A stretch of DNA of 64,000 bases from Dehalococcoidia bacterium. GTDB taxonomy: Bacteria; Chloroflexota; Dehalococcoidia; UBA6926. Where the stretch lies: positions 6,258-70,257 of the forward strand of contig DAOUHQ010000007.1 in assembly GCA_034428515.1 (NCBI GenBank). Reading direction: 5' to 3'. The notes under the pieces are model-generated. The model did not search any database. It had not been told where the DNA came from and saw only the letters and a program-made list of their open reading frames with translations. Position numbers and translations under genes: made by a program. How positions within the stretch are numbered: the first letter of the stretch is position 1; every line of letters begins with the position of its first letter. This document shows, one piece after another, positions 1-64,000 of this stretch.

Positions 1-384
1 GTCGCGTTCCTTCTCGATCTCCTCTGCCGGGAACGTCGAATTCAACAGCATGTCCGACAGAATATCGATGCCGATGGACAGGTGCGGTCGTGCCACGCGT
101 GCCCAATAGACCGTCACCTCACGGTCCGTGCTTGCGTTCATGAACCCGCCAACGCGTTCGATGGTCTCGGATACGTCCTGCGCCAACGGACGCCGCTCTG
201 TCCCTTTGAACAGGATGTGCTCCAGGAAATGCGACGCACCGGACTCAGCCTCATGCTCAAATCGGGAGCCGGTGCCGACGTAAAAGGCAATTGAAACTGC
301 TCGAGTGGCCGGCATCGATGCCGTAAGCAGGCGGATGCCGTTTGGCAGAACGCTCTTTGTATACGGAGCAAGCGCCTCCGTCAT
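1..384 (-). CDS. M16 family zinc peptidase (pitrilysin-like), N-terminal part; runs off window start
   Basis: Minus-strand translation gives MTEALAPYTKSVLPNGIRLLTASMP...GASHFLEHILFKGTERR...LSDMLLNSTFPAEEIEKERD; HxxEH inverted zinc motif; ATG at 384..382. Confidence 0.6.
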   Translation of the reverse strand, partial: MTEALAPYTKSVLPNGIRLLTASMPATRAVSIAFYVGTGSRFEHEAESGASHFLEHILFKGTERRPLAQDVSETIERVGGFMNASTDREVTVYWARVARPHLSIGIDILSDMLLNSTFPAEEIEKERD

Positions 385-449
385 CGTGTATCCGCCAATG
401 GTGGTGGACGTTGGGAGGGCGCGAGTTCCGCCGTCCCCCTGCGCGCCGG

Positions 450-1094
450 TCACGATTCCAGCCACAGCACGTCGCCGTGCAGATCATCAGCATGCGGCTT
501 GGCCGCAAACACCGCGTACTCCGCCTTGCTCTCGCCTATCGTCGTTCCCGCACCGTGGCCGGGGTAGACGATGGTCTCATCGGGACGCACATACAACTTC
601 GTGGTGATACTCGTGATTTCTTCACGCAGGTTTTCAGGACTTCGTGAATGTCCGGGCCCGCCCGGGAAAAGAGTATCCCCCGTGAAGAGATGTTGCCCCG
701 TGATGTAACAAGCGCTCCCCGGCGTGTGCCCCGGCGTGGTGATGACCCGCAGGGGCGCAGTCCCAATCTGAAGCGTATCGCCGTCATCCAGAAGCAGAGT
801 GGGGGAGACGGGGAGATCGCCCGCATCGCCCGGTGTCGCCGCGACGATAGCGTTGGGCAGTGCCTTAGACACCTCCTCCAACGCCCCCCAATGATCGGAG
901 TGCCCGTGCGTGGTGAGGATGTAGAGAACGTCGAGACCCGCGACAGCGTCAAGAATCTGTGCGGCGTCCGCTGCCGCGTCAATGATCGCTGCTGCATTCC
1001 GCAGCGGATCGACCACCACGTAGCAGTTATTTCCCCAACTACCAACCTCCATGCTGAAGATCCGCAGATCCATCTCACTATGCGTCAGCGTCAT
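450..1094 (-). CDS. MBL-fold metallo-hydrolase (glyoxalase II-like)
   Basis: 214 aa; canonical THGHSDH metal motif; TPGHTPGS motif; GDTLF motif. Confidence 0.75.
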   Translation of the reverse strand: MTLTHSEMDLRIFSMEVGSWGNNCYVVVDPLRNAAAIIDAAADAAQILDAVAGLDVLYILTTHGHSDHWGALEEVSKALPNAIVAATPGDAGDLPVSPTLLLDDGDTLQIGTAPLRVITTPGHTPGSACYITGQHLFTGDTLFPGGPGHSRSPENLREEITSITTKLYVRPDETIVYPGHGAGTTIGESKAEYAVFAAKPHADDLHGDVLWLES

Positions 1095-1222
1095 TCCTGA
1101 ATCTCCCGTCAGTTCATCACCCGCGTTGACACCTGTAACCGCGCTTTCTTAGGATTCTTGCACGCCACGCCCAAAATTGCGCGTGTACGATTCGCCAATG
1201 CTCGCCGGCACGGAGGAATCTC

Positions 1223-2065
1223 ATGACCACTGAAGTCGCCAGCGGCGTCGTTGCCATCACCCTGCGCCCCGACGATGACGACTCCCCCCACGTTTACTGG
1301 GTGAGAGGCGAGACCGGCGGCGCGCTTATCGACGCCGGCCACGACGAGGACGAGGTCTCCCAACGCGTCGTAGAAGCCATAAACGCCATCCGCGGAGACG
1401 CCCCTACGCCCGCCGTCCTCCTTATCACGGACCGCTTTGGGGAACACAGCGGAGGCGCGGCCGCCATTCACGCAGCCTTCCCCGGAATCGAAGTCCACGC
1501 CGGCGTAGAGGACGTAGACGCCATCACGGAAGCCATCGGCCATGTCGTGGACGCGCCTCTCATGGGCGGTGAGACATTTGACCTTGGCAGCGGAAAGACT
1601 ATCCACGCAATCGCCACGCCGGGCCACGTCGGCGGCAGCATGTGCTACATCCTCCAACCCGACGGCGTGCTATTCAGCGGCGACTGTGTCTTGAGCCGGG
1701 GCACGACTGCCGTTCATCTCGATCAGGGCGGCGACATGGCCGCCTACGTCAACTCTCTACAGAAACTCGCCGAGCAGAACGCGAATATTCTGCTGTCTTT
1801 CCATGGCCCGCCCGTCACGGATCCGGCCGCCAAACTCGCAGAGCTCATCGGGCACCGAAACTCCCGCGATGAGTCCATCCTGGAATACCTGCGCGACGGC
1901 GTTACGGAGGTGGACGCGATGCGTGATCGTCTCTACGGAGCGGCCAACCTTGAAGAATGGCGATGGAACGCCGCCCGCGAGCAGATCATCGCCCATCTCA
2001 TTAAACTCACCGCCGAAGGCAAGGCCGCCGAAGTCGACGTGGGCAACTCCTACCGCCTGGCCTAG
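1223..2065 (+). CDS. MBL-fold protein with degenerate motif II (TDRFGEH instead of THxHxDH)
   Basis: 280 aa; MBL architecture (LIDAG, TPGHVGGS, SGD, HG) but first His pair replaced. Confidence 0.6.
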   Translation: MTTEVASGVVAITLRPDDDDSPHVYWVRGETGGALIDAGHDEDEVSQRVVEAINAIRGDAPTPAVLLITDRFGEHSGGAAAIHAAFPGIEVHAGVEDVDAITEAIGHVVDAPLMGGETFDLGSGKTIHAIATPGHVGGSMCYILQPDGVLFSGDCVLSRGTTAVHLDQGGDMAAYVNSLQKLAEQNANILLSFHGPPVTDPAAKLAELIGHRNSRDESILEYLRDGVTEVDAMRDRLYGAANLEEWRWNAAREQIIAHLIKLTAEGKAAEVDVGNSYRLA

Positions 2066-2128
2066 TTATCCTGTACAGAGCAACTTGTTTCGAAATGCGG
2101 TATTCACTAGCGAGAGGAACTACTACGA

Positions 2129-3448
2129 ATGAGAGGAACTGACGCCCTACCGGTCTTCCCGGACTCCGCCAAGGCTCTCCCCAACGGCCACCTTGAGATT
2201 GCCGGCCTCGATGCCGTTGAACTCGCCCGTGAACAGGGCACACCGCTGTATGTGTTTGACGAGGCTGAACTGCGTGATTCTGCACGCCGCTACCGCACGG
2301 CCCTTGATACCCACTACCCCGGCGAAAGCTCCATCATCTACGCTTCCAAGGCCTTCTCCAACGTCGCCCTCTTCCGTTTGCTTGCAGAGGAGGGTGTCGG
2401 ATTCGATGTGGTCAGCGGCGGCGAATTGGCAACAACGCAGGCCGCGGGCGTCGACCCCGCGAACGTCCACTTTCACGGCAATAACAAAGGGGCGGAGGAA
2501 TTAGAAAGGGCCGTCGAGTCCGGCATCGGCGCAATCGTCGTGGACAACCTCCATGAGCTAGCTTTGCTCGAATCCATCCTTGAGCGGCTGGGGAAAACTC
2601 AGAGCATCTCGTTCCGCGTCTCCCCCGGCGTCGATCCCCATACCCACGCCCACACCACAACCGGTGTGCTCGACAGCAAGTTCGGACTCGCCATTCAAAC
2701 GGGGCAGGCGGAGGAGGCCATCGCCCGTGCCATGCAGTCATCGCGGCTCGACGTTGCCGGTCTCCATTTCCACCTCGGCTCTCCCATCTTTGAACTCGAG
2801 CCGTACGAGGAGGCCATTCAGATCACAATGGAGTTCGCTGCGCAGATGAAAGAGAAGTACGGCTTCTCTATGCGCATGTTCAGTCCCGGCGGCGGATTTG
2901 CCGTCAACTACCTCACAACGGACGAAGCCCCGGCCCCGGACACCTACATCTCCACCATCTCAAAGGCCATCATCCAGGGCTGTGATGTCCACGGACTTGA
3001 ACTTCCTGCAATCTCCATCGAACCCGGCCGCTCCATGGTAGGAACGGCGGGTGTCGCGCTTTACACCGTCGGAGCGACCAAGCTGCTGCCGGACATCCGC
3101 ACCTACGTCTCCGTCGACGGCGGCATGGGTGACAATATCCGCCCCGCCATCTACGGCTCGGAATATGAGGCCGTCCTCGCCTCACGCATGGCGGACGCAG
3201 AGGAAATCACGGTGACCATTGCGGGCAAGTACTGCGAGTCCGGGGATATCCTTGTCCGTGACTGCTCCCTGCCGACGCCCGTCGCCGGGGACATCCTTGC
3301 CATTCCAGTGTCCGGCGCGTACTGCATCGCAATGTCGTCCACGTACAACGCCAATCCCCGCCCGGAGGTTGTTCTCGTCTCCAACGGAGATGTCCGCACC
3401 ATCCGCCGCCGCGAAACCTACGAAGACCTTATGCGCCTCGATGTCTAA
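2129..3448 (+). CDS. lysA: diaminopimelate decarboxylase
   Basis: 439 aa; PLP fold-III decarboxylase motifs (YASKAF, GGGF, CESGD); typical length. Confidence 0.9.
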   Translation: MRGTDALPVFPDSAKALPNGHLEIAGLDAVELAREQGTPLYVFDEAELRDSARRYRTALDTHYPGESSIIYASKAFSNVALFRLLAEEGVGFDVVSGGELATTQAAGVDPANVHFHGNNKGAEELERAVESGIGAIVVDNLHELALLESILERLGKTQSISFRVSPGVDPHTHAHTTTGVLDSKFGLAIQTGQAEEAIARAMQSSRLDVAGLHFHLGSPIFELEPYEEAIQITMEFAAQMKEKYGFSMRMFSPGGGFAVNYLTTDEAPAPDTYISTISKAIIQGCDVHGLELPAISIEPGRSMVGTAGVALYTVGATKLLPDIRTYVSVDGGMGDNIRPAIYGSEYEAVLASRMADAEEITVTIAGKYCESGDILVRDCSLPTPVAGDILAIPVSGAYCIAMSSTYNANPRPEVVLVSNGDVRTIRRRETYEDLMRLDV

Positions 3449-3464
3449 CCCACCTGCCCTAACT

Positions 3465-3505
3465 GCCATTTCCCTCATTCCGGCGAAAGCCGGAATCCAT
3501 CGGGG
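3465..3505. repeat. REP-like palindromic element, variant B (core ATTCCGGCGAAAGCCGGAAT)
   Basis: Intergenic lysA/holB; same consensus as copies at 26745, 26800, 33834, 48494, 62632. Confidence 0.55.
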
Positions 3506-3565
3506 CACATGTCCTGAATAACAGCAAAACAATGAAACGCTCTCTAAGCCGGAACGGCCTTTAAA

Positions 3566-4540
3566 ATGCCTTGGACAGTTCCCGCCGATGAGGACGCCAT
3601 CGCCCTCCTCGACCGCAGCATCCAGCAGGGGAGACTTGCACACGCCTGGCTGCTGACCGGCCCAGCCGGAGTTGGGGGACTGGCCCTCGCCCGCGAATTC
3701 GCGAAGGCGCTCTTGTGTGATGCTGAGCAGGGCAGGCCGTGCGATGAGTGCCGCCAGTGCCGGCGCGTCGACAGCGGTCACCACGCGGACGTCATGGTCA
3801 TCTCGGCCACAGGTACAGGGTCCATCGGCATTGAGGCGGCGCGTGATTTGCAGGCCGCTGCCAACCTCCAGCCATATGAGGCATCAGGCCGCGTCATCAT
3901 CATCGACGATGCCGACACCCTGACCCGCGAAGCGGCGAACGCTCTTCTCAAGGTCCTGGAGGAGCCTCATCCGAACGTTACCCTCATCCTCGTAACGGCC
4001 AATGATGAGGCGATTCTCGATACCATCCGCTCCCGCTGCCAGATTGTACCGCTCCGCCCGATCCCGTTTGAGCAGGTTGCGGAGGCGTTGCGAGAGAGTG
4101 GCGCAGACGACGATGACGCAAACCGCCTCGCAAAGCTCTCAGGTGGCCGCCTCGAATACGCGCTCAGCCTCCTGGCCGATGCCGCCCCGTTGGATGCCCG
4201 TCGTGCCGCCCTCGATGAAATCCTTGCCGTTCGCGGAGAGCCTGTCGCCGACCGTCTCCGCCGTGCCGGCAAGATGGGCGATGACTTTTACGCGGACCGC
4301 CAGCGCCTGCTGGGGCGGCTAGAGGCGTGGGCGTCTATATGGCGAGATGCGCTGGTCGTCGCGGCGGGTTCTCCGGAGGACGTAACAGATCCCGAAAGTC
4401 TTGAACGGGTGCGCGAAATCGGCGTCACCCTGAAGGAAGCCCAATCGGCCCTGACCGAGACCCTCTTCACCGCACAGGCCCTGCGCCAGAACGCCAACGC
4501 CCGCCTCGCCCTGGAAGCCTACCTGCTCTCCCTGCCGTAG
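3566..4540 (+). CDS. holB: DNA polymerase III delta' subunit
   Basis: 324 aa; Walker A-like GPAGVG, zinc module CDECRQCRR, SRCQ motif. Confidence 0.8.
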   Translation: MPWTVPADEDAIALLDRSIQQGRLAHAWLLTGPAGVGGLALAREFAKALLCDAEQGRPCDECRQCRRVDSGHHADVMVISATGTGSIGIEAARDLQAAANLQPYEASGRVIIIDDADTLTREAANALLKVLEEPHPNVTLILVTANDEAILDTIRSRCQIVPLRPIPFEQVAEALRESGADDDDANRLAKLSGGRLEYALSLLADAAPLDARRAALDEILAVRGEPVADRLRRAGKMGDDFYADRQRLLGRLEAWASIWRDALVVAAGSPEDVTDPESLERVREIGVTLKEAQSALTETLFTAQALRQNANARLALEAYLLSLP

Positions 4541-4675
4541 CCTCTCCACAGGGAGAAGTGGGGACTCCCCCCATTCCATAGCTGGCTACATTGTGGTAAA
4601 CTAGGCGTTGGTGTGTTGGCGCGCGGGATAGTAGCAGATATGTGAACTGTACCTCACTGCTTTCCCCGCGCTGCG

Positions 4676-4729
4676 CTGCCCCCTCTCATTCGAGGCCGAG
4701 CGAATGTCAGGGGGTAGCGTCTTTTTGGG
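4676..4729. terminator. putative bidirectional intrinsic terminator between convergent holB and trpB
   Basis: Imperfect stem CCCCCTCTCATTC/GAATGTCAGGGGG followed by TAGCGTCTTTTT on + strand. Confidence 0.4.
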
Positions 4730-4730
4730 A

Positions 4731-5948
4731 CTAGGTTTGGTCCAGTTCGATGCCCAGCGCACCGGTCACAGTCGCCAGATCCTTGTCACCCCGACCGCTC
4801 AAATTCACCAGGATGATGTCCTCACTTGATAGCGTTGCGGCCAGACGTGCCGCCTCAAAGATGGCGTGCGATGACTCCAACGCAGGGATGATTCCCTCCG
4901 TTCGGGCCAGCATCTTGAACCCCTCCAGCGCCTCCGTGTCCGTCACACTCGTGAATGTGGCGCGCCCGGTGTCCTGGTAGTAGGAAAGCTCCGGCCCCAC
5001 ACCGGGGTAGTCCAGGCCGGCGGAGATGCTGTGCGTCTCCGTCACCTGCCCCCACTCATCCTGGAGCACCTGCGAGAACGACCCGTGCAGCACACCCGGC
5101 TTGCCTGCACCGAGGCTGGCGCTGTGCTCGCCGGTATCAATGCCATGCCCCGCAGCCTCCACGCCGACCATCGCAACGTCTGAGTCGCCATAGAACGCGT
5201 GGAACAGCCCCATCGCGTTGCTTCCGCCGCCCACGCACGCCACCAGGTGCGTCGGCAGTCGTCCCTCTACGTCCAGCATCTGCTCGCGAGCCTCTTGCCC
5301 GATGACTGACTGAAAGTCGCGCACGAGAACAGGGTAAGGATGAGGCCCGACGACGCTGCCAATGACGTAATACGTGTTTGACACGTTCGTCACCCAGTCG
5401 CGCATCGCCTCGTTCACCGCGTCCTTGAGCGTTCGAGAACCGGACGTCACAGACACAACGTCCGCCCCAAGCAGACGCATTCGGAATACGTTAGGCGCCT
5501 GCCGGTGAATATCTTCTTCGCCCATATAAACGACGCATTCAAGCCCCAACAGCGCGCACACGGTAGCCGTCGCAACTCCGTGCTGCCCCGCGCCCGTCTC
5601 CGCGATGATCCGCGTCTTGCCCATGCGCTGAGCCAGCAGAACCTGGCCAAGGGCGTTGTTGATCTTGTGCGCGCCTGTATGCGCCAGATCCTCTCGCTTG
5701 AGATAGATGCGAGCGCCCCCGCTTTGCCCCGTCAGCCGCTCGGCCAGCGTTAGAGGGGTAGGGCGGCCTGCGTAGGTTCGTGAGAGATGATCCAGCCGTG
5801 AGAGGAACTCCGAATCCTCGCGGGCCGCAGCGTACGACTCCTCAAGCTCAGTGACCGCTGCCATCAGCGTCTCCGGCACGTAACGCCCGCCGAATTGCCC
5901 AAAGCGGCCCGGCGCTTCCGCGTCTGCTCCCGTCTTGACAATGGTCAT
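4731..5948 (-). CDS. trpB: tryptophan synthase beta chain
   Basis: 405 aa; PLP-lysine motif [13 protein letters not shown]; 4-nt ATGA overlap with trpF. Confidence 0.95.
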
Positions 5949-6640
5949 CGCGTTGTCCCGCCACCCGTGCGCGCTCCCACGGAGTTCGTGGACGCTCGCC
6001 GCGCTTCATAGACAAATCGTCCCACCTTGGCGGGATCCTTCACCCGGTCGGTTTCTACACCACTCGAAACGTCCACGCCCCATGGGCGAACTGAGCGAAT
6101 CGCCTCACCGACGTTTCCCGGTCCAAGTCCGCCTGCCAGGATGAACGAGTACCGTCGCGCCAGCCGCTCCGCCAGCGCAAAATCGAGGCTGACGCCGGCG
6201 CCGCCCGGCTCACCTTCCACGTGCGGTTCAATCAGGCTCAACGAGCCGGTGCGCTGCATGAACTCAGCAACGATTTCCAACTCGTCCTCAACCTGCTCCG
6301 GAGTCAGGGCTGAGGATATGCGCCGACAGATAATGAGCGGCCTCTCCATCTGCTCCCAATAGTCTGGCGTTTCTGTGCCGTGTAGCTGAATCATGTCCAG
6401 GCCAACTGTTTCCGCCGTGGCATTCACTTCCTCAACGGGCTGATCAACAAATACACCCACGACGGTCGGCACGTGATCCGCCTCGCCCCGCAGCGTGGCA
6501 ACGATTTCCTTTGCATATTCCACTGGGATGCGCCGCCATGCGTCGGCGAAGATGATGCCCAATAGGTCAGCTCCCGCGTCGGCGGCGTTGATCAGATCGG
6601 TTGCTGACCGGTTGCCGCACATTTTGATAGCGAGGCCCAT
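5945..6640 (-). CDS. trpF: phosphoribosylanthranilate isomerase
   Basis: 231 aa; [12 protein letters not shown] start typical of PRAI; overlaps trpC stop. Confidence 0.85.
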
Positions 6641-7629
6641 CAGCCGCCCCGTGGCCCGAATGGCCCAAGATCGCCCGGCATCCCGGGAAAGCGCGGCGGC
6701 CCAAACCCGCCAATGCCCGGCACTCCGCCGCCCGGCGTTGGGTAGCTCTGTCCCGGCACGTTTCCAAACCCGGGAATAGACTGCTCAATGGCATCCCTTG
6801 GCACGTTCGTCTCCATGCCGGTCAGACGCGGAATGCGGACAGAACTTAACTCCTGGACCTTCGTCGCCGTGTCGTCAGCGGTAATTAGCGCCTCGCCCAC
6901 GAGTATCGCGTCCGCGCCGGCGGCCCTCATGCTGCGCGCATCCTCAATCGAAGAAACGCCGCTTTCGGCAATAACGCGCGTGCTGCCGCCAACTCTCGGC
7001 GCAAGGCCGTGTGTCGTGTTCAGATCCGTCTCAAACGTGCGCAAATCGCGGTTGTTGATTCCCAGCAGGCGCGGCTTGATGTCGAGCGCGCGATACAGTT
7101 CCAACTCGTCATGCGTTTCAATCAACGCAGCCATGCCCAGTTCGTCCGCCAAGCCCTGATAATCCTGCAACTGCATATCTGACAAGCTGATGACGAGCAG
7201 CAGGATCGCGTCAGCGCCCCACACCCTTGCCTCGTAAATCATGTACTCGTCGATGACAAAGTCCTTGCGCAATATCGGCGTACCTGATTCTGCCGTCACT
7301 TCCCACACGGCCTTGAGATCGTCCAGCGATCCCTTGAAGAACGGCCTGTCCGTGAGTACGGAAAGCGCCGACGCCCCGTTATCGATGTAGACGCGGGCAA
7401 GCTCTGCGGCGTCAATGTCCGGTGCAAGATCACCCTTTGACGGCGACGCCCGCTTGACCTCAGCAATCAGATGCAGCCGGTCCTCCGAGAACGCGTCGTA
7501 GTAGCTGCGCGTTTCCTCAGCGTCTTTGGCACGCGCCTTGACCTCGTTGAGAGGCTGCGACGACATGCGGTCATTAAGATCATCCCGCGTCTGCGGCAGG
7601 ATTTTGTCGAGATAGGTGCCTGTCGTCAT
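6640..7629 (-). CDS. trpC: indole-3-glycerol phosphate synthase with ~60-aa Gly/Pro-rich C-terminal tail
   Basis: 329 aa; IGPS core (IAEVKRASPSKG, LLIxxL, NNRDL) then ...PGFGNVPGQSYPTPGGGVPGIGGFGPPRFPGMPGDLGPFGPRGG. Confidence 0.85.
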   Translation of the reverse strand: MTTGTYLDKILPQTRDDLNDRMSSQPLNEVKARAKDAEETRSYYDAFSEDRLHLIAEVKRASPSKGDLAPDIDAAELARVYIDNGASALSVLTDRPFFKGSLDDLKAVWEVTAESGTPILRKDFVIDEYMIYEARVWGADAILLLVISLSDMQLQDYQGLADELGMAALIETHDELELYRALDIKPRLLGINNRDLRTFETDLNTTHGLAPRVGGSTRVIAESGVSSIEDARSMRAAGADAILVGEALITADDTATKVQELSSVRIPRLTGMETNVPRDAIEQSIPGFGNVPGQSYPTPGGGVPGIGGFGPPRFPGMPGDLGPFGPRGG

Positions 7630-7706
7630 TCCGAGCGTTCCTTGCTTATTGCGTGGGCAAGACTATAATGCCATTCATTGCGGCCTGATGCCGCCAAGGA
7701 GGTTCC

Positions 7707-7898
7707 ATGTCCAATTGGGACATGTTTCATCTGAACACGCCAGACCCCCAAGAGGCGGTGCAGAAGCACAGGGAGACGCACGATGGTCACCGGCGTCCGG
7801 TTACCCTCGAGCGCGCCCTCGTCTACTTGGCAATCGTTGCGGGTATCTCCGCGTTGCCCGTCATCGTGCTCCTCATGTACGGCGCGCGAGCCGCGTAA
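7707..7898 (+). CDS. small hypothetical membrane protein (63 aa)
   Basis: AAGGAGG Shine-Dalgarno 6-7 nt upstream of ATG; C-terminal TM helix; lies in trpD-trpC gap on the opposite strand. Confidence 0.35.
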   Translation: MSNWDMFHLNTPDPQEAVQKHRETHDGHRRPVTLERALVYLAIVAGISALPVIVLLMYGARAA

Positions 7899-7929
7899 TC
7901 GCTTTCGTATCAGATCGACAGCGCGTTCC

Positions 7930-8076
7930 ATGTTTGACCAGGAACTACGGGAAGGCGAGCGCCGCAAGGACGGTGAAAGTTTCAAGAAGTTTCTAGGTCG
8001 GCGTTTGCTGGTGGCGGCAATCGTCCTCGGGAGCATCACAATACTCGTCTACTTATTGTTCAACGCGGTACCCTAG
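7930..8076 (+). CDS. small hypothetical membrane protein (48 aa)
   Basis: ATG ORF MFDQELREGERRKDGESFKKFLGRRLLVAAIVLGSITILVYLLFNAVP; single TM helix; weak support. Confidence 0.2.
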   Translation: MFDQELREGERRKDGESFKKFLGRRLLVAAIVLGSITILVYLLFNAVP

Positions 8077-8117
8077 GGTTCCCACCCAAACAGGAATCCA
8101 GAACCCTTCCGTGCTCC

Positions 8118-9131
8118 CTAAGCCTTGCTCGCCTCCACAAGCTTCTCTAGACGGTCACGCGCCGCGCCTGAATCAATAGACTCCCGCGCCGCCTCCAACC
8201 CTCCCGACAGGTCGTCTGCCGCCTCTCCGGCCACTAGCGCCGCTGCCGCGTTGATGAGCACGATATCGCGGTATGGCCCCGGCTCCCCGTTGAGCACGTT
8301 CATAAAGATGCGGTAACTGGACTCCACGTCCTCACTTCGTATCTGGTCGACGCCGGCATGGGCCAGCCCAAAATGTTCCGGCGAGATCTCTTGCACTGCC
8401 ACGGAGCCGTCACGATATTCCGCCATAATCGACGGCCCGCTCAGCGCAATCTCATCTAACCCGTCCGCGCCGTGCACGACGATGGCCCGCTTTGCGCCCA
8501 GTTCGCCCAGAACCTGAGCAATTGTCTCTACGAGTTCCGGGCGCGGCACACCGACGAGCTGATGCCCGGCATGCGCCGGATTAGTAAGCGGTCCCAGGAT
8601 GTTGAAAACGGTGCGAACGCCAATCTCCCGGCGCGGCCCTGCTGCGTGACGCATAGCAGGGTGGTACTTGGGCGCGAACATAAAGCCGATGCCAGCACTG
8701 TCGATGCAGTGCGCCACCTGCTCCGGTTCCAACTCGATGGTCACTCCCGCCGCCTCCAACACATCGGCAGAGCCGGACGCGGACGATGCGGCGCGGTTGC
8801 CGTGCTTGGCAACACGCAGCCCCGCCCCTGCGGCTACCAGGGCAGCCGTCGTTGAGATATTGAAGGTGTGGGAGGCGTCGCCGCCCGTCCCGCATGTATC
8901 CAGCAGAGAATCGGGGTCATCCACCTCGACGCGCAGCGCTCGTGCGCGCATCACCCGCGCCAGCCCCGCGATTTCGTCGACACCCTCGCCCTTCGTGCGG
9001 AGCGCCATGAGGAACGCGCCAAGCTGTGCCGGCGTTGCCTCGCCGTCCATAATTTCCGTCATCACCTGCTCGGCTTCCGCCTGAGAGATGCTGCGGCCCT
9101 CAATCAGGTGTGCAATCGCCTCTCGAATCAT
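8118..9131 (-). CDS. trpD: anthranilate phosphoribosyltransferase
   Basis: 337 aa; GTGGD motif; glycosyltransferase family 3 signature. Confidence 0.9.
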   Translation of the reverse strand: MIREAIAHLIEGRSISQAEAEQVMTEIMDGEATPAQLGAFLMALRTKGEGVDEIAGLARVMRARALRVEVDDPDSLLDTCGTGGDASHTFNISTTAALVAAGAGLRVAKHGNRAASSASGSADVLEAAGVTIELEPEQVAHCIDSAGIGFMFAPKYHPAMRHAAGPRREIGVRTVFNILGPLTNPAHAGHQLVGVPRPELVETIAQVLGELGAKRAIVVHGADGLDEIALSGPSIMAEYRDGSVAVQEISPEHFGLAHAGVDQIRSEDVESSYRIFMNVLNGEPGPYRDIVLINAAAALVAGEAADDLSGGLEAARESIDSGAARDRLEKLVEASKA

Positions 9132-9216
9132 CGGAAAAGCTCCATATCGTCCCTATCCCGGAGTTCGCTGCGAGCACATAATACTGTCTCGCCGTCGCAA
9201 TTCTGAACCGTGCCGC

Positions 9217-10476
9217 CTATTCCGTCGTGGCATACTCACGCGGCCGCTCCCACCGAGTGACCAAAGCGACGAACGCTGCGGACAGAACCAGCGCGGCACA
9301 GAAATAGAAGGTCGCCTTCAACGAGTATTCGTCCGCAAGGTAGCCTGCGACGAGAGGGGCGAACGATCCAACGAGCGTCGCGACGCCAAACACCAGCGAG
9401 ACTGTCGTCGACTGCACGTCCGAAGGCGCGAGGTCGGCGGCGGACGCGAGGAAAATAGCCATCATCGGGTAGAAGAACAGGCCGGCGCCGATGACCGTTG
9501 CGACAAGCGGCCAGCCGCCCGGTACTGTGCCAAGCAAGACATAAAAGACACCTAGGGAGGCCATAGCCGGGAACAGTACCGCTTTGCGCCCCCAACGATC
9601 CGACAAATACCCCATCGCAGGCTGTGATGCCAGCCCGGGCACGTTGAGAAGCGACAAATACAGGCCCACGACCTCCGGCTCGAGCGCGATGTCCTCACGC
9701 AGATAGACGGGCAGAAATGTATACATGGTGGCCTGAGCCCCTGCGAAGCCGCCGGTGAAGAGCAGCACAAGTAGCAGGCGCTTGTTGCTCAGGAGGCCGC
9801 GCACGCCGACGAAGTAGTCGCCGAATGACGCCGCCTGCCCAATGTCAGCGGGAATTCGTCGCAGGATCAACCAGACCGCAAATCCCAGGATGAGCCCGGG
9901 TATGATGGCGCCTTGCGAAATAAACTGCCATGTGAAAGCGCCGACTAGCACTCCGGCGATGAGAGGCCCCACCGCCTCGCCGACACTCCCTCCTGTCCCA
10001 TGCAGCGATATCGCGAACCCGCGGTTCGATGTGAATTGCCGCGAGAGCGAGCCGATGGCCGCGGGATGCCACAGTGAAATGGCCACGATCATTAGAGACG
10101 CAAATATGGTCATGAGCCAGAACGATGTAGTAATCCCAACCAGGAAATACGTGATACCGATTCCCGCTATGGAGATTCCGAGGACGATCGCTCGGAGATT
10201 CGTAAATCGGTCTGCTATGTACCCGGCCGGAAAGTTTGCCAGCCCTCCTGCCAGGAATCGCGACGTTGACAGGATGCCAACCTGCGTGTTCGTCAGGCCC
10301 AGTGTCGTCTTCATCTCCGGCAAGAGCACTGCAAATGCCGCATTCATCAGGTGCTTGATGCCGTGGCCCGTAACAGCGGTGATCAACAGCGTTCGCCGCT
10401 GCCCGCGCGTCAGTTCACGTTCGGCTGGCCCCGATGCTGAGGACCCGTCGCCCTGCTGTTGAATGTTCTGCGTCAA
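9217..10476 (-). CDS. MFS transporter embedded in trp operon
   Basis: 419 aa; 12 predicted TM helices; MFS-type loop motifs. Confidence 0.8.
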   Translation of the reverse strand: MTQNIQQQGDGSSASGPAERELTRGQRRTLLITAVTGHGIKHLMNAAFAVLLPEMKTTLGLTNTQVGILSTSRFLAGGLANFPAGYIADRFTNLRAIVLGISIAGIGITYFLVGITTSFWLMTIFASLMIVAISLWHPAAIGSLSRQFTSNRGFAISLHGTGGSVGEAVGPLIAGVLVGAFTWQFISQGAIIPGLILGFAVWLILRRIPADIGQAASFGDYFVGVRGLLSNKRLLLVLLFTGGFAGAQATMYTFLPVYLREDIALEPEVVGLYLSLLNVPGLASQPAMGYLSDRWGRKAVLFPAMASLGVFYVLLGTVPGGWPLVATVIGAGLFFYPMMAIFLASAADLAPSDVQSTTVSLVFGVATLVGSFAPLVAGYLADEYSLKATFYFCAALVLSAAFVALVTRWERPREYATTE

Positions 10477-10489
10477 CGTATCCTCGCGC

Positions 10490-11056
10490 CTACATCTTCA
10501 AGAAATTGCGGAGAAGGTCTTTGCCGACCTCTGTCCGAATGCTCTCCGGATGGAACTGTATGCCCACAATGGGATACTCGCGGTGCCGTACGCCCATCAC
10601 CACGCCATTGTCCGTCCGCGCCGTTACCTCAAGCTCCGCAGGCACGGTGTCAGGCAGGATGGCGAGTGAGTGGTAGCGGATCGCCTCGAACGGATTTGGC
10701 AGACCCTCGTAGACACCCTTGCCGTCATGGTAAATCATGCTGGATTTGCCGTGCATGATTTCCCCCGCTCCGGCCACCGTCCCTCCAAAGGCCTCCCCGA
10801 TGCACTGATGACCGAGACACACGCCCAGCACCGGTGTCCCTCGTTCACCAAAATATCGTGCAACGTCCTTGGAAATGCCCGCGTTGGCGGGGTTCGACGG
10901 GCCCGGCGAGATGACAACCTTCTCCGGCTGCATCTCCGCGATGTTCTCCACAGTCGTCTGGTCATTTCGATCAACGACAACCTCTTCGCCAAGCTCGGAC
11001 AGGTACTGGTACAGGTTGTAGGTGAAGCTGTCGTAGTTGTCGAGCAGGAAGATCAT
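10490..11056 (-). CDS. trpG: anthranilate synthase component II (glutamine amidotransferase)
   Basis: 188 aa; MIFLLDNYDSFTYNL start; GVCLGHQ catalytic Cys; HPES. Confidence 0.9.
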   Translation of the reverse strand: MIFLLDNYDSFTYNLYQYLSELGEEVVVDRNDQTTVENIAEMQPEKVVISPGPSNPANAGISKDVARYFGERGTPVLGVCLGHQCIGEAFGGTVAGAGEIMHGKSSMIYHDGKGVYEGLPNPFEAIRYHSLAILPDTVPAELEVTARTDNGVVMGVRHREYPIVGIQFHPESIRTEVGKDLLRNFLKM

Positions 11057-12573
11057 CGCGCACCTCCTACCGGTTCGGCTGCAGCCCTGTTTATGCGGTC
11101 GTTCGTCAGGTCCTCCCCCACGTCCAGCGCGGCCAGCATCCCCCTCGCCTTGGCCAGTGATTCCTCGTATTCGGAACGCGGCACGCTGTCGTACACCAGA
11201 CCGCCGCCCGCCTGCACTGTCGCCAACCCGTCCTTCATCACGACGGTCCGGATGCAGATCGCCATGTCCATGTTTCCCGCGTTGGAGATGTAGCCGACTG
11301 CCCCGCTGTACGGTCCTCGCTCATGCGGCTCCTTCTCGGAGATAATCTCCATTGCGCGAATCTTGGGCGCGCCGGACAGCGTCCCCGCAGGGAAAGTGGA
11401 ACGCAGCGTGTCGTATGCAGTCAGCCCGTCCCGCAGCTTGCCCGTCACGTTGGAAACGATGTGCATCACGTGAGAATACCGCTCAATCTCCATGAGCTTG
11501 GTGACATTCACCGTGCCCGGCTCGCTGACACGGCCGATGTCATTTCGACCGAGATCGACGAGCATGATGTGTTCCGCCCGCTCTTTCTCGTCCGTGATCA
11601 ACTCCTCAGCAAGCGCGTCGTCTTCCTCAGGCGTTGCGCCACGCGGCTTCGTGCCTGCAATTGGATGCGTTGTTGCCATCCCGTCCTCAACGCGAACAAG
11701 CATCTCCGGAGACGACCCGATGATGTGAAAGTCGCCCATGTCCAGGAAGTACATGTACGGCGAGGGATTCAGCGTCCGCAGCGCGCGGTAGATGTCAAAC
11801 GGCGCGGCGGATGTCCGCCGTGCCAGCCGCTGTGACAGCACCACCTGAATGCATTCGCCTTCGGTGATCAGCCCCCGCGCCTCCTCAACCTGTTGCATGA
11901 ATGAATCCGCGGTGTGGTTGGACGTCAGTTCACCACGGTAATCGTCCGTAAGACCGGGCGTCAGAACGTTATTGCCCTCGATCGTTCCTCTCTCAAGTCG
12001 TTCATCAAGTTGGTCGATTCGTTCCACGGCTTTCTGATACGACTCGTATATTCGCTCGTCGTTCCCCTCCAGCGAGGCGTGGCTCACGATCTTGATCTCG
12101 TGCTTGACGTGGTCGAAGACCAGCATCGTGTCGGTCAGCATGAAGACCGATTCCGGCAGTTGCATCGGATCGGGGTTCTCGTTTCGCGGCACACGCGGCT
12201 CAAAGTGATGAACCGCCTCATACGCAATGAATCCGACGGCGCCGCCAAGGAACCTTGGAAGGCCCGGCGCTCGCACAGTGGTGACACCCTCAAGCTCCTT
12301 TTCGATCAAAGTCAGAGGATCGATGCTCCCTGCAGGCGTGTTCGGCCCCGTTGTGAGCACCTTGGTTGGGAGAGTGCCAATGAAGCTGTACCGGGCGACG
12401 CGCTCGCCGCCCTCCACACTCTCCAACAGGAACGACGGCGCCTCCCGCGCCACCTTGAGATACGCCGTGACGGGAGTCTCCATGTCGGCGGGAATGTCGC
12501 GCCATACGGGCGCGATGGTCCCACGACCGCGCATCGCGATCACCTCGTCCACGCTCGGGAAATACGTCGCCAT
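11053..12573 (-). CDS. trpE: anthranilate synthase component I
   Basis: 506 aa; chorismate-binding motifs; 4-nt overlap with trpG. Confidence 0.9.
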   Translation of the reverse strand: MATYFPSVDEVIAMRGRGTIAPVWRDIPADMETPVTAYLKVAREAPSFLLESVEGGERVARYSFIGTLPTKVLTTGPNTPAGSIDPLTLIEKELEGVTTVRAPGLPRFLGGAVGFIAYEAVHHFEPRVPRNENPDPMQLPESVFMLTDTMLVFDHVKHEIKIVSHASLEGNDERIYESYQKAVERIDQLDERLERGTIEGNNVLTPGLTDDYRGELTSNHTADSFMQQVEEARGLITEGECIQVVLSQRLARRTSAAPFDIYRALRTLNPSPYMYFLDMGDFHIIGSSPEMLVRVEDGMATTHPIAGTKPRGATPEEDDALAEELITDEKERAEHIMLVDLGRNDIGRVSEPGTVNVTKLMEIERYSHVMHIVSNVTGKLRDGLTAYDTLRSTFPAGTLSGAPKIRAMEIISEKEPHERGPYSGAVGYISNAGNMDMAICIRTVVMKDGLATVQAGGGLVYDSVPRSEYEESLAKARGMLAALDVGEDLTNDRINRAAAEPVGGAR

Positions 12574-12599
12574 TTCCTGTCCCGCCTTTCTGCTGCTCC

Positions 12600-12952
12600 C
12601 TCATCCTCGTCTGCAATGGAGGGACAAACAAAAAGCCCGTCCCTCAAAGGGACGGGTCCTCGTCTCGCGTGGATTCCCGCGGTGCCACCCTTATTCCCCC
12701 GCATAGCGGCGGGGGCTCTCTTAGGTACTTCCCGCTGGCCGAAGCCATTGGGCGTATACCGTGGACGTGTAACGGCGTCCCAACCCGTCGAAGCCTACTG
12801 AGTTACGGCTGGACACCGCACCTTTCGGTCCGCAGCTCCCGAGTCCATTTCCGTCCGGCCCGGCGTCGGGATTCCACCAGTCCCCGACTCTCTGTCGCCC
12901 AGCGATGGACGGTACTACTCTCGTTCGTCGCCTTTATTTTCCCTATTCAGTT
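12600..12952 (-). promoter_or_regulatory. T-box riboswitch leader (tRNA-Trp sensing) with intrinsic terminator, upstream of trpE
   Basis: Minus strand carries the T-box sequence AATAAGGGTGGCACCGCGG (12695..12677), complementary to the tRNA acceptor end (UGGC pairs with G73-CCA). Stem I shows an AGAGAG bulge, a GTCGGG/CCCGAC distal hairpin and a GGAAAUGGAC specifier region with UGG (Trp) followed by A. The terminator GGACCCGTCCC-TTTGA-GGGACGGGC-TTTTTGTTTG lies at 12660..12622. Confidence 0.7.
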
Positions 12953-12957
12953 TCCGT

Positions 12958-12990
12958 AAATCCTACTTGCGAAGCCCCTCACTGTCAATC
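12958..12990 (-). promoter_or_regulatory. sigma70-like promoter for T-box-trp operon
   Basis: Minus strand TTGACA(12988..12983)-N17-TAGGAT(12965..12960). Confidence 0.4.
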
Positions 12991-13039
12991 AGAAGTGACC
13001 CCCCGAGGACCCCGCAGAGCGGACGGGTCGGCCTGAGAT

Positions 13040-13062
13040 TCTCAGGCCAACCCTACTCCGTA
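13040..13062 (-). terminator. GC-rich hairpin downstream of secreted FN3 protein gene
   Basis: GGCCTGAGA...TCTCAGGCC perfect inverted repeat; no U-tract. Confidence 0.3.
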
Positions 13063-13135
13063 TGGGATGGGAGGACTTGTTGATCCCGGCAGTCGGGTCT
13101 AGGGAAGGCTCGACCTATTGCGCGCCAGGCGGCAC

Positions 13136-14263
13136 TTACCCATGAACAAGCTTGTAGTGAGAGGAGGAGCTTCCATCGTTGAAATGCGCGGTAATCAGGT
13201 AGAGGCGCATCTCGACCGCGTCCGCCTCAAGTTCAACGGTGTCCGCCGCCTCCGCCGCAGTAGGCCGATCATTTCGGTCCGCCGGCTGTCGCGCGGGAAT
13301 GCGCATGCCTGTCAGCGGAGTGTCGTAGTGGGTGCCCGGCCTCTGTATAGTCCCGGACAGATGCGGTGTTTCCCAATTTAAGCCGGAATCCACAAGAGTC
13401 TCGGGCGCTGTCGCATTGCCATCGATATCTTGCCGGACATCCTCAAGACCATCGCAGCGCCACACAAAGTGACTCAACGAGCCCATTGAGTCGCCGACCG
13501 CAGCGGGGACACATGTATCCGGACGGACAAGGGACACGCCAGGCGTATGGTCCGTATCAGCCGGGGAGTCATCAAGCGCGTGCCTAACGTTGAAGTTGTA
13601 GGTGAAAAGCAGCCTCTGGATGGTGTAGAAATCTACCCGATCCGCGTTGCTGTCATGCCACACCGTCCAGTCGATGTGGTAAACGCCGCCGGTTCTCATT
13701 GTGGTAACCCCAAATTCGTTGGATGCGCAGTTGGTCGCCGTTCCGTCAGCGATCTGCTGCCCGCACTCATCCGAGGTCGTCGGAATCGGAGGTTGAACTT
13801 GCTCTTGTTGTCGTTCAGCAATTGGCGGCTCTGTAGAATCCTGCACTGACTGCTGGCTGGCCGCTTCGCCGTATGCCACCTCGCTCCAGGCCGTTCTGCG
13901 TCCGTCGCCAAAGCGCGCGCGTACCTTTGCCTTGTATCTGGAACCTGGGGTCAGACCGCTGACCACGTACGTCGTTTCGGTGACAAAGGCGTTGCCCTCA
14001 TTTGTGGCCAGAGCCTTGAAGTTCTCGTTTTCGGGAGCCCAAGACACACGATATTCCTCAGCCTGTTCGGATGGTTCCGACCAGGTGATGACGATCTGCC
14101 CACTTTCACTACCGGGCGCGACAGTGACATCAGTAACAGGATTTTCCAGAGCCTGCACTCCGGTGGCAGTGGTCGACAGTAGAGTTGCCATTAGGACTAC
14201 GGCAAGAAATCCAACAAGAACCGGGAGGAGACGGAGATTGGAAGAAGATGTAGGAATACGCAT
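13136..14263 (-). CDS. secreted hypothetical protein with fibronectin type III-like domain
   Basis: ATG at 14263 with GGAGGTG SD; signal peptide MRIPTSSSNLRLLPVLVGFLAVVLMATLLSTTATGVQA; FN3-like segment (VTDVTVAPGSESGQIVITWSEP...YRVSWAP...YKAKVRARF). Confidence 0.6.
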   Translation of the reverse strand: MRIPTSSSNLRLLPVLVGFLAVVLMATLLSTTATGVQALENPVTDVTVAPGSESGQIVITWSEPSEQAEEYRVSWAPENENFKALATNEGNAFVTETTYVVSGLTPGSRYKAKVRARFGDGRRTAWSEVAYGEAASQQSVQDSTEPPIAERQQEQVQPPIPTTSDECGQQIADGTATNCASNEFGVTTMRTGGVYHIDWTVWHDSNADRVDFYTIQRLLFTYNFNVRHALDDSPADTDHTPGVSLVRPDTCVPAAVGDSMGSLSHFVWRCDGLEDVRQDIDGNATAPETLVDSGLNWETPHLSGTIQRPGTHYDTPLTGMRIPARQPADRNDRPTAAEAADTVELEADAVEMRLYLITAHFNDGSSSSHYKLVHG

Positions 14264-14417
14264 AGCACACCTCCATATGCGCTGCCCGCAAGAGGGGTGG
14301 CGTGCAAGAAAGGGCCAAACAGGTGGAAAGGACGAGATCCCGGGAGGGGATGCCAAGGCTCCGTTGATGCGGGCCTAGTGTTTGTGTAGGAAGGGGGAAG
14401 AAATTCAGTACGAACTA

Positions 14418-14447
14418 ACTATAGGCAGTTACCCAATGGACTGTCAA
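14418..14447 (-). promoter_or_regulatory. near-consensus sigma70 promoter for FN3-protein gene
   Basis: Minus strand TTGACA(14447..14442)-N18-TATAGT(14423..14418) in AT-rich intergenic. Confidence 0.4.
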
Positions 14448-14514
14448 AAAGTGATAACAATCGGTTTTGGGGAATTCCACCGGTTGGTTTACGGGCCGCG
14501 GGCAGATTCATTCG

Positions 14515-15111
14515 TTACTCGCCCAGAGATGCTTGCCCCCGGTCCACGTACACGGCAGGTCCCCGTCCTAACCGACTTTCCATCAGTGTTATCGCATCCA
14601 CTCGAAACGTAGTTGAAGGAATCGCAGGAGCGTCGACAGGGTCGAGCTGCCATCTGCGTCCGCGCCGCACACGCCCCAACGTGACATGTGGTTGAAATGC
14701 GCGGGACTCCACACGTAAGCCAACTCTGCGCACGGCCTTGATCACCTGCTTATGCAGCCCACCCAGGGCCTCGACATTTCCACCGAGGCCGGCCCAAACA
14801 ACCTGCGCCCCGCCGCGGTGACGCCGGTCTCCAAAAGTTCCAAGACTGCCAACGCTGAGCTCAAACGACTCCACGCCTTCAACCTCTGCGCTGAGAGAGT
14901 CAATCAACTGTGTGGCCTCGCTCTCCTCAATCTGGCCAAGGAAAGCGAGCGTGATGTGCAGCGCGTCCGCCGCTACCCAGCGCACCGCCTCATCTGCGTC
15001 GCGCTGCCTGAGCTGCCTGACCGCCGTTTGGAGCTCTGTCTTGATACTCTCCGGCGGGATAATGGCGACAAAGGCTCGGAAGGTCGGCGGGGTAGGGGAG
15101 ACCGCTGTCAC
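14515..15111 (-). CDS. thpR: RNA 2',3'-cyclic phosphodiesterase (2H phosphoesterase, LigT/ThpR-like)
   Basis: 198 aa; two HxT/Sx motifs (HITLAFLG and HVTLGR). Confidence 0.7.
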   Translation of the reverse strand: MTAVSPTPPTFRAFVAIIPPESIKTELQTAVRQLRQRDADEAVRWVAADALHITLAFLGQIEESEATQLIDSLSAEVEGVESFELSVGSLGTFGDRRHRGGAQVVWAGLGGNVEALGGLHKQVIKAVRRVGLRVESRAFQPHVTLGRVRRGRRWQLDPVDAPAIPSTTFRVDAITLMESRLGRGPAVYVDRGQASLGE

Positions 15112-15980
15112 GCGCGAACAGCCCCCACTCTCCTCAAGAATTCCTCGGCATTGTGCTGCAGCACGCGCTCCAACTCATCTGACGTCAGCCCTGCCTTGTC
15201 TAGGTACTCAATCACTCGCTCCTGCCGCATCAACGGGTAGTCCGTCGCGAACAGTACGCGATCGAGGCCGATGGAGTTGATGAGGGCGCGAATCGTGGCG
15301 GGATCATACAAATACGGCATTGCCGCCGTGTCCACGTATACGTCCGCAAATACGTCCTCAGACGCGCGGAGATTCGCATAGAAAGGCAACCCTCCTCCGG
15401 CGTGCGCAAGGATGACGGGGATGCCACGCAGGCGCTCCAATAGCCCATACAGGCGCTCGGGTGTCGCCGTCCCCTTGCCCGGATACATCCGCCCAACGGG
15501 TTCGGAAGCGTGCATCAACAACCCCATGCCGTGCCCGCGAAGATGATCCGCAACTGCCTCAATGTCATGCTGCTGCAGCTCGAGCAGCCCCTGCGTATCG
15601 GGCCGCAGCTCTCCCAGTCCACGTACACCCGCTGCGGCGAGGCGGTCGATTTCTGCCAGTGCTTCCGTCAGCGAGTCGCGCGGTGCAACGGTGCCGAAAC
15701 CAACCACACGGCTGGGATAGAGACGCACAGCCTCGATGATCGCATCGTTCCCCTCACGACACAGCGCGTTCGTGCTCCATCCGAATCCGCATGCGATCGA
15801 CTGTGAAATGCCTGCGATGTCCATCGCATTCACCAGCTGCTCCGTCACGATGATCTCCGCGTCCGGCGCCTGGTACATCTCATGGAACCCAGCATCCTGC
15901 GGGAAGTAGCGGAATCGATCCTCCGCCACATCCGGGTGGAAAACGTGAACGTGCGCGTCAACGCGGCCTATCGTGCTCAT
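15108..15980 (-). CDS. amidohydrolase-2 family TIM-barrel metal-dependent hydrolase
   Basis: 290 aa; N-terminal DAHVHVF metal motif; 4-nt overlap with thpR. Confidence 0.65.
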   Translation of the reverse strand: MSTIGRVDAHVHVFHPDVAEDRFRYFPQDAGFHEMYQAPDAEIIVTEQLVNAMDIAGISQSIACGFGWSTNALCREGNDAIIEAVRLYPSRVVGFGTVAPRDSLTEALAEIDRLAAAGVRGLGELRPDTQGLLELQQHDIEAVADHLRGHGMGLLMHASEPVGRMYPGKGTATPERLYGLLERLRGIPVILAHAGGGLPFYANLRASEDVFADVYVDTAAMPYLYDPATIRALINSIGLDRVLFATDYPLMRQERVIEYLDKAGLTSDELERVLQHNAEEFLRRVGAVRA

Positions 15981-16034
15981 CGGCTAAAGTATAGAGAAAG
16001 GAACGCGCTACCCCCCAATCCGAATAGAGACACA

Positions 16035-17153
16035 ATGACACAAACAGTTCTGAACAACCCTGTCGCGGACGCCGCGCCACCCTCTCGCTCATGCGTGGCC
16101 GTTGTCTATACGACGCCTGAAACGGTGTTGGACGATATTGGCCGCCTGATGCGACTTGCCGGCTACCAGGAGACGCTTGATCCGGCCGCTGCCACGCTCC
16201 TGAAGGTCAATATCTCCTGGCAGCTCTGGTATCCGGCCTGCTCTACCACGCCATGGCAGCTGGACGGTGTCATCAAGACGTTGAAGGAGGACGGCTTCCA
16301 GGACATCATCGCCGCCCACAACGGCACGGTTGTCGTTGACGCGAGGGTTGGCGAGGTCAACAACAAGCACCTGCCAGTGATAGAGAAGCACGGCATCCCA
16401 AACACACACCTCGAGGATGTGGAATGGATGGAGTTCCACCCCAAGGCTGAGATGCGCGTGCTGGGTGACATCTTCCCGGACGGCCTGCGTATCCCCGCCA
16501 TGTTCCCCGGCAAGAACATCATCCAACTGCCAACCGTGAAGACGCATGTCTTTACGACGATGACCGGCGCGATGAAGAACGCATTCGGCGGATTGCTGAA
16601 TCACCGCCGTCACTGGACGCACTCGGTCATCCACGAAACACTGGTTGACTTGCTCGCAATTCAGAAGGAAATCCACCCCGGACTCTTCGCCGTTATGGAC
16701 GGCACCTTTGTCGGCGATGGACCCGGTCCACGCGCCATGCAATGGCAAACGAAGAATATTCTGCTGGCATCGGCGGACCAGGTGGCCATCGATGCCGTCT
16801 CCGCCAAGCTAATGGGAATCGACCCGATGTCCGTCAAATTCATTCGCCTTGCGCATGAAGCGGGATTGGGAACCGGCGATCCACGAGAGATCGAAATCGT
16901 CGGTGAGGACGTCTCCGAGGTGAACTGGCATCTGAAAGCAAACGAAGAGACCTTTGCAAGCCGCGGTCAGAAGCTCATCTACTGGGGCCCACTCAAGCGC
17001 CTTGAACACCTGTTGCTGCGAACAGTAATCGCTCCGTGGTCGTATGTCGCCTCCAACCTGTATTTCAATGGCTATTGGTACAACACGATTGGCCGACGAA
17101 GAGCGCAGAAGGCGTTGGAAACGCCCTGGGGCGAGCTGTTCCGCTCATACTGA
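16035..17153 (+). CDS. DUF362 domain protein
   Basis: ATG MTQTVLNN at 16035 (track start 15882 overlaps upstream gene); conserved DUF362-like blocks. Confidence 0.55.
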   Translation: MTQTVLNNPVADAAPPSRSCVAVVYTTPETVLDDIGRLMRLAGYQETLDPAAATLLKVNISWQLWYPACSTTPWQLDGVIKTLKEDGFQDIIAAHNGTVVVDARVGEVNNKHLPVIEKHGIPNTHLEDVEWMEFHPKAEMRVLGDIFPDGLRIPAMFPGKNIIQLPTVKTHVFTTMTGAMKNAFGGLLNHRRHWTHSVIHETLVDLLAIQKEIHPGLFAVMDGTFVGDGPGPRAMQWQTKNILLASADQVAIDAVSAKLMGIDPMSVKFIRLAHEAGLGTGDPREIEIVGEDVSEVNWHLKANEETFASRGQKLIYWGPLKRLEHLLLRTVIAPWSYVASNLYFNGYWYNTIGRRRAQKALETPWGELFRSY

Positions 17154-17207
17154 CGTAACACCACGTGTATCATGACAGTGGGATAAAGCAGATCCTCGGG
17201 GAGGATC

Positions 17208-18056
17208 ATGATGGCGGAAGAACGGCCAGGTAACGAATCTGTGGCCCTTGAGGCAGAAGACAAGGCGCATCTTGCCGAAGAGCGCCTTGAGTACGAGGCG
17301 TCGGCGCTTGAGGACGAGAACGGCACTCTCGAACTCGTCGAGTCCGGCCATGATGATCGTGTCTGGCAACGCGTCCTCCACGCCGCTCTTGCGGTGCCGG
17401 GTGTCAAGGTCAATCGTGAGGAATTCCTGCGGACCGCTCTGAAGTCGATTGCCGACGAGGAGCAAATCGAGAAAGCAATAGAGACGCGGCCTGCCCTGGC
17501 AGGCATCGACATAATCGAGATTGACGGCCGTGCCACCGTTCTTATCAGGAAGCATGTCGCCCGAGCGTCCGGTATCTCATTCGCAACCGGCATTCCCGGT
17601 GGATTCGCCCTGCTGGGCACGATTCCGGCGGACCTCGCCCAGTACTTCTACCACCTCACCGTGATGGCTCAGGAGTTGGCTTACCTCTACGGTTGGCCTG
17701 ACCTCCTGCACGAGGGTGAGCTGGATGAGATCGCGCAGGCAGACATCACGATGTTTGTGGGCGCGATGATGGGTGTCGGCGCGGCCAAGCAGGGCCTCCA
17801 ACAGTTGTCTGCTCGCGCAGTGGCGCATCACGCGTCATCGATGTTGGCCAGGCGTGTCGGTCGCTACATCGGCGTCAAAATCACCAAGGACACGTTCACA
17901 CGCGGATTCGCCAAGGCCATCCCGCTCCTGGGAGGATTCATCGGCGCCGGTATGACGGCGTCCACCATGCTTCCGATGGCCCGCCGACTCAGGCAGGATC
18001 TTGCTCAGCTTGACTATGCCCTGGCCGAATCACCGATTGAGGGCCACGAGAACTAA
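17208..18056 (+). CDS. EcsC family protein
   Basis: 282 aa; EcsC-like core (FATGIPGGFALLGTIPADLAQYFYHLTVMAQELAYLYG). Confidence 0.55.
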   Translation: MMAEERPGNESVALEAEDKAHLAEERLEYEASALEDENGTLELVESGHDDRVWQRVLHAALAVPGVKVNREEFLRTALKSIADEEQIEKAIETRPALAGIDIIEIDGRATVLIRKHVARASGISFATGIPGGFALLGTIPADLAQYFYHLTVMAQELAYLYGWPDLLHEGELDEIAQADITMFVGAMMGVGAAKQGLQQLSARAVAHHASSMLARRVGRYIGVKITKDTFTRGFAKAIPLLGGFIGAGMTASTMLPMARRLRQDLAQLDYALAESPIEGHEN

Positions 18057-18085
18057 CCAGTTCAGCTGACCGGCGCGGGGTCCGG

Positions 18086-19048
18086 TTACTTCTGACCGCC
18101 CCGCTCCCTGCGAATCGCAGAAAAATCTTCCCGACGCCATCGGTAAGGGGAGTGGACGATGGTTCCCGGTTCCGTGACAGTCTCCAGCAGGTTGAGTGCG
18201 TCTTCAACGATTGTTCTCTGTTGATCCACATTGTCAGGCTGCCCGAACGGCTGACCATACGGGTGTTTCACATAGAGTGAGCGTGGCGGTTTGACCCGCA
18301 TGGGCTGCTGTAGTCCCTGGTTCACCACCACCGTCGATATCCCGTGCTCCTCGAGCACGCGCGCGATCAGCCCGCCGGACTGATTGCACATCGGTCAAGT
18401 CGTTCCGATTAGTGCGGCGTCGACGTCTTCCTCCAGGAGCATCCTCGCAACTTCAGGTGCCGTCTCCTCCATCAGGCGAGGGATATTGTCGCCGATGATG
18501 TACCCCATGAAGCCAAAGGAATTCGCCGCGAGTGACCCAATCCGTCTTTCCTCTTCCATATCCCGAAGTCGTTCGATTGGAAAGATGACGTTGACGTCCT
18601 TCTCCGCATTGGACTTGTCATAGTGCTCATGGAAGATCGCCAATTCCGACGTTGGCGTAGTGGATGGAATCACGCGGTACGAGGGATCGTCGTCTATGTA
18701 TGGTTCCTGGGCGTCCCGCACATAGGACCCGCCTGTTGTAACTAGCGCAATGCGTGCCTCTGAAAGCGGCTTCTGAAATGCCGTCCACGGTGAGGAATCA
18801 AAAGATATCGCGTTTGGATTCACTCGCGATACGAGATCGCGTTCCCACTCTCCCAAGTATGCGTCCACCCGAGACCAATCGCCATCGTCATGGGAGAGCA
18901 GAGCGGCCTCATAGAGCCCCCTAAAGAAACGAGTCGCCTCTTCCTCCGGTAAGCGTTCCACCCTGATCTTGGAGAACGCCATGTTCTCGATGGACGGCGG
19001 CAGTTGCGCCAGGTCGCGTAGTTCAATCGGCATAAGAAATCCTCTCAT
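18086..19048 (-). CDS. GrdB/PrdB-family (glycine/proline reductase protein B-like) selenoprotein; in-frame TGA (Sec) at 18397..18395; U-x-x-C motif
   Basis: ORFs 18395..19048 and 18086..18391 share a frame and are separated only by TGA-CCG. N-terminal part carries the GrdB-family block HEHYDKSNAEKDVNVIFPIERLRDMEEERRIGSLA. Context is ALIGTT-U-PMC. Hairpin CAGUCC-GGC-GGGCUG sits 12 nt after the UGA. Confidence 0.6.
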
Positions 19049-19069
19049 GCGCCTCGGTGCTGAGATTCG

Positions 19070-19489
19070 TCAGACAGGACGCCAAAATTCGTAGACCAGG
19101 GCCAGTTCTTTGAGGTAGGCCTCTTCATCATCGCAGTCCCATCCGCGCATCTCGCGAATGAGGTCGCAGAACAGGCTGCCCGGCCGCTTGGTGTGCTGAC
19201 TAACAACAACAACGCCGAGCAGCGGGCGCTGGAATCCACCTTCAAGCTCGCTGACCATCGTCAGCAGTTCGCCTGAATTGCGGGCGTTGATGGCGGGGTC
19301 GCCCAGTTGGGCGGCGAATTGGACATACGTCACGCGCTGTCCACTGCGAGCGATTGGGATGAGAATCTGACGCGCGCGCTCCATTAGCGTCGCATCAATG
19401 GGTACTCCGGAGTCCCCCTCCTCTGCTTCCCTCTCGCGCTGTCGTCCCAACGCGAGAGAAGTCAGCAAGGGATCAGGCTCAAAGACCAT
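19070..19489 (-). CDS. hypothetical protein, paralog A (MGMT-like winged-helix without PCHR)
   Basis: 139 aa; homologous to adjacent 19528..20049 protein (RVTYVQFAAQLG / RTISYGEMATAM; PLLGVVVV / GLLGVLVV). Confidence 0.5.
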   Translation of the reverse strand: MVFEPDPLLTSLALGRQREREAEEGDSGVPIDATLMERARQILIPIARSGQRVTYVQFAAQLGDPAINARNSGELLTMVSELEGGFQRPLLGVVVVSQHTKRPGSLFCDLIREMRGWDCDDEEAYLKELALVYEFWRPV

Positions 19490-19527
19490 GGTTCTTCCGT
19501 AGACATCTTTAGTGGGGCCTCCGCCGA

Positions 19528-20049
19528 TTATCTTCTGACTATCCTCGCAAGACTCTGTATGAAGGCCCGGAACGGGTTGCCTTTCTCAGAGGTCGATGTG
19601 CCGCGGGAAGCAGCGGATTCGTGGTCATCACTGGCGTAAAGGCGCTGTAGCTCCTTTACGACATGGTCGTGGAGAATATCCAATTCCTCCGCAGGGCGTC
19701 CCTGCCAATGCGCAGTGACCCTCTCAGACTCTTCCAGGTAAAAGACCTTCTCGTTCTCGAATTTGCGTCCCAGTTCGCGAGCGAGGTTGAAGAATGCGGC
19801 GCCAGGTGTTCCCTGGCGCTTCCGGACAACCAGCACCCCCAGCAAGCCCCGGCCTGCCTCTTCCTCGGAGCGCGATAACTCATTCAGTGCCTCGGTGAAT
19901 TGGCTGCTCTGCGGGCTGAGCACCATTGCAGTTGCCATTTCACCGTAAGAGATTGTCCGACCCTCCCTGGCGCGAGCCACAAGAATCTCCCATGCTCGCA
20001 CTAGAACCCCATGGTCGTGATCACCGACATCTATTTGGGCACCACTCAT
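19528..20049 (-). CDS. hypothetical protein, paralog B
   Basis: ATG at 20049 with GGGGGA SD; 173 aa; tandem paralog of 19070..19489. Confidence 0.5.
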   Translation of the reverse strand: MSGAQIDVGDHDHGVLVRAWEILVARAREGRTISYGEMATAMVLSPQSSQFTEALNELSRSEEEAGRGLLGVLVVRKRQGTPGAAFFNLARELGRKFENEKVFYLEESERVTAHWQGRPAEELDILHDHVVKELQRLYASDDHESAASRGTSTSEKGNPFRAFIQSLARIVRR

Positions 20050-20068
20050 CACGGTCCCCCGGCGATTA

Positions 20069-22306
20069 CTACTTCAGTTCTTGGTACACTTTCTCCGCTG
20101 TGATCGGCAGGCTATCCACACGCGCGCCGATGCTGTCCGCAACCGCGTTGGCGATGGCCGGTGCGGCCATGCTGTTTGCATGCTCTCCGATGCCACGTGC
20201 TCTGAGTGGGCCGTGACCGTCATCGGACTCCATCACGACAACGTCCAGACTTGGGATGTCTCGAGCCGTCGGCAGCTTCATGTCTGCGAATGACGGATTC
20301 ATAACACGCCCACTCTCGTCGTAGAATAACCCCTCCATCAAGGCCGACCCAATGGACTGTACAATGCCGCCCTCAATCTGGCTGGTAAATCCCATGGGAT
20401 TCAGCACACGGCCGGTCTCATGCACTGCCGTATAGCGAATTGGCGTCACCTCTGCGGTGTCAGGGTCGACTGATACATCCACGACGTGGACGCCGTAACC
20501 GTTCCACGGGCTGTCAAAGCCCTCCATCTCATCGGTTCGCGCGCCAACAGGCTCGCCAAATCGACGCGCAATGTCCTCGATGGCGATTCGCTCATCCGAG
20601 TTCGCGCCGTTCACGATGTGGCCCGCCTGGATTGTCAGACGCTCCTCGTCCCAACCCATGAACTCTGAGGTGAGGCGCTGCAACCGACCTTTGACCTCTT
20701 GCATCGCGTTAAAACCCGCCGTGCTGAACATCCTCGCGCCGCGGCTCCCGGCAATGCCCATGTCTCCCGTCTTGCCCTCACGTGTCGACCATGTGACGAC
20801 ATCGATGCGGTCAATGGGAATATCGAGTTCATCTGCGACGATCTGCGCGATGATCGTCCCCGTGCCCGTCCCTGGATCGAAGACCGGATGGTTGACCTCA
20901 ACCCGGCCATTCTCCATCACCTTGACGGCCACGCTGCCTGTCGCGCCAATCTGCGAGTGGCTGCCAATTGCTACGCCTCGTCCCACGCCTTCCGGCTTCG
21001 GGTCGTAGTAACCGGCTGCCTCTGCCGCGCGCCGCAACGCCGCGCCGGCCTGGACGTTCTCCCACTCCTCGCCCGTCGGGTATTCTTCGCCCGGCTCAAC
21101 CACGTTCTGCAGCCGGAAATCCATGGGATCCATGCCGATGGCCTTTGCCAGCACGTCCATGTGGGACTCGCCGGCGAAATGAGCCTGTACGTGCCCGGGC
21201 GCTCGCGCGTACGTGCACGGAGACGTGTTGGTATATACCTGGTGCGAGTCCACCTTGACGTTTGCAATCCGGTACGGCCCCACTATCTCAACAATGCCCA
21301 GGATGGCGGGCAGTGGGGCATAAGCTGCATAGCCGCCACCTGCGAAATGAACCTCGGACTCCCACGCCGTGATCGTGCCGTCGTTCTTCACGCCGGCCTT
21401 CACCCGCATCGTTGCCGGGTGGCGCATATTCATGTTCTGGAACTCTACGTCGTACTCAACCGTCCACTTGATTGGTTTTCCGGTTCGCATATGGAACTCA
21501 TACGCGAGCGCAACGTCCGTGCCCGACGACTTACCGCCGAATGAGCCGCCCACGTAATTGAAATTGAAGTTGATGTTGTCCTCGTCAACTTCGGTCAATC
21601 GCGCTAGTTCTTGCAGCGCTCCCGTCGGCGTGTCGTTCGCATTCCACACTTGAATGACGCCCTCGTCATCGACGTACACGAGGCAGGCATGAGGCTCAAG
21701 ATAGCCCTGGTGAAGCAGGGGAGTGCGGTATGTCCGTTCAATCACATGATCAGCGTCAGCGAACCCGGCATCCAGGTCGCCCTTGGCAAAATGAATGCCC
21801 GCGTACCGGTTGGGGTGTTCGTCGCGTGGAGGCATTCCCTCATACGAACCCGCGTCCGGGTGAAGGATGGGGGCATCCGCCGTCATCGCGTCCTCCGGCG
21901 CGATAATCGCCGGAAGCTCCTCGTATTCGATGTCGATCAGCCCGATGGCCTGCTGCGCGATGTCCTCATCGTCCGCCACCACGGCGGCTACCTTGTCGCC
22001 AACAAGCATGACCTTGTCCCATGCCAGCAGGGGCATGTCCTTGATCATTCCGCCGGTCAACCTGCCCTTGAGGTCCTCACCGGTCAGAACCAGGTGGACG
22101 CCGGGCAGCGCGCTGGCGGCTGACGCGTCGACAGATACGATGCGCGCATGGGGGAACGGGCTGCGCAGGATCTTCATCCACAACATGCCCGGCATCTGCG
22201 CGTCCAGTCCATAGACCGCAGATCCGGTCACCTTTTCTGGCCCATCAACTCGCGGAACAGAAACCCCTACAAGCTTTGAACCACCGCTATCGGCAGTTGA
22301 TGTCAC
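20069..22306 (-). CDS. xanthine dehydrogenase/aldehyde oxidase/CoxL-family molybdopterin-binding large subunit (orphan)
   Basis: 745 aa; N-terminal a/b-hammerhead and MoCo-binding domains; GTG start with AGGGGGA SD; no FeS or FAD subunit genes adjacent. Confidence 0.85.
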   Translation of the reverse strand: MTSTADSGGSKLVGVSVPRVDGPEKVTGSAVYGLDAQMPGMLWMKILRSPFPHARIVSVDASAASALPGVHLVLTGEDLKGRLTGGMIKDMPLLAWDKVMLVGDKVAAVVADDEDIAQQAIGLIDIEYEELPAIIAPEDAMTADAPILHPDAGSYEGMPPRDEHPNRYAGIHFAKGDLDAGFADADHVIERTYRTPLLHQGYLEPHACLVYVDDEGVIQVWNANDTPTGALQELARLTEVDEDNINFNFNYVGGSFGGKSSGTDVALAYEFHMRTGKPIKWTVEYDVEFQNMNMRHPATMRVKAGVKNDGTITAWESEVHFAGGGYAAYAPLPAILGIVEIVGPYRIANVKVDSHQVYTNTSPCTYARAPGHVQAHFAGESHMDVLAKAIGMDPMDFRLQNVVEPGEEYPTGEEWENVQAGAALRRAAEAAGYYDPKPEGVGRGVAIGSHSQIGATGSVAVKVMENGRVEVNHPVFDPGTGTGTIIAQIVADELDIPIDRIDVVTWSTREGKTGDMGIAGSRGARMFSTAGFNAMQEVKGRLQRLTSEFMGWDEERLTIQAGHIVNGANSDERIAIEDIARRFGEPVGARTDEMEGFDSPWNGYGVHVVDVSVDPDTAEVTPIRYTAVHETGRVLNPMGFTSQIEGGIVQSIGSALMEGLFYDESGRVMNPSFADMKLPTARDIPSLDVVVMESDDGHGPLRARGIGEHANSMAAPAIANAVADSIGARVDSLPITAEKVYQELK

Positions 22307-22458
22307 TTTCCATCCCCCTTAACAATCTTCCTTAACTACGTTCTAGCATTGTAACTCAGAGATACGTGTGTCCGCCCCTGTAGCAGCACGACTCTGAGCA
22401 CTGCTACACTCAAGGCGGTACGCAAAATCACTTTCTTTGGGGCAGGGGGAATACGTCT

Positions 22459-23253
22459 ATGCCGACCGTCCAGACCAACGGAATCGAAACCGCCTACACA
22501 GACCAGGGGCAGGGCGACGACCCACCGGTCGTGCTCATCCACGGCTTTCCGTATAACAAGTCCATGTGGGACGACCAGGTTGCAGCGCTCTCCGGCAGTC
22601 ATCGCGTCATCACCTACGATCTTCGGGGGCACGGTGATTCCGGCTCGACAACTGAGACGTACACGATGGAAATGCTGGCGGATGATCTTCATGACCTGGT
22701 TGAAGAGTTGTCTCTCGGCGAGGTTGCCCTTGGTGGTTTCTCCATGGGCGGCTATGTTGCGTTGGCCTTTGCTGCCGCCTATCCGGAGCACCTTTCCAGC
22801 CTGATGCTGCTTGATACACGCCACCTGCCGGACTCAGAACAGGCAGCAGAGGGGCGCGAGAATCTCGCCAAGCAGGTTGAGGCGGACGGCGTTGGCGGTC
22901 TTGCGGAGGCGCTGCCCGCGCGAATGTTGACTGAAGCCACTGTCAACGGCAAGCCGGACGTGGTCGCAAAGGCGTCGGACATGATTCGAGCGGCGTCACC
23001 CGAGGGCGTCGCGGGAGCGGCGCGCGGCATGGCGGTGCGCCCTGACCAGACCGATACATTGGGCAGTATCCACGTGCCCACGCTGATTGTCGTTGGCGAT
23101 CAGGATGGCATCACTCCGCCTGCGGATGCGCAGACCATGGCGGACGCCATCTATAACTCAACTCTGGTCACAATCGCTGATGCCAGCCATCTTTCCAACC
23201 TGGATAAGCCGGACGAGTTTAACAGGGCATTGATTGACTTCCTCAGCGCCTGA
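22459..23253 (+). CDS. alpha/beta hydrolase
   Basis: 264 aa; HGFP oxyanion motif; nucleophile elbow GFSMGG. Confidence 0.8.
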   Translation: MPTVQTNGIETAYTDQGQGDDPPVVLIHGFPYNKSMWDDQVAALSGSHRVITYDLRGHGDSGSTTETYTMEMLADDLHDLVEELSLGEVALGGFSMGGYVALAFAAAYPEHLSSLMLLDTRHLPDSEQAAEGRENLAKQVEADGVGGLAEALPARMLTEATVNGKPDVVAKASDMIRAASPEGVAGAARGMAVRPDQTDTLGSIHVPTLIVVGDQDGITPPADAQTMADAIYNSTLVTIADASHLSNLDKPDEFNRALIDFLSA

Positions 23254-23683
23254 GCCCAACGCTCGCGCAGGGCTCGAAACCGTTCACGCCGGGCAGGAAT
23301 TCACGCCAACTCAGCTTGACCTCAGCCGCGAGGCCGTCGTCGGCCTCCTGGACTCCATTCAGGCCGCCCTGCCTCAGGATGAGAATGGTGTGGAGCTGGT
23401 GCCGCCGTCTGTCGTGGCGTCCCTTTCCCTCGGCGTCCTCCTGCAACATGTTTCACTTCCCGCCGGTTCGCTGCATGCCTCGCAGGAGATCCGCATATGG
23501 CGGCCGATTCCCGTGGGCTCGCGGGCGGTCTGCGAGGCCGTCGTTGCCAACATGTCGAACAGGGCGGGCATGACGTTGGTCTCTCTGGACTTCAATGTTG
23601 AAAGCCATCCCGACGACTCCGGTAGCAGTCAGCAGCTCGCGACCGGCAGCGGCACGGTCATGTTCCCCGCCGGAAGTAGATGA
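23234..23683 (+). CDS. hotdog-fold protein (dehydratase N-terminal partner, HadA-like); start uncertain
   Basis: 149 aa; hotdog-like; immediately precedes MaoC dehydratase; overlaps upstream gene so true start probably internal. Confidence 0.45.
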   Translation: MTSSAPEPNARAGLETVHAGQEFTPTQLDLSREAVVGLLDSIQAALPQDENGVELVPPSVVASLSLGVLLQHVSLPAGSLHASQEIRIWRPIPVGSRAVCEAVVANMSNRAGMTLVSLDFNVESHPDDSGSSQQLATGSGTVMFPAGSR

Positions 23684-23693
23684 GGGCGGTCTC

Positions 23694-24101
23694 ATGACAC
23701 CGGACACCGGCCCGGTTCTCACACGGACTGTGACGCAGGAGCGTATCGACGCGTACGCCAAGGCATCAGGCGACCACAACCCGGTGCATCTTGACGCTGA
23801 ATTCGCAGCGACAACCCAGTTCGGTGGCACAATCGCGCATGGAATGATCCTCTTCGGGTACATATCTGACGCGCTTTTGCAGGTATATGGCGTGGCATGG
23901 GTTGTCAGCGGCAGGATGCGTGCCCGTTTCCGTGCCCCAGCCCGCCCGGGTGACATCGTGGAGGTATCCGCAGAAGAGCGGTCACGCCATACACGAGACG
24001 ATGGCACAATAGACGTGCATTGCATCGTAGAATGTTGGAAAGCCCATCCCCGCGAACGCCTCGCGACTGGTGACGCGACACTGACAGTAACGCAAGAATA
24101 G
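23694..24101 (+). CDS. MaoC-family (R)-specific enoyl-CoA hydratase/dehydratase
   Basis: ATG at 23694 with GAGGG SD; hydratase-2 motif DHNPVHLD...GGTIAHG. Confidence 0.7.
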   Translation: MTPDTGPVLTRTVTQERIDAYAKASGDHNPVHLDAEFAATTQFGGTIAHGMILFGYISDALLQVYGVAWVVSGRMRARFRAPARPGDIVEVSAEERSRHTRDDGTIDVHCIVECWKAHPRERLATGDATLTVTQE

Positions 24102-24149
24102 GAACGCAGTCCGAACGTGGGACAGCGTGATTGACCGGAGGAGAGAATC

Positions 24150-25202
24150 GTGACGACGCCCCCGCCTGATGGACGCGGATTCCGCGTAGCGCTGGATGCC
24201 ATGGGGGGTGATCATGCCCCTGCCGAGATCGTCAGTGGTGGTGTTGCAGCAGCGCGTGAGGGAGCAACCGTCTTTCTCGTTGGCGTGCCTGAGCGCGTGC
24301 AGGCAGAATTGGACAAGCAGGACGTCAGTGGACTCGCCATTCAGATTGTCCCGTCCGATGACGCCATTGAAGAGACCGAACAGCCTGCCCTCGCCTTGCG
24401 TCGTAAGCCAAAGGCATCCGTTCTCGTCGCCACCGGTCTTGTGAAGGAAGGCATGGCTGACGCTGTTGTCAGCATGGGTTCCACCGGCGCGTTGATGGCC
24501 AGCGCCCACTTCCTGCTTGGCACGCTTGAGAACCTTGATCGCCCCGTGTTGGGCGGTCCCGCCCTCGGCTACGCCCCCAATACAATCTGGCTGGACATGG
24601 GCGCGAACGTCGATGCCCGTCCCACCCAGTTCCTTGATTTCGCGGCCATCGGTGTTGCCACCGCCCGGGCCTATCTGCAAATTGACAACCCCAGCGTCGC
24701 ATTGCTCAACGTCGGTGAAGAACCAACAAAGGGTAGCAAGCAGATCAAGGAAGCATACACGACCCTTAAGGAGGCTTCCGGCCTGAACTTTATCGGGAAC
24801 GTTGAGGGGCATGAGGCCGCGCAGGGCAAGGCGAACGTCATCGTTGCAGACGGCTTCGTCGGAAACGCCCTCCTCAAGTACAGCGAAGGCCTGAGTCAGG
24901 CAATCGCCCGTGATCTTGGCGAGAGGCTTGCACCGGAAATAGGCCCTGAAAAGGCTCGCGATATCGCCATGAGTATCTTCCGAAAGATCAACCTGATGGA
25001 GGCGGGAGGCGGTCCGATTCTGGGTGTCAACGGCATCGTCGTCGTCGGACATGGCCGTGCCCGCGCGCCCATGGTTCACGGTGCAATCCGTACGGCTGAG
25101 CTCCTGAAGGACTCCGGACTCGTCAGCGCCATCAAGACTGAATTGAGCGCCATTCATGCGCGGAACCAGGCCGCTGAGCCGGCCGCCTCGCCGGGAGCCT
25201 AA
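24150..25202 (+). CDS. plsX: phosphate acyltransferase
   Basis: 350 aa; VALDAMGGDHAP start motif typical of PlsX. Confidence 0.9.
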   Translation: MTTPPPDGRGFRVALDAMGGDHAPAEIVSGGVAAAREGATVFLVGVPERVQAELDKQDVSGLAIQIVPSDDAIEETEQPALALRRKPKASVLVATGLVKEGMADAVVSMGSTGALMASAHFLLGTLENLDRPVLGGPALGYAPNTIWLDMGANVDARPTQFLDFAAIGVATARAYLQIDNPSVALLNVGEEPTKGSKQIKEAYTTLKEASGLNFIGNVEGHEAAQGKANVIVADGFVGNALLKYSEGLSQAIARDLGERLAPEIGPEKARDIAMSIFRKINLMEAGGGPILGVNGIVVVGHGRARAPMVHGAIRTAELLKDSGLVSAIKTELSAIHARNQAAEPAASPGA

Positions 25203-25206
25203 GCAC

Positions 25207-25992
25207 ATGCAGACCCAGGCTGAATTGGCAACGCAAGAATCCAAAGAACTCGCGGGGCACGTTGCCCTCGTCACCGGCTCCGGTCGCGGCATCGGCAAGG
25301 CGGTCGCCCTCAAGCTGGCCTCTATGGGCGCCAATATCGTCGTCAATTACAACGCGAGCGGCGATCTTGCTCAGGGAGTTGTCGAAGAGATCAAGGGCCT
25401 CGGGGTTGAAAGCACCTCATTCCAGGCCGACGTCTCCCAGACGGATCAGGTTGAGGCGATGGTCAATGGCGCAGTGGAGACCTTCGGCAAGGTCGATATT
25501 CTCGTGAACAACTCCGGCATCATCCGCGATAAGCTCCTTCTCCGCATGACGGACGATGATTGGGACACCGTCATTGGGACTGACCTGCGCGGGCCGTTCC
25601 TCTGCACGCGTGCCGTCATCCGCTCCATGATGCGAGAACGCTGGGGACGCATAATCAACATCTCCTCCGTCGTCGCGCTCGCCGGCAACCCCGGCCAATC
25701 CAACTACGCCGCTGCAAAGTCCGGCCTCACCGGATTCACCTACAGCGTGGCCAAGGAGCTGGCCGCGAGAAACGTCACGGCCAACATTGTCGCGCCCGGA
25801 TACATCTCCACTGACGTTACTGAAAACCTGCCTGAAGAGATCAAGCAGCAGCTGACCGACCACATCCCGCTCGGGCGGCGGGGTCATGCGTGGGAAATCG
25901 CGGAGATTGTCGCCTTCCTGTGCACCGATCGCGCCTCGTACATCACAGGACAACAGATCGCCGTCGATGGCGGCCTTGCCCTGACCGGCTGA
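25207..25992 (+). CDS. fabG: 3-oxoacyl-ACP reductase
   Basis: ATG at 25207; SDR motifs TGSGRGIG, NNSG, YAAAK. Confidence 0.9.
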   Translation: MQTQAELATQESKELAGHVALVTGSGRGIGKAVALKLASMGANIVVNYNASGDLAQGVVEEIKGLGVESTSFQADVSQTDQVEAMVNGAVETFGKVDILVNNSGIIRDKLLLRMTDDDWDTVIGTDLRGPFLCTRAVIRSMMRERWGRIINISSVVALAGNPGQSNYAAAKSGLTGFTYSVAKELAARNVTANIVAPGYISTDVTENLPEEIKQQLTDHIPLGRRGHAWEIAEIVAFLCTDRASYITGQQIAVDGGLALTG

Positions 25993-26026
25993 CGGCAGGA
26001 CGCCGACCGGTCATCTTGCATACATC

Positions 26027-26680
26027 GTGCGTGTCATCGACATCTCAGTCCCACTGAAATCTCTCAAGGACGGGATGCACATCTATCCTGGCGATACTCC
26101 CTATTTCGCCAGCACGGAAAAGACCATCCACAAGGACCGCATGAGGCTGTCCCGCATCGAAATCGGCTCTCATAACGGCACTCATATCGACGTGCCCGCG
26201 CACTTCATCGACGGCGGAGCAGAAACCGAAACCCTGCCCCTTGAATTGGTTGTTGGCCCGGCGTGGGTTGCAGACCTTACCGGCTTGACAATGGGTACGG
26301 GCATCACCGTCGAGCACCTTGAAGCCGCCATGCCGGACACATCCGTCGAGCGCCTCCTCCTCAAAACGCGCAATTCCGCCCTCTGGACACGAGACTACTT
26401 TCAACCGCGTTTTGTCTTCCTGACTCCGGAGGCCGCCGATTGGCTCGTCGAGAGAGGCGTCCGCTCGGTCGGAATCGACTATCTATCGATCGAGCGATTC
26501 GGCGGCGACAGCCCCAGGGCTCACTTGGCCATCCTCGGAGCGAACGGCGTCATCATGGAGGGCCTTGACCTCACACACGTCGAAGCCGGCCGTGAATACA
26601 CCCTAGCCTTCCTCCCTCTCAAGGCCCCCGGCCTCGACGGCGCCCCCGCCCGCGCCGTCCTGATTGCAGACGAAGAATAA
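26027..26680 (+). CDS. cyclase family protein (kynurenine formamidase-like)
   Basis: 217 aa; HxGTHxDxPxH motif (GSHNGTHIDVPAHF). Confidence 0.7.
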   Translation: MRVIDISVPLKSLKDGMHIYPGDTPYFASTEKTIHKDRMRLSRIEIGSHNGTHIDVPAHFIDGGAETETLPLELVVGPAWVADLTGLTMGTGITVEHLEAAMPDTSVERLLLKTRNSALWTRDYFQPRFVFLTPEAADWLVERGVRSVGIDYLSIERFGGDSPRAHLAILGANGVIMEGLDLTHVEAGREYTLAFLPLKAPGLDGAPARAVLIADEE

Positions 26681-26718
26681 CCTCCCACGCCACCCCGCGC
26701 CGGTCCCCAACCCGGCGC

Positions 26719-26775
26719 CCACCCGTCACCCCGCGCCCACCCGTCATTCCCGCGCAGGCGGGAATCTGAATCGCA
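26719..26775. repeat. REP-like palindromic element variant A with duplicated 5' arm
   Basis: CCCACCCGTCACCCCGCG / CCCACCCGTCATTCCCGCGCAGGCGGGAAT. Confidence 0.55.
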
Positions 26776-26799
26776 TTTGCCTACCAAACCCCTCATTAG

Positions 26800-26841
26800 C
26801 CATTCCCCTCATGCCGGCGAAGGCTGGAATCCATTCGCTGG
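26800..26841. repeat. REP-like element, degenerate variant B
   Basis: CATTCCCCTCATGCCGGCGAAGGCTGGAATCCATTCG. Confidence 0.45.
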
Positions 26842-26857
26842 CCCCCTCCACAAAAAG

Positions 26858-26900
26858 CAAGAGAGGCCCCACCTTTCAGTGAGGCCCCTCTCTTGGGGAG
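26858..26900. terminator. bidirectional hairpin terminator (cyclase / hsp20 convergent)
   Basis: AAGAGAGG...CCTCTCTT 8-bp stem enclosing GC-rich loop. Confidence 0.35.
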
Positions 26901-26911
26901 GCGAGTAAGAA

Positions 26912-27355
26912 TTACTCCCCAGCGCCGATCGCCACCTTGTGGGTCTCTGCGCCGGACGCCTTGGGGAGACTAATGGTCAGCACACCGTTCTTGAACTCGG
27001 ACGTGCCGTTGGCCGCGTCGACTGCCCCGGGAAGGATGAGGCGTCGGACCAGCGAGCCGCTGTACCGCTCGCGCAGCACGTAGCTGTCCTCGGAATTCTC
27101 AGTTTCCTTCTCCGACTCCGCGGATACCGTCACCGTCCGACCCGTGATGGAGATGTCCACGTCATCCGCCTCGAAACCGGGCAGGGAAGCCGTCAGGCTA
27201 TAGTGGTCCGGCTTGTCCTCCACGTCGATCCGCAGGTTGCCGCTGTTGCGCCACCATGCGTACGAGGGCGTGTCATTGAAGTAACGATCCAGGCTGCGTC
27301 CGAAAGGAGCTCGAACCGACCAGGGATTCCATCGCATCATCGTCATTGTTCCCAA
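26912..27355 (-). CDS. Hsp20/alpha-crystallin family small heat shock protein
   Basis: 147 aa; ACD motifs; C-terminal LPKAS...IGAGE. Confidence 0.85.
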   Translation of the reverse strand: MGTMTMMRWNPWSVRAPFGRSLDRYFNDTPSYAWWRNSGNLRIDVEDKPDHYSLTASLPGFEADDVDISITGRTVTVSAESEKETENSEDSYVLRERYSGSLVRRLILPGAVDAANGTSEFKNGVLTISLPKASGAETHKVAIGAGE

Positions 27356-27371
27356 CCTCCTGCACTAAACT

Positions 27372-27412
27372 TGATAAAGATATTATAAAACTTAGTGCGT
27401 GCGTGTCAAGAG
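27372..27412 (-). promoter_or_regulatory. consensus sigma70 promoter TTGACA-N16-TATAAT for hsp20, overlapped by inverted repeat GCACTAA...TTAGTGC
   Basis: Minus strand cTTGACAcgcacgcactaagtttTATAATatctttatcaagtttagtgca. Confidence 0.45.
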
Positions 27413-27601
27413 AGAAAGGCGTCGTAAGTCATTTCGAACTGAGCGTCACCGGCGTGAGAAATCTAAGAACTCACTGATGCCTCCAACGCTGAATTCACAA
27501 GCGCATCCATGGATTCCATGCCCTCGGAATGACAGCCAAGGGACGCCCGGTTGAGGAATATCTGCAGGAATCTGGAGTAAACGCCGGAGTGGCAGTGATG
27601 C

Positions 27602-28192
27602 CTATCCTGCCGCCCTCAGCACGTCAAAGAACTCAGCCAGGATTCCTGCCGTTGCGCCCCAGATACGGTAGCCGTCGTGGTGGAACTCGTACGCCATGAT
27701 GGTGTTCTCACCGTATTTGAACGGCTGACGACCATTCAGGTAGGTCTCCCATAGATCGGCAAAAGAGACTTCAAAGATCTCATTCACCTCGAAACGGTCA
27801 TGGTCGTAGTTCGCCTCCGACCTGACGATGCCGACAAACGGCGTGATGTGGTATCCCGTCCTCGTCTTGTGGTCGTTCAGCCTGCCGAGAATCTCGACCT
27901 TGTCCGATTCGATTCCAACTTCTTCATGCGTCTCGCGGACGGCGGTGGACTGAATCGACTCATCCTCGGGATCGCGCGCCCCGCCCGGGAAAGACACCTC
28001 TCCCTTGTGGTGCTCCACACGTGACGTGCGGACGGTGAACAGGATGCTCGGCCCATCCGACCCCTCAATGATGGGTATCAGCACCGCGGAGGGCATCAGG
28101 GACTCATCATCGATGAATTCGGGCTCGTAAGAACCAAGCGCGGTGCGGACGCTATCTGGCTGGAGTGAGGGCAGTCGCTGTGAATCTGTCAT
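27602..28192 (-). CDS. NUDIX hydrolase (CoA pyrophosphatase-like)
   Basis: ATG MTDSQRL at 28192; Nudix box GGARDPEDESIQSTAVRETHEEVGI. Confidence 0.7.
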   Translation of the reverse strand: MTDSQRLPSLQPDSVRTALGSYEPEFIDDESLMPSAVLIPIIEGSDGPSILFTVRTSRVEHHKGEVSFPGGARDPEDESIQSTAVRETHEEVGIESDKVEILGRLNDHKTRTGYHITPFVGIVRSEANYDHDRFEVNEIFEVSFADLWETYLNGRQPFKYGENTIMAYEFHHDGYRIWGATAGILAEFFDVLRAAG

Positions 28193-28296
28193 CGTCAGAG
28201 TATACTGCCAACGATGGCGATTCCTCTGTGTGCGCGGCACGGCGGCACGGAGTAGAATGCGAGCATGAAGCGCCTGGGGCATAGGGAGAGACACAC

Positions 28297-28701
28297 ATGA
28301 GTGATCGTCTCGAACGGGAGATTGAGGACATTGTCGAGAAGGCAGGCAGTCTGCCGCCTCCGCCCCGTCGTTCCCGCCGGGCACAGCGACGGCGTTCCAC
28401 AGACAGCCCTCGACGCTCCTTCATGGGCGGCGTCAAATACGCCGCCGTATTTGGACTGGTCCTCCTCATCAGCGGCGCGCTGCTCTGGGGCATGTCAGGA
28501 TCGCTTGGCGCAGCCCTCGCTCTTGGCGGCCTCATCCTGCTCGGTGCCGCCTACCTGAGCCACTTCAGGAACGGGTCTCCGTCCACTCTGCCCGGCGGCT
28601 ATGAAAAGCGATGGCGCGGGCAGTCGATTTCTAGTGATCGACCTCAAGGCCCATCTCTGTGGGATCGCATTCGTGGCCGCCGTAACCGCCCCCACGATTA
28701 G
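28297..28701 (+). CDS. hypothetical membrane protein
   Basis: 134 aa; Arg-rich N-terminus, two TM helices. Confidence 0.4.
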   Translation: MSDRLEREIEDIVEKAGSLPPPPRRSRRAQRRRSTDSPRRSFMGGVKYAAVFGLVLLISGALLWGMSGSLGAALALGGLILLGAAYLSHFRNGSPSTLPGGYEKRWRGQSISSDRPQGPSLWDRIRGRRNRPHD

Positions 28702-31700
28702 CTAGGCCGTCACCACCGCAGACTTCCCGCTCATCCGCCCGAACTCCTCCATCAGTTGACGTAGCTGTTCCCGCCAATCCGCGCCCGCGCCTGCCGGCAC
28801 CCGTATCTGTAGATGCCCCACGTTTGCGTTCGGCAACGCGCGGCGTATCGCCTCCCGATCCAGCCAATAGACGTCCCTGAGCCGCACGACAATCTCCGTC
28901 CCCTCGGTCGCAATCGAACGCACCATGCCGCGCAGCCGACCCGTCTGAGCCCGGACCTCGACAGCCAGGAGCAGGTCATCCACCTGCTGGGGCAGCGGCC
29001 CGAACCGGTCCCGCAATTCCGCGCGGATCGTCTCAACCTCCTCGGGATCAACGAGATTCGCCAGCCGCTCGTACACAGCCAGCCGCGTGCCGGTGTCCTC
29101 CACGTAGTCCGGCGGGATGCGGGCATCGGCAGGAAGGTCAACTGGAGCGCGCGCCGCTCCTGCCGCCAACAGCGGCCTCCCGCCTGTCAGCCCCGGCTCG
29201 TCCGGCACATGCGCCGACTTGCCTTTGCGGACCTCATCTATGGCCTCTGAAAGCAGCCGTGTATACAGGTCGAAACCCACCGCCGCCACGTTCCCGCTCT
29301 GCTCCGCGCCCAGGATATTACCCGCGCCACGAATCTCAAGGTCCTTCATGGCGAGCCGGAATCCCGCTCCAAGCTCTGCCGCGGACAGGATGGCCCGCAA
29401 ACGACGCTCCGCCGTCGGCGTCAGTACCCGATCCCGCCGAAACAGGAAATAGGCGTAGGCACGAATCGACGAACGCCCCACGCGTCCGCGCAGCTGGTAC
29501 AACTGCGTCAGTCCAAGCCGATCCGCGTCGTCCACGATGAGCGTGTTCGCGTTCGGCATGTCCAGCCCCGCCTGGATAATCGTCGTGCAGATAAGAACGT
29601 CGAATTCCTGCGCCGCAAACGAATTCATCACGCTTTCCAGCGACTCCGGCGGCATCCGGCCGTGCGCCACCCCGAAGCTCGCCTCCGGCACAAGCTCCTG
29701 CAGGTGCTCTAGCACGCGATGGATGTCCTGAATGCGGTTGTGGACGAAAAAGACCTGCCCGCCCCGATCCGTCTCCCTCAGAATCGCCTCGCGAATCGTC
29801 CGGTCCTCCTGCTCCGCCACAAATGTTGTCACCGGGATCCGGTCCTCCGGCGCAGTGTCGATGCGGCTCATATCGCGGATGCCGAACAATGCCATGTGCA
29901 GCGTGCGGGGAATCGGCGTGGCCGTCATCGTCAACACGTCCACCGTCGCCCGCATCTTGCGGAGGTGCTCCTTGTGCCGCACCCCAAACCGCTGTTCCTC
30001 GTCGATAATCACCAACCCCAGGTTGCGGAAACTCACGTCTCTGGACAGCAGGCGATGCGTGCCTATGACGACATCCACCTCGCCCCGCGCCATCGCCGCT
30101 ACCGTCTCCTTCTGCTCGGCGTCCGTCCGCAGACGGGAGAGCATATCCACACGCAAAGGAAACGTTTCTAACCGCTCCATGAACGTCCGATAATGCTGCT
30201 GCGCCAACACCGTCGTCGGAACCAGCAACGCCACTTGCGAACCGGCCGCCACGGCCTTGAAAGCGGCACGCACCGCCACCTCCGTCTTGCCGTAGCCCAC
30301 GTCGCCGCAGATGAGGCGGTCCATCGGCCGTTCCGCCTCCATGTCCGACTTCACATCGACGATGGCCTGCATCTGATCATCAGTCTCCTGGTACGGGAAC
30401 GAACTCTCCAGCTCCCACTGCCACGCCGTCTCTCCCCCGAACGGAGCGCGCGAGTTCACCTCCCGCTCCGCGTACAGTCGCAAGAGCTCCTCCGCAAACC
30501 GAAGCGCGTCCTCCTTGACGCGACGCTTGGTGTTGGCCCACTCGTTGCCGCCAAGCCGCGTTAGCGTTGGATTACCACCCGTGCCCGTGTACCGAGCCAC
30601 GCGGTCCACCTGATCCGTCGGCACATAGAGCGTGTCGCCGCCCGCGTAACCGAGCGCCAGGTATTCCCGCTCCGCCCCATCCGTTGCCCGCTGCACAGTC
30701 CCCTTGAACTGCGCGATGCCGTGCTCCACGTGAACGACGTAATCGTTCTCTACGAAATCCGACAAGAATGCGTCGCGTCGTACGACCCGCCGCCGCACCG
30801 GGCGCGGCCGCTTGATGAATCCAAATATCTCCGTGTCCGAAAGCGTGATGATCGATCCGCTGACACCGGACTCCCCGCCGCTCAGTTCCCACCCCTCCGC
30901 CAGCGCCGTCTGAACGACTACAAGGCTCCCGGGTGTCGGTACCGCGTCCATGTTGGTCCGCAGAGATAGCTCATGCCCGTTTTCCCGCAGCATCTCCGCC
31001 AATCGCTGCGCCTGCAATGACGCAATGACGACTGCGTTTCCGCGATGTCGAGCGCCCAGGATATCGCTGCTAAGCAGATCGATGCGTCCGCCATACGTCT
31101 CCGGCGGTGAGAAGCCAAGGCTCCCAAAGGACCTCGTTCCCTCCTGCATTCCATCGGGTGACGCCTGCGCGAATGGCTCAAGGTGCAGGCGGCGTGGCAC
31201 ATCTGCAAGAGACATCTCGAGCCGCTCCGACGTGGCAACGGGGCTCGGGAAGGCGCGAGGCAGTTTGCCGCGTTCGATTTGCCCGTCGCGAATCTCCAGC
31301 CCCCGCCTGATCACCTCATCAAGCCGAGTGCGTAGGCTCATGGGCCGATCAACAACGATGACCGTCTCATCCGGCAAGTGGTCGATCAGCGTCGAACGAT
31401 GAAAATACGGCGCGAAGAAGCCGACACCCGGCACAGCCGCCCCATCCGCGAACCGCTGCAACTCATCACTAAAGACCACCGCCTCGTCGTCCCCAATTCC
31501 GTCCATGTCCGGCGGCGGTGCGCCTCGCACGGCGGACGGCAAGAGCTCCAGCGCCGGAGTCACAACAACCTCGTCCACCTCAGTGGCTGACCGCTGAGTT
31601 GCCGCGTCGAACGTACGGATGCTGTCGATGATGTCCCCGAACAGCTCGATTCGAGCCGGGCTTTCGTCCTGCGGCGGCCAGATATCCACGATGCCGCCCC

Positions 31701-32292
31701 GACGACTCACCGTTCCCGGCGTTTCGATCGCCGCCACCGGCTCGTATCCCAACTCCACCGCGTCCGAGAGAATGCCGTCGATGGAAACTGCCTCCCCGAT
31801 GTTCAACGTGAACGCCGCCCGTTGAAACTCTTCAGGCGGCAGCGTCACCGCCGCTGCGGCGTACGCGCTCGCGATGATGAACGGGGCAGGGCGCGCCATG
31901 AGTTCCTGGAGCCGCGCTTCCTGCGACCCTGCCCGAAAATCGGCCAGAGCGGAAAGCGCCCGAAGTCGCTCCCGGGTCGTTGATGCGTCGTTTGCCAGTT
32001 GCTCATAGGGCAGGGCGTCCGGCTCAGGGTAGGGGATGACGGCACTCGCGGCGGATGAGGACACATAGGCGCTGACCTGCTCATGGGCCCGCCGAGCGTC
32101 CTCCGCTCCTGCGTGCAGCCACAGAACAGGCCGCCCCAAATCCCGCCAAAGACTGGCGACAATGAACGGCGTCGCGCCCTCCAACGGGTCCAACAGGATG
32201 GGCTCCGGCTGCCCGGCCCTCAAAGCCTCAACCAGCTGACGATACGCATACCGCCGCCGCAACCCCTCAGACAACACCGCCAGGCTCAACAA
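28702..32292 (-). CDS. mfd: transcription-repair coupling factor
   Basis: 1196 aa; DEAD/DEAH helicase motifs (GDVGYGKTEVA, DEEQRFG); TRCF domain. Confidence 0.9.
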   Translation of the reverse strand: MLSLAVLSEGLRRRYAYRQLVEALRAGQPEPILLDPLEGATPFIVASLWRDLGRPVLWLHAGAEDARRAHEQVSAYVSSSAASAVIPYPEPDALPYEQLANDASTTRERLRALSALADFRAGSQEARLQELMARPAPFIIASAYAAAAVTLPPEEFQRAAFTLNIGEAVSIDGILSDAVELGYEPVAAIETPGTVSRRGGIVDIWPPQDESPARIELFGDIIDSIRTFDAATQRSATEVDEVVVTPALELLPSAVRGAPPPDMDGIGDDEAVVFSDELQRFADGAAVPGVGFFAPYFHRSTLIDHLPDETVIVVDRPMSLRTRLDEVIRRGLEIRDGQIERGKLPRAFPSPVATSERLEMSLADVPRRLHLEPFAQASPDGMQEGTRSFGSLGFSPPETYGGRIDLLSSDILGARHRGNAVVIASLQAQRLAEMLRENGHELSLRTNMDAVPTPGSLVVVQTALAEGWELSGGESGVSGSIITLSDTEIFGFIKRPRPVRRRVVRRDAFLSDFVENDYVVHVEHGIAQFKGTVQRATDGAEREYLALGYAGGDTLYVPTDQVDRVARYTGTGGNPTLTRLGGNEWANTKRRVKEDALRFAEELLRLYAEREVNSRAPFGGETAWQWELESSFPYQETDDQMQAIVDVKSDMEAERPMDRLICGDVGYGKTEVAVRAAFKAVAAGSQVALLVPTTVLAQQHYRTFMERLETFPLRVDMLSRLRTDAEQKETVAAMARGEVDVVIGTHRLLSRDVSFRNLGLVIIDEEQRFGVRHKEHLRKMRATVDVLTMTATPIPRTLHMALFGIRDMSRIDTAPEDRIPVTTFVAEQEDRTIREAILRETDRGGQVFFVHNRIQDIHRVLEHLQELVPEASFGVAHGRMPPESLESVMNSFAAQEFDVLICTTIIQAGLDMPNANTLIVDDADRLGLTQLYQLRGRVGRSSIRAYAYFLFRRDRVLTPTAERRLRAILSAAELGAGFRLAMKDLEIRGAGNILGAEQSGNVAAVGFDLYTRLLSEAIDEVRKGKSAHVPDEPGLTGGRPLLAAGAARAPVDLPADARIPPDYVEDTGTRLAVYERLANLVDPEEVETIRAELRDRFGPLPQQVDDLLLAVEVRAQTGRLRGMVRSIATEGTEIVVRLRDVYWLDREAIRRALPNANVGHLQIRVPAGAGADWREQLRQLMEEFGRMSGKSAVVTA

Positions 32293-32404
32293 TCACCTCC
32301 GCTTAAACGCCCAAAGCCCCGCCAAAGCGGGCACATACCAGTGTAGCGGGAATTCCAGAATTCTCTCTCGTGGAGAGGGTAAGGCCCGCATGGCGCCCCA
32401 AGCT

Positions 32405-32461
32405 GGAACGCGGAGTCCCAACTCAACTGGATTAACAACCTCATCGCGAACCGAGAAAACA
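32405..32461. repeat. bipartite direct repeat copy 1 (GGAACGCGG-N29-ATCGCGAACCGAGAAAA)
   Basis: Matches copy at 35604..35661; together they flank fabF-recJ. Confidence 0.45.
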
Positions 32462-32556
32462 ATCCCTTGTCCCATACCCGCGCGTCCCCGTATCATCTAG
32501 CCAGCCGCTCATATCGCGGCAGAGGCGGACATTCTGTACTTGAGGAGCGTGCAGTA

Positions 32557-33798
32557 GTGACTCGAATCGTTGTGACCGGCGTCGGTATGGTGACACCCCT
32601 CGGCCTTGATACCCAGACCACGTGGGATTCCCTGCTGGCAGGTAAGTCCGGCGCGGACACCGTCTCCCTCTTTGACGTCGAGCCGTATTCCACAACCATT
32701 GCCTGCGAGGTCAAGGGCTTTGATCCGTCCACCTTCATGGACCGCAAAGAAGTCCGGCAGACCGACCGCTATATCCAGTTCGCGATGGCTGCCGCCGACC
32801 AGGCGGTTAATGATTCCGGCCTTGAGGTCACGGACGATAACCGCAACGAAGTCGCAACAATCATCGGTAGTGGCTACGGCGGTATCGGCACGGTCCAGAA
32901 TGCCGTCGAAACTCTCTCAACCCGTGGCCCCAATCGTGTCAGCCCGTTCCTCATGCCGATGATGGTCACGGAGATGGGAGCCGCCAAGGTATCTATCGCC
33001 CTCGGCGCGCGTGGCCCCGCCTATTCCGTCACGTCATCCTGCTGCTCCGGCTCCGATTCTATCGGCGCGGCAGCCGATCTGATCCGGCGCGGCGACGCCC
33101 GCGTGGCGCTCGCCGGTGGCGCAGAGGCCACCATCACGCCTATTGCCTTCGCGGGTTTCAGCCAGGCGGGCGCACTGTCAACAAAACGAAACGACAACCC
33201 CACCCACGCGTCGCGTCCCTTTGACGTCGACCGCGACGGCTTCGTGATGGGCGAGGGCGCGTGCGTATTGGTGTTGGAAGACTTGGAGCATGCCAAGGCG
33301 CGCGGTGCGAACATCATCGCCGAACTCTCCGGCTTCGCCTCAACCGCGGACGCCTACCACATCACCCATCCTGCCGAGAATGGTGAGGGCGCGGTACGAG
33401 CCATGAACAAGGCCCTCGATAGGGCGGGGCTCGCCCCCGGTGAACTCGGCTATATCAACGCTCATGGGACATCAACGCCCATCAACGACCGCGAGGAGAC
33501 GAAGGCCATCAAGACCGTGTTTGGCGAGTCAGCCTACGCCGTGCCGATCTCGTCAACCAAGTCGATGCACGGTCATCTGCTCGGCGCGGGAGGCGCGCTC
33601 GAAGCTGCCATCTGCGCCCTTGCCGTCTCGAACGACAAAATCCCGCCCACGATCAATCTCGAAAACGCCGACCCCGATTGCGATCTGAACTACACACCGC
33701 ATGAGGTTCGCACCGGCCCCGTCAACAGCGCCCTGTCCAACACATTCGGCTTCGGCGGCCACAACACGGCAATCATCTTCCGCAAGTTCGCGGACTAG
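32557..33798 (+). CDS. fabF: 3-oxoacyl-ACP synthase II
   Basis: GTG start at 32557 with GAGGAG SD; KAS II Cys-His-His (SSCCSG, HGTST, HGHLLGAGGA). Confidence 0.9.
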   Translation: MTRIVVTGVGMVTPLGLDTQTTWDSLLAGKSGADTVSLFDVEPYSTTIACEVKGFDPSTFMDRKEVRQTDRYIQFAMAAADQAVNDSGLEVTDDNRNEVATIIGSGYGGIGTVQNAVETLSTRGPNRVSPFLMPMMVTEMGAAKVSIALGARGPAYSVTSSCCSGSDSIGAAADLIRRGDARVALAGGAEATITPIAFAGFSQAGALSTKRNDNPTHASRPFDVDRDGFVMGEGACVLVLEDLEHAKARGANIIAELSGFASTADAYHITHPAENGEGAVRAMNKALDRAGLAPGELGYINAHGTSTPINDREETKAIKTVFGESAYAVPISSTKSMHGHLLGAGGALEAAICALAVSNDKIPPTINLENADPDCDLNYTPHEVRTGPVNSALSNTFGFGGHNTAIIFRKFAD

Positions 33799-33821
33799 GC
33801 GCCGCCCGCATGACCCTCCGA

Positions 33822-33858
33822 CGCCCCTTCGTCATTCCCGCGAAGGCGGGAATCCAGG
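33822..33858. repeat. REP-like palindromic element variant A
   Basis: CGTCATTCCCGCGAAGGCGGGAATCCAGG. Confidence 0.55.
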
Positions 33859-33877
33859 ACTCGGAGTGCGGCCAACC

Positions 33878-35572
33878 ATGACCGTCCAACGTCGTTGGGC
33901 CTTCCCGGAACCGCCGTCTCCACAGGCGCGTGAGGCTTTGACCGCATTCCCGCTTACGCTCCAACAACTCCTCGTCAACCGTGGCATCGAGACAGCGGAC
34001 GCAGCTGATCTATTCCTTCGACCTGACAAGCGACTAGCTGGAAACCCAACAGACATCCCCGGCATGAACGCCGCCGTACACCGTATCCGCCAAGCCATGT
34101 TTGGCGACGAGAAAATCGGAATCTACGGCGATTTCGATTCCGACGGCGTCACCGGCGCGGCACTCTTGTGTGAAGCTCTGGCAAACGTAGGACTGTCGGT
34201 AACCCCCTACATTCCCTCCCGAGCGGAAGGGCACGGCATGAGTCGCGCCGCCCTCAAGACGTTGCATGACGATGGCTGCACCCTCGTCATCACGGCTGAT
34301 TGCGGTGTCGGCGGCGTCAATGACGGCGCAGTACCTAAAGGTATGGACATCATCGTCACGGATCATCATCTGCCCGGTGATGACTTGCCCGATTTCGCGG
34401 CCATCGTGAACCCAATGCGGCGAGATTCAACGTACCCGTCGCCAAAGCTCGCCGGAGTCGGCGTTGCTTTCAAACTTGCCCAAGCCATCCATCAGGAACT
34501 CGGCAAGGAGTTGCCCGACGGTCTGCTTGAACTTGTGGCACTCGGCACCGTCGCCGACGTGTCGCCCCTTGTTGATGAGAATCGATACCTGGTGAATGAG
34601 GGCCTAACGGGAATGCGAGACTCTCAACGTCCCGGACTCCGTATCCTCGCCTCGATCGCCCGTCGTCCTCTGGTACGCATAACTTCCGGAGACATTGCAT
34701 TCCAGATAGCGCCGCGCCTCAATGCCGCAGGCCGTCTGACTCACGCGAACGACGCCTTGAATCTCCTGTCCACGCATGACGAGGATGAGGCGCGAACCCT
34801 CGCAATTCACCTTGACGAACTCAATCAGCGTCGCCGGGAACTCACCGAAGAGGCGTATAACAAAGTCCGCGAACGCATGAGTGCGGATGATGTCGAAGCG
34901 CCTGTCATTGTCGCCGGCGCGCCGGACATTCCCGCCGGCATCGTCGGGCTCGTAGCGGGTCGACTAACCGAGGAGTTCTATCGTCCAAGTTTCGTCTACT
35001 CGACATACGGCGATGGACTCCTCCGGGGTTCCGCCCGAAGCATTGAGGAATTTGATGTCGAGGGCGCCCTTAAGCATAGTGCCGATCTCCTCACACGCTT
35101 TGGTGGTCACCATCGCGCCGCCGGTTTCTCCGCGCTCGAAAGCAACCTCCCGGCTTTCCGTGACAGGCTGCGCGAATTGGCCGCCAAGGCTCTCGACGGT
35201 ATCGATCTCACCCCCACGCTCGCCATCGACGCCGAGGGCGCGCCCTCGCGCCTTGCCGCGGACCTCACTTCGCACATGGACAAACTTGAACCATTCGGTG
35301 AGGGCAACAGGAATCCCGTATTCGTCGCTCGAGGTCTCCGTGTTATTTCAGCAAGGCAGGTCGGAGACGGCTCACATTTGCGTCTCTCGCTGGTAGAGCC
35401 TCAATCAGGCATGGAATGGAATGCGATCGCGTTCCGCCTTGGCGAAAAGGCAGGAGAAGCGCGACGGGAAATCGATGTCGCCTTCCAATTTCAGGAGAAC
35501 GACGGCGGCCCAAACGCAAACCGCCCTACAACCCTGGAACTAAACGTCCAGGACTTCCGCCCCTCGGCCTGA
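33878..35572 (+). CDS. recJ: single-stranded-DNA-specific exonuclease
   Basis: ATG MTVQRRW at 33878; DHH motifs (GDFDSDGVTGAALL, DHH) and DHHA1 domain. Confidence 0.85.
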   Translation: MTVQRRWAFPEPPSPQAREALTAFPLTLQQLLVNRGIETADAADLFLRPDKRLAGNPTDIPGMNAAVHRIRQAMFGDEKIGIYGDFDSDGVTGAALLCEALANVGLSVTPYIPSRAEGHGMSRAALKTLHDDGCTLVITADCGVGGVNDGAVPKGMDIIVTDHHLPGDDLPDFAAIVNPMRRDSTYPSPKLAGVGVAFKLAQAIHQELGKELPDGLLELVALGTVADVSPLVDENRYLVNEGLTGMRDSQRPGLRILASIARRPLVRITSGDIAFQIAPRLNAAGRLTHANDALNLLSTHDEDEARTLAIHLDELNQRRRELTEEAYNKVRERMSADDVEAPVIVAGAPDIPAGIVGLVAGRLTEEFYRPSFVYSTYGDGLLRGSARSIEEFDVEGALKHSADLLTRFGGHHRAAGFSALESNLPAFRDRLRELAAKALDGIDLTPTLAIDAEGAPSRLAADLTSHMDKLEPFGEGNRNPVFVARGLRVISARQVGDGSHLRLSLVEPQSGMEWNAIAFRLGEKAGEARREIDVAFQFQENDGGPNANRPTTLELNVQDFRPSA

Positions 35573-35603
35573 CCCCGCCGTTCCCCCAACTCTAACCAAA
35601 GCC

Positions 35604-35661
35604 GGAACGCGGCGTGCCGACACCGGTGGCCCACCAAGACTGATCGCGAACCGAGAAAATA
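35604..35661. repeat. bipartite direct repeat copy 2
   Basis: GGAACGCGG-N30-ATCGCGAACCGAGAAAA. Confidence 0.45.
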
Positions 35662-35663
35662 CC

Positions 35664-36533
35664 TCAGGCGGGCTGCGGCGGCGCGTCCGCCTGCCCGTCC
35701 TCGGATTCTTCCCCCGGGGTCCCATCTGACCCACCGGAGTCATCGTCCCCGGAACTCGCCAGCCTCACCCGCGTGATGAGGAAGGCCAGCGCAATCACTA
35801 CGAGCAAGAGGGCTAACAGATGTGCCTGCTGGAGCCCTGCGAACCACACAGCATCCCGCCGCATGAACTGGATGACGAATCGGCCTAGCCCGTACATCAA
35901 CAAGTACATGAAGAAGACTGAACCATCAGGCCGGAGCCTGCCGATAAGGAAATACGTAACGATGCCGATAAACGCGTCCAATGCCATTTCATACACAATG
36001 ACCGGGTGCATCGGTCCCTCGCCGTTCGCGGGGCTGCCCGGATGCGTGTAAAGAAAAGCCCACGGCCTCACCAAAGTTTCGCCAAGGTGCTCGCCGTTGA
36101 TGATGTCTCCCAACCGTCCGAGGAGCATGCCAAGCAACAGTCCCGGCGTGACCAAATCCACCATGCGCCCCACGGGATAGCGGTGCCGCCACGCGTAGAA
36201 CGTGCCGCCGATTGTCGCGCCGAGAATTCCGCCAAGTAGACCGATGCCGCCCTCATAGATGCGGAGAATCAGCAGCGGATCCGTGCCGTAGTAGTCCCAG
36301 TTATCAATAACGTGAACCAGCCGCGCGCCGATCAGACCGCCCAGCACGGCCCAGACTGCCGTGCCGTAAACGGCGTCTTCATGGATGCCGTGCTTGCGGC
36401 CCATATACACGGCCCAGATGACGACGGCAACAATGCCCACCGCCGTAAAGAATCCGTGCCACGTCACGAGGAACGGGCCAATTTCGAAAAGGATGGGATC
36501 AATCCCAATGTTGATGGCGGCAAGAACGTTCAA
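35664..36533 (-). CDS. lgt: prolipoprotein diacylglyceryl transferase with acidic C-terminal tail
   Basis: 289 aa; Lgt signature (GPFLVTWHGFF...GGLIGARL). Confidence 0.85.
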   Translation of the reverse strand: MNVLAAINIGIDPILFEIGPFLVTWHGFFTAVGIVAVVIWAVYMGRKHGIHEDAVYGTAVWAVLGGLIGARLVHVIDNWDYYGTDPLLILRIYEGGIGLLGGILGATIGGTFYAWRHRYPVGRMVDLVTPGLLLGMLLGRLGDIINGEHLGETLVRPWAFLYTHPGSPANGEGPMHPVIVYEMALDAFIGIVTYFLIGRLRPDGSVFFMYLLMYGLGRFVIQFMRRDAVWFAGLQQAHLLALLLVVIALAFLITRVRLASSGDDDSGGSDGTPGEESEDGQADAPPQPA

Positions 36534-36739
36534 GCTGTACTACCTCGCTGGTTAGAATTGGCTGGGTCATGCGCCCTGCGGCTCCACAACCTGCCGTGTC
36601 ACTATTCTATGCCCCCGCCGTCGCATCTGACGAGTCAACGGCTCGCAGTAACAAACCACCTTACTAATCGGACTTTGTGATATTCTTCTCTAGACGTGAC
36701 GTAATGCATCCATAACTATTCAAAAAGGACGGCTCCGGA

Positions 36740-37684
36740 ATGCTTGATCAGGGCGTACGAAATTTCCTTGTGTACCTCACCACCGTCAAAGGCTTCTCCG
36801 CCAATACATCAGAGGCCTACCGGAGTGACATGACTCAACTGACAGAGTGGCTTACCGCTCCGCCGGAGGACTTGGCGCCTGCGGAAACATGGACGGACGT
36901 TTCGCGCGACCATCTCCTCGGATTCGTCAGTCACCTCAAGTCTCGGGAATACGCCACCACTACCATTGCGCGTAAGATAGCCGCCGTGAAGTCCTTCTTC
37001 TCCTACATGGTCACACATGACCTGGTCGAATCCGACCCCTCTGAGGGACTCAGTTCACCAAAGGTGGGAAGGGCGCTGCCATCACCTCTCGGGGTGGATG
37101 AAGTCGAATTGCTCTTGAATCAACCGAGAGGCACGTCAACGCCGGAGGGCATGCGCGCGTCCGCCATGCTTGAACTCCTCTATGCGACGGGGATGCGAGT
37201 CTCGGAACTCGTCTCTTTGAGCGTTGCCGACGTCAATCTTGACGAAGGTTATGTACGATGCAGAGGCAAGGGGTACAAAGAGCGAATTATCCCGGTCTAT
37301 CCTGAGGCCATCCGTGCCCTGCGCGCCTACATTGATGAGGCCCGCCCAAGGCTCCGCCGCCGGCGTGACGAGCCTGCCTTGTTCCTGAATCGACGCGGCA
37401 ACCGCCTTACCCGGCAGGGCTTTTGGCTCCTGCTCAAGTCGCTTGCTGCTGAGGCCGGCATCACGCACAGCATCACGCCGCATACCCTTCGCCATAGTTT
37501 TGCAACTCACCTGTTGCGCGGTGGCGCAGCACTCCGTCACGTTCAGGAATTGCTGGGGCATTCAAGTATTTCCACCACCCAGATTTACACGCGTCTGGCC
37601 CATGACCAACTGCGTGACGAGTACGACCGTGCCCATCCTCGCGCTCGCTACGGTCGTGAGCGCGACGCCGTTACTGCCGGATAG
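36740..37684 (+). CDS. xerD: tyrosine site-specific recombinase XerD-like
   Basis: 314 aa; R...HxxR...Y catalytic residues (LRHSFATHLL, IYTRL). Confidence 0.8.
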   Translation: MLDQGVRNFLVYLTTVKGFSANTSEAYRSDMTQLTEWLTAPPEDLAPAETWTDVSRDHLLGFVSHLKSREYATTTIARKIAAVKSFFSYMVTHDLVESDPSEGLSSPKVGRALPSPLGVDEVELLLNQPRGTSTPEGMRASAMLELLYATGMRVSELVSLSVADVNLDEGYVRCRGKGYKERIIPVYPEAIRALRAYIDEARPRLRRRRDEPALFLNRRGNRLTRQGFWLLLKSLAAEAGITHSITPHTLRHSFATHLLRGGAALRHVQELLGHSSISTTQIYTRLAHDQLRDEYDRAHPRARYGRERDAVTAG

Positions 37685-37799
37685 CTTGCCCTGGCGGCTT
37701 TGTTGCTCGGGTCGCTCTAAAGCGACATAACGTGGCATGATAGGGGCGTTCGCTGAACGAGGACGCACGCGGTAGAATTCGCGCGGGACAGGGGGCGTC

Positions 37800-38513
37800 A
37801 TGGCTGTTGTAGCGATTGCAGGACAGATTGGCAGCGGCGGCCAGGATATCGGCCAGGAAGTCGCCCGAGAGCTTGAAGCTGAATTCGTCGACAATTTCCT
37901 CCTCAGTGAGGCTGCGAACCGTACCGGTATGAGCGTCGAAGAATGGGACGCGCGTGACATGCGAGTCGATAGCCTCACGGATCGTATCGCTCGTGTATTT
38001 CAAACTTTCGTCCAGCGTTCTGCCGCAAGCTATACCGCAGACCCCTACATGAGCGGCGAGCCGCTCCTCTCGCGCACCTATGAACAGGCCGCCGCAGAGC
38101 CGCGCAGTGACGAACAGAATCTCGATGACCAGCGCTTCCTTGAAGTGACGACGGAAATCATCCAGGAGCTCGCCCGTCTACCTCGGGTCGTCATCATCGG
38201 TAGGGGAACGACGTATATCCTCAGAAACAACCCCCGCGTCTTCAACGTCCTCGCGCTGGCCCCGCGTGACGCGCGAATTGAACGCTGGGCCAACCGTAAC
38301 AGCTTGACCACGGACGAGGCGCGCCGCGAGGTCGATGATCAGGAACACCACCGGCAGGCCTTTCTGAGAAAATTTTTTGGTGTCGATCCGTTTGATCCCA
38401 GTTGGTTTGACATGGTGCTCCGCGTCGACCGGCTTGATATCAAGCACTACGCGCAAATGGTCGCGACAGGCGCACGCGCTCTGGACGAACAACTCCTTTG
38501 CGACGAAACTTAA
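37800..38513 (+). CDS. cytidylate kinase-like family protein
   Basis: 237 aa; P-loop-like AIAGQIGSGG; family-typical layout. Confidence 0.55.
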   Translation: MAVVAIAGQIGSGGQDIGQEVARELEAEFVDNFLLSEAANRTGMSVEEWDARDMRVDSLTDRIARVFQTFVQRSAASYTADPYMSGEPLLSRTYEQAAAEPRSDEQNLDDQRFLEVTTEIIQELARLPRVVIIGRGTTYILRNNPRVFNVLALAPRDARIERWANRNSLTTDEARREVDDQEHHRQAFLRKFFGVDPFDPSWFDMVLRVDRLDIKHYAQMVATGARALDEQLLCDET

Positions 38514-38557
38514 GGTGAGTTCCGGCGAAGCAACGTGGAAACGGAGATACGAAACTA

Positions 38558-38947
38558 ATGCCTGGTAAGCCAAGTAGACGCGACCGAAAACGACGCGGCC
38601 CAACCACTGAGCGTCGGCCTCGTCCGGCCCCGCCCGTCTCACCGGGACGCATCGTGCGGGCCGCTAGTGCCACCGCTCCTCCTGCGGCACGCGAAGATAC
38701 TCCGGCACTGGCGCCCGAGCCTACCTCGGCCGCGTCACCGCAGGCCACTGCGGCTGCGCAAAACAGTGGGCGGGCACGAGGTAGAGGAATCGGTGCGCTG
38801 CGCCGCGGAGCGACGTCATCCGCACGCGCTCTTGAAGCGCAGCGCGAAGAACGAATCCGTCGTGATTCCGTCAGGGATCTACGCTCCATCGGAATCGCCG
38901 CCGTTGTCACCGCTGTCGCTCTTGTCGCTACTGCTGTTTTCCTCTAG
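38558..38947 (+). CDS. hypothetical Arg/Ala-rich protein with C-terminal TM anchor
   Basis: 129 aa ORF filling a 474-nt gap between co-directional genes; low complexity; weak. Confidence 0.3.
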   Translation: MPGKPSRRDRKRRGPTTERRPRPAPPVSPGRIVRAASATAPPAAREDTPALAPEPTSAASPQATAAAQNSGRARGRGIGALRRGATSSARALEAQREERIRRDSVRDLRSIGIAAVVTAVALVATAVFL

Positions 38948-38987
38948 CGTCCATGACCCAATCCGTGGGCGATAGAATGAGCGCACG

Positions 38988-40931
38988 ATGAGCATTGATC
39001 TCGCTAAGGTCGCCCGCGGCCTGCCCACACAGCCCGGCGTCTACATCTTTCGTGACGCGCGCGGCAAGCCGATTTACGTCGGTAAGGCCGCAATCCTCCG
39101 CCACCGCGTTCGCTCCTATTTCGGCTCAGACGCCCTGACGCCGGGAACCAAGGCATTCCAGATCGCGCAACGGGCCTCTGACCTTGAGTGCATCGTCACG
39201 ACGACTGAGGCGGAGGCCCTGATCCTTGAGAACACACTCATCAAGCGCCACAAGCCGCGGTTCAATGTCCGCCTGAAGGACGACAAGACCTATCCATATC
39301 TCAAGATCGATGTCCGCGAAGAATGGCCGCGTGTGTACATTACGCGCCGGATGCAGGACGATGGCGCGCGCTATTTCGGCCCCTATGCCAGCGCGTCTAG
39401 CGTCCGCAAGACCCTTGACCTGCTCAACAAGCTGTTCCCCTACCGCTCCTGCACCAAGGAGATCACCGGCACAGACCCTCGCCCCTGCCTTGATTACCAC
39501 ATCAAGCGCTGTCTCGGCCCCTGCATCGGAGCGGTATCGAACGAGGATTACCGCGAAGTTATCGGGCAAGTTTCTGCGTTCCTGGAGGGCAAGCAGGCGG
39601 CAATCGCGCGGGATATCAAGCGGAAGATGACCGACGCTTCCGACAACCTCGAATACGAGCGCGCCGCATTCTTCCGCGACCAAATCAACGCCATCAACCG
39701 TGTCTCCGCCGAGCAGAAGGCCGTTTCCACCCATGCCGTCGACGAGGACATCATCGCCATAGCCCGCGCCGGCAACGAGGCATGGGCGGAAGTCTTCTTC
39801 GTCCGCGGCGGGAGACTACTGGAACGCGACAATTTCCTGCTGGACGGCACGCTCGGCGAGACTGACGGAGAGGTGCTGGCCGGATTTATCAAGCAGTTCT
39901 ATGTGAACAGCCCGGTCGTGCCGCCGCGCATCCTGACGCAAGCGCCTGTCGCCGACGGTTCCGCTATCACGGAATGGCTTGAAGAGCGACGAGAAGGCCG
40001 CAAGGTGCGTCTCATCGTCCCGCAACGTGGAGAGCGCAAAAAGTTGCTGGAGCTCGTTGCTGAAAACGCCCTGCAAGGCCTCGAAGCCCTTCGTATCAAG
40101 GTGCTCGCGGATGAGGCGGCGACGGAAACGGCGCTCTCGGAACTCAAGGAACAACTCAACTTGCCTGAACTGCCGCGCCGCATTGAGTGCTACGACATCT
40201 CCAACACGCAGGGCACGAACTCCGTCGCCTCCATGGTTGTGTTCCAGGACGGACAACCACTCAAAGATCACTACCGCCGTTTCCGTATCAAGACGGTGGA
40301 GGGCGCGAACGATTTCGCGTCGCTGCAAGAGGTCATTCGCCGCAGGTTCCAGCGCTCCGGCGCGCTCGGCAGCGCAGCCCGCGGCCTTGCGTCGACCGCC
40401 GAGGATGCAGAGGAAGTCATCGCGCAATTCAAGTCGGCCCCGTCTCGCAACAAGGACAACCGCGGCGGTTCAAAGAAAGAGACGGCAGACGGATCGTTTA
40501 TGACTCTCCCTGACCTTGTGTTGATCGACGGCGGTAAGGGACAGCTGAACGCCGTCGCAGAAGTGATGCGTGTGGAGCTTGGGCTGCACCAGATCCCGCT
40601 CGCGTCGCTAGCGAAGCAGGAAGAGGAGGTCTTCCTACCGGAGATGGCCGAGTCAATCATGCTGCCCCGCACCTCTCCGGCCCTCTACCTTGTTCAGCGT
40701 GCCCGCGATGAGGCGCATCGATTCGCCATCACCTTCCATCGCAACATCCGCCAGAAGAAGGGCATGGAATCGATGCTTGATGCCGTCCCCGGCATCGGTC
40801 CGCGTCGCAAGCGAATGCTCATGCGCCACTTTGGCAGCCTCGACGCCATCCGCGAGGCCACCATCGATGACCTCTCTGCCGCCCCCGGCATGACCAAGCG
40901 CCTCGCCGAACGCGTCAAAGAATACGTGTAA
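38988..40931 (+). CDS. uvrC: excinuclease ABC subunit C
   Basis: 647 aa; GIY-YIG N-terminal (GVYIFRD...IYVGKA), UvrBC and HhH domains. Confidence 0.9.
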   Translation: MSIDLAKVARGLPTQPGVYIFRDARGKPIYVGKAAILRHRVRSYFGSDALTPGTKAFQIAQRASDLECIVTTTEAEALILENTLIKRHKPRFNVRLKDDKTYPYLKIDVREEWPRVYITRRMQDDGARYFGPYASASSVRKTLDLLNKLFPYRSCTKEITGTDPRPCLDYHIKRCLGPCIGAVSNEDYREVIGQVSAFLEGKQAAIARDIKRKMTDASDNLEYERAAFFRDQINAINRVSAEQKAVSTHAVDEDIIAIARAGNEAWAEVFFVRGGRLLERDNFLLDGTLGETDGEVLAGFIKQFYVNSPVVPPRILTQAPVADGSAITEWLEERREGRKVRLIVPQRGERKKLLELVAENALQGLEALRIKVLADEAATETALSELKEQLNLPELPRRIECYDISNTQGTNSVASMVVFQDGQPLKDHYRRFRIKTVEGANDFASLQEVIRRRFQRSGALGSAARGLASTAEDAEEVIAQFKSAPSRNKDNRGGSKKETADGSFMTLPDLVLIDGGKGQLNAVAEVMRVELGLHQIPLASLAKQEEEVFLPEMAESIMLPRTSPALYLVQRARDEAHRFAITFHRNIRQKKGMESMLDAVPGIGPRRKRMLMRHFGSLDAIREATIDDLSAAPGMTKRLAERVKEYV

Positions 40932-41019
40932 GCTTCTCCGTCTCGCCCGCCGCCTGACGTATACTCAATGGGCGACTGAGGATGGTCGCCACGTTCATTC
41001 TGGGGGAGGGATATTCCAC

Positions 41020-41835
41020 ATGGCCGATTTTGAGACCCTTATCTATGAGGTTGGCGATGATGGCGTCGCTCAAGTCACGCTGAATCGACCGGAGCGCCGC
41101 AACGCGCTCAATCATGATCTGCTTGAGGAGCTTGAGCAGGTCTTCGATGCTGTCGAGAACGATGACAACGTGCGAATCGCCGTCATCACCGGCGCCGGCC
41201 CTGCATTCTGCGCGGGCTACGATCTGACTCCAAACCAGGAACGGCCAACGTACAGCGCCACTGAGCGTTGGGAGAATACCCATTGGCAGGCCAGGCTCGT
41301 TTCCCGCCCGTGGTACTCCCGCGTCCCATGGATCGCTGCGGTCGACGGCCCCGCAGCCGCCGCAGGCAACGTCCTCGCCATGAGTTGCGACCTCATAGTC
41401 GCGTCCGAGCGCGCACAGTTCGGCGAGCCTGAGATCCGCCACGTTGCCCACTCGCCTCACGTCCTGCTGCCGTTCATCACAAGCAACCGCCACCTGCGCG
41501 AGTTCTACTACACCGGTGACTTCATCGACGTCGAAACCGCCGAGAAGTGGGATTTGGTCAACAAGGTCGTTCCCGCTGGTGAGGCGCTTGACGCCGCAAT
41601 GGAGATGGCCCGCCGTATTGCGCAGGTGCCGCCTTTCGCGCTCCAGATGATGAAGCGATCAATAACCGCCGTTTACGATGCGCAAGGCTTTGGCAAGGGT
41701 CTTGATGACCACCTCATGCTCCGCATGATTGAGTCGCTGACGCCGGACGTGCCGGAGCGTGAGCACTTGGGCAAAGTGCGCGTGGAGCAGGGTATGAGGG
41801 CGTTCCTGGACGCGCGTGACGGCCCATTCCGTTAG
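41020..41835 (+). CDS. enoyl-CoA hydratase/isomerase family protein
   Basis: 271 aa; crotonase fold (ITGAGPAFCAGYDL). Confidence 0.8.
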   Translation: MADFETLIYEVGDDGVAQVTLNRPERRNALNHDLLEELEQVFDAVENDDNVRIAVITGAGPAFCAGYDLTPNQERPTYSATERWENTHWQARLVSRPWYSRVPWIAAVDGPAAAAGNVLAMSCDLIVASERAQFGEPEIRHVAHSPHVLLPFITSNRHLREFYYTGDFIDVETAEKWDLVNKVVPAGEALDAAMEMARRIAQVPPFALQMMKRSITAVYDAQGFGKGLDDHLMLRMIESLTPDVPEREHLGKVRVEQGMRAFLDARDGPFR

Positions 41836-41881
41836 GCCGAGACGTACCAGGGACGTTCTGGCTCAGTCGTGAGGCTGATGG

Positions 41882-42436
41882 ATGGCCGATAACCAGCAGG
41901 GCAGTCACCCGCCCATCATGCACGGGCACGGTCAGGCGAAGTTCTGCCTGAACTGTGGACAGGAACTTGCCGAGCGCGAGATTGACGGCGCGATGCGCCC
42001 TGCTTGCGAGGACTGCGGCTATGTCCACTACACGGATCCCAAGGTCGCCGTCGGCGTGCTGATCGGCGACGCGCAGGGACGTGTCCTGCTCATGCAGCGG
42101 GCGCATCACCCACGCAAGGATCTGTGGTCATATCCGTCAGGATTCGTCGATGCCGGTGAAAAGGTGGAGGACGCCGCTGTCCGTGAGACGCTAGAGGAGG
42201 CGGGCGTCACCGTCGAACTAGATGGCCTCCTTGGACTCCACTCGGAAACCGGCAACCGTGTCATCCTCGTGGTTTACCGGGGGCACATTGTGGAGGGGGA
42301 GCCGAGGCCCGGCGAGGAGAGCCTGGCAGTCGACTACTTTGACGCCGCCGACCTGCCGGACCTCGCTTTCGACCGGGACCGCAGGATTATCCAGGATTGG
42401 CACAAGAAATTCGTCGCGAGCCCGACAGGAAACTGA
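41882..42436 (+). CDS. NUDIX hydrolase with N-terminal zinc ribbon
   Basis: 184 aa; CLNCG...CEDCG zinc ribbon; Nudix box GEKVEDAAVRETLEEAGV. Confidence 0.75.
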   Translation: MADNQQGSHPPIMHGHGQAKFCLNCGQELAEREIDGAMRPACEDCGYVHYTDPKVAVGVLIGDAQGRVLLMQRAHHPRKDLWSYPSGFVDAGEKVEDAAVRETLEEAGVTVELDGLLGLHSETGNRVILVVYRGHIVEGEPRPGEESLAVDYFDAADLPDLAFDRDRRIIQDWHKKFVASPTGN

Positions 42437-42452
42437 CAGAAAACACTGATTC

Positions 42453-43388
42453 GTGAGAACATCGGAAAGAATTGGGGAACCAATGGAGGAGGGGAAAATG
42501 ACGGACTACGAAAACATCATCTATGAGCTGCGTGAGGCAGCCGGCGGCAACGTTGCCTACATAACGCTGAATCGCCCCGAGCGCCTGAATGCGCTCAGCC
42601 GCGGCTTGCTGGCGGACGTTGGCAGCGCGCTCGAGGAGGCGGACAAGGACGAGACCGTCCGCTGCATCGTCATCAAGGGCGCCGGCCGCGCATTCTCAGC
42701 GGGCTATGACATGAACGTGCAGTCCGAAGGCAATCTGCCGCGTGACGCGCTCACCATGATTACCAGCGACCACCCCACGACGATGTATCGCCGTTGGATC
42801 TGGGGCAATCGCAAGCCGGTCATCGCTCAGTGCCATTCGTTCAGCCTCGCAGGTGGCGGGCAGTTGGCTTGCCACTGTGACATCACGATCGCCTCCGATG
42901 ACGCGCTCTTCGGCTACCCGCCTGCGCGCTACGCCAGCGTGGCGACGTACATGATCTGGCCGGAATTGGTCGGCATGAAGAAGATGAAGCAGTTGGCATT
43001 CACCGGCAACATGATGAACGCGCAGGAAGCCCTCCGCGTTGGTCTGGTGAGTGAGGTTGTGGATCGGGACGAGCTGGATGACTACGTCTGGACGCTCGCC
43101 AACACAATCTCCAAGCTTCCGCCGGCCTCGACGGAGCTTAACAAGCGCGCCATCAACTACTACTACGAGTCTCAGGGCATGTTCCAGGCCTATGAGTACG
43201 CCGAGAACCTGATGTACGTGTCCTACGCCGCATCGCCGGAGGATCTGCCCAAGGGCCTGCAGGACGTGGATCGCGTCACGGCAGAGCAGGGTATGCGCGC
43301 CGGGTTCCAGTACATGAACGAGGCCTTCACGGACGAGGACCAGGCCATCGCTGCTGAGCAGATGGCGCGTCCCAGCCGCGCCCCCTAA
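42453..43388 (+). CDS. enoyl-CoA hydratase/isomerase family protein
   Basis: 311 aa; crotonase motif IKGAGRAFSAGYDM. Confidence 0.75.
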   Translation: MRTSERIGEPMEEGKMTDYENIIYELREAAGGNVAYITLNRPERLNALSRGLLADVGSALEEADKDETVRCIVIKGAGRAFSAGYDMNVQSEGNLPRDALTMITSDHPTTMYRRWIWGNRKPVIAQCHSFSLAGGGQLACHCDITIASDDALFGYPPARYASVATYMIWPELVGMKKMKQLAFTGNMMNAQEALRVGLVSEVVDRDELDDYVWTLANTISKLPPASTELNKRAINYYYESQGMFQAYEYAENLMYVSYAASPEDLPKGLQDVDRVTAEQGMRAGFQYMNEAFTDEDQAIAAEQMARPSRAP

Positions 43389-43568
43389 AACCGTAGGCCA
43401 TGACGCCCGTCCGCCCCCTGTGCTAAATTGGGCGGACGGGCGATTAGCCGCATCGCGGCCAGTACCCGGTGTGGTGGGGTAGGTGACGATTAACTCATTT
43501 CGTACACCCCTTGAAGAAGCACTGATACATCGTCGTGCCCGGCACGACTGCAAGGGAGGGAGATTGGC

Positions 43569-44582
43569 ATGAAGGCACTCGTCTTCGATGAGTATGGTGG
43601 CCCGGAAGTCCTCCAATGGAAGGACATCGATGACCCCAAGCCCGGGCCGAATGACGTCGTGATTGAGGTCAAGGCAACGGCCATCAACTACAACGACGTC
43701 TGGGGACGCCGCGGCGCGCCTATGGAAGTGGAACTGCCACATATCTCCGGCAGCGACGCATCCGGCGTCGTCGTCGACAAGGGCAGTGAGGTCACGTCGC
43801 ATTCAGTCGGTGACGAAGTTGTCGTTCACTGCGGTCGCCCGGCTTTCAATAATCGCACCGGGCAGGAGTGCAACATCTGGGGCTACGACTGGCCCGCGCT
43901 TGACGGTGCGCACGGCCAGTACGTCCGGGTGCCGGCGGAGAACGCCGTTCCCAAGCCCACCAACCTCACGCATGAAGAGGCCGCATCTTTCCCACTCGTC
44001 CTTGTTACGACGTGGCGCAAGCTGGTCGAAAAGGCGAGCATCAAGCCTGGCGACAACGTCCTCATCTGGGGCGCGGCCGGTGGTCTTGGTGTTATGGCCA
44101 TCCAGATTGCCAAGCTGTTCCAGGCGCATCCGATCGCTGTTGCCTCCAGCGATGAAAAGCTGGAACTGTGCAAGGACCTCGGCGCGGAGTACCTGATCAA
44201 CCGCAAGACGCAGGATGTCCGGCAGGAGATGCGCAACATTGTGGGGCGGCGCGGCGCGGATATCGTTTTCGAGCATCCCGGGCAGGCCACCATGGGCCTT
44301 AGCATCCAGCTCGCCAGCTGGGGCGGCACCGTCGTCACCAGCGGTGCAACCAGCGGCTACGACGCCAACATTGACCTCCGCCACATCTTCTTCCGACAGG
44401 TCAAGCTGGTCGGTTCCACACTTGGCACCGTCCACCAGTTGCAGGACGCGCTGGACCAGGTGCAGGCAGGCCACATCAAGCCGGTCATCGACCGCGTCCT
44501 CCCGATGAAGGACGCAGGCGAAGGCCAGGTCCTCCTCGAGACTGAGGCGGTTGCGGGCAAGGTCGTCCTGGTCCCGAACTAA
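43569..44582 (+). CDS. MDR-family zinc-binding dehydrogenase / NADPH:quinone reductase-like
   Basis: 337 aa; GAAGGLG NAD(P) motif. Confidence 0.8.
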   Translation: MKALVFDEYGGPEVLQWKDIDDPKPGPNDVVIEVKATAINYNDVWGRRGAPMEVELPHISGSDASGVVVDKGSEVTSHSVGDEVVVHCGRPAFNNRTGQECNIWGYDWPALDGAHGQYVRVPAENAVPKPTNLTHEEAASFPLVLVTTWRKLVEKASIKPGDNVLIWGAAGGLGVMAIQIAKLFQAHPIAVASSDEKLELCKDLGAEYLINRKTQDVRQEMRNIVGRRGADIVFEHPGQATMGLSIQLASWGGTVVTSGATSGYDANIDLRHIFFRQVKLVGSTLGTVHQLQDALDQVQAGHIKPVIDRVLPMKDAGEGQVLLETEAVAGKVVLVPN

Positions 44583-44676
44583 ACTCTGACCACACATCGT
44601 GAACAAAGGGGGGCGCCCGCAAGGGCGCCCCCCTTTCTTGTTTCCCTCAAACGGACTGGAATGAGAAACTGGGCGC

Positions 44677-45417
44677 ATGACACGCCCAGACTCGCTCGCC
44701 CACGCCGTCGTCTTTATTGACGGGTTTGACCCGCGTGCCGTCCTGCCCGCCACGGGCCCTCATCCGGCGTTCAGAGATGTAAACGGCATGCCCGCCTCAG
44801 ACGCGCTTCTCCGACATCTCGCAGCGCAGGGAATAACGGAAGTCTGGCTCGTCTCCCGTGCTCTGCCCGGCATGGTCGTTCACTACTTTGGCGATGGAAG
44901 CCGTTGGGGAGTCAGCGCGACACACGTCCGACAGGACGGATCGCCCGGCTCCGGCGGCGCACTGTCGGCCGTTCGCCAGCAGATCACGGAATCGACGCTC
45001 GTCATTGACGGTGCACTCGTGACAGACCTCGAGTTGGGTGCCATGTTCGAGGATCACCGCTCTGCCGACGTAGACCTCACTATGTGCCTTACGGGCGACG
45101 TGCAGGAAACAGCAGGATTGCCCCGCGCGCTAATCGATTCATCCTCACCTTTCGTGCAACAGATCCTGGTTGATCCACCGTTCCCGGCCAACCCGGAGAT
45201 CCTTGTCGGAGTCGGCGTCTACATCATTGAACCGGAGGCCGTGGAGCCGTTGCAGACGGCAGGGGTGAACGCGGATTGGGTGACGGATGTCCTTCCTAAC
45301 CTAGCCCGGCAGAGTCGTGTCCGGGGATGGCAGGCCAACCCCGGCACCCGATTCGATCTTCCGCGCCGCGTCCGTGTCATGCATTCCCAGACCGGCCGCG
45401 CGCTTCCCACAACCTGA
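44677..45417 (+). CDS. nucleotidyltransferase-like (sugar-phosphate NTP-transferase fold, degenerate)
   Basis: 246 aa; weak NTP_transferase similarity. Confidence 0.4.
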   Translation: MTRPDSLAHAVVFIDGFDPRAVLPATGPHPAFRDVNGMPASDALLRHLAAQGITEVWLVSRALPGMVVHYFGDGSRWGVSATHVRQDGSPGSGGALSAVRQQITESTLVIDGALVTDLELGAMFEDHRSADVDLTMCLTGDVQETAGLPRALIDSSSPFVQQILVDPPFPANPEILVGVGVYIIEPEAVEPLQTAGVNADWVTDVLPNLARQSRVRGWQANPGTRFDLPRRVRVMHSQTGRALPTT

Positions 45418-45581
45418 ACGTCTGAGCGATTGACCAGAGCACTAAACGGGCTTATAATTCGAAATCGGTTCAAAACAAATTCTCGGTTTTGTTTTGGATA
45501 TCTTGGCCCTTGGAGGGTCAAAGCGCGGGATACGGGAGCAGTTGAGATAGCGGGCTACGGCCCAAAGAGGAGTGGTGTGTC

Positions 45582-46352
45582 ATGCCATGGACGCATGCGG
45601 GCGTAAGCAGACGCCTGAAATTGCTCGGCGTGCTGGGAATCGTTGGTGGACTTCTGTTGGCCTCCATTACCGTCGCCCTGGCGCAAGAGACTACTGGAGA
45701 CGATGAAAATACCGTCTCCGCTGATTTTGAATATGACGCAGGCGTCACCGTAGACATCCCTGCTACATTCTTCCCCGGCTTCGATGCGGCGGGATCCCTG
45801 ATGATTCAGCCTCGCGCGCTGCAATTGGACGGCAATGAGATGCCGTCGGGCACCATCACAATTGAGCCGCTTGAGCTGGAAGAAAGCCAGACGATGCCCG
45901 CGCTCATTGCTCCTAATCCGAGCAAGCCCAGTGGAAGCACAGCAGAATACCTGCGCCGCGCAGTTACCGTTTCCGTCAGCATTGGCGGCGAGGATGCGAG
46001 CGGAGCAGCACGCTTCAACCCCACCATGATGCTCAATCTGGACCTGACGGATGCTGAATGGGAAGAAGCGGAAAATGACCCGGATGCGTTCGTCGTTCGC
46101 GCCTGGGATGCCGGCAGGAACATGTGGTTGACTGTCGAAACATCCACTAATCCGTTCGATATGGTCGTTACGGCCAAGGTCGCCCGGGCCGGTCAGTTCG
46201 CACTGTTCAGAGAGGAACCGCCGCCGCCTATCCAGGGTGGAGACGTTACCCTGAATTCAATGACGCTGCTGTTCATCGCCATGTTTGGATTCGCACTGGC
46301 CGCTACCGGCGTCATGATGGCGCGTGGCACGCTGGGTCGGCGCAACGACTAG
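45582..46352 (+). CDS. secreted hypothetical protein with C-terminal GG-TM-basic anchor
   Basis: 256 aa; signal peptide; acidic; C-terminus IQGGDVTLNSMTLLFIAMFGFALAATGVMMARGTLGRRND. Confidence 0.5.
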   Translation: MPWTHAGVSRRLKLLGVLGIVGGLLLASITVALAQETTGDDENTVSADFEYDAGVTVDIPATFFPGFDAAGSLMIQPRALQLDGNEMPSGTITIEPLELEESQTMPALIAPNPSKPSGSTAEYLRRAVTVSVSIGGEDASGAARFNPTMMLNLDLTDAEWEEAENDPDAFVVRAWDAGRNMWLTVETSTNPFDMVVTAKVARAGQFALFREEPPPPIQGGDVTLNSMTLLFIAMFGFALAATGVMMARGTLGRRND

Positions 46353-46427
46353 ACTTCGACACTCAAGAACTCACGGGGCGCGGAGGGCTGCCCTGCCCAC
46401 CGCGCCCCGTTCCGTTATTGTGGGTAG

Positions 46428-46880
46428 GTGCAACCTGATTCCACCGCAGTCATTCGTGTCGCCTTGCTCCGCGAGGGCGCAAGTCTACCGTTCCGCGCCA
46501 CACCCGGCTCGACAGGCTTCGATATCCATGCCTGCCTCCAGGATGGAGAGGAAGAGATCATCGTTGGCCCTGACCCGGTACTGATTCCAACCGGCATCGC
46601 CCTCGAGTTCCCTCCAGCTCTCGATGTCCAGATTCGACCACGCTCCGGCCTCAGCAGCAGGGGAGTGATGAGTACCGTCGGGACCATCGATAGTGACTAT
46701 CGAGGCGAGGTCTTCGTCACCTTGTACACCGTTGGAAACCGGCCGCCCCATGTCGTTCGCAATGGAGACAGGATCGCGCAGATCGTTGTCGGTATCCGCG
46801 CCGACATCTCACTCGAAATCGCTGAAAGCCTGAGGGAGACGGAGCGGGGCGGTGGCGGACACGGCTCTACCGGCGCCTAA
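46428..46880 (+). CDS. dut: dUTP diphosphatase
   Basis: 150 aa; dUTPase motifs (PGSTGFDI, RPRSGL, GTIDSDYRGE). Confidence 0.85.
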   Translation: MQPDSTAVIRVALLREGASLPFRATPGSTGFDIHACLQDGEEEIIVGPDPVLIPTGIALEFPPALDVQIRPRSGLSSRGVMSTVGTIDSDYRGEVFVTLYTVGNRPPHVVRNGDRIAQIVVGIRADISLEIAESLRETERGGGGHGSTGA

Positions 46881-46923
46881 CTCCCGCCGTTCATCCTGAG
46901 CCTGTCGAAGGGCATGAACGCCC

Positions 46924-47751
46924 TCACACCTCAAGCGGCGTATCGTCCCGGTTCGCCCACTCCCGCATGGAACCGTCGTAGTTCCGCGTGTTTTCATAAC
47001 CAACAAGCCGCATGACGAATACTCCGTGCGCCGCACGGATGCCGCCCTGTCAATAAGTGTAGACATTCTTGTCCGGCGTGATGCCATGTTCAGAGAGCAG
47101 CCGCCGTATCTCGGACGCCGACTTAAACCGATGTGTTTCGCGATCCATCAATTTGAGCCATTCAAGGTGCACGGCTCCAGGGACATGCCCGGCGCGCGCG
47201 TTGGCGCGGTTGTTGGATCCGTCCCATTCGCCATCGGTGCGAACATCCCAAACGACGGAATCCTCAAACGTGCACGCCTCTTTCAGGTCCTCTACTTTCA
47301 CCAGCATTGAGTCGTCGAGGTTAGGGGTGAACGTTGCGCCCTGCGCTCGCGCCGGACGCTGAAAGCTGATCGCGTGGCCGCCTGTGACCCACTCACGCCA
47401 GCCGCCGTTCAGAACTCGCGCGTCCCTGTGCCCGTACGTGTTGAGTACCCACCACAGGCGTGCCGCGGTCACACTCTGTCCGTTGTCGTAGCAGATTACC
47501 GACGTGTCGTCGCTGATCCCTAACCCTTCGCACATCTCCTTGAACTGTGAGGGAGTCATCATCAGCGTGCGATTCGTGTCAGGGTCTTTCACGAAGTTGT
47601 CCGGGATCAGAACTGCTCCCGGGATATGGCCTCTGTTGTAGCCCGCATCCACGTCGCAGTCCACGACGACAACGTTGTCGTCGTTCAAGTGCTCTGTCAG
47701 CCAATCCGCCTCGACCAGATACTCCGGATGTGCATAATCCTTGGTAGTCAT
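46924..47751 (-). CDS. rhodanese-like (tandem-domain) sulfurtransferase with TGA at catalytic-Cys position (candidate selenoprotein) at 47052..47050
   Basis: ORF track stops at 47050 after ...KNVYTY. Same frame continues past the TGA as QGGIRAAHGVFVMRLVGYENTRNYDGSMREWANRDDTPLEV* (stop 46926..46924). This reconstitutes the C(U)QGGIR active-site loop and the YDGSxxEW motif; full length is 276 aa. Hairpin UCCGUGC-GGC-GCACGGA lies 10 nt after the UGA. Confidence 0.6.
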
Positions 47752-47864
47752 TACGTCCTCCCCCTTGGAGAGCCTTCCTCATGCTAGAGAACGCTCATCG
47801 ACAGTATGCCACCACACTGACGCTCGCCTGTCTGTCCTTCATGTCGCGCATGTAGAATTGACAT

Positions 47865-48476
47865 ATGAGCATTATCGATAGGGCGCAGAGAATATTCGGA
47901 GGCGCGGCGGCGGTGGACAAGGATCGTGTGCCGCCCGGCCAGACCGTCACGACCAAGTTCCCCGTTCTCTCCTATGGCCAGATTCCGCAGATTGACCTCG
48001 CCACGTGGACATTTGAGGTCATTGGCCTCGTTGACAACCCGATTCGATTCACATGGGAGCAGTTTCTCGCCCGTGCCGAAGACACGGTCACAGCCGACTT
48101 TCACTGCGTTACAGGATGGTCCCGTCTCGATAACCAATGGGAAGGCGTATTCGTCCGTGATCTATTTGAGGAGGCCCGCATCCGCCCAACCGCCGCCCAC
48201 GTCATGGCTCACTGCTACGGTGGCTACACGACCAATATCCCGCTAACAGCGCTGCTCAATCCTGATGTCCTGATTGCCCACCGACACGATGGCGCGCCGT
48301 TGGAGTCGGAGCACGGCGGCCCCGCCCGCCTCATCGTTCCTGACCGCTACGCATATAAGAGCGCCAAGTGGATCAAGGCGCTGGAACTCATGCCGGAGAA
48401 TAAGCGCGGCTTCTGGGAACTCCACGGCTACAACTCCAACGCAGACCCGTGGCGCTCAGAACGCTACGACTTCTAG
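47865..48476 (+). CDS. sulfite oxidase-like molybdopterin oxidoreductase (small cytoplasmic SUOX-fold)
   Basis: 203 aa; Mo-binding Cys motif DFHCVTGWS; divergent from rhodanese. Confidence 0.7.
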   Translation: MSIIDRAQRIFGGAAAVDKDRVPPGQTVTTKFPVLSYGQIPQIDLATWTFEVIGLVDNPIRFTWEQFLARAEDTVTADFHCVTGWSRLDNQWEGVFVRDLFEEARIRPTAAHVMAHCYGGYTTNIPLTALLNPDVLIAHRHDGAPLESEHGGPARLIVPDRYAYKSAKWIKALELMPENKRGFWELHGYNSNADPWRSERYDF

Positions 48477-48477
48477 G

Positions 48478-48525
48478 TTCTATCCCGTCCGTCATTCTCG
48501 CGAAAGCGGGAATCCGGAATCCCAT
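48478..48525. repeat. REP-like palindromic element variant A
   Basis: CCGTCATTCTCGCGAAAGCGGGAATCCGGAATCCC. Confidence 0.55.
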
Positions 48526-48554
48526 CTCCCCGAGGGTGAGCGTCAGGTGAAGGA

Positions 48555-49910
48555 CTACAACCCCAGCACGCCAATAGAGACCGCAGCAAGCGCCAACAGC
48601 ACCCCAAATCCAACCACATCCGTCACCGTTGTGCCGAATATCCCGGCTGCCAAGGCTGGGTCAACGCCGAATCGCCGCAGGATCAGCGGAATCAGCACTC
48701 CCGCGGCCCCCGCCACAATCAAGTTAATCAACATCGCCGCACCAAGCGCCACGGACAGCCAAAGATTCTGCGACCAGACGAAAGCCGCAGCTCCCGCAAC
48801 GACGCCCAGTGTTACCCCGTGTGCCAGACCCAACACAATTTCCTTCGCGAGCACCCGGCGTGCGTTCCGCAGCGTCAGTTCACCCAATGCGATGCTTCGT
48901 ACGGCAATCGTCACCGTCTGGATGATCGCGTTGCCTCCCTGTCCGCCCACAATGGGCAGGAACGCCGCCAGAACAGCCGCCTTGGCAATGGTGGACTCGA
49001 ACATCCCTACGACGGCCGCCGCTGCGAACGCCGTGACTAAATTCACAATCAACCATGGCATCCGAAGCCGCATCGACCTGACAATGCCGGTTTGGACGGA
49101 CTCCTCAGCGTTGAGGCCAACGATCATGTACATGTCCTCGGTCGCCTCGCCCTCGGCAACATGCATCATCTCCGGAAGATCGATGAATCCCAGCAGGTGT
49201 CCGTCGTCATCCACGGTTGGCAGCGTGTCCAGCCGATACCGCTCCATGATTCGCGCGCACTCTTCCTGGTCTGTCCCGGCCGGAACGGATTTCGGATCGT
49301 GATCCATGATGCGAGACAGTGGGGTGCCGGGCGGCGCAAGCAACAGCTGTCGGAAGCTCACGCTGCCGGAGAGCTTGTTGTCGTCATCTACGACAAAAAC
49401 CCGCGATAGGCGCCGGGTTAGCGCCTCCGATGCACGGATGGACGCGTGCGCCTGAAGGACGGTCATGCGCTCACGGAGCGCGAGAAAGTCCGTTGTCACC
49501 AGCGCCCCCGCCGTCTCCTCATCCTGCGCGAGGAGGTTCCGGACGATATCTCGTTCAGCCAGCGAGTCCACTATCTCGGAGCGCAGTTCTCTGGGCATTT
49601 CGCGAAGTACGCGCGCCGCAGTCCCCAGCGGTGTCCGATTGAATATTGCGGTCAGGCTCTCACCCGGCAGCCGAGCCAGCGGTGTTAGCGCCCGCTCGCC
49701 GTGCCGCACGAGGTACTCCAGCAGGTGACTGACATCCCGCGCCGAAAGATGAGAGAGAATTTCAGCGCGGGCGTGTTCAGGAAGTTCATTGATGACTTCC
49801 GCAGCATCCGCCGGCTCTTGCTCGCGCAGCTCGACGGCAACCGCCGCCGCTTCCCCTGCCTCCACGCGGTCGGCTAGCTGTTCCGCGTCTATCGTTTCAG
49901 GCAAGGTCAT
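48555..49910 (-). CDS. mgtE: magnesium transporter
   Basis: 451 aa; MgtE N-domain, two CBS domains, C-terminal TM domain. Confidence 0.85.
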   Translation of the reverse strand: MTLPETIDAEQLADRVEAGEAAAVAVELREQEPADAAEVINELPEHARAEILSHLSARDVSHLLEYLVRHGERALTPLARLPGESLTAIFNRTPLGTAARVLREMPRELRSEIVDSLAERDIVRNLLAQDEETAGALVTTDFLALRERMTVLQAHASIRASEALTRRLSRVFVVDDDNKLSGSVSFRQLLLAPPGTPLSRIMDHDPKSVPAGTDQEECARIMERYRLDTLPTVDDDGHLLGFIDLPEMMHVAEGEATEDMYMIVGLNAEESVQTGIVRSMRLRMPWLIVNLVTAFAAAAVVGMFESTIAKAAVLAAFLPIVGGQGGNAIIQTVTIAVRSIALGELTLRNARRVLAKEIVLGLAHGVTLGVVAGAAAFVWSQNLWLSVALGAAMLINLIVAGAAGVLIPLILRRFGVDPALAAGIFGTTVTDVVGFGVLLALAAVSIGVLGL

Positions 49911-49926
49911 GGCCGATTCGCCCCCT

Positions 49927-50301
49927 CTACCGCCGTCGTGTTATCTCTACCCAGGCGCTGTCCAGCGCTCCTCTGATAGGCACGGACGGCTTGCTGACGC
50001 GGATGCGCGTCGACTCAATAGGGAGCTCGTCAAGAAGCCGCTGGGCGCACTCCTCCGCAAGGCTCTCCAACAGCGCGTGCGGCGGCCCTTCTACCACTCC
50101 CTGGACGATCTCGAATGCGCGCCCATAGTCAGCCGTGTCGGCTAGATCGTCTGAATGTCCCGCGACAGAAAGATCCATAGCCATCTCAAGATCGACGATG
50201 AATCGCTGGCCGACGGCCTGCTCTTCTTCGGTCGCGCCATGATGTCCGAAGAACACCATCCCTGAGAGACCGATAAGGTCCTGGGGCTCATAGTCGTTCA
50301 T
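49927..50301 (-). CDS. folB: dihydroneopterin aldolase
   Basis: 124 aa; FFGHHGATEEEQAVGQRFIVD motif. Confidence 0.8.
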   Translation of the reverse strand: MNDYEPQDLIGLSGMVFFGHHGATEEEQAVGQRFIVDLEMAMDLSVAGHSDDLADTADYGRAFEIVQGVVEGPPHALLESLAEECAQRLLDELPIESTRIRVSKPSVPIRGALDSAWVEITRRR

Positions 50302-50322
50302 TGGCGCTCGTCTCCTGAAACG

Positions 50323-51231
50323 CTAACGCCGTCGATAGGGTGGATACCCCGGCGGCATCGGCGGCTCGTAGTAGTCGTCATCGTCATCATCGTACTGGTA
50401 GAGCCTCGATCTATTCGTCTCATACCTGTTCGGCTGCCACACCTTTTCCCGCCTCAGGATGCGCCAACCTGCAACGATGCCGGCGCCCGCGACAAAGCCT
50501 CCTACATGTGCCCAGTAGGCCACGCCGCCCCCGCCTCCCGCCACAACCAGCCCGCCGACGCCCTGGAACAACTGGATCACCATCCACATCACAAGCAGCC
50601 ACACTGCCGGGATCTCCATCACCGTGATCAGCCCCATCATGAATAGCGTGCGGACCCGGCGGCGCGGGAACAACAACAGGTATGCGCCAAGCACGCCCGC
50701 GATTGCCCCGCTTGCTCCGATGGCCGGGATGCTGCTCTCCCAGTTGAACAGGATGTGCGTTGCGGAGGCGAGAACACCCGTCGCCAGATAGAAAACAAGA
50801 AACCCAACGCGCCCGAAATGGTGCTCGAGGTTGTCCCCGAACACCCATAGAAACACCATATTGCCCAGGATGTGCGCCCATCCCCCGTGCAGGAACATCG
50901 ATGTGAACAGCGTCATCCATGACGGGACGATGGGCGCGATTGCCGCGTATTCGGGCAGCGACATTATCTGGTCGAATACTGCGCCGTTGGTGAACTCAAA
51001 GGGCACCACGCCGAACCGGAAATGAAAGATTGCACGCTGCTCCGGGTCGAGGATGATGGTGTACAGGAACGCGAGCGCATTGATGACGATCAGCGTGATG
51101 GTCAGCCACGGCGTCCCGTGCCGCCCACCGACGTTGTCTGAAAGAGGAATCATGGCCGCACTAACCCCCTGCGGCAGCCGCGCGTCGGCGCCCGCCCCAT
51201 GTCTACAATGAAATTGTGTCCGCTCGGACAC
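50323..51231 (-). CDS. rhomboid family intramembrane serine protease
   Basis: 302 aa; HGGWAHILGNM motif; GASGAI catalytic Ser; AHxGG catalytic His. Confidence 0.8.
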   Translation of the reverse strand: MSERTQFHCRHGAGADARLPQGVSAAMIPLSDNVGGRHGTPWLTITLIVINALAFLYTIILDPEQRAIFHFRFGVVPFEFTNGAVFDQIMSLPEYAAIAPIVPSWMTLFTSMFLHGGWAHILGNMVFLWVFGDNLEHHFGRVGFLVFYLATGVLASATHILFNWESSIPAIGASGAIAGVLGAYLLLFPRRRVRTLFMMGLITVMEIPAVWLLVMWMVIQLFQGVGGLVVAGGGGGVAYWAHVGGFVAGAGIVAGWRILRREKVWQPNRYETNRSRLYQYDDDDDDYYEPPMPPGYPPYRRR

Positions 51232-51260
51232 ACGATTCTACCGATGGAAGGCATAGACAC

Positions 51261-52466
51261 ATGAGTGGACCACTTGAAGGTCTCCGAATCGTTGATTTAA
51301 CCCGCATCCTCGCGGGCCCGTTCGCAACCATGATTCTATCCGACATGGGCGCGGAGGTCATAAAGGTCGAACGCCCCGAGGGCGGCGACCTCTCTCGCGG
51401 CACAGGCCCGTTCTTCGAAGGGGAGAGCTACTACTTCGTTAGCGTCAACCGCGGCAAACAAAGCGTTTCCATCAACCTCGCGCACCCCGACGGTCAGCAG
51501 GCGCTCAAAGACATCGCTGCCGAGTGCGACGTGCTCGTGGAGAATTTCGTCCCCGGCACGATGGCCAACTTCGGCCTCTCCTACGACAATCTCCAGGCTG
51601 TGAATCCTCGTCTCGTCTATTGCTCCATCTCCGGCTTTGGCCAGACCGGCCCCTACGCCCAACGCCCCGCGCTGGACATCATCGTCCAGGCCATGGGCGG
51701 CATCATGAGCATCACGGGCGAGGCCGGCGGCGGCCCCGTCCGTCCCGGCAGTTCGCTCGGCGACATGATCGCCGGACTCTTTGCAACAACCGCCATCCTC
51801 GCTGCCGTGCAGGAACGGGAGCGCAGCGGGAAAGGGCAGTACATCGATGTCTCAATGCTCGAGTGCCAGCTCGCCATCCTTGAGGCCGCAGTTGGCAGAT
51901 ATGTATCGACGGGACACGTTCCCGGCCCAATCGGCACGCGCCACCCCTCATTCACCCCTTTCCAGGCATTCAAGGCGGCGGACGACTGGATCGTCGTGGC
52001 GATTGTCGGTGGCGTCAACGACCAGTGGCCGCTATTTTGCGCCGCCATCGACCGCGTGGACATGATCGACGATGTCCGCTACGTCGATGGCTACCACCGT
52101 ACCCTCAACTACGATGACCTACTCCCCGAATTAGAGGAGGCCTTCTTAAAGAAACCCGCCGAGCAATGGCTGCGCGAACTTGGCCGGCTGGGAATTGCGT
52201 GCGGCCCTGTCAACCGCATCGACCAGGTCCTGGCCGATCCACAGGTGCAGGAACGCGGCGCGATAGCTCATGTTCCTCACCCACGCGTCGGCAACATCCC
52301 AGTCGTCAACTCCCCCCTCCGCTTCTCCCGCACCCCCAACGGCAACCTTGGCCCCGCCCCAGACCTCGGCCAACACAACGAAACCGTCCTCCAAGGCCTG
52401 ACAGGCTACACCGCAGAGCAGGTGGAACGGCTAAGGGCAGAGGGCGTGATAGTGGCGGAGGAGTAG
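51261..52466 (+). CDS. CoA-transferase family III (CaiB/BaiF-like)
   Basis: ATG MSGPLEGLRIVDLT at 51261; family III signature. Confidence 0.8.
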   Translation: MSGPLEGLRIVDLTRILAGPFATMILSDMGAEVIKVERPEGGDLSRGTGPFFEGESYYFVSVNRGKQSVSINLAHPDGQQALKDIAAECDVLVENFVPGTMANFGLSYDNLQAVNPRLVYCSISGFGQTGPYAQRPALDIIVQAMGGIMSITGEAGGGPVRPGSSLGDMIAGLFATTAILAAVQERERSGKGQYIDVSMLECQLAILEAAVGRYVSTGHVPGPIGTRHPSFTPFQAFKAADDWIVVAIVGGVNDQWPLFCAAIDRVDMIDDVRYVDGYHRTLNYDDLLPELEEAFLKKPAEQWLRELGRLGIACGPVNRIDQVLADPQVQERGAIAHVPHPRVGNIPVVNSPLRFSRTPNGNLGPAPDLGQHNETVLQGLTGYTAEQVERLRAEGVIVAEE

Positions 52467-52541
52467 GAGGCTATAATCGTAGCCTAAATAGCGGAAGCCA
52501 ATGATGACCTCGTCGCTTGGCTAATCCTCCCCCTCAAAGGC

Positions 52542-52979
52542 TCAGCGTCTGCTGCCCCGCATTGATCCTTCTACGTAGAATTCTTCGAGATCGTAAAGCG
52601 AGCAAATGACCTCTCGATCGTCACCGTTTTCCCATGAATCTCGGGAGGGATAAAAAGTACTGATATCTAGGAGGGAGTCGTAGTAGGAAAGCCCCACGAA
52701 TTGGTCGAATTCCTCTAGGCATAGGTTCGAAGCCGCATCGCTAACAAGAGTACGGCCGGGGAACGGCACTCCCGGGGCCTCTTCGAATGAAAGAACGGCG
52801 TAGACCTCGTACTGATGCGGTTCATCGCACGGCACGAGGTCTACATCAGCAACATCTTCCGACTCGTCCTCGTTGTAGTTGTAGCAATCCCCTTCCGCTA
52901 AGTCGAATACATTCCCCTCTGAGAGACATCCTGCTGCAAGAGCTGTAACCAGACCTAAAAGTACAACTGCTTTCAACAT
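52542..52979 (-). CDS. hypothetical lipoprotein (low-GC cargo 1)
   Basis: 145 aa; lipobox LAAGC; Asp/Glu-rich; local GC clearly lower. Confidence 0.5.
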   Translation of the reverse strand: MLKAVVLLGLVTALAAGCLSEGNVFDLAEGDCYNYNEDESEDVADVDLVPCDEPHQYEVYAVLSFEEAPGVPFPGRTLVSDAASNLCLEEFDQFVGLSYYDSLLDISTFYPSRDSWENGDDREVICSLYDLEEFYVEGSMRGSRR

Positions 52980-53004
52980 TGTCTGACCTCCTTGGGGCTC
53001 CCTG

Positions 53005-53095
53005 CGCGTCCCAAGGAGGACTCGAGCTCAGAACCTGCGGATTAGAAGTTTGCTGCTTTGTCCGGTTGAGCTACTAGGATAGGGACGCTGACACG
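53005..53095 (-). pseudogene. degenerate tRNA-Arg-like copy (pseudo-tRNA)
   Basis: Minus strand GCGTCCCTatccTAGTAGCTCAACCGGACAaAGCAGCaaACTTCTAATCCGCAGGTTctgaGcTCGAGTCCtcc aligns to the intact tRNA at 54433..54509 but has broken anticodon and T stems. Confidence 0.45.
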
Positions 53096-53137
53096 GTTAC
53101 CATGACGTTATCGACATAATATGTCAAGAAACCTCAA

Positions 53138-53312
53138 CCCCATCCCCGTTGTCAACTCCCCCCTCCGCTTCTCCCGCACCCCCAACGGCCCTCTCGGAGA
53201 AGCCCCGGACCTAGGCCAACACAACGAAACCGTCCTCCAAGGCCTAACTGGCTACACGAAAGAGCACGTGGAACGGCTAAGGTCTGAGGGAGTAATAGTA
53301 GCGGAGGAGTGA
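53138..53312 (+). pseudogene. duplicated 3' fragment of the CoA-transferase gene
   Basis: Encodes IPVVNSPLRFSRTPNGPLGEAPDLGQHNETVLQGLTGYTKEHVERLRSEGVIVAEE, ~85-90% nt identical to 52290..52466. Confidence 0.55.
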
Positions 53313-53314
53313 CC

Positions 53315-54379
53315 CTACCTGGTGTTCGCTATTTGGTAAGCCTCACGAAGTGCCGCAAAAAGCTCCTCAGAAAATGGCGCGCCGACCCAAGCGGATTGGC
53401 CGGTAGCTGCTTCCTTCCCGACCGCAGACCAGACGCGCTCAATAGAAGCGGACGCATAGAGATTGAAAGTGCTTCTCTTCACACCGACAAACGGTTTCCC
53501 CCCGGATTCACAACTGAAGTAGGCAAGATGGCCACGGCCCCCCGGCAACAATAGCCTGACCGCTCCTCCACCTCTCAGATAAGAGACACTGATAGGCTCT
53601 CCAAGCCCTGCTGCTCCAATCTCTTTGATGAACTCTAAAACACCATCGAATCGCTCTTGTTGCTCGAGTGGCAACGCCTCGATTAACTCTTCGAATTCTG
53701 ATGTGCCCGGCACACTATTCTGAGATGTCAGAAGTGTGCCCGCCCGCGCCGCCTGCTCTCTATCCCGTGCCATTACCAGATAATCCTGCGCCTCTGGCAG
53801 AGGAATCACTTGGTCAATATCCAGCAAGAGACTGCCCTCATGCCGGTATGAACGTACGCGAACACACCTAATGTCCAGCCCCATCTCATTCAGCCACAAG
53901 ACAGACGTCGTAATCTCCTTGTTGAAATCCTCGGATACAAGGACAATTCTCGGACGCTCAGTCGCTATGGATATCTCCTCATTCACGCCAAGACCAAGAT
54001 GGTCTCGAATCCGTTCCTCAGCAAATCCCTCGATACTCTTATCTCGAAGGTAGCGTGCATGGCCCTCAATGATGCTCTGTGTTGAGAAATTCGCCATCAT
54101 CGCGGCGTAGCGAATTGCTTGCAACTCCATGTGTACGCCGTCACCACGCTTCAACTCAACGACGACTAGCTTGCCGTCGACATCGATGCAGAGAAGGTCG
54201 ATATACCGCCAGGCGTCTTGCCAATCTGTGAACTCGTCGGCGATGACGAACAATCCATCCTCAATGAATTCAGGATGCTCACGCAAAGCCTCTTGCAGAT
54301 CAGCCTCAGCGATGCGTTCTTCGTGGAATGACGTCCTGTCAATCCCAGTCAGACTCTTATCGTTCATCTCGTAGAGCAT
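53315..54379 (-). CDS. NucS/DUF91-like PD-(D/E)xK nuclease-domain protein (low-GC cargo 2)
   Basis: 354 aa; HPEFIEDGLFVIADEF...WRYIDLLCIDVDGKLVVVELKRG motif; lower GC than flanks. Confidence 0.55.
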   Translation of the reverse strand: MLYEMNDKSLTGIDRTSFHEERIAEADLQEALREHPEFIEDGLFVIADEFTDWQDAWRYIDLLCIDVDGKLVVVELKRGDGVHMELQAIRYAAMMANFSTQSIIEGHARYLRDKSIEGFAEERIRDHLGLGVNEEISIATERPRIVLVSEDFNKEITTSVLWLNEMGLDIRCVRVRSYRHEGSLLLDIDQVIPLPEAQDYLVMARDREQAARAGTLLTSQNSVPGTSEFEELIEALPLEQQERFDGVLEFIKEIGAAGLGEPISVSYLRGGGAVRLLLPGGRGHLAYFSCESGGKPFVGVKRSTFNLYASASIERVWSAVGKEAATGQSAWVGAPFSEELFAALREAYQIANTR

Positions 54380-54432
54380 TCTTTCCCACCAAGCGACTAG
54401 ATGTGTTTAGTTCTAACCACGCCCCCAAATGA

Positions 54433-54509
54433 TGGCGTCCCCGGTGGGACTCGAACCCACAACCTGCGGATTAGAAGTCCGCTGCTCTGTCCGGTTGAGC
54501 TACAGGGAC
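54433..54509 (-). tRNA. tRNA-Arg (anticodon TCT)
   Basis: 77 nt GTCCCTG-TA-GCTC-AACCGGACA-GAGC-A-GCGGA-CTTCTAA-TCCGC-AGGTT-GTGGG-TTCGAGT-CCCAC-CGGGGAC-G-CCA; all stems pair; CCA encoded. Confidence 0.9.
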
Positions 54510-54610
54510 GCGCTTGGGTCGCGGCATCCCATCCATGATAGCGCCGCAACTCCATAGGCGAGTCTACGTCCGTTACGCAGCCTGGTGTTGAACAGGTGAG
54601 CCCAACGGTC

Positions 54611-55201
54611 TTAGGAGACGGGTCGGTCAGACGCGACAGACCCGTTCTGCGGGGGCGGGGTGTCCACCACGTCCGGTAGCCAGGTATAGACACGGTGCAG
54701 GGGGCGATAAGCCCCGCTCACCTGTGACACGCTCTTGATCTCAAGCCCGCCGATGTCGGCTTTCGTTGTCCACTTGCGCTGCACGTACGCGCCCGCTCTG
54801 AACGAGCCGATGAGCGCCAGCGCGGAAAGCCCCATCGCCTGCGGCAGCCGCCCGACACGGTTGCGTGTGCCGAGGATCATCCCGGTCAGCAGGGCAGTCG
54901 TCATGCCGCCCAGCAGGAAATTCGTGCCGCAGAATGGCGAAATGGCCAAGTGGGATTCCCCAGCCCGCAGCCGCTCCACAGCCTCTTGTGCGGCGTCCTC
55001 TATGCGTTGCGCCGTCGTTGGCCCATAGACGAAGAATCCGTCCTGTTTCGCGCTGCCCCCAAGTCGACCAAACTGGTCATGCTTGCGACCAAGCACGGCG
55101 ATCGTCGCGTGTTCAATCGCGTGATTCTGCCGGATGCGGTCAATGAGCTCAATGATATCCATCACACATTCGAGTATGGGAACCGCGCCAAACAGGGTCA
55201 A
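54611..55201 (-). CDS. hypothetical protein
   Basis: 196 aa; conserved-looking NHAIEHATIA segment; no family assignable. Confidence 0.4.
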   Translation of the reverse strand: MTLFGAVPILECVMDIIELIDRIRQNHAIEHATIAVLGRKHDQFGRLGGSAKQDGFFVYGPTTAQRIEDAAQEAVERLRAGESHLAISPFCGTNFLLGGMTTALLTGMILGTRNRVGRLPQAMGLSALALIGSFRAGAYVQRKWTTKADIGGLEIKSVSQVSGAYRPLHRVYTWLPDVVDTPPPQNGSVASDRPVS

Positions 55202-55253
55202 GGCAGAAGAAAAATCCTCGCCACCGCGCCCCCAAGTCGTCTATGCTTTTTAC

Positions 55254-55868
55254 ATGTCCAACGGTGCCACAGGATTGAGCCGTCGCAACGGGCTTGCGGG
55301 CCCCGCCGCCAAGGGCGTCGACCGCGTCCTCATCAGCAAGACGCGCCTCCAGCGTCGCGTGAAAGAACTGGCCGCGCAGCTGAGCGTCGAGTATGCCAAC
55401 GGCGAGGTGGTCTGTGTTGGTGCGCTGAATGGCGTCATCTGTTTTCTCGCGGACCTCGTGCGTGAAATGGACATCCCCGCTCCGGTGGAACTTGTTCACG
55501 TTGACCGATTCATTGATGAAGACGGCCACACCGTAGAGATGCCCAACCCATTCCGGGAGAGCCTGCGTGGCCGTGATGTCCTCATCGTGGAGGACATCGT
55601 TGATACCGGTGTCACGCTCAAACTTCTGGAAGAGAAGGTTCTCGCGGAGAAACCTGCCTCGCTCAAGGTCTGCACGCTGTTGGACAAACCCGCGCACCGG
55701 ATAGTTGAGGTTCAGGTCGACTACGTCGGGTTCTCGATAGATCCGGTCTTCGTCGTTGGCTATGGCCTCGACTACGAGGGTTTCTATCGAAACCTGCCGT
55801 TCGTAGGTGTTGTGGACAGCGCGGTTTGGCCACCCGCGCTACTCGAGCGCCCCAAGTTCGACACCTAA
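55254..55868 (+). CDS. hpt: hypoxanthine phosphoribosyltransferase
   Basis: ATG at 55254; PRPP-binding motif VLIVEDIVDTGVT. Confidence 0.85.
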   Translation: MSNGATGLSRRNGLAGPAAKGVDRVLISKTRLQRRVKELAAQLSVEYANGEVVCVGALNGVICFLADLVREMDIPAPVELVHVDRFIDEDGHTVEMPNPFRESLRGRDVLIVEDIVDTGVTLKLLEEKVLAEKPASLKVCTLLDKPAHRIVEVQVDYVGFSIDPVFVVGYGLDYEGFYRNLPFVGVVDSAVWPPALLERPKFDT

Positions 55869-55986
55869 GTCCCCTCCGCCTCAGGGAGAGGGCCCCACAT
55901 CGTTGACACGGCGCATTGCCATTGGCCAAACTCGCGGTACACCATCACAGGAAATGCGCCTTCATGGCGCGGGGGAGAGGGAGACG

Positions 55987-56430
55987 ATGATTACCGATAT
56001 TCGCTACAACGCCGTCATGGTGGAGGACCTCGAAGAGGGCGTGCAGATATGGAAAGACCTGTTCGGCCTTGAGGAGTTGAACCAGGCGCGCGGCAACCAA
56101 TTTGGCATTCGCGCGCAGATGCTCGGTTACAACGGCCAGCCCGTGATCGAGGTCATGACCCCAGCCGGCCCTGAGACTGCGCTCGCCCGCATGATGGAGG
56201 AGCGCAAGAATGAGCGGAATCCCAAGGGCGAGGGTATGTACATGGTCTGCCTGGAAGTCGATGACATTGAGGCAACCATCAAGAACATCGAGGAAAAGGG
56301 CGGCCGCATCCAGCGTGAAGAGGGCAACTCCAACGTCGCGTGGGTTCACCCCCTCGGTACCAAGATGGTCTTCATTGAGTTGCAGCAGCGCGGCTCTGGC
56401 GGCATGGGCGCAGCCGGCGGAGGCAGCTAG
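55987..56430 (+). CDS. VOC-family protein (glyoxalase/methylmalonyl-CoA epimerase-like)
   Basis: ATG MITDIRYNAVMV at 55987 with purine-rich SD; ~147 aa. Confidence 0.6.
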   Translation: MITDIRYNAVMVEDLEEGVQIWKDLFGLEELNQARGNQFGIRAQMLGYNGQPVIEVMTPAGPETALARMMEERKNERNPKGEGMYMVCLEVDDIEATIKNIEEKGGRIQREEGNSNVAWVHPLGTKMVFIELQQRGSGGMGAAGGGS

Positions 56431-56507
56431 GGTAAACCGAGCCGGCGCGTGAACGTCGACCTTGGTTACCAAACGAACCGTCCTGTCCTTCACCGGTTCT
56501 TGGGGGC

Positions 56508-57485
56508 GTGAGCATGCAGAGTGAGAACGCATTCCCTGAACGGGGAATGAATGACCTCTTTGCGGAGCTCTGGTCCGTTTACCTGGCGCGCATTCTTCGT
56601 CTGCTTTTTATCTCGGTTATCAGCGCCGCAATTGTCTTCGGAGCCGTGTCCGGCATCGATGTCATTCTGCCCGAGGGAAATCAGCCCGCAATCGACGAGA
56701 TTCTTACAAGTGTGCCGGAGGACGAGACTCTTACTAATGAGCAACTTCAGCAAGTAGCCGAGTTGCAGTTGGACGATCTGCCGCTTGAAATGCTCCGATC
56801 AGGTCTCGTGATTGGCATCGCGCTGTTGGTTTCCGCCATTGCCGCGGGCGCCTACATGTTCGTTATCGGCGCCCATTATGTGGTTGGCCGCGTCCTGATC
56901 TCGGAGGCCCTTACGTTTTCCGTGCAGCGCGTTGGCAGCCTGATCATCACGACGCTGATGGCACTGGCCGTGGTGTTTGCCGTCTGGGCGTTGTTGTTCA
57001 TTGCGCCGTTCATGATTGCAAACGCTGCTATGGATGCCGCACTTGTGGCGGCCCTGTTCGGACTGCTCTCATTCACCGGTTTTGTTGGCGCGTTGGTGAT
57101 TACGGCTTATGTGGCCATACGCTGGACATTCATCTGGCCGGTGATTGCCTTCGAGGGCGTGATCGGTGTGACGGCTCTTCGCCGCAGCTGGGAACTGACG
57201 GAGAGTTTCTGGTGGCGGACGTTTGGCATCGTCGTCATCATTACGCTCGCTGTCTTCGCAGTGGGATTTCCCGGTTTCATTGCAACCGGAGCAGGACTCG
57301 ACACTGTAGGAACCTGGTATTCGAATATCGTCGCCCCCACCCTTGCGGGACCGATTCAGGCAATCATGATATTCCTGCTTTATTCAGATCTTCGAACGCG
57401 AAAGGAAGTCCCGCCGGGCTACGGCCCCGACCAAATCGCGAGCGAGCTTAACTTCCAGACTCAAGCATGGGACGACGCGCCGTAG
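56508..57485 (+). CDS. hypothetical polytopic membrane protein
   Basis: 325 aa; 6-7 TM helices. Confidence 0.5.
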   Translation: MSMQSENAFPERGMNDLFAELWSVYLARILRLLFISVISAAIVFGAVSGIDVILPEGNQPAIDEILTSVPEDETLTNEQLQQVAELQLDDLPLEMLRSGLVIGIALLVSAIAAGAYMFVIGAHYVVGRVLISEALTFSVQRVGSLIITTLMALAVVFAVWALLFIAPFMIANAAMDAALVAALFGLLSFTGFVGALVITAYVAIRWTFIWPVIAFEGVIGVTALRRSWELTESFWWRTFGIVVIITLAVFAVGFPGFIATGAGLDTVGTWYSNIVAPTLAGPIQAIMIFLLYSDLRTRKEVPPGYGPDQIASELNFQTQAWDDAP

Positions 57486-57490
57486 CGCAG

Positions 57491-57766
57491 TTACCCGCCG
57501 ATCACCACGTTCCATTTCCTGATCTTCCATGAGGCGACCAGGCCGTTGTTGATATACGGGTCCTTCGAAACAAAGTCATCGATGACGGATGTATCGTCGG
57601 TGCGGAACACAATGGACGCCCCGTCGATGGGGTCGTCGTACGCCCCGGCAATTGGGACGATTCCTCGAGCATTGAGGTCTTTCAAGAGGCCCAGGTGCTC
57701 ATCCCGATGCGCAGGCCGCCGCTCCAGCACATCCGCCACATATTCATAGATAAGGATGTAGTACAT
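57491..57766 (-). CDS. YciI-family protein
   Basis: 91 aa; MYYILIYEY...HRDEHL motif. Confidence 0.7.
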   Translation of the reverse strand: MYYILIYEYVADVLERRPAHRDEHLGLLKDLNARGIVPIAGAYDDPIDGASIVFRTDDTSVIDDFVSKDPYINNGLVASWKIRKWNVVIGG

Positions 57767-57771
57767 CGCGC

Positions 57772-60639
57772 TCAGCCGAGCCGTGCCAACTGCTCTTCGA
57801 TCCGCTGCACCCGCTGCCGTGACTCTTCAAGCCGCTCCTCTTCCTTTGCTACAACCTGCGGCGGCGCCTTGGAGCGGAAACTCTCGTTCGCCAGTCGCTG
57901 CTCAAGGCCGGTGAGGCGACCCCGCATTTCTTCCAATTCCTTCGAGAGCCGAGACCGCTCCGCGTCAGCGTCCACCAGCCCGGCCAGCGGCACCATGACG
58001 GTCACGCCATCGAGGATTGCCGTCATCACGGACGCGGGATCAGGCCGCTCATCCTCGGGCGCAAGCACGCTGAAAGAGGATACGCGAGCCAATGCGCCGA
58101 TGGCTTCACGTGAATCAGTGATTGCCTCTCGCGACTCAGGCACCGCGTCGACGATTGTCTCAATCAAGCGCGAATGTTCAACGTTGCCCTCGGCGCGCGC
58201 GTTTCGGATTGCCCGCACGACGTTGATGACATCGGCAACCTCGGACTCCGCCGCGCCGTCAAAGCGCGATGTGTCCGCCTCCGGGTAGGCGCTGATCATA
58301 ATGGAATCCACGCCACGCGCCAGTTCCGGCGCGCGGGCAACGAGGCTCTGCCAGATCTCCTCCGTCACGAACGGCATGAATGGGTGGAGAAGCCGCATCG
58401 ACTGCTCCAGCATGCCGACCAGGTAGTGAACGGGCCTATCATCCCCGTTGCGAATGCGAACCTTGGCAAGCTCGATATACCAATCCGCATATTCATCCCA
58501 CAGGAAATCACGGATTATTTGCTCAGCCTGCCCAAGCTGAAAGTCCTCAAGCAGCCGGTTCACATCAGCCGTGACGCTCGCCATGCGAGAAACGATCCAC
58601 CGATCCTCACGGTGCTCCGGCGCAGGCATCTCGCTTCCAACGCGCGCGTCCGCCTGTTCCATTGACCGCACCACGAATCGGGCTGCGTTCCACAGCTTGT
58701 TTGCGAAATTGCGCCCCGCCTCCATGCGACCCGGAGTCAATGCGAGATCGTTGCCTGGCGTTGTGGCAATCGTCAGTGCCATGCGCAGCGCGTCCGTGCC
58801 GTATTCCGCGATGCTCTCGAGCGGATCGATCACGTTGCCGCGCGTCTTTGACATTTTTTGTCGTTGCGCGTCGCGCACCAGACCGTGCAGGTAGACTGTG
58901 CGGAATGGAATCTCTCCCGTGTTCTCCAGTCCCATCATGATCATCCGTGCAACCCAGAAAAACAGGATGTCGTAGCCCGTCTCCATCACGGATGTCGGAT
59001 GAAAATACGAATAGTCCTCCGCCTCGTCCGGCCATCCCAGTGTGGAGTGAGGCCAAAGACCGGACGAGAACCATGTGTCGAGCACGTCCGGGTCTTGTAG
59101 CAACGCAGCCTCACCGCATTCGGGGCAGACGGACGGATCCTCTGACGACACGATAGGGCGGGTGTCCTTTTCGGCATTCACACTGTCTGCCCGCGAAGCG
59201 ACCTCTTCATGTGAAAGGCCAAGTTGACGCAACTCCGCGTAGCTTGCCTCCCAAACCTCCTGACCGTCCGAGCCCGTCACGGCCTCTCGCAGCACGATGT
59301 TTAGGCGGGTGCCCTCGCACTCGCCGCAGAACCACGCAGGAATGCGGTGCCCCCACCAGAGCTGCCGCGAGATACACCAATCACGGATTCCGTCCATCCA
59401 ATTCAAATACGTGCCGGTGAAGCGTTCAGGAACAATGCTGATCCGTCCGTCACGCACTGCCTCCGCAGCGCGCTCGGCCAAGGGCAAAATGTCTACAAAC
59501 CATTGAATACTGAGTCGCGGCTCGATAATCGTCTGACATCGATAGCAGCGCCCCACGCGGTTCTCGTAGTCCTCCGTCTTTTCGAGGAATCCCTGCGCCT
59601 CAAGGTCCTCCACAATGCGGCGCCGCGCCTCAAAGCGGTCAAGACCCTCATACGGCCCGGCGTGCTCATTCATCACGCCATCCGAGTCGATGACTTCAAT
59701 CGCATCGAGGCTATGCCGCTGTCCGATTTCAAAGTCGTTTTGGTCGTGCGCCGGCGTCACCTTCAGCGCGCCCGTCCCGAACTCCATATCAACGTAGTCG
59801 TCGCCGACAATCGGAACCTCGCGGTCGATGAACGGCAGGCGCACCGTCGTGCCGATGGCGTCCGCGAATCGTGGGTCGTTCGTGTTCACGGCCACCGCCG
59901 TGTCGCCCAGATACGTCTCAGGCCGCGTCGTGGCAACGGTTACATGTCTGCCGGAGCCGTCCGTGTACGGGTAGTTGATGTGCCACAGCTTGCCCGCCGC
60001 GTCCTCGTACTCGGTCTCAAGGTCAGACAGGGCAGTGTGATCTGCCGGGCACCAGTTAATCATCCGCTCGCCGCGGTAGATGCGCCCCTTGTTGAACAGG
60101 TTCACAAAGGTTGCGCGCACTGCCCGTGAGGGTCCCTCGTCCAGTGTGAACCGCTCCCGAGTCCAATCGCATGACGCCCCAAGCCGACGATGCTGATTTT
60201 GAATCGCACCGCCGTACTCCCGCACCCACTCCCACACGTGCTCAAGAAAAGCTTCACGGCCTATTTCTCTGCGGTCGATGCCCTGCCCGGACAAGAAATT
60301 TTCAACGACATACTGAGTCGCGATGCCGGCGTGATCCGTGCCCGGCAGCCATAGGGTGGGGTCGCCCCGCATCCGATGCCATCGCACCAGCGCGTCCTCA
60401 ACCGTCGCCGTCAACGCATGGCCGAGGTGAAGCTGTCCCGTGACGTTCGGCGGCGGCATGATGACGACGAAAGGCTCTTTGTCTGGGTCGATCGTGGGTT
60501 GAAAATACCCGCGATCCTCCCACCACTGGTAGCGCGCCTCTTCAAAACGGGCCGGATCATAAGCAGGCGGCATCTCAGCCGCAGAGTGTGAGTCGGTCGA
60601 CATTAGCGGGCGCTCCGAAGGCTCAATGAGGCTGGACAA
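57772..60639 (-). CDS. valS: valine--tRNA ligase
   Basis: 955 aa; HIGH (PNVTGQLHLGHA) and KMSKT motifs; C-terminal coiled coil. Confidence 0.95.
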   Translation of the reverse strand: MSSLIEPSERPLMSTDSHSAAEMPPAYDPARFEEARYQWWEDRGYFQPTIDPDKEPFVVIMPPPNVTGQLHLGHALTATVEDALVRWHRMRGDPTLWLPGTDHAGIATQYVVENFLSGQGIDRREIGREAFLEHVWEWVREYGGAIQNQHRRLGASCDWTRERFTLDEGPSRAVRATFVNLFNKGRIYRGERMINWCPADHTALSDLETEYEDAAGKLWHINYPYTDGSGRHVTVATTRPETYLGDTAVAVNTNDPRFADAIGTTVRLPFIDREVPIVGDDYVDMEFGTGALKVTPAHDQNDFEIGQRHSLDAIEVIDSDGVMNEHAGPYEGLDRFEARRRIVEDLEAQGFLEKTEDYENRVGRCYRCQTIIEPRLSIQWFVDILPLAERAAEAVRDGRISIVPERFTGTYLNWMDGIRDWCISRQLWWGHRIPAWFCGECEGTRLNIVLREAVTGSDGQEVWEASYAELRQLGLSHEEVASRADSVNAEKDTRPIVSSEDPSVCPECGEAALLQDPDVLDTWFSSGLWPHSTLGWPDEAEDYSYFHPTSVMETGYDILFFWVARMIMMGLENTGEIPFRTVYLHGLVRDAQRQKMSKTRGNVIDPLESIAEYGTDALRMALTIATTPGNDLALTPGRMEAGRNFANKLWNAARFVVRSMEQADARVGSEMPAPEHREDRWIVSRMASVTADVNRLLEDFQLGQAEQIIRDFLWDEYADWYIELAKVRIRNGDDRPVHYLVGMLEQSMRLLHPFMPFVTEEIWQSLVARAPELARGVDSIMISAYPEADTSRFDGAAESEVADVINVVRAIRNARAEGNVEHSRLIETIVDAVPESREAITDSREAIGALARVSSFSVLAPEDERPDPASVMTAILDGVTVMVPLAGLVDADAERSRLSKELEEMRGRLTGLEQRLANESFRSKAPPQVVAKEEERLEESRQRVQRIEEQLARLG

Positions 60640-60689
60640 TTGGAGAGTCGATTCATAGCAGCTTCTATTGTAGCGAATGGGTGTCGTGA

Positions 60690-61325
60690 CTAACCCGCCG
60701 CCTGCCCCGTCACCGCGAGCGCCCGTTCATAGTCCTCGGGGCTATTCATGTTCACGATAACGATAGGGTCTGCAAACTCGACCCTGTTGACGCGGTCTGG
60801 GTCTCGCTCCGTGATTTCACGTAAGCCGCGCTTCGCCTCCGTAATCGCCTCAATCTCCGACCGCAGCGAAGAATTCATCACGGGCGGATGCCCTTCGATG
60901 CCGCCGTGCCACGGGTACGTGATCGGCAGCCCTCCCGCGTGATGCGCCTCCACCAGCATGTCCGTGATGTGCGCAGACTTCGGCGAGTCCATCGCGAGAA
61001 AGATCCAGTCCGTGGCGCGTGGGTCAGCGGCTGCCAACCCGGCCAGCACCGACGTCGTCTTGCCGCGTTCATAGTCCGGGTTCTCAATGATCTTGTAGAC
61101 AGGCACTCGTTCCAACGACTCGGGCAGAAGTGGCCGATAGTCCTCGGCTTCCTCGCCAAGGACAACGATCAGCTCGTCGACGCCCGAAAGCCCGCCCTGT
61201 TCCACCTGGTACGTCAGCAAGTCCTTGCCCATCCAAGGCAGGGTCTGCTTGGGTCGCCCCATGCGTGATGAACTGCCTGCGGCGAGAATAACCAGGGAAA
61301 CGAAAGGGGTACCCGTTCCGGTCAC
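60690..61325 (-). CDS. MobA-like NTP transferase (molybdenum cofactor nucleotidyltransferase-like)
   Basis: 211 aa; LILAAGSSSRMGRPKQ N-terminal motif. Confidence 0.6.
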   Translation of the reverse strand: MTGTGTPFVSLVILAAGSSSRMGRPKQTLPWMGKDLLTYQVEQGGLSGVDELIVVLGEEAEDYRPLLPESLERVPVYKIIENPDYERGKTTSVLAGLAAADPRATDWIFLAMDSPKSAHITDMLVEAHHAGGLPITYPWHGGIEGHPPVMNSSLRSEIEAITEAKRGLREITERDPDRVNRVEFADPIVIVNMNSPEDYERALAVTGQAAG

Positions 61326-61341
61326 GCGAGTTCCTCGTTGA

Positions 61342-62553
61342 TCACCCGGTGAGTAGGGTGCACACGCGATCCAGCACGGTGTCCGCCACCTCGCGCTTCG
61401 ACATCAGCGGCAGGTCTTCCTGGCCGCCGGACTTGTCAAGGATGACAACGCGATTCGTATCAACCGCAAACCCCGCGTCCGTCGCCGAAACGTCATTGGC
61501 GACAATCATGTCCAGCTTTTTGCCCTCCAGCTTGGCGCGGGCATTATTGAGCAGGTCCTCCGTCTCGGCGGCAAAGCCGACCTTGATGCCGGGCAGGCCG
61601 CTCACTTGCGCGAGGATATCCGGCGTCTTTTTCATATCGATGGTTAGAATGTCTTGCCCCTCGACCTTCTTCATCTTCTGGCCCGCCGCCGTCACGGGCT
61701 CCCAGTCGGCAACGGCCGCCGCCATAACAAGCGCGTCCGCCGCGTCGTTCAGCGCATCTGAAACGGCAACAAGCATCTGGCGCGCGCTCTCCACCTTTAC
61801 CACCTTGACGCCCGGAGGGTTGGCCAGGCTCGCCGCGCTCACTAGCGTTACGCGCGCGCCCCGATCACGCGCCGCCTCCGCGAACGCGTAGCCCTGCTTG
61901 CCGGATGAGCGATTCGTGACGACTCGAACGGGATCAATCGGCTCCTGTGTGCCGCCCGCCGATACGACGATGTGCCGCCCTGCGAGGTCCTGATCAGCGG
62001 AAAGCATGCCCGCGAGCGCATCGAGAATATCCGTAGTCTCGACGAGCCGACCGCTGCCAACCGCGCCGGAGGCAAGTCGGCCCTCATTGGGACCGGCGAA
62101 TTCAAAGCCGCTCTCTCTCAACGACGCCACATTCGCCTGCGTGGCAGTGTTCGCCCACATGTGGTGCTCCATCGCAGGCGCGATGAGAACGGGGGCTTCC
62201 GTCGCGAGAACGATGGTCGAAAGCGCGTCATCCGCCAAGCCGTGTGCCAGCTTGGCCATCACGTTCGCCGTTGCGGGCGCGATGACGATAGCATCCGCCT
62301 CACGCGCAATCTCCACGTGTTCAAGGGGATCCTCAGAGTTCGCGTCAAACAGGTCGGTTATCACGAGGCGGTGTGTCAGGGAACGGAACGTGAGCGGTGT
62401 GATGAACTCCTGCGCGGAGTAAGTCAGCACAACGTCAACAAGGGCCCCGGCCTGCATCAGCTTGGAGGCGATGTCTGCCGCCTTATAGCTGGCAATGCTG
62501 CCGGATACACCCAGCACGATTCGCTTACCGGCTATCGCGTCTGCCCCACTCAT
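61342..62553 (-). CDS. coaBC: bifunctional phosphopantothenoylcysteine decarboxylase / phosphopantothenate-cysteine ligase
   Basis: 403 aa; flavoprotein N-domain and DFP C-domain. Confidence 0.9.
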   Translation of the reverse strand: MSGADAIAGKRIVLGVSGSIASYKAADIASKLMQAGALVDVVLTYSAQEFITPLTFRSLTHRLVITDLFDANSEDPLEHVEIAREADAIVIAPATANVMAKLAHGLADDALSTIVLATEAPVLIAPAMEHHMWANTATQANVASLRESGFEFAGPNEGRLASGAVGSGRLVETTDILDALAGMLSADQDLAGRHIVVSAGGTQEPIDPVRVVTNRSSGKQGYAFAEAARDRGARVTLVSAASLANPPGVKVVKVESARQMLVAVSDALNDAADALVMAAAVADWEPVTAAGQKMKKVEGQDILTIDMKKTPDILAQVSGLPGIKVGFAAETEDLLNNARAKLEGKKLDMIVANDVSATDAGFAVDTNRVVILDKSGGQEDLPLMSKREVADTVLDRVCTLLTG

Positions 62554-62566
62554 CTCCTACCTTCTC

Positions 62567-62655
62567 ACTCCGTCAGTCCCGCTTCACTCCGCCAGTCCCG
62601 CCTCACTCCGCCAGTCCCGCGTAACTCCGTCATTCCCGCGAAGGCGGGAACCTCA
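62567..62655. repeat. tandem array (4 x ~19 nt CTCACTCCGYCAGTCCCGC) ending in REP-like palindrome variant A
   Basis: ctcactccgtcagtcccg / cttcactccgccagtcccg / cctcactccgccagtcccg / cgtaactccgtcattcccgcgaaggcgggaac. Confidence 0.55.
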
Positions 62656-62672
62656 ACCGTGATTTGCTCAGT

Positions 62673-63440
62673 CTACTCTTGGTTAAGCTCCCAGATCAGC
62701 CGCAACCCCTGCAGTGTCAGATCCGGCTCCAGCTTGTCGATGGAGTCCGTCTTCTCGGCAATTGTCTCAACGAGCCCGCCCGTCGCAATCACCTTCGCCT
62801 CAGAACCAATCTCGGCGCGAATTCGCATGATCAGGCTCTCCATCAACCCAACATACCCGTACATCAACCCGGAGCGCATCGCCTGATCCGTGTCGCGTCC
62901 TATGACGTGATCCGGAAACACCGGCTCGATAGGCGGCAGTTGTGCCGCCCGTGCTGTAAGAGCTTCGGAGGCTAACGAGATGCCCGGCGCTATGACGCCG
63001 CCGACAAATATTCCACCACCTGTCACAACGTCAAACGTGGTGGCAGTGCCAAAGTCGACCACGATGGCCGGCCCGCCGTATAGCCCGTATGCCGCCGCCG
63101 CGTTCACAATCCTGTCCGTTCCGACGCCGTCCGGCTTATCCACGTCCAGCCGCACGCCACGATCCTCTGCTTCCTTGACGTCCAACGCCGTGACGCCAAA
63201 CGTGTCGGCCGCTGCCCGTTCCAACATCGTCGTCAGAGGGGGCACCACGGAGCAGAAAACGATGCCGCTGATGTCCTGCTCGCGTATCCCGTGCTGGGCC
63301 AACGACTCGCAGATCATGGATGCAGCAGTCGCCGGGGATGTACTCTCCTTCGTGGGTACGCGGTCAGACGCCACAATCCGCTCCCCGTCAAATGCGGCAA
63401 GCTTCATGTTCGTGTTCCCGATATCAACGGCCAACAGCAT
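62673..63440 (-). CDS. coaX: type III pantothenate kinase
   Basis: 255 aa; MLLAVDIGNTNMK start. Confidence 0.85.
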   Translation of the reverse strand: MLLAVDIGNTNMKLAAFDGERIVASDRVPTKESTSPATAASMICESLAQHGIREQDISGIVFCSVVPPLTTMLERAAADTFGVTALDVKEAEDRGVRLDVDKPDGVGTDRIVNAAAAYGLYGGPAIVVDFGTATTFDVVTGGGIFVGGVIAPGISLASEALTARAAQLPPIEPVFPDHVIGRDTDQAMRSGLMYGYVGLMESLIMRIRAEIGSEAKVIATGGLVETIAEKTDSIDKLEPDLTLQGLRLIWELNQE

Positions 63441-63555
63441 TCGCTACTCGGCTCCCTGCTATAGTTGCCTTCCAATTAACACACGCAATTATACGCGCGG
63501 GACTTTCCATAGTGACCGCCCCTCTGAAACAATCTGAGGAAAAGGAGTTAAACAC

Positions 63556-64000
63556 ATGACCAACCCAATACGCACAATCCTTGTCATCGGCGCAACAGGC
63601 AACCAGGGCGGTGGTCTCGTCGGCCACCTGCTTTCCTCCAAGGACTGGCACGTGCGCGGCCTGACCCGCTCACCCCAGGGTGAGAAGGCGCAAGCGCTTG
63701 CCGCGCGGGGTGTGGAGATTATCGAGGGAGACATGGACGATGTTGCGTCGATTGATGCCGCAATGGAGGGCGCATACGGTGTCTTCTCTGTCCAGTCACA
63801 GGCCGCCGAAGACGATCCACAACTTGAGATGCGGCAGGGCGTCGCCGTGGCGGACGCTGCCGTCAGGGCAGGCGTAAGCCACCTCGTCTATACCGCCTCA
63901 TGTGGAGCCAAAGAGCCCGACCGTGGTGTTTCCTATTGGGACGCCAAACGCGACATCATGGCCCACATCCGCCAACTCGGCATCCGGTACACTATCCTCC
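63556..64000 (+). CDS. NmrA-family NAD(P)-binding protein (partial, continues beyond window)
   Basis: ATG at 63556; Rossmann motif VIGATGNQGG. Confidence 0.7.
   Translation, partial: MTNPIRTILVIGATGNQGGGLVGHLLSSKDWHVRGLTRSPQGEKAQALAARGVEIIEGDMDDVASIDAAMEGAYGVFSVQSQAAEDDPQLEMRQGVAVADAAVRAGVSHLVYTASCGAKEPDRGVSYWDAKRDIMAHIRQLGIRYTIL

Follow-up and report, generated by a model that had tools for sequence, protein, structure and literature searches.

A 64,000-nucleotide stretch of DNA (the window) from an uncultured member of a Dehalococcoidia (Chloroflexota) MAG lineage with genomes of ~1.9 Mb holds six short palindromes, which raises the question of what family they belong to and how such repeats are gained, altered and lost. 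We conclude that they very probably belong to the NTS/SRM hairpin family (Neisseria Transformation Sequence/Ssn-related motif). Repeats of this kind and their Ssn partners, GIY-YIG nucleases acting on ssDNA, were already described in 2025 (Chenal et al., Nat Commun 2025, PMC11893778), and the Dehalococcoidia copies are a further member of that group, not a new system.

Copies in the window and their family

A search with the 24-mer TCATTCCCGCGAAGGCGGGAATCC recovered six matches at no more than three mismatches, all on the + strand and all at the positions reported in the initial annotation, and 100 dinucleotide shuffles yielded none; a chance origin of the six matches is excluded. The element is a directional unit of 28 nt: a conserved CGTC head leads into a hairpin with a stem of 8 bp and a loop of 4 nt, and the base following the palindrome is a conserved C. 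Its orientation follows from the asymmetric flanks, GTC lying 5' and C 3' of the palindrome, and the reverse complement gives no match. Five of the copies form this stem-loop when folded (DNA dG -8.4 to -9.3 kcal/mol, z -2.1 to -2.45), and no copy lies inside a gene, so that the description of a dispersed family of intergenic, hairpin-forming repeats is borne out.

Along the + strand, with mismatches counted against the published 28-nt NTS consensus CGTCATTCCCGCGMAVGCGGGAATCYRG, the first copy (3473-3500, CCCTCATTCCGGCGAAAGCCGGAATCCAT) is a variant-B hairpin that differs from NTS at four positions, with CTC for GTC and a CCGGC stem; it lies ahead of holB, 25 nt past the lysA stop (lysA>|holB>), and folds at -9.1 kcal/mol (z -2.3). 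Two copies share the cyclase>|<hsp20 spacer: a type-A copy at 26742-26769 (27/28 positions) and a degenerate variant-B hairpin at 26807-26834 (five mismatches, weak fold with z -1.35) that aligns with an intact B copy of L162. The copy in the fabF>|recJ> spacer (33830-33857, -9.3 kcal/mol) agrees with the consensus at 28/28 positions, and that at 48490-48517 at 27/28 (ATTCTC), 14 nt past the Mo-oxidoreductase stop in a convergent junction with mgtE (Mo-oxidoreductase>|<mgtE). The sixth occupies 62621-62655, a 7-nt flank followed by an NTS core at 62628-62655 with three mismatches (GGGAAC); it sits in the coaX-coaBC spacer (coaBC<|<coaX), as had been claimed, is antisense to both genes, forms the fourth unit of an array and is identical in the independent assemblies L124 and L125. 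A decayed seventh copy (35577-35607, + strand, repeat family D2), 5 nt past the recJ stop, keeps its right half AAAGCCGGAAC intact, and in L175 a full hairpin is found at the orthologous site; the density is six or seven copies per 64 kb. One further candidate, GTCATTCCGAGCG at 7625, was rejected as a chance match overlapping the trpC start.

Membership in SRM is defined in PMC11893778 by at most one mismatch to the consensus, and three window copies fall within this definition. The degenerate SRM pattern HGTCWYN(0-2)YYVSBRHN(0-5)WNVSBRGN(0-2)RNCYNB matched three of the six copies, including that at 33830-33857, as well as two unrelated places in the window (shuffled sequence gave a mean of 0.55 hits per window), and it failed on the 26742 copy and on the two copies of variant B (CTC in place of GTC). 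With the repeats of PMC11893778 the window copies share one and the same 28-nt consensus, down to the orientation-defining CGTC head and the C behind the palindrome, and the character of a hairpin-forming intergenic repeat of the hundreds-of-copies type; they differ in being co-oriented rather than bracketing genes and in the prominence of A-spacer-B composites and 19-nt left-arm arrays. The 24-nt right-hand extension typical of Neisseria-like contigs is likewise absent. Identity of the hairpin with the Neisseria consensus argues either for very strong constraint by the nuclease or for a module that spread horizontally.

The copies at 26742 and 26807 form, as left and right halves with a 37-nt spacer between them, one composite of ~105 bp that recurs outside the window, since the same succession of A, spacer (GAATCTGAATCGCATT...AACCCC) and B is found in L162, L174, L184, L189 and L190. 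Variant B itself is widespread: the copy at 3473-3500 has exact matches in 48 metagenome contigs of 42-70% GC, from which no ssnA was gained. Of 19 Dehalococcoidia relatives, 14 carry the element in the ~10 kb flanking mfd on each side, with many copies at 28/28, and the relatives' loci hold 26 further copies. Repeats were thus found in relatives and in unrelated contigs, as the initial annotation had anticipated, and they are no IS end, so that its own refuting case, a part of an IS terminal repeat, does not apply.

Two known kinds of repeat deserve comparison. The palindrome ATTCCC-N8-GGGAAT of the older Neisseria dRS3/NIME elements is contained in NTS, and the same 20-bp palindrome is present here, perfect at 26746-26765 and 33834-33853 and with one mismatch at 48494 and 62632; unlike in Neisseria, no inverted dRS3 pairs bracket RS units (50-150 bp) in the window. 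According to literature cited in PMC11893778, dRS3 is the target of an IS110-like integrase of Neisseria filamentous prophages, and with this core in place the copies might be dRS3-like attachment or target sites of a site-specific recombinase. We hold this to be very improbable, because no prophage or recombinase gene lies beside any window copy, and because the insertions are hairpin units of 40-70 nt, not elements placed within the hairpin, with the exception of a nested 24-nt hairpin in relatives.

The second kind is the REP element, whose palindrome has a conserved 5' head, GT[AG]G. The initial annotation regarded the repeats as possible substrates of a REP-associated transposase, and, like the REP/BIME elements of E. 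coli and Pseudomonas serviced by RAYT (an IS200-like Y1 HUH transposase), they are short intergenic palindromes in many copies, some of them clustering into composites, with a dedicated ssDNA-acting enzyme thought to maintain them; the analogy between Ssn repeats and REPs is noted in PMC11893778. Against this, the head of every copy is (C)CGTCAT or CCTCAT rather than GT[AG]G, and the six copies, including the adjacent 26.7-kb pair, are all direct on the + strand, without the inverted doublets of BIMEs. Moreover, tblastn with IS200/IS608 TnpA queries gave no hit at E<=1 in the window and 19 relatives' loci, and the repeats are identical in sequence to NTS, which is partnered by a GIY-YIG and not an HUH Y1 enzyme. 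A REP/RAYT identity is therefore exceedingly improbable, and the claim is not upheld.

Possible RNA-level roles and strand orientation

A role at the RNA level, selected for gene expression, as intrinsic terminator or as stabiliser of mRNA 3' ends, would agree with the position of every copy at the five sites, 14-32 nt from a stop codon, and with the sense orientation behind a + strand gene at four of them. No stem, however, is followed by a T-run, the sequence continuing as CCAG, CCAT or CTGA, and a separate canonical terminator, the sole match of a terminator scan, lies at 26859-26892 beside the 26.7-kb pair; with a genuine terminator as a neighbour and no T-run, the terminator role proposed in the initial annotation is not supported. 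In addition, the coaX-coaBC copy lies antisense to the direction of transcription, in the closest relatives these junctions are without the element and show no further change, and no Rfam family was found at the repeats, which together make selection for an RNA function improbable. In annotation, such hairpins should carry neither REP/RAYT nor terminator labels.

The strand that would be cleavable by Ssn lies on the C-rich strand, the inferred leading-strand template, in 6/6 window copies, and this placement may have been selected because it spares the exposed lagging-strand template from self-cleavage. The strand bias of IS200/IS605 elements is opposite to the placement seen here. A general rule of orientation was rejected, the A-type copies in a set of Neisseria-like and viral contigs being divided 27:33, without strand bias.

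The nuclease and the turnover of copies

The sense strand of an NTS/SRM repeat folds into a hairpin when single-stranded, and SsnA, a single-domain GIY-YIG nuclease of ~94 aa (cd10448), binds this hairpin as ssDNA and nicks the strand a few nt before the left arm, leaving dsDNA, RNA and the antisense strand uncut; cleavage depends on the three bases GTC, and in Neisseria Ssn action lowers the integration of incoming ssDNA (PMC11893778). The biochemistry concerns the Neisseria and Wolbachia enzymes only, the main text names neither Chloroflexota nor Dehalococcoidia, and the most SRM-rich genomes are enriched in plant and animal symbionts (PMC11893778). Recognition of an ssDNA hairpin and a strand-specific cut a short distance 5' are shared with the 'peel-and-paste' elements of IS200/IS605. 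GIY-YIG enzymes, unlike those of IS200/IS605, are not known to form a covalent intermediate. The two variant-B copies carry CTC at the SsnA-critical GTC, an observation that speaks against the mechanism here.

ssnA genes are often flanked by SRM repeats, and 19% of genomes with more than 200 SRMs have no SsnA homologue (PMC11893778). In unrelated contigs, SsnA-like GIY-YIG genes of 95-103 aa adjoin exact NTS copies, as in L078 (NTS 3004-3028, gene 3045-3329) and L055 (NTS 7785-7809, gene 7850-8104, inverted NTS 8141-8165). In the window, a GIY...YIG regular expression on the six-frame translation and tblastn with SsnA homologues from NTS-bearing contigs found no ssnA; the same held for ~80 kb of the organism (window and L001/L124/L238; tblastn including L001 and L002), for the GIY-YIG family among the called genes of the L124/L238 extensions, and, by tblastn, for ~400 kb of the relatives' syntenic loci. 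The only GIY-YIG domain found was that of UvrC (38988-40931). A profile search of a protein collection returned more than 7,900 clusters, with sphingomonads and Nitrosomonas on top and a copy of this lineage not distinguishable among them; one plasmid neighbourhood held no GIY-YIG gene, and two scans of viral contigs for lineage-specific strings gave no match. A cognate Ssn nuclease may be encoded in this genome.

The copy between fabF and recJ allows filled and empty alleles to be compared. This spacer measures 79 nt in the window versus 9-12 nt in the closest relatives, and the difference is a 68-nt insertion with a target duplication of ~19-20 nt. Empty alleles read TAG, 11 nt and ATGACGGTCCAACGCCGCTG, and in the filled allele ATGACGGTCCAACGCCGCTG flanks the insert left and right; a decayed duplicate of the recJ start (T1, ATGACCCTCCGACGCCCCTT, 33810-33829, + strand) precedes the inserted element, and the 20-nt 3' tail of the insert (GACTCGGAGTGCGGCCAACC, 33858-33877, + strand), seen in filled alleles only, abuts the recJ ATG at 33878. 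The tail is present in the window, L184 and L175 and partly in L186, and NTS plus tail are identical at 47/48 positions between the window and L184, where the flanking genes show 92% and 82% identity. The closest relatives (96% flank identity) have no filled allele, which suggests recent turnover.

Filled and empty alleles were also seen at cyclase|hsp20, mfd|fabF and other sites, and this presence/absence polymorphism among close relatives shows that copies are gained and lost like MITEs. With MITEs such as the Neisseria Correia and Rickettsia palindromic elements they share small size, lack of coding capacity and polymorphic insertion, with one case of target duplication; a clear long duplication was present at one only of the insertion sites examined. 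They differ from MITEs in being much shorter (28-70 nt), in lacking IS terminal inverted repeats and in a duplication of ~19-20 nt that is far longer than typical target-site duplications.

The copies might also be inert, MITE-like relics, left by an NTS-ssnA module that came horizontally and lost its nuclease, so that the copies drift and are deleted. The result that no ssnA was found in ~80 kb of the organism or in the relatives' syntenic loci fits this, as do the degenerate copies at 26807, 35577 and 62628 and the solo left arms and partial deletions observed in relatives. On the other hand, many copies of the lineage still match the consensus fully, relatives that are so close lack the filled allele at fabF|recJ, and the insert of that allele is better conserved between the window and L184 than the genes around it; we thus consider inert relics rather unlikely.

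Left-arm arrays and their possible origin

The tandemly repeated left arms reported at two sites are real, and were recovered by TRF at 62565-62640 (period 19, 4.0 copies, 89% matches) and 26710-26755 (period 18, 2.5 copies). At the first site, TRF and a 19-mer search place three extra 19-nt units (YTCACTCCGYCAGTCCCGC) at 62564-62620 (+ strand), an interval in which the 19-mer CTCACTCCGCCAGTCCCGC occurs three times, and in a 101-nt fold the right arm is also able to pair with the third extra unit. At the second, ~1.5 extra units of period 18 (CCGTCACCCCGCGCCCAC, 26710-26741, + strand) directly precede the NTS at 26742, and the orthologous arrays in L174, L184 and L189 have 2-5 units. In a set of 336 distinct full elements, drawn from all loci, 20 solo left arms stand 17-22 nt upstream of a full element (start-to-start, mode 19); their linkers differ, which points to independent events, and their recurrence in unrelated NTS-bearing contigs indicates that the arrays are a trait of the family. 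The unit, a pyrimidine-rich linker of 6-9 nt and a 12-nt left arm with a period of ~19 nt, recurs in Dehalococcoidia contigs and, independently, in Neisseria-like and other ones. The word 'tandem' is absent from the text of PMC11893778, and left-arm arrays are not mentioned in its main text.

Two origins had been suggested for these arrays. Simple replication slippage is judged unlikely because the unit junctions share no microhomology, as seen by inspection and not by a formal test. The other suggestion, a specific nickase acting at the arm, came close: it fits SsnA, which cuts ssDNA a few nt ahead of that arm (PMC11893778), and what does not stand is the enzyme family, which is GIY-YIG and not tyrosine transposase. 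Under the NTS/SRM reading, Ssn nicking immediately upstream of the left arm, with faulty repair or religation, may produce left-arm arrays and drive the spread or loss of copies. We tentatively raise, as a doubtful possibility, that the arrays are footprints of Ssn action. If Ssn nicked there and a second break arose close to the loop, fill-in or religation would duplicate exactly that interval. The target duplication at fabF|recJ has the same size as the array unit.

Together, these repeats extend a recently found system of repeat and nuclease to Dehalococcoidia. For the question of how the repeats multiply, posed by the authors of the Ssn work, testable material comes from the filled and empty alleles and from the 19-nt arrays. 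The footprint reading of the arrays, if true, would for the first time give a clue from sequence to the way in which SRM repeats mutate and propagate.

Hairpin repeats of the NTS/SRM family

A search of the window with TCATTCCCGCGAAGGCGGGAATCC at up to three mismatches returned six matches, all on the + strand, and none in 100 dinucleotide-preserving shuffles; these are exactly the copies of the initial annotation, and their intergenic placement was borne out by NCBIfam scans of the adjoining ORFs. They lie between the rightward genes lysA and holB (3473), between a rightward arylformamidase-like cyclase gene and leftward hsp20 (two copies, 26742 and 26807), between rightward fabF and recJ (33830-33857), between a rightward Mo-oxidoreductase gene and leftward mgtE (48490-48517) and between leftward coaBC and coaX (62628-62655), with a stop codon 14-32 nt away from every copy; a seventh, decayed copy (35577-35607, +) directly follows the recJ stop. 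In five copies an 8-bp stem closes a 4-nt loop (folded as DNA, dG -8.4 to -9.3 kcal/mol and z of about -2.1 to -2.45), and copy 26807 is degenerate. Their core, ATTCCC-N8-GGGAAT, is that of the Neisseria dRS3 repeat. Chenal et al. 2025 (PMC11893778) give the 28-nt Neisseria Transformation Sequence (NTS) as CGTCATTCCCGCGMAVGCGGGAATCYRG, along with an Ssn-related motif (SRM) in degenerate form. The copy at 33830-33857 matches the NTS at 28/28 positions, those at 26742-26769 and 48490-48517 have one mismatch each, which is within the threshold of PMC11893778 itself (≤1 mismatch), that at 62628-62655 has three, and the variant-B copies at 3473 and 26807 (CCCTCATKCCGGCGAARGCYGGAATCCAT; CTC for GTC in both, a CCGGC stem at 3473) have four and five. 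The SRM pattern matches three of the six copies, and shuffles gave 0.55 matches per window. On these matches to the NTS and SRM definitions, we assign the window elements to the NTS/SRM repeats. The original placement in the REP/RAYT family was thus mistaken, and as an explanation it is the weaker one; no Y1 transposase was detected in the window or the relatives' loci. A role as RNA terminators or stabilisers is likewise secondary; next to the 26.7-kb pair, only another hairpin (26859-26892) resembles a terminator. No Rfam family covers the repeats, and among plasmids the 37-nt element turned up by BLAST in Neisseria, Azospirillum, Legionella, Cupriavidus, sphingomonads and others.

The two copies at 26.7 kb form a composite (26730-26834) of an NTS-like hairpin (type A), a 37-nt spacer and variant B, which aligns at 84% to a metagenome locus (L162, 10789-10892) where it sits between unrelated genes; the same arrangement occurs in five relatives (L174, L183, L184, L189 and L190). 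Variant B alone is widespread, with 48 exact matches in metagenome contigs of 42% to 70% GC. Several families of hairpin repeats coexist in the window and its relatives' genomes. A nested hairpin of 24 nt (ATGCCCCGTACNCCGATACGGGGC) occupies an identical position in three different NTS-type hairpins (reverse-complement positions 16171 of L175 and 4863 and 18016 of L183, all -), after GAAAGC and between loop and right arm, in both A and B variants, and looks like a second tiny element targeting the NTS loop. The repeat CCTGAGCCTGTCGAAGGGC has one window copy (46890-46915), and intergenic regions of L176, L177, L178, L180, L181 and L191 hold further small families beside the NTS, among them hairpins of the GAGGGTTAGGGTGAGGGG type and another NTS-like variant, the third, with the sequence TGTCATTCCGAGCG...CGAGGAATCTA.

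Left-arm arrays and the Ssn nuclease

The extra tandem left arms noted initially at 62.6 kb and 26.7 kb were both confirmed by Tandem Repeats Finder. The array at 62565-62640 (period 19, 4.0 copies, 89% matches) consists of three extra YTCACTCCGYCAGTCCCGC units followed by the real flank and left arm, and in its fold a different left arm is able to pair with the right arm; that at 26710-26755 has a period of 18 and 2.5 copies. Among 336 distinct full elements from all fetched loci, a solo left arm began 17-22 nt upstream of the full element in 20 cases (start-to-start, mode 19), with weaker distance groups near 38 and 57 nt, and two loci (L008 and L075) hold arrays of at least four units. Left-arm arrays are a family trait, and the duplications are independent events because their linkers differ (CACTTTT, TTCCCAT, GCCCAAC, CCCTCTC and others). 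What look like duplicated right arms at 24 nt mostly trace to a single conserved extension common to one contig group, which we take to be the Neisseria RS-type extension.

SsnA is a single-domain GIY-YIG protein of 94 aa (cd10448). It binds the hairpin exclusively in single-stranded DNA of the sense strand, for which it needs the C just 3' of the palindrome; it cuts a few nt upstream, within the variable flank, in a reaction governed chiefly by the three bases that precede the palindrome, and can also act on a hairpin built from two half-sites (PMC11893778). The array unit runs from ~7 nt upstream of CGTCAT through the left-arm end, and thus starts in the variable flank, the reported SsnA cut region. 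The words 'tandem' and 'lagging' are absent from the main text of that paper. An exact NTS scan of IMG/VR gave at least 120 matching stretches, and among the matches listed are six GIY-YIG ORFs of 85-96 aa (tblastn; Pfam PF01541) whose Y/Y/E positions, offset by 2, correspond to Y6/Y17/E64 of SsnA. Several of these ORFs lie directly beside the repeat, as in the unrelated contigs L078 (NTS 3004-3028, gene 3045-3329) and L055 (NTS 7785-7809, gene 7850-8104, inverted NTS 8141-8165). Clustered at 90% identity, the SsnA family of the protein collection falls into more than 7,900 groups. ssnA was not found in the window, in ~16 kb of extensions from the same organism (L001, L124) or in the relatives' loci; the sole GIY-YIG domain is that of UvrC. 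The proposal of a specific nickase acting at the arm was close, the cut of SsnA falling just upstream in the flank. That the repeats are inert relics left after nuclease loss is a weaker reading than recognition by an Ssn nuclease.

Gain and loss among relatives

The window has a GC content of 61%, and its proteins also occur on contigs of JGI metagenome 3300002734 ('PetF_' names) and in run SRR3473501; contig and bin names hint at a possible sponge origin, which a literature search did not confirm. A scan of the genome collection with Mfd (mfd, 28705-32292, -) placed the window among Dehalococcoidia MAGs at 81-98% Mfd identity, and several of the matching relatives are closed chromosomes of ~1.9 Mb. 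The repeats are not restricted to the window: in the ~10 kb flanking mfd on each side, the NTS is present in 14 of the 19 relatives, at one to four copies each and many at 28/28, and absent from the other five. Filled and empty alleles are evident when loci are anchored on flanking genes. In 12 relatives, among them the closest three (L174, L189 and L191; 96% flank identity), 9-12 nt separate fabF from recJ; the window has 79 nt there, L184 has 80, L175 has 104 and L187 has 78. L186 (36 nt) has lost the hairpin and kept the tail, and in L181 (75 nt) another hairpin variant occupies nearly the same point. In order, the filled allele consists of TAG and an 11-nt spacer, a decayed recJ-start duplicate (33810-33829, ATGACSSTCC.ACGCC..), the NTS, a tail (GACTCGGAGTGCGGCCAACC, 33858-33877) and the working recJ start (ATGACCGTCCAACG), an insertion of 68 nt with a direct target duplication of ~19-20 nt. 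The left duplicate of L175 matches the empty-site sequence of L177 and L178 at 19/19, and NTS plus tail are identical at 47/48 positions between the window and L184, the flanking genes at 82-92%. Such a long duplication is documented once and is not a rule, because other insertion sites, such as one upstream of mfd common to L192 and L177, lack it. At the cyclase/hsp20 spacer, short alleles (48-91 nt) keep the solo left arm alone (TAA-CCAT-CGTCATTCCCGCC) and long alleles hold one or two composites. The best-supported reading is that these elements act like small mobile or unstable insertions in this Dehalococcoidia lineage; a function as recombinase target sites is a weaker explanation.

The fabF/recJ spacer is an insertion hotspot, at which the window-type and L181-type variants inserted independently. 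In recJ (window 33878-33915, and empty alleles), the start ATGACGG contains CGTCAT, the NTS head, in reverse complement, and a coding stretch ~23 nt beyond it (CCTTCCCGGAA) is similar to the NTS left arm; these features may reflect target preference or microhomology. In L190 an enlarged mfd/fabF spacer (7166-8969) holds four NTS copies and two small ORFs that by eye looked like PaREP1/HEPN-type proteins, so that NTS clusters may go with strain-specific accessory genes; the L182 cyclase/hsp20 spacer has, in place of the composite, a small ORF (MLAYPIVLEEDDGNFLATCPDF...) that by eye looks like a HicB-type antitoxin. Elsewhere in the window, a T-box leader (12645-12937, -; Rfam RF00230, 116 bits) lies upstream of trpE-trpG-trpD-trpC-trpF-trpB. 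A 170-nt repeat (52295-52464/53141-53310, 86% identity) covers the 3' end of a CoA-transferase gene, and a degenerate tRNA-Arg(TCT) copy (84%; pair 53006-53079/54435-54508) sits 1.4 kb away from the genuine tRNA (54433-54509), with a gene of weak NucS similarity between them; these duplications may have been left behind by an element that integrated at the tRNA.

Strand orientation and a proposed nick-and-repair model

The six window copies, like the relic, are all on the C-rich + strand, GC skew being negative over the full length. The - strand is most likely the leading strand, because it carries the rpsL-rpsG-fusA operon (L001) and the larger share of coding capacity (11,282 versus 7,575 aa), and the cleavable sense strand would therefore sit on the leading-strand template. 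Copies in the relatives, from largely orthologous regions, show the same sense by 23:3 (23/26 on the C-rich strand), and independent variant-B metagenome loci by 23:12, rising to 11:1 (11/12, p = 0.006) at |GC skew| >0.04, a post-hoc threshold. The bias is suggestive for this Dehalococcoidia lineage; as a general rule it was rejected, single-copy A-type loci of the viral Neisseria-like set dividing 27:33.

The best-supported explanation is that the window elements are NTS/SRM hairpins that an Ssn nuclease would recognise when the sense strand is single-stranded. Such a nuclease would nick just 5' of the left arm, and nicking plus repair could plausibly yield both the 19-nt arrays and the single ~19-20-nt target duplication as by-products. 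The NTS/SRM family is already known, and the Dehalococcoidia repeats add a member to it.

Follow-up and report, generated by a model that had tools for sequence, protein, structure and literature searches.

Two genes on the minus strand of a 64,000-nucleotide stretch of a Dehalococcoidia contig (the window) each carry an in-frame UGA that is followed, at nearly the same distance, by a G+C-rich hairpin with a GGC apex. This raises the question of whether the two UGAs encode selenocysteine (Sec) and, if so, whether the hairpins represent a SECIS element peculiar to this lineage, as the preliminary description proposed, or the general bacterial kind. The features concerned are as follows.

18086..19033, minus strand: PrdB/GrdB-like selenoprotein gene with an in-frame UGA and a TAA end, from translation and profile matches
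18395..18397, minus strand: Sec codon 1, UGA, in the motif GTT-U-PMC (UxxC)
18361..18389, minus strand: SECIS 1, with lower stem GUGC/GCGC, 1x1 internal loop, 8-bp upper stem and GGC triloop
46923..47751, minus strand: tandem-rhodanese sulfurtransferase selenoprotein gene, 275 codons, with an in-frame UGA
47050..47052, minus strand: Sec codon 2, UGA, in Y-U-QGGIRAA, in place of the catalytic Cys of the active-site loop
47023..47039, minus strand: SECIS 2, with 7-bp stem UCCGUGC/GCACGGA and GGC triloop at 47032-47030

Two genes interrupted by UGA

The PrdB/GrdB-like gene comprises 315 codons from a homologue-supported AUG at 19033, with an alternative AUG at 19048. Its product matches the GRDB superfamily PF07355 at 35.8 bits (Pfam gathering cutoff 22) and contains a U-P-M-C motif. 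Proline reductase PrdB selenoproteins (pfam07355, UxxC) have been described from marine metagenomes, where the Sargasso Sea yielded 42 genes and GOS 235 (PMC1088965, PMC2398784). The window protein shares with them the GRDB fold family, the U-x-x-C motif and the Sec/Cys pairing among homologues, but differs in having ~85 extra N-terminal residues, in scoring below the PrdB equivalog TIGR04483 (165.3 bits against a cutoff of 300) and in its neighbours, since no PrdA pyruvoyl proprotein or other GRDB-family partner was found beside it in the window or at related loci. Instead, the gene is downstream of a xanthine-dehydrogenase-family MoCo-binding molybdenum subunit and two small unknown ORFs, which gave no Pfam or NCBIfam matches; DUF362 and an amidohydrolase are also among its neighbours. 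We found the gene at 21 Dehalococcoidia genome loci. The TGA is kept at 21 of 21 loci, in two tandem paralogues and in one orthologue at 53% identity, and Cys occupies the Sec column in the full-length homologues P0040, P0043, P0048, P0051, P0060, P0061, P0063 and P0064. The PrdB-like protein of the complete genome OY762213.1, from this clade, is 98% identical to that of the window, and another PrdB-like homologue, P0032, has 57% identity.

The rhodanese protein has two matches to Pfam Rhodanese PF00581, and the 3-mercaptopyruvate sulfurtransferase model aligns to its residues 10-274, spanning the UGA. The PDB rhodaneses 1UAR and 3HZU also align across this codon, and the Sec (X in the query) falls on the catalytic Cys of their Y-C-R-I-x-E-R-S loop. 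The protein thus has the two rhodanese domains, and the Sec at the catalytic Cys of the C-terminal domain, of a COG2897-type rhodanese selenoprotein. Such a rhodanese-related sulfurtransferase selenoprotein (COG2897, UxxG) is known from the Sargasso Sea (PMC1088965) and has been listed as 'form 2/4' (PMC13188914). The window protein resembles it in tandem architecture, in Sec replacing the catalytic Cys and in the motif U-Q-G-G; it differs in falling below the 3-mercaptopyruvate sulfurtransferase equivalog cutoff (NF008557, 138 bits against 250). The same codon is TGA in 3 close relatives and at 75 related loci from metagenomes; in this metagenome scan a single-protein query confirmed 0 loci, and an alignment query was needed.

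Gene callers depict the loci differently, giving each a short product (212 aa and 233 aa) and placing short ORFs after it, as expected if the UGAs were real stops and each locus held a split gene, a pseudogene or a pair of short genes. Close database homologues of the PrdB-like protein all end at 212 aa, precisely at the TGA, and >100 close rhodanese homologues end at 232-234 aa; we count these truncations at the TGA in favour of Sec codons. The coding frame runs on past both UGAs, homologues have Cys at the same position, the TGA occupies one and the same codon across dozens of diverged genomes, which also conserve the frame after it, and a stop would remove the catalytic residue itself. Nor is the Met two codons past UGA 1 a restart codon, given that orthologues have Ile or Val there. 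We find it scarcely credible that the UGAs are real stops. Genome-wide reassignment of UGA can also be ruled out, because 11 of the 36 window genes end in TGA. Among these is the rhodanese gene, whose own stop is a second, ordinary UGA 42 codons past the Sec UGA, without such a hairpin; UGA is otherwise a stop here.

Hairpin geometry and chance occurrence

After UGA 1, the core of the hairpin reads AUCAGUCC-GGC-GGGCUGAU. The upper stem, AUCAGUCC/GGGCUGAU, has 8 bp including one U.G and pairs 18384-18377 with 18373-18366 around the GGC triloop at 18376-18374 (nt 22-24 if the U of UGA is nt 1). Beyond the 1x1 internal loop, the lower stem adds 4 bp. The predicted fold has a free energy of -15.7 kcal/mol, and the upper stem-loop by itself one of -9.1. 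The stem of SECIS 2 begins 10 nt past its UGA and presents GGC at nt 21-23. Its predicted fold is -9.9 kcal/mol, and its inner 6 bp, the part that alone is conserved in relatives, form a core of -8.0 kcal/mol. The two loops thus begin 22 nt (site 1) and 21 nt (site 2) from the U of UGA.

The hairpin strings on which the preliminary description relied are real: each occurs once, on the minus strand, at 18382-18368 and 47039-47023, and the interval given for the pair, 18368 to 47039, has the right ends. Its summary of their architecture needs revision. The consensus NNNNCC-GGC-GGNNNN describes site 1 but not site 2, which closes with GC-GGC-GC. A stem of 6-7 bp at near-equal spacing is correct for site 2 (7 bp), whereas the stem at site 1 is 8 bp and not 6. 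Both full stems begin 10 nt past the UGA, and the range of +10 to +12 for the start arose from a 6-bp version of the site 1 stem, which begins at +12.

A GGC triloop on a stem of 6 bp or more, with no more than one G.U, occurs only 7 times in the window, both strands counted. The concern raised at the outset, that the pattern might be equally frequent after random in-frame positions, proved unfounded: among 13,317 in-frame codons of 37 genes, it follows only 4, at +20 to +22. Two of the four are the sole in-frame UGAs of the 37 genes, the other two being TGG and AAC, and the chance of both in-frame UGAs preceding the pattern is roughly 7e-8. A third TGA with a hairpin, at 43968-43938 on the minus strand, is a false positive: it is not in frame, and a zinc alcohol dehydrogenase gene occupies the opposite strand.

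Selection on the stems

At both sites, variation at third codon positions is frozen exactly over the stems. Wobble entropy at site 1 is 0.17 bits in stem codons against 1.19 bits elsewhere (p=9e-5). At site 2, the codons AUC-CGU-GCG-GCG-CAC are frozen at 0.04 against 1.21 bits (p=0.005; 31 distinct relatives), and a third comparison of stem codons with codons elsewhere gave 0.04 against 0.96 bits (p=0.001). In the alignment of SECIS 1 among relatives, 94.6% of cells are paired, and the variation consists of one compensatory change from G-C to A-U together with U.G to U-A and C-G to U.G. SECIS 2 has two compensatory pairs, a value that 0 of 500 shuffles reached. The compensatory changes are CAG/CUG to CAA/UUG in L109, G-C to U-A in L090 and C-G to G-C in L091/92/94; a close rhodanese relative, L113, has a C.A mismatch within the stem. 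Covariation that is double-sided in the strict sense is rare (1 and 2 events), since the peptides encoded there are conserved in their own right.

This conservation could suggest that the hairpins have no RNA function and are by-products of coding for part-palindromic peptides (NQSGGLI, IRAAHG), with the UGAs read through or suppressed in some other way. The peptides over both hairpins are indeed highly conserved, and most stem columns therefore never vary. But synonymous sites are frozen over the stems only, in part on minority codons (AAU 27%, GGG 21% and CGU 15%, the latter as the CGU share of Arg codons here), and the synonymous changes that do occur keep pairing. A large clade of rhodaneses (type B, 61-70% amino acid identity to the window protein) also speaks against coding by-products, which we consider very improbable indeed. 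In this clade the hairpin lies 8 nt further downstream and has a GUN loop; wobble is free in the codons for I-R-A-A (AUU/AUC/AUA; CGA/AGA/CGG), residues that these proteins share, and it is the codons over the shifted hairpin that are frozen. One further rhodanese relative has the hairpin in a third register.

From these substitution patterns we conclude that selection at the RNA level acts on both stems. Judged from sequence, both UGAs are to be regarded as true selenocysteine codons with functional-looking SECIS hairpins. The preliminary description is thereby borne out in holding that they are not chance stops, given the TGA kept at 21 of 21 and 75 loci, the Cys homologues and the wobble-frozen stems; its lineage-specific SECIS fares otherwise.

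Relation to known SECIS elements and consequences

The bacterial SECIS consensus (bSECISearch model of Zhang and Gladyshev) allows a loop of 3-9 nt on a stem of 4-16 bp, with a G within the first two loop positions, usually as G[G|U]N, a spacing of 16-37 nt from UGA to apical loop, and an MFE of -7.5 kcal/mol or below (PMC13188914). Both hairpins lie directly downstream of an in-frame Sec-UGA inside coding sequence. They have GGC triloops (GGN, GUG or GUN in relatives), stems of 8 bp and -9.1 kcal/mol (site 1) and 7 bp and -9.9 kcal/mol (site 2), and spacings of 18 and 17 nt, respectively. The comparison with SECIS models that had been called for therefore places both within every structural limit of the general consensus (PMC13188914), without structural difference and toward the short end of the spacing (17-18 nt).

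We also compared the hairpins with the E. coli fdhF SECIS, using a reference sequence verified in 5,419 genomes. There too the upper stem-loop starts ~11 nt past the UGA, and the loop GGUC occupies nt 22-25 (GG at 22-23), against nt 22-24 at site 1 and 21-23 at site 2. The differences are that fdhF has a predicted GGUC tetraloop instead of a GGC triloop, and that the stems described here are uninterrupted, more stable and without the bulged U. G23, U24 and the bulged U17 are functionally important in fdhF. In the window hairpins, neither of the last two loop bases is a U and the upper stem has no bulged U, so that GGC triloops on unbulged stems do not imply recognition by E. coli SelB.

A Dehalococcoidia type of SECIS, with a GGC-capped stem of 6-7 bp at +10 to +12 that is diagnostic for the selenoproteome, would agree with the GGN triloops at nt 21-24 of all three Sec sites in the clade (PrdB-like, its tandem paralogue and rhodanese). 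It would also agree with the lack of a match for either site to any Rfam family: a search of both 101-nt regions against Rfam release 15 at E<=10 returned nothing relevant (the single hit, a 7.5-bit sRNA match to the other strand, is spurious), and a scan of the window at gathering thresholds returned T-box and tRNA-Arg only. Nevertheless, we consider a lineage-specific element decidedly unlikely, as every feature equals the general consensus and fdhF geometry. The hairpins follow their gene families across unrelated backgrounds of about 27-72% GC: the PrdB-like register recurs with a GUG loop in 39-46%-identity homologues on contigs of 27.5% and 62% GC, and the rhodanese type A hairpin is found in contigs of 41% to 72% GC. 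The shifted GUN-loop hairpins of the 61-70%-identity rhodaneses, and the third register, would not be expected of one lineage type. Furthermore, the loop of site 1 is a Gly codon, GGN, whose wobble base varies freely among relatives (C, G, A or U). 'GGC' is therefore partly a coding coincidence, and the conserved element is G[G/U]N. Covariance models R1 and R2 each detect their own site alone (70.4 and 65.5 bits) and gave no match at the other, even at E<=10.

The descriptor built on GGC also fell short as a search pattern for the selenoproteome, recovering 64 of 118 verified Sec sites (54%) and no new selenoprotein gene in 0.93 Mb of window and related-locus DNA. A search of the window and flanking DNA for in-frame TGA between coding-like segments, with strict and relaxed hairpin descriptors, yielded nothing beyond the two families and the tandem paralogue; the remaining descriptor and TGA hits lay in junk frames or antisense to real genes. 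ARAGORN found no tRNA-Sec in the window or 45 related loci, and tblastn with E. coli queries found no SelA, SelB or SelD in the 0.93 Mb, returning a weak GTPase match in L101. These negatives, like the lack of an Rfam match, count against the Sec reading, and support for such machinery in this group is indirect: SelA and SelB COGs are reported for most sponge-symbiont bins (PMC5649159).

Both hairpins are very probably ordinary bacterial SECIS elements within the coding sequences of two unrelated, previously described selenoprotein families. They and both families are of a standard bacterial kind: the families were described in 2005, and UxxC (PrdB) and UxxG (rhodanese) proteins are listed as selenoproteins (PMC1088965, PMC2398784, PMC13188914). 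By analogy with E. coli and Moorella, the hairpin ~11 nt downstream would stay folded while the UGA is in the ribosomal A site, and the specialised elongation factor SelB, arriving with GTP and Sec-tRNA(Sec), would bind the apical G-G/U-N triloop through its C-terminal winged-helix domains. We propose that Sec would therefore be inserted in place of termination at the hairpin-bearing UGA, and that translation would stop at the second UGA of the rhodanese gene, which is without such a hairpin. The likeness of the two hairpins would come from the one geometry that SelB demands of each, namely a G+C-rich stem of 6-8 bp and a triloop of G followed by G or U, with the first loop base at nt 21-22. 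This geometry is common to bacteria in general, and each hairpin has been inherited with its own gene family. It may be that the SelB of this clade requires a narrow G-G-N triloop with the first G 21-22 nt from the U of UGA, which we regard as unlikely; if true, a GGN descriptor with an in-frame coding filter would enumerate the whole selenoproteome of the clade. All three Sec sites of this sponge- and coral-associated Dehalococcoidia clade agree in this respect, though they come from only two independent gene families.

There is thus no new recoding signal here, and a narrow 'GGC at +10-12' descriptor misses about half of the true sites, even within the two families. The value of the finding lies in annotation. 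Public databases call both genes truncated (212 aa and 233 aa), the rhodanese without its catalytic residue, and dozens of Dehalococcoidia/SAR202 genomes and metagenome contigs carry the same truncation error. The clade appears to read UGA as Sec, and the two genes provide clean examples of RNA-structure selection at wobble positions.

Two in-frame UGA codons and the hairpins behind them

The two hairpin strings quoted in the preliminary description each occur once, both of them on the minus strand, one at either end of the interval 18368-47039. Numbering hairpin nucleotides from the U of UGA as nt 1, the two sites consist of the following features.

18397-18395, minus: Sec UGA of site 1
nt 14-21 and 25-32: upper stem of site 1, AUCAGUCC/GGGCUGAU, 8 bp with one U.G pair
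nt 22-24: GGC triloop of site 1
47052-47050, minus: Sec UGA of site 2
nt 14-20 and 24-30: stem of site 2, UCCGUGC/GCACGGA, 7 bp
nt 21-23: GGC triloop of site 2

Site 1 has, in addition, a 4-bp lower stem beyond a 1x1 internal loop. The spacing of +10 to +12 assigned to both hairpins is right, and the consensus NNNNCC-GGC-GGNNNN describes site 1 but not site 2. The shared GGC apex is in part a coincidence of how Gly (GGN) and Ala-Ala (GCG-GCG) are encoded. Immediately 3' of SECIS 1 lies another 7-bp hairpin (GUGCUCG-AGG-AGCAC region, 18343-18359, minus), which is seen again in orthologues; it is probably incidental, since the wobble positions there are not frozen.

Site 1 interrupts a PrdB/GrdB-like gene of 315 codons with the motif GTT-U-PMC. 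All close database homologues of the protein end at 212 aa, precisely at the TGA, and the TGA and downstream frame are kept in 21 of 21 genome loci. Cys occupies the Sec column in more distant full-length homologues. The site 2 gene (275 codons) encodes a tandem rhodanese with UGA in place of the catalytic Cys in the active-site loop Y-U-QGGIRAA, aligned with the Y-C-R-I-x-E-R-S loop of PDB rhodaneses 1UAR and 3HZU. More than 100 rhodanese homologues end early, at 232-234 aa, and TGA occupies this codon in 75 metagenome loci and three closer relatives. UGA is a normal stop elsewhere in the window, where TGA terminates 11 of 36 genes; the rhodanese gene's own terminator is a second UGA, 42 codons past the first, with no hairpin behind it.

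Counting both strands, the window (61% G+C) contains only seven hairpins that have a GGC triloop, 6 or more base pairs and no more than one G.U pair; three of them lie 20-22 nt past a TGA triplet. Among 13,317 in-frame codons in 37 genes, the pattern follows four: both in-frame UGAs, the only ones present, one TGG and one AAC. From this test, the probability that both UGAs carry the pattern by chance is about 7e-8. The third such TGA (43968-43966; whole element 43938-43968, minus), which has a GGC-capped stem of 6 bp at this spacing, is a false positive, because the TGA is not in frame and the element runs antisense to a zinc alcohol dehydrogenase gene (43515-44582, plus). It illustrates the limited specificity of such a descriptor.

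Selection on the hairpins as RNA

Hairpins of this kind could be mere by-products of peptide conservation. Classical covariation is sparse because both peptides encoded here, NQSGGLI and IRAAHG, are themselves conserved: the stem at site 1 shows one double change and that at site 2 shows two, the observed covariation value for site 2 being reached in 0 of 500 shuffles. Synonymous sites give a clearer signal. We compared wobble positions in the PrdB-like set, in rhodaneses with the site 2 register (type A) and in rhodanese relatives with a GUN-loop hairpin 8 nt further downstream (type B; L022-L062 among the related genome and metagenome loci).

Wobble entropy (bits) in stem codons and in other conserved codons
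PrdB-like, 24 sequences: stem 0.17, other 1.19 (p=9e-5)
Rhodanese type A, 31 sequences: stem 0.04, other 1.21 (p=0.005)
Rhodanese type B, 24 sequences: stem 0.04, other 0.96 (p=0.001)

The codons frozen in rhodanese type A are AUC-CGU-GCG-GCG-CAC. Minority codons of this genome occur among the frozen codons of the sets (AAU 27%, GGG 21%, CGU 15%). The loop codon GGN is wholly free in the PrdB-like set (C, G, A or U; 1.61 bits). Those synonymous changes that do occur preserve pairing (U.G to U-A, C-G to U.G), as does the replacement of CAG/CUG by CAA/UUG in an AT-rich homologue. In type B rhodaneses the same I-R-A-A residues have free wobble, and the frozen window covers another hairpin, 8 nt further downstream. 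The freezing of wobble positions over the stems and its shift in type B thus exclude the by-product explanation.

One close relative, L113 (4699-4765; rhodanese 84% identical), has CGC instead of CGU in the type A stem, which creates a C.A mismatch. The change may mean that the SECIS is weakened, that the assembly is wrong here, or that such variation is tolerated.

A general bacterial SECIS rather than a lineage-specific one

The preliminary description took the recurrent hairpin to be a lineage-specific SECIS. This interpretation is not supported: the hairpins fit the general model, they follow gene families, and covariance models do not cross-detect. The general bacterial SECIS model specifies a loop of 3-9 nt, a stem of 4-16 bp, a spacing of 16-37 nt and MFE <= -7.5 kcal/mol, with G in the first two loop positions, usually G[G/U]N closed by a pair (PMC13188914). 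Both sites agree with every item, site 1 having a GGC loop, 8 bp stem, 18 nt spacing and -9.1 kcal/mol, and site 2 a GGC loop, 7 bp stem, 17 nt spacing and -9.9 kcal/mol. In E. coli fdhF, whose SECIS sequence we confirmed in 5,419 genomes, the GGUC loop occupies nt 22-25, practically the position of the loops at both sites.

Each hairpin follows its gene rather than the organism. Homologues of 39-46% identity (on contigs of 27.5% and 62% G+C) retain the PrdB-like register, with a GUG loop, and the type A rhodanese hairpin occurs on contigs spanning 41-72% G+C. In rhodanese relatives of 61-70% identity the hairpin is of type B, GGCGAACA-GUN-UGUUCGUC, and the loop falls at nt 29-31. What is conserved is only G, then G or U, then N, on a stem of 6-8 bp. 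Covariance models built from either family score their own site at 65-70 bits, and with filters off neither detected the other family's site, even at E<=10.

Within the rhodanese family the SECIS has moved, with loops at nt 21-23 (GGC), 27-29 (GUC) and 29-31 (GUN), the GUC register occurring in one sequence (L100, type C). Seven of the eight type B pairs can also form in some type A sequences (L051, L065, L072 and L075), which suggests a route for hairpin migration between registers.

The pattern had also been offered as a means of enumerating further selenoproteins. A strict descriptor (UGA, GGC triloop at +20-22, at least 6 bp) recovered 64 of 118 verified Sec sites with 5 other TGA matches in 0.93 Mb; a relaxed one (G[G/U]N triloop, 16-37 nt past UGA) recovered 115 of 118 with 128 other matches. 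The other GGN matches all lie in stop-ridden junk frames. Neither the window nor any flank yielded an additional selenoprotein gene, which goes against that expectation as far as these stretches reach.

By the standard bacterial pathway, SelB with GTP and Sec-tRNA(Sec) would bind the apical loop with the UGA in the A site, and this binding would allow release factor 2 to be outcompeted. Neither the window nor 0.93 Mb of related DNA yielded any Sec machinery; indirect support for it comes from a report of SelA and SelB COGs in most sponge-symbiont bins (PMC5649159).

Gene neighborhoods and selenoprotein families

The window is ordinary chromosomal DNA of Dehalococcoidia (Chloroflexota), with a trp operon behind a T-box, mfd, uvrC, valS, coaBC and similar genes. 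Its nearest relatives are Dehalococcoidia and Chloroflexota MAGs, the names of some suggesting sponge or coral origin. Closed relatives include OY762213.1, which encodes a PrdB-like protein 98% identical to that of the window, and OZ250138.1, which has both selenoprotein genes. The T-box leader (116 bits; 12645-12937, minus) precedes the anthranilate synthase gene trpE (12600-11053) and heads the trp gene cluster.

The PrdB-like gene belongs to a conserved cluster, also present in the related loci L001-L021, L102, L103 and L107.

18086-22306, minus: conserved cluster containing the PrdB-like gene
22306-20069, minus: xanthine-dehydrogenase/aldehyde-oxidase-family MoCo-binding large subunit, upstream of the PrdB-like gene
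20052-19528 and 19489-19070, minus: two small, fast-evolving ORFs, mutual paralogues, upstream of the PrdB-like gene

The small ORFs have no match in Pfam or NCBIfam. The PrdB-like protein lies above the Pfam GRDB cutoff and scores 165 bits against the PrdB equivalog model (cutoff 300). Given this score and the lack of PrdA in the cluster, in the window and in the related loci alike, it is not a true D-proline reductase subunit. The L107 orthologue (53% identical) likewise lies immediately behind the Mo subunit, and a functional link between selenoprotein and Mo enzyme is possible.

Some Dehalococcoidia MAGs carry a tandem pair of PrdB-like Sec genes (L102 5035-6537; L103 6001-7989), in which the paralogue lacks the N-terminal extension and has the same UGA context and AUCAGUCC-GGN-GGGCUGAU hairpin. 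At the start of the PrdB-like gene, an 8-bp hairpin, GCAUGAGA-GGAUU-UCUUAUGC (about 19051-19031, minus), encloses a Shine-Dalgarno-like GAGAGGA and both candidate AUGs. It begins 18 nt past the UGA stop of the upstream ORF (19072-19070), is kept in L001 and L002, and could mediate translational coupling.

The rhodanese gene (46923-47751, minus) and a sulfite-oxidase/MsrP-type molybdopterin oxidoreductase gene (47865-48476, plus) form a divergent pair. The pairing is kept in L111 and L113 and hints at a common role in sulfur or selenium metabolism.

Both families are known selenoprotein families from the Sargasso Sea and GOS surveys: 'proline reductase PrdB' (pfam07355, UxxC) and 'rhodanese-related sulfurtransferase' (COG2897), the latter with its SECIS drawn (PMC1088965, PMC2398784). 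The recognition of both UGAs as Sec codons is upheld. What was observed is genuine, if ordinary: a pair of standard SECIS elements within selenoprotein families already described, whose genes have both been mis-annotated by gene callers as truncated proteins.

Follow-up and report, generated by a model that had tools for sequence, protein, structure and literature searches.

The locus examined here raises the question of how a rhodanese gene with a stop codon at its catalytic position is to be read, and which residue is placed there if translation continues. In the window (the whole stretch of DNA analyzed, 64,000 nt in length), a minus-strand open reading frame (47751..47053) was found to encode 233 residues ending in ...KNVYTY and to be followed directly by TGA, after which the same frame reads QGGIRAAHGVFVMRLVGYENTRNYDGSMREWANRDDTPLEV, a stretch of 41 residues, before a second TGA is reached (Table 1). 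Re-translation recovered the reading frame described in the first-pass annotation, including its halt after KNVYTY and its continuation beyond; the 42 additional codons and the total length of 276 residues given there both counted the stop, such that the sense codons number 41 and the product 275 residues.

Table 1. Features of the window that bear on the rhodanese gene and its internal UGA
Feature	Position	Strand	Details
Tandem-domain rhodanese gene, complete	46924..47751	minus	275 residues (233 aa, predicted Sec234 and 41 aa), then stop; by translation
Shine-Dalgarno-like GGAGG	47757..47761	minus	5 nt 5′ of ATG at 47751..47749; read from the sequence
In-frame UGA, codon 234, at the catalytic Cys position	47050..47052	minus	predicted Sec
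41-codon tail 3′ of the UGA: QGGIR (rest of active-site loop) and C-terminal YDGSxxEW	46927..47049	minus	
True terminator TGA	46924..46926	minus	by translation
Putative SECIS upper stem-loop UCCGUGC-GGC-GCACGGA	47023..47039	minus	7 bp, GGC triloop
Possible SECIS lower stem	47010..47049	minus	flanks the upper hairpin; pairing varies by lineage
PrdB/GrdB-family selenoprotein B homolog	18086..19048	minus	TGA 18397..18395, U-P-M-C (UxxC) motif
Molybdopterin oxidoreductase domain protein, 203 aa	47865..48476	plus	divergent from the rhodanese gene; PF00174, 7e-41

Comparison of the full-length product with known rhodaneses was used to assign the position of the internal stop within the fold. The protein contained two domains recognized by the Pfam Rhodanese model (PF00581; E 5.4e-37), and a phmmer search against solved structures aligned residues 5-273 with 1UAR, the T. 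thermophilus rhodanese (E 7e-48), and residues 3-273 with 3HZU, the M. tuberculosis SseA (E 3e-39). In these alignments the TGA column coincided with the catalytic Cys of both enzymes (y-[TGA]-QGGIR compared with yCRiaeRs and yCRigeRs, respectively), and the nucleophile position was found to open a six-residue loop, U-Q-G-G-I-R, in the C-terminal domain. The two PF00581 domains and the alignments to 1UAR and 3HZU uphold the proposal that the gene specifies a full tandem-domain rhodanese with UGA at the active-site residue. Against the SseA equivalog model of NCBIfam (NF008557) the protein scored 138 bits, below the curated cut-off of 250 bits, and is therefore regarded as a homolog and not as an SseA equivalog, with no substrate class given by the match. 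The only contig returned as encoding this exact protein was a 5.3-kb Logan contig, and three of the related loci (L001, L002, and L014) share about 93.5% nucleotide identity with the window across roughly 19 kb.

Relatives of the gene were collected by scanning one genome per species, which yielded 384 relatives; the best 80 loci of these 384 were analyzed, all from Dehalococcoidia, SAR202 or Chloroflexota MAGs and with identities of 62-98%. The tblastn matches in these 80 genomes began at query residues 1-6 and finished at residues 273-275; thus, all 80 extend past the internal stop. TGA was detected at the catalytic codon in all 82 related genes of the 80 loci (tandem paralogs in one locus, L073, included), each with an in-frame tail of 41-45 residues, and a frameshift or truncation was never seen. 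The comparison of Cys and TGA among orthologs that the first-pass annotation had proposed therefore returned TGA in every case. The terminators at the ends of the orthologs were found to be TGA, TAA or TAG, and the internal codon was TGA throughout. When a Cys-substituted query was compared with 5.8 billion proteins, all of the best 120 clusters (62-91% identity) covered 83-85% of the query, stopped at the catalytic codon and ended in ...TY; their lengths were 232-237 aa, except for one cluster of 267 aa with an N-terminal extension. Neither these 120 clusters, the nearest in protein sequence, nor the 80 closest genomes contained a Cys ortholog. Cys homologs with an identical C-Q-G-G-I-R-A-A loop do exist in uncultured organisms (P0136-P0140; ...ITYCQGGIRAAH...), and their Cys aligns with the UGA position to form a Cys/Sec pair. 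The mean pN/pS over 3,240 sequence pairs was 0.20 for the tail, likewise 0.20 for codons 247-275 (beyond the hairpins described below), and 0.27 for codons 1-232, which indicates purifying selection on the tail. Its conservation in frame and the pN/pS of 0.20 argue that the tail is translated in frame. By sequence, the UGA-containing rhodanese is fixed, as a predicted Sec-rhodanese, across a large Dehalococcoidia/SAR202 clade spanning 62-98% identity. Both tandem paralogs of L073, a Dehalococcoidia genome (9756..9818 and 10700..10762), carry TGA at the catalytic position; in the upstream copy, the tail has diverged (QAGLRAAHGVFVLNLLGYGDARNYDGSMFEWANLPEAEAPMESGE).

The region 3′ of the UGA was examined for a selenocysteine insertion element. 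The hairpin reported there by the first-pass annotation was confirmed, beginning 10 nt 3′ of the UGA with a UGA-to-loop spacing of 17 nt. It was predicted to fold at -10.7 kcal/mol (z = -2.86), with 2 of 200 shuffles folding equally well; in a 66-nt context, its z was only -1.26. The published bacterial SECIS model (bSECISearch, PMC13188914) describes (i) a loop of 3-9 nt with a G within its first two positions; (ii) an upper stem of 4-16 bp; (iii) a location 16-37 nt from the UGA; and (iv) an MFE of -7.5 kcal/mol or lower. The folding proposed in the first-pass annotation places the window hairpin within all of these limits by its GGC loop, 7-bp stem, spacing, and free energy. For the longer segment 47052..47010, an MFE of -16.7 kcal/mol (z = -1.75) only weakly suggests a lower stem in the window sequence; in other orthologs, L039 among them, the UGA itself was predicted to be part of an uninterrupted stem (-25.3 kcal/mol, z = -2.79). 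No SECIS-like family of Rfam was matched, either at the gathering threshold or at E<=10.

Codon usage in the orthologs was next used as a measure of constraint at the RNA level. Normalised synonymous diversity was derived from 81 genes aligned by codon and was scored in 239 intervals of ten codons. Codons 233-242 displayed the lowest value of all 239 intervals (0.21, compared with a gene mean of 0.68), and the eight lowest intervals all overlapped the UGA/hairpin region. RNA-level constraint falls, in other words, on the UGA and the hairpin. Further analysis revealed two classes of sequence. In the 61 sequences of the 'AAHG' class (...RAAHG...), the stem CCGUGC/GCACGG and its GGC loop are intact, and the codons I238 ATC, R239 CGT, A240 GCG, A241 GCG, and H242 CAC are each present in 61/61 sequences, with the F245 and V246 codons free to vary. 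In the 20 sequences of the 'AANS' class (...RAANS...), the 'AAHG' stem is broken and R239 is found in 6 different codons; these sequences carry another hairpin of 8 bp, GGCGAACA-GNN-UGUUCGUC, located 8 nt further 3′, and the codons N242 AAC, F245 TTC, and V246 GTC are each used in 20/20 and S243 AGT in 19/20, the lone exception at codon 243 being Gly (GGT). One or the other hairpin was present in every sequence. Constraint on the protein would not by itself readily account for this reciprocal shift of codon constraint with hairpin class. To some extent, the conservation of the hairpin is nonetheless protein-driven, as the stem is made of the codons of highly conserved residues. Compensatory double-sided covariation was detected in neither hairpin, its counts not exceeding those of shuffles, and support for the RNA element hence comes from the class switch and from the low diversity at synonymous sites. 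The bases that flank the UGA were also found to be constrained: the Tyr codon before it (47053..47055) is TAT in 81/81 orthologs, although the other Tyr codons of the gene favour TAC (68:6, 61:10, and 66:13), and the base immediately 3′ (47049) is C in all orthologs. These flanks suggest that the surroundings of the Sec codon are constrained beyond what the hairpin explains. We consider it an even bet that a shift of the SECIS between two overlapping hairpins, placed 8 nt apart, is coupled to the His242Asn and Gly243Ser replacements and is both real and previously undescribed. If true, this would be a natural case of SECIS relocation within a conserved active-site coding segment. The two alternative hairpins also provide a natural experiment on SECIS requirements.

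The first-pass annotation had pointed to a second in-frame UGA with a similar GGC hairpin in the window, and this candidate proved to be a homolog of a known selenoprotein family. The D-proline reductase PrdB model (TIGR04483) matched at 1.5e-48 over residues 87-306, across the TGA, as did the Pfam GRDB family (PF07355), and the 31 nearest relatives of the protein (71-94% identity) are all recorded as 212 aa, cut at the same TGA. The hairpin of this gene, AUCAGUCC-GGC-GGGCUGAU, has a UGA-to-loop spacing of 18 nt and is nearly the design of the rhodanese hairpin. When the PrdB-like protein was compared with solved structures in the PDB, no match was returned. In the Sargasso Sea, only two selenoprotein families were more abundant than PrdB with its UxxC motif (PMC1088965). 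A read-through scan of the window gave a noisy set of 228 matches, among which only the rhodanese and PrdB-like sites stood out by eye. A third candidate, two long minus-strand ORFs (42696..44753) joined by TGA at 43805..43803, was rejected as antisense shadows of plus-strand genes; the plus-strand ORFs concerned (42453..43388 and 43569..44582) are, as judged by eye, presumably enoyl-CoA hydratase-like and alcohol-dehydrogenase-like.

The capacity to decode Sec was investigated in the window and in the relatives. With the E. coli proteins as tblastn queries, no selA, selB or selD was detected in the window (64 kb) or in the 80 loci, and ARAGORN identified no tRNA-Sec in the window or any of these loci; the Sec machinery is not linked to the rhodanese gene. 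(ARAGORN did predict an unusually long tRNA-Glu(ctc) of 88 nt in L012, at 15580..15667 on the minus strand.) BSepDB, which takes in only species with a Sec pathway, lists 49 selenoprotein genes for Dehalococcoidia bacterium UBA1141 (the source of L048) and 46 for isolate 10f4566d-... (the source of L020). Both genomes carry the rhodanese ortholog and rank in the top ten bacteria of that database by number of selenoprotein genes. In sponge-symbiont bins, SelA was found together with SelB in most. Our guess, from the isolate names of the closest ones (APA_bin, SB066x), is that the relatives of the window are sponge-derived. The genome from which the window derives would be expected to possess the Sec machinery as well.

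Overall, the gene very probably specifies a tandem-domain sulfurtransferase of the rhodanese type in which selenocysteine is the catalytic nucleophile. This reading is based on (i) the alignment of the UGA with the catalytic Cys; (ii) the clade-wide presence of the UGA; (iii) selection on the tail; (iv) constraint on the hairpin and its fit to the bSECIS model; and (v) the second selenoprotein gene; it is further supported by the BSepDB listing of the L020 and L048 genomes and by the continued use of TGA as a terminator. In the mechanism we propose, SelB bearing Sec-tRNA(Sec) would be recruited by the in-frame 7-bp stem-loop with its GGC apex 17 nt past the UGA and would deliver Sec at codon 234, after which the ribosome would finish the U-Q-G-G-I-R active-site loop and the 41 C-terminal residues. 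By analogy with the Cys enzymes, which proceed via a persulfide, the selenolate at the base of U-Q-G-G-I-R may take sulfane sulfur from a donor (thiosulfate or a persulfide, for example) to give an Se-S intermediate on the enzyme, from which the sulfur would be handed to an acceptor. We infer the insertion of Sec, and likewise its machinery, the substrate and any benefit over Cys. A selenium-handling rhodanese that forms Se-Se or Se-S on Sec234, in place of an ordinary sulfurtransferase, is an unlikely alternative in our estimate; if true, it would supply or detoxify selenium in selenoprotein-rich, SAR202-type Dehalococcoidia.

Translation past the UGA could also be envisioned to occur without Sec, with a near-cognate tRNA placing Cys, Trp or Arg at the codon and the hairpin merely slowing termination. 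UGA followed by C is a weak termination context, and the invariant C after the UGA would suit such a process, as would the failure to find Sec machinery across the window and the 80 loci. However, the homologs have a catalytic Cys at this position, making a classic Cys/Sec pair, the geometry of the hairpin (with its G in the loop) is that of the SECIS model, a similar element accompanies a second gene, itself from a known selenoprotein family, and BSepDB lists related genomes as possessing the Sec pathway and many selenoproteins; we therefore view Sec-free readthrough as very improbable. Still less probable is that the gene is a pseudogene or encodes a genuine 233-residue rhodanese without an active site. 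Such a product is what GenBank and gene callers present, as a 'sulfurtransferase' of 233-234 aa (e.g., MYD36759.1), but it would have no catalytic loop, and the comparative data refute it by the recurrence of TGA at the exact codon in 82/82 genes, down to 62% identity and with no frameshifts, and by the pN/pS of 0.20 in the tail. The assignment of UGA to a standard amino acid (code 4 or 25) finds an echo in an ENA gene call from a 650-bp contig (P0135) that has W at the position, which is due to translation of TGA with code 4; yet TGA is also the terminator of the rhodanese gene itself, both here and in numerous orthologs, and of many well-delimited genes of the window, and Trp or Gly in place of the catalytic Cys would inactivate the enzyme. 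As UGA is still terminating here, we give code reassignment hardly any credence. A TGC or TGT misread or misassembled as TGA, which is favoured by nothing more than codons one base apart, has a negligible chance and is refuted by the same TGA in 80 independent assemblies (some deposited as complete chromosomes) and in upwards of 100 protein clusters of various sources.

Returning to the selenocysteine reading, we asked whether gene context could suggest a partner for the predicted sulfurtransferase. The first-pass annotation had described a divergent, sulfite-oxidase-like neighbor, and a divergent molybdopterin oxidoreductase domain protein is indeed present, with matches to MsrP, SoxC, and SorA that are weak and all far under the cut-off; the pairing, however, was found only in the 17 closest of the 80 loci. 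In 45 other loci, the recurrent neighbor of the rhodanese gene was a protein of about 630 aa, which we take by eye to be acetyl-CoA-synthetase-like. Functional coupling between the rhodanese and the molybdopterin oxidoreductase was dropped from consideration, synteny being limited to the 17 closest loci; with a different neighbor elsewhere, gene context indicates no conserved functional partner. In another part of the window, a T-box leader (12645..12937, minus strand; Rfam RF00230, 116 bits) was detected 5′ of an ORF (11053..12573) that we presume by eye to be trpE-like and to head a run of apparent tryptophan-biosynthesis genes.

These findings mend the annotation of the gene, as the public 'sulfurtransferase' records of 233-234 aa omit the active site that the full-length gene encodes. 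They also extend the Sec-rhodanese from a few metagenome reads to predicted fixation in a large, globally abundant SAR202/Dehalococcoidia clade, in which what Sec gives a persulfide-transfer enzyme is open to study. The rhodanese forms in selenoprotein catalogues from 2005 to 2026 (PMC1088965, PMC2398784, and PMC13188914) are listed only as predicted selenoproteins, and the clade is thus a well-defined target for validation. For selenoprotein specialists the findings would not be surprising. The richness of the clade in selenoproteins has been noted before. We have high confidence that the first-pass annotation was right in its observation and in its Sec interpretation, and wrong in its claim of rarity.

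That claim, by which Sec-rhodaneses had only been suggested sporadically, does not hold in view of a family named in 2005 and present in the Sargasso, Olavius, GOS, and 2026 catalogues. Judged by sequence features, the gene belongs to the predicted selenoprotein family 'rhodanese-related sulfurtransferase' (COG2897, UxxG), catalogued since 2005; it shares PF00581, a single Sec, U-Q-G-G as UxxG and an SseA-like two-domain layout, the placement being made from the published description of the family, for which AACY01016424 and MCY3690685.1 are reference sequences. The family was reported as (i) 3 Sec sequences of COG2897 in the Sargasso Sea in 2005, with a predicted SECIS drawn for AACY01016424 and the Sec-rhodanese taken to implicate selenium in sulfurtransferase function (PMC1088965); (ii) 3 copies of 'Sulfurtransferase COG2897' in Olavius symbionts (PMC1976440); (iii) 8 sequences as cd01449 and 1 as COG2897 in the GOS survey of 2008 (PMC2398784); and (iv) 'rhodanese-like form 4 / rhodanese-related sulfurtransferase', of COG2897 type with a UxxG motif, in a 2026 review (PMC13188914).

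The catalogued COG2897 Sec-rhodaneses and the window gene are alike in their single Sec, PF00581 domains, UxxG motif and two-domain SseA-like structure, in their origin from marine uncultured bacteria, and in a SECIS-like hairpin just 3′ of the UGA with a G in the apical loop. Nothing essential differs between them, apart from the few copies in surveys compared with the clade-wide fixation observed here. With the Cys tandem rhodaneses (1UAR, 3HZU, and P0136-P0140) the protein has in common full-length homology, the same arrangement of an inactive N-terminal and a catalytic C-terminal domain, the six-residue loop, an Arg at +5 and the YDGSxxEW segment, the loop length and Arg matching those of solved homologs of thiosulfate-sulfurtransferase type; the difference is that the Cys enzymes use a Cys nucleophile and have no recoding element, whereas the nucleophile of the window gene is UGA-encoded. 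In the single-domain COG0607 Sec-rhodanese forms 1-3 (UxxS, UxxG, and CxU; NF041203, rhodanese_LYCAU) and in the rhodanese/DsbD fusion TsoB (NF045694), Sec lies in or beside the rhodanese active-site loop, as predicted here, but their single-domain or fusion architectures and their other motifs are unlike those of the window protein. With 40.5 bits against a 115-bit cut-off for NF041203 and 22.8 against 805 bits for NF045694, the window protein is outside both families. The minimal SECIS of E. coli fdhF has its upper stem-loop 11 nt from the UGA and includes a bulged U. The window hairpin has no sequence similarity to the E. coli SECIS elements and is without the bulged U, and its contact with SelB is putative. 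In its overall design, nonetheless, it resembles the bacterial SECIS model, with an in-frame stem-loop right after the UGA, a 3-nt loop that starts with GG and a 7-bp stem.

Follow-up and report, generated by a model that had tools for sequence, protein, structure and literature searches.

A doubled CoA-transferase–tRNA-Arg locus as a small, integrase-free pocket of gene turnover in sponge-associated Chloroflexota

The gap between a family III CoA-transferase gene (CoAT) and the tRNA-Arg(TCT) gene in a clade of sponge-associated Chloroflexota is a small pocket, free of integrases, in which accessory genes and candidate anti-phage genes change rapidly. In the metagenome-derived DNA analysed here (a stretch of 64,000 nucleotides from a Petrosia sample, hereafter the window), the order CoAT end, cargo, tRNA occurs twice, and each unit carries a single low-GC gene. 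Comparison with 13 related loci, covering eight sampled lineages, indicates that this doubling is old and arose once. We consider it probable that an old tandem (Campbell-type) duplication occurred in a hotspot devoid of integrases, and that homologous recombination has since governed its structure. The locus is a clear case of an already known type of gene-exchange hotspot and reveals no new mechanism; it provides a compact case of accessory and candidate defence gene turnover in uncultured sponge symbionts, without visible mobile-element machinery.

Anatomy of the doubled locus

The following features were identified in the window.

51261–52466, plus strand: CoAT, family III CoA-transferase, core gene and left flank of the slot (Pfam PF02515, E 5e-127)
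52295–52466, plus strand: e1, repeat arm, 3' end of the working CoAT (direct repeat D1)
52469–52484, no strand: hairpin GGCTA-TAATCG-TAGCC between the convergent CoAT and lipoprotein genes (read from the sequence)
52542–52979, minus strand: slot 1 cargo, 145-aa probable lipoprotein, Septum_form, low GC (Pfam PF13845, E 3e-12)
53006–53095, minus strand: psi1, full-length but decayed copy of tRNA-Arg(TCT) (direct repeat D2, identity 84%)
53096–53140, no strand: junction (filler) separating units 1 and 2, similar to neither flank
53141–53312, plus strand: e2, displaced copy of the CoAT 3' end (direct repeat D1)
53315–54379, minus strand: slot 2 cargo, 354-aa PD-(D/E)xK nuclease-like protein, candidate defence gene of PDC-S11 type (PADLOC, Pfam)
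54433–54509, minus strand: intact tRNA-Arg(TCT), right flank of the slot (ARAGORN; Rfam 71 bits)

An earlier note, made from the sequence alone, had described a doubled unit of CoAT 3' end, cargo and tRNA with low-GC cargo genes, and every feature of that unit was recovered in its place. CoAT was syntenic in all 13 related loci, and its 3' end and that of tRNA-Arg(TCT) are convergent across the gap. Both cargo genes lie immediately downstream of, and co-directional with, the tRNA or pseudo-tRNA, and this gene order suggests that the cargo may be expressed by read-through from them. A promoter and terminator scan of 52300–54750 gave no call, the hairpin included. At the position of this hairpin, the L083 clade carries GGGGTA-CAATTA-TACCCC, in which the pairing is kept despite change on both sides.

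The GC content of the cargo genes was 51–53% (GC3 52–57%; for the slot 1 gene, 51.1% and 52%), compared with 61–62.5% (GC3 72–77%) for their neighbours, and the lowest-GC bins of the whole window were at 52–54 kb. The same difference was observed in every lineage (cargo 50–56%, flank 60–65%), so that a conserved doubled ancestral state with native-GC cargo, the contrary case raised in the earlier note, was not what the relatives presented.

Comparison of the locus with itself revealed two direct repeats. D1 (52295–52464 and 53141–53310) comprises 170 nt with 86% identity and a spacing of 846 nt, the final 172 nt of CoAT (e1) recurring as e2 at 85–86% identity, while D2 (53006–53079 and 54435–54508) comprises 74 nt with 84% identity. 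For each repeat, a conserved 25–26-mer occurred exactly twice in the window and in none of 100 shuffles. The duplicated CoAT end is diverged, as had been proposed; however, the encoded peptide is 91% identical (51 of 56 residues; DNA 85.4%) rather than ~85%, and demonstrable homology begins at 53141 rather than 53138. Two candidate extensions, of e2 homology upstream of 53141 and of psi1 into the tRNA promoter region, were dropped, as neither local alignment was significant against shuffles.

The only tRNA called by ARAGORN and Rfam was tRNA-Arg(TCT) at 54433–54509, which is identical in L001, L094 and L095. No ARAGORN call and no Rfam score, even at E<=1, was obtained for psi1, confirming the degeneracy noticed earlier. 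Its decay includes 12 substitutions in 74 nt (eight of them GC to AT) and a 6-nt insertion; the T and anticodon stems are broken, and CCA has become CGC. Nevertheless, psi1 spans the complete tRNA from 5' end to 3' end and is not a 3' fragment. The redundant internal copies are thus both decayed, the stems of psi1 being broken and the internal CoAT copy being only a 172-nt fragment. An open 63-aa frame starting at 53121 runs through e2 and is broken by a frameshift in L087. Only 2 nt lie between e2 and the nuclease gene, and no tRNA fragment is present there. The sole novel junction between the units (53096–53140, 45 nt) did not align significantly with either the 5' flank of the tRNA or the part of CoAT upstream of e1, and is homologous to the junction of L084, the observed score being reached by two of 1000 shuffles.

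One could suppose that a metagenome assembler joined two strain alleles, CoAT-lipoprotein-tRNA and CoAT-nuclease-tRNA, head to tail. The window is indeed metagenome-derived, and a short-read contig (L082) stops inside e2 at 53216, as expected if assemblers struggle at the repeat. Such an artefact is nonetheless extremely improbable: the doubled order is also found on long-read contigs of other samples, one of them 2.4 Mb long with 26x coverage, psi1 is decayed, the junction sequence is unique and conserved between lineages, and a JGI contig (L081) is 100% identical to the window over the whole structure.

In agreement with the earlier note, no integrase was detected in the unit. Neither integrase nor transposase was present among the window genes in the Pfam scan or in the Pfam lists of every CoAT–tRNA locus, and no tyrosine or serine recombinase gene was found in the unit or within 6–10 kb at any locus.

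The slot 1 gene, which encodes a Septum_form protein (PF13845) with a signal peptide and Cys, is drawn from a multi-copy family. Homologues of 63–78% identity adjoin IS or transposase genes elsewhere, without CoAT or tRNA nearby. In the alignment of lipoprotein copies, the shared DNA has sharp limits (52505–53007), and neither terminal repeats nor, by eye, attC-like sites were observed at the cassette ends.

Distribution, age and cargo turnover

The relatives were ordered by CoAT identity outside the repeat. The closest (~91.5%) are L094, with a single unit of the CoAT-nuclease-tRNA type, and L001, with an empty site of 26 bp from stop codon to tRNA. Single units are carried by L095 and L101–105 (~85.5%) and by L093 (~76%), and the doubled arrangement by L083–87 (~82%). 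The comparison of related genomes proposed in the earlier note therefore places the closest relatives, single-unit or empty, outside the doubling. Vertical inheritance would need three to four independent losses to produce this pattern; the alternative is horizontal spread of the doubled allele, with no donor in the sample.

Across the 13 loci, at least six content states were observed between CoAT and tRNA-Arg, the same 26-bp gap being empty, singly or doubly filled. Depending on the lineage, slot 2 holds the nuclease, DUF5677, higBA with the nuclease, a two-TM gene or nothing. Slot 1 is constant, with the same lipoprotein in every doubled genome, and only slot 2 was seen to vary. The locus is thus usable as a marker of strain-level structural variation in these Chloroflexota. 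By eye, the 26-bp spacer of L001 seemed to resemble the outer ends of cargo modules in other lineages, but the sequence is too short for this likeness to carry weight.

The slot 2 nuclease alleles differ more than the surrounding genome. Third-codon-position identity between the window and L094 was 59% for the nuclease, compared with 77–88% for core genes, and in relatives of 95% identity, divergence of the alleles far exceeds that of the genome.

The doubled relatives L083–L087 are collinear with positions 48555–53312 of the window in a single alignment at 77% identity, and share with it the junction, the CCA-to-CGC end of psi1 and then the ribosome-binding site of the lipoprotein gene. The presence of the same junction, psi1 end and lipoprotein in a ~77%-identical lineage indicates that the doubling arose once. 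Between the window and L084, psi1 is 68% identical and the junction ~60%, compared with 63% for intergenic DNA; psi1 and junction have thus diverged like intergenic DNA, which puts the age of the skeleton at the split between these genomes. The lipoprotein ORF showed 87% identity in the same comparison, while its flanks showed 68–75%, and 79% at third codon positions, while core genes showed 43–63%. This low divergence must be explained separately, by recent replacement or by synonymous-site constraint. Of the first scenario in the earlier note, an ancient tandem duplication followed by cargo replacement, the duplication is supported by the shared junction, psi1 end and lipoprotein, while replacement was seen in slot 2 and not in the constant slot 1.

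Probable recombination between the arms

A quartet test over 153 nt indicates that e1 and e2 evolve in concert within each genome: 12–14 sites joined e1 with e2 within a genome, and one joined the orthologues across genomes. The differences between e1 and e2 are concentrated at third codon positions (16 of 23 coding differences, P = 4e-4). The copy nearest to working CoAT ends is e2, with 90.7% identity to L094 and 96.6%, over 117 nt, to L001, and the e2-type end, NGPLGEAP, is found in P0151, P0152 and P0157, all close relatives. The e1 of the window is chimeric (NG joined to NLGPAPDLGQ); from ~52344, it is an LGPAPDLG-type allele with a TAG stop, unlike that of the closest relatives, and identity to L094 drops inside e1 from 96–98% to 84%. 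The identity of CoAT to L094 is a mosaic of 83–100% against a background of 90–98%. In addition, the occurrence of the derived NGPL(G/K)EAP motif disagrees with the CoAT tree, and similarities in the e region conflict with those of the rest of CoAT. The TAG or TGA stop proved unreliable as a marker of e1-type and e2-type ends, since TGA accompanies an e1-type motif in L101.

Concerted evolution, mosaic alleles and patchy distribution, as seen in ~150–170 nt from eight lineages, suggest that the arms bear the marks of homologous recombination. Three features of the duplicated flanks appear to record it: the arms evolve in concert, gene ends are chimeric and deletions are clean. These marks agree with the second scenario of the earlier note, recombinational insertion with the CoAT end and the tRNA as arms. 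The arms need not be the sole route, because relatives carry short repeats of the tRNA 3' end. The two scenarios are not really alternatives, and both are partly supported; the order of events may be either duplication followed by replacement or insertion of a foreign allele.

The doubled locus might instead be a frozen accident, that is, one ancient in-place tandem duplication that was inherited vertically and lost several times, without exchange between genomes. The repeats would then have no role, and the likeness of the arms would reflect slow evolution of conserved coding sequence. This account fits the junction common to the window and L084 and the near-intergenic divergence of the skeleton, and deletion between 170-nt direct repeats is easy and recurrent. 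Conservation alone, however, does not account for 12–14 lineage-specific e1/e2 states against one orthologous site, and the account is contradicted by nuclease alleles that far exceed genome divergence between 95%-identical relatives, by the distribution of NGPL(G/K)EAP against the CoAT tree and by the mosaic CoAT identity beside the slot. We regard it as quite unlikely.

A different source of cargo is suggested by a 180-aa module. In L084 and L087, this module has the tRNA on one side and an exact 18-nt repeat of the tRNA 3' end on the other; in L083, L085 and L086, the copy is 61 nt long. Such copies are the classic scar of site-specific integration, and part or even all of the cargo may be delivered by an integrase that acts in trans. 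Under serial integration at the tRNA-Arg 3' end by a tyrosine integrase, belonging to decayed elements or encoded elsewhere in the genome, each insertion would displace older cargo from the tRNA and leave att scars, psi1 being one of them. The bracketed module is consistent with this process, as are the co-direction of most cargo genes with the tRNA and the position of the variable cargo next to it, and Prochlorococcus islands provide documented cases of partial-tRNA arrays built by repeated integration (10.1101/2020.12.28.424599). However, none of the 13 loci has an integrase, psi1 is a complete 5'–3' copy and not a 3' fragment, and no tRNA fragment separates the nuclease gene from e2, 2 nt away. 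Moreover, serial integration leaves unexplained the second CoAT 3' end on the 5' side of psi1, and a single att core predicts something other than fragments of 18 and 61 nt at the same module. Taken together, these observations make it an unlikely explanation of the doubled locus.

Under the explanation that we favour, homologous recombination acting on an old duplication, an ancient duplicative event would have set two versions of the locus head to tail, by tandem duplication or by the equivalent Campbell-type single crossover of a circularised locus copy. This would yield a second CoAT 3' end (e2) and a second complete tRNA (now psi1), hence two cargo slots. Gene conversion would then hold e1 and e2 alike within a genome, while a crossover between e1 and e2 would remove unit 1 cleanly and give back a functional CoAT whose end is of the e2 type. 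Double crossovers with DNA of relatives could transfer the doubled allele and exchange the slot 2 cargo. Recombination in the arms and flanking core genes would thereby homogenise, delete and probably spread the doubled allele. The pre-duplication allele required by the Campbell model, a single CoAT-lipoprotein-tRNA unit, was not found; five look-ups of lipoprotein homologues gave only unrelated IS or transposase contexts, and a metagenome scan with lipoprotein peptides gave no confirmed locus.

The arms could be given a larger role, as portable homology arms of a cassette system that propagates itself without an integrase and amounts to a natural gene-targeting vector. RecA-dependent crossing over of e1 with e2 (or of psi1 with the tRNA) would free a circle with one arm and its cargo, of 846 bp for the lipoprotein unit, and the circle or the linear doubled allele would re-insert by homology alone into the CoAT end of any relative. 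If true, repeated cycles would keep the arms alike and account for the patchy distribution. We consider such a system very improbable.

Known hotspots and the slot 2 nuclease

Integrase-free hotspots of horizontal gene transfer, driven by homologous recombination in flanking core genes, have been described (Oliveira et al. 2017, PMC5635113), and core defence hotspots form a comparison class (PMC10250203). As in these, the content between the same two core features varies among related genomes, the cargo is low-GC and defence-like or toxin-antitoxin, without integrase or transposase, and the flanking core gene, here CoAT, shows mosaic identity. Unlike them, the slot of the window is tiny (one to three genes) and has a tRNA as one flank; furthermore, both flanks are duplicated, giving two slots whose internal arms evolve in concert.

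The accretion of ICEs and CIMEs (cis-mobilisable elements) also gives rise to tRNA-targeted islands. Tycheposons are tRNA-targeted integrative islands with partial-tRNA arrays (10.1101/2020.12.28.424599). The locus resembles these two types in its position at a tRNA 3' end, in its stacked modules, with the variable ones nearest the tRNA, and in the 18-nt and 61-nt tRNA 3' copies between modules of relatives. It differs in that no locus has an integrase, that the extra tRNA copy of the window is full-length and that the neighbouring CoAT 3' end is also duplicated, which att-site recombination does not produce. Bracketing of the attL/attR type was observed in relatives only, for the 180-aa module, and not in the window.

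Campbell-type single-crossover integration and tandem segmental duplication followed by gene conversion are textbook mechanisms. Their products share with the window a head-to-tail order of arm, insert and arm, one novel junction, the same end points for both units, decayed internal copies and homogenised arms, and recombination between the arms would give clean loss. In contrast, the units of the window hold unrelated cargo; either two different alleles of the locus were joined, or cargo replacement followed.

Residues 2–215 of the slot 2 nuclease match PADLOC PDC-S11 (E 5e-84). Five PDC-S11 models matched (E 5e-84 to 1e-28; query residues 2–221, ~60% of the profile), and the L084 allele gave the same picture. 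Based on this match to a candidate family, the nuclease is a candidate anti-phage gene; among the readable papers, PDC-S11 is listed as a prediction, and an experimental test was not found. The earlier description of the gene as NucS-like holds for the core (Pfam NucS_C PF01939, covering residues 25–102 only) and not for orthology, the NCBIfam scores being 33 and 30 bits against equivalog cut-offs of 216 and 252. The alignment with NucS covers ~75 residues at the N-terminus of the window protein, where the PD-(D/E)xK core (IDLLCID...VVVELKRG) pairs with the C-terminal domain of NucS. The core of the window nuclease is thus N-terminal, unlike that of NucS/EndoMS, which has an N-terminal DNA-binding domain and a C-terminal nuclease domain. 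The AlphaFold model of the protein (pLDDT 84) had no significant PDB match. This fast-evolving PDC-S11-like PD-(D/E)xK family, which is common on plasmids, is a candidate for functional testing, and the C-terminal third of the nuclease is variable among lineages.

Anatomy of the CoA-transferase–tRNA-Arg locus

We analysed the slot region between the 3′ end of a family III CoA-transferase gene (CoAT) and tRNA-Arg(TCT), for which an earlier note had described a doubled unit of CoAT end, cargo gene and tRNA. Features are listed by window position.

51261–52466, + strand: family III CoA-transferase gene (CoAT; Pfam PF02515, E 5e-127)
52467–52541: spacer, 75 nt
52542–52979, − strand: 145-aa gene (slot 1)
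53006–53095, − strand: tRNA-like sequence, psi1
53096–53140: junction, 45 nt
53141–53312, + strand: e2, repeat of the final 172 CoAT nucleotides
53315–54379, − strand: 354-aa gene (slot 2)
54433–54509, − strand: tRNA-Arg(TCT)

The doubled layout was confirmed. The working CoAT end, e1 (52295–52466), and its displaced copy, e2, were 85–86% identical in a gap-free alignment, and psi1 was 84% identical to the intact tRNA-Arg across 74 nt. The 25–26-mers conserved in each repeat were found at exactly two places in the window and in none of 100 shuffles. The peptide encoded by the duplicated end, previously put at approximately 85% identity, was 91% identical (51/56). Coding differences between e1 and e2 were concentrated at third codon positions (16/23, P = 4e-4); the fragment is thus more than a decaying remnant.

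The intact tRNA-Arg(TCT) scored 71 bits (Rfam), while psi1 was undetected by ARAGORN and Rfam, even at E ≤ 1. The inner copy carries 12 substitutions, 8 of them GC→AT, and a 6-nt insertion close to its 5′ end; its T and anticodon stems are mispaired and CCA is replaced by CGC. It is a pseudogene. The low GC content reported for the cargo genes was also found here (51–53%, GC3 52–57%, against 61–62.5%, GC3 72–77%, in neighbouring genes), and the cargo kilobases have the lowest GC of the entire window.

The junction showed no resemblance to the tRNA 5′ flank or to CoAT upstream of e1, and a promoter/terminator consensus scan across 52300–54750 found none. Just past the CoAT stop lies a hairpin (GGCTA-TAATCG-TAGCC, 52469–52484), which in the related contigs of the L083 clade reads GGGGTA-CAATTA-TACCCC, with one pair altered on both sides. 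Though uncalled by the terminator scan, this hairpin may serve as a shared terminator of the convergent genes.

Cargo genes of the two slots

The slot 1 protein (145 aa), a probable lipoprotein whose signal peptide terminates in Cys (LAAGC), carries a Septum_form domain (PF13845, E 3e-12). Other metagenomic genomes have its relatives (63–78% identity) in several copies each and in quite different contexts, adjoining IS3-type and DDE transposases, TM2-domain genes or PLD/helicase genes; CoAT and tRNA are absent from these neighbourhoods. The DNA common to the window and other copies is confined to 52505–53007, namely, the ORF with 28 nt upstream (to the psi1 3′ end) and 37 nt downstream. Between the window and L084, a contig of the L083 clade, the ORF was 87% identical (79% at third positions), whereas its flanks (68–75%) and the third positions of core genes (43–63%) were more diverged; this low divergence may reflect either recent replacement or constraint. 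In sample ERZ25071132 (L088, L096–L100), a single metagenome, the gene belongs to a repeat of approximately 800 bp or longer that occurs at least six times; every copy follows a TM2-domain gene, and IS elements are often close by. Approximately 150 nt upstream of a lipoprotein homologue in an unrelated context (L092:5840–5880), a reverse-strand fragment (TGGTGGAGCATCGGGGAATCGAACC) resembles the 3′ terminus of another tRNA, which suggests that this region is likewise an island with an att remnant.

The slot 2 protein (354 aa) was matched by five PADLOC models of PDC-S11, a candidate defence family (best E 5e-84, residues 2–215); its gene is a candidate anti-phage gene. The motif residues of the nuclease are D61, E75 and K77. 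The earlier description as NucS-like holds only for approximately 75 residues resembling the NucS PD-(D/E)xK domain; identity as NucS was rejected, as the score was 33 bits against an equivalog cut-off of 216 and the nuclease core is N-terminal. The N-terminal 215 residues were found on 349 plasmid records. The AlphaFold model was confident (pLDDT 84) and had no significant match in the PDB. Compared with L094, a close relative of the window, the nuclease alleles shared just 78% protein identity, and third-codon-position identity was 59% against 77–88% in core genes. The slot 2 alleles either long predate the divergence of the two genomes or were imported. Relative to L084 or L093, DNA similarity was limited to the N-terminal two thirds (53742–54450), the C-terminal third (53315–53741, residues ~225–354) being far more variable; on plasmids, this C-terminal domain is swapped for others, annotated as DUF4268 in one record.

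Related loci and origin of the doubled structure

The window, whose host is an uncultured Chloroflexota, was identical to contig L081 of a Petrosia ficiformis sponge metagenome. The 90% cluster to which its CoAT belongs has 38 members. The neighbourhood of rhomboid, FolB, CoAT ... tRNA-Arg, DUF6391, glyoxalase and ValRS genes was recovered in seven other lineages.

Related loci ranked by CoAT identity to the window (repeat left out)
L094: CoAT ~91.5%, flanks ~95%; nuclease, higBA, tRNA
L001: CoAT ~91.5%; empty, 26 bp between CoAT and tRNA-Arg
L095, L101–L105: CoAT ~85.5%; nuclease, tRNA
L083–L087: CoAT ~82%, flanks 72–80%; doubled: lipoprotein, psi1, junction, e2, slot 2 cargo, tRNA
L093: CoAT ~76%; nuclease, higBA, tRNA

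In L094 (7319–7938) and L093 (7324–7983), whose flanking DNA is ~95% and ~70% identical to the window, the space separating tRNA-Arg from the nuclease gene is occupied by a higB toxin (PF05015, E 2e-15; missed by the source gene caller) and an HTH_3 antitoxin.

The doubled structure of L083–L087 was collinear with window 48555–53312 in a single alignment, and the junction was homologous between the two, its score being reached by only 2 of 1000 shuffles. Both doubled lineages also share what comes after the unusual CGC terminus of psi1, namely the ribosome-binding site and the lipoprotein gene. The identity of psi1 (68%) and the junction (~60%), both expected to be neutral, was at the level of intergenic DNA (63%). 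Taken together, these features show that the doubling is old and had a single origin. An assembly artefact is highly improbable, as long-read contigs from other samples (L083–L087, one of 2.4 Mb) show the doubling and the internal copies are decayed. The doubling is lacking in the four lineages closer to the window than L083–L087, which implies either three to four losses or a transfer of the doubled state between lineages.

The absence of an integrase from the locus, as noted earlier, was upheld, and neither integrase nor transposase was found at any of the related loci listed. After e2, L083–L087 carry the nuclease (L084, L087) or DUF5677 (L083, L085, L086), then a tRNA 3′-end copy, a 180-aa two-TM gene and the tRNA. 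This gene is bracketed by the tRNA and its 3′-end copy, a perfect 18 nt in L084 and L087 and 61 nt in the other three. These short repeats resemble integration scars and match the pattern described for tycheposon islands (10.1101/2020.12.28.424599); some cargo may have been brought by site-specific integration, with the integrase encoded elsewhere. The arrangement speaks against an origin purely by att-site integration: the inner tRNA copy is full rather than a fragment, the CoAT-end copy sits 5′ of it, and the nuclease gene is not separated from e2 by any piece of tRNA. The 180-aa protein, directly after the tRNA (L084:11326–12093, L083:11205–12031), has two predicted TM helices and a weak SLATT_4 match under the cut-off (E 5e-4).

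Recombination between the arms

We compared e1 and e2 of the window with those of each L083-clade genome in a quartet test. At 12–14 sites, e1 equalled e2 within a genome and differed between genomes, while only one site paired the corresponding copies across genomes, and the crossed pattern was absent. Given the shared junction, e1 and e2 must be homogenized within each genome, i.e. they evolve in concert.

Of the two window copies, it is e2 rather than e1 that most resembles the working CoAT ends in the nearest relatives (L094, 90.7%; L001, 96.6% over the first 117 nt). Three further close CoAT orthologues have the e2-type ending NGPLGEAP, and one of them, P0157, has EHVERLR in common with e2 as well. 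The sequence of window e1, NG|NLGPAPDLGQ, is chimeric and includes the motif of more distant lineages, and identity with L094 falls from 96–98% to 84% inside e1; CoAT as a whole is a mosaic (83–100%), with 90–98% on both sides of the locus. At 52344–52355, 8 of 12 consecutive bases differ from e2, L001 and L094, converting GPLGEAP to GNLGPAP and matching the motif of distant CoAT orthologues, while the 5′ part of e1 otherwise hardly differs from these three; this site looks like a recombination breakpoint inside CoAT.

Two readings fit the arm data. The close relatives could derive from an ancestor with the doubled locus, unit 1 (with the lipoprotein gene) having been removed by an e1 × e2 crossover that left an e2-type end; alternatively, the window could have imported the segment from ~52344 to the junction through crossovers in CoAT and e. 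Under either reading, the arms appear to be substrates of homologous recombination. These observations are most simply explained by an integrase-free hotspot such as Oliveira et al. (2017) described, where gene turnover accompanies homologous recombination in flanking core genes, with an old duplicative rearrangement on top. The earlier reading, duplication or recombinational insertion, is partly supported in this refined form, in the old single-origin doubling and the recombining arms; a Campbell-type single crossover of a circular locus copy would yield the same product as tandem duplication, and the two are indistinguishable in the data. The locus is a clear but ordinary case of a known class, the tRNA-adjacent, recombination-driven accessory/defence gene hotspot; its unusual point is the duplication of both flanks, with concerted evolution.

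A second variable spot lies beyond DUF6391 (L084:12800–14150, L086:3600–5500, L101:4600–5160, L102:3127–4358), with a ParE-like toxin, an 83-aa gene and genes of 204–320 aa, and some relatives lack the window phosphoribosyltransferase gene (55134–55868) or have something else in its place. On the other side, 2.4 kb from the slot, a core-looking mgtE-like magnesium transporter gene (48555–49910) is polymorphic for presence/absence, being absent in L094 and L095 and present in L001, L083–L087, L093 and L101.
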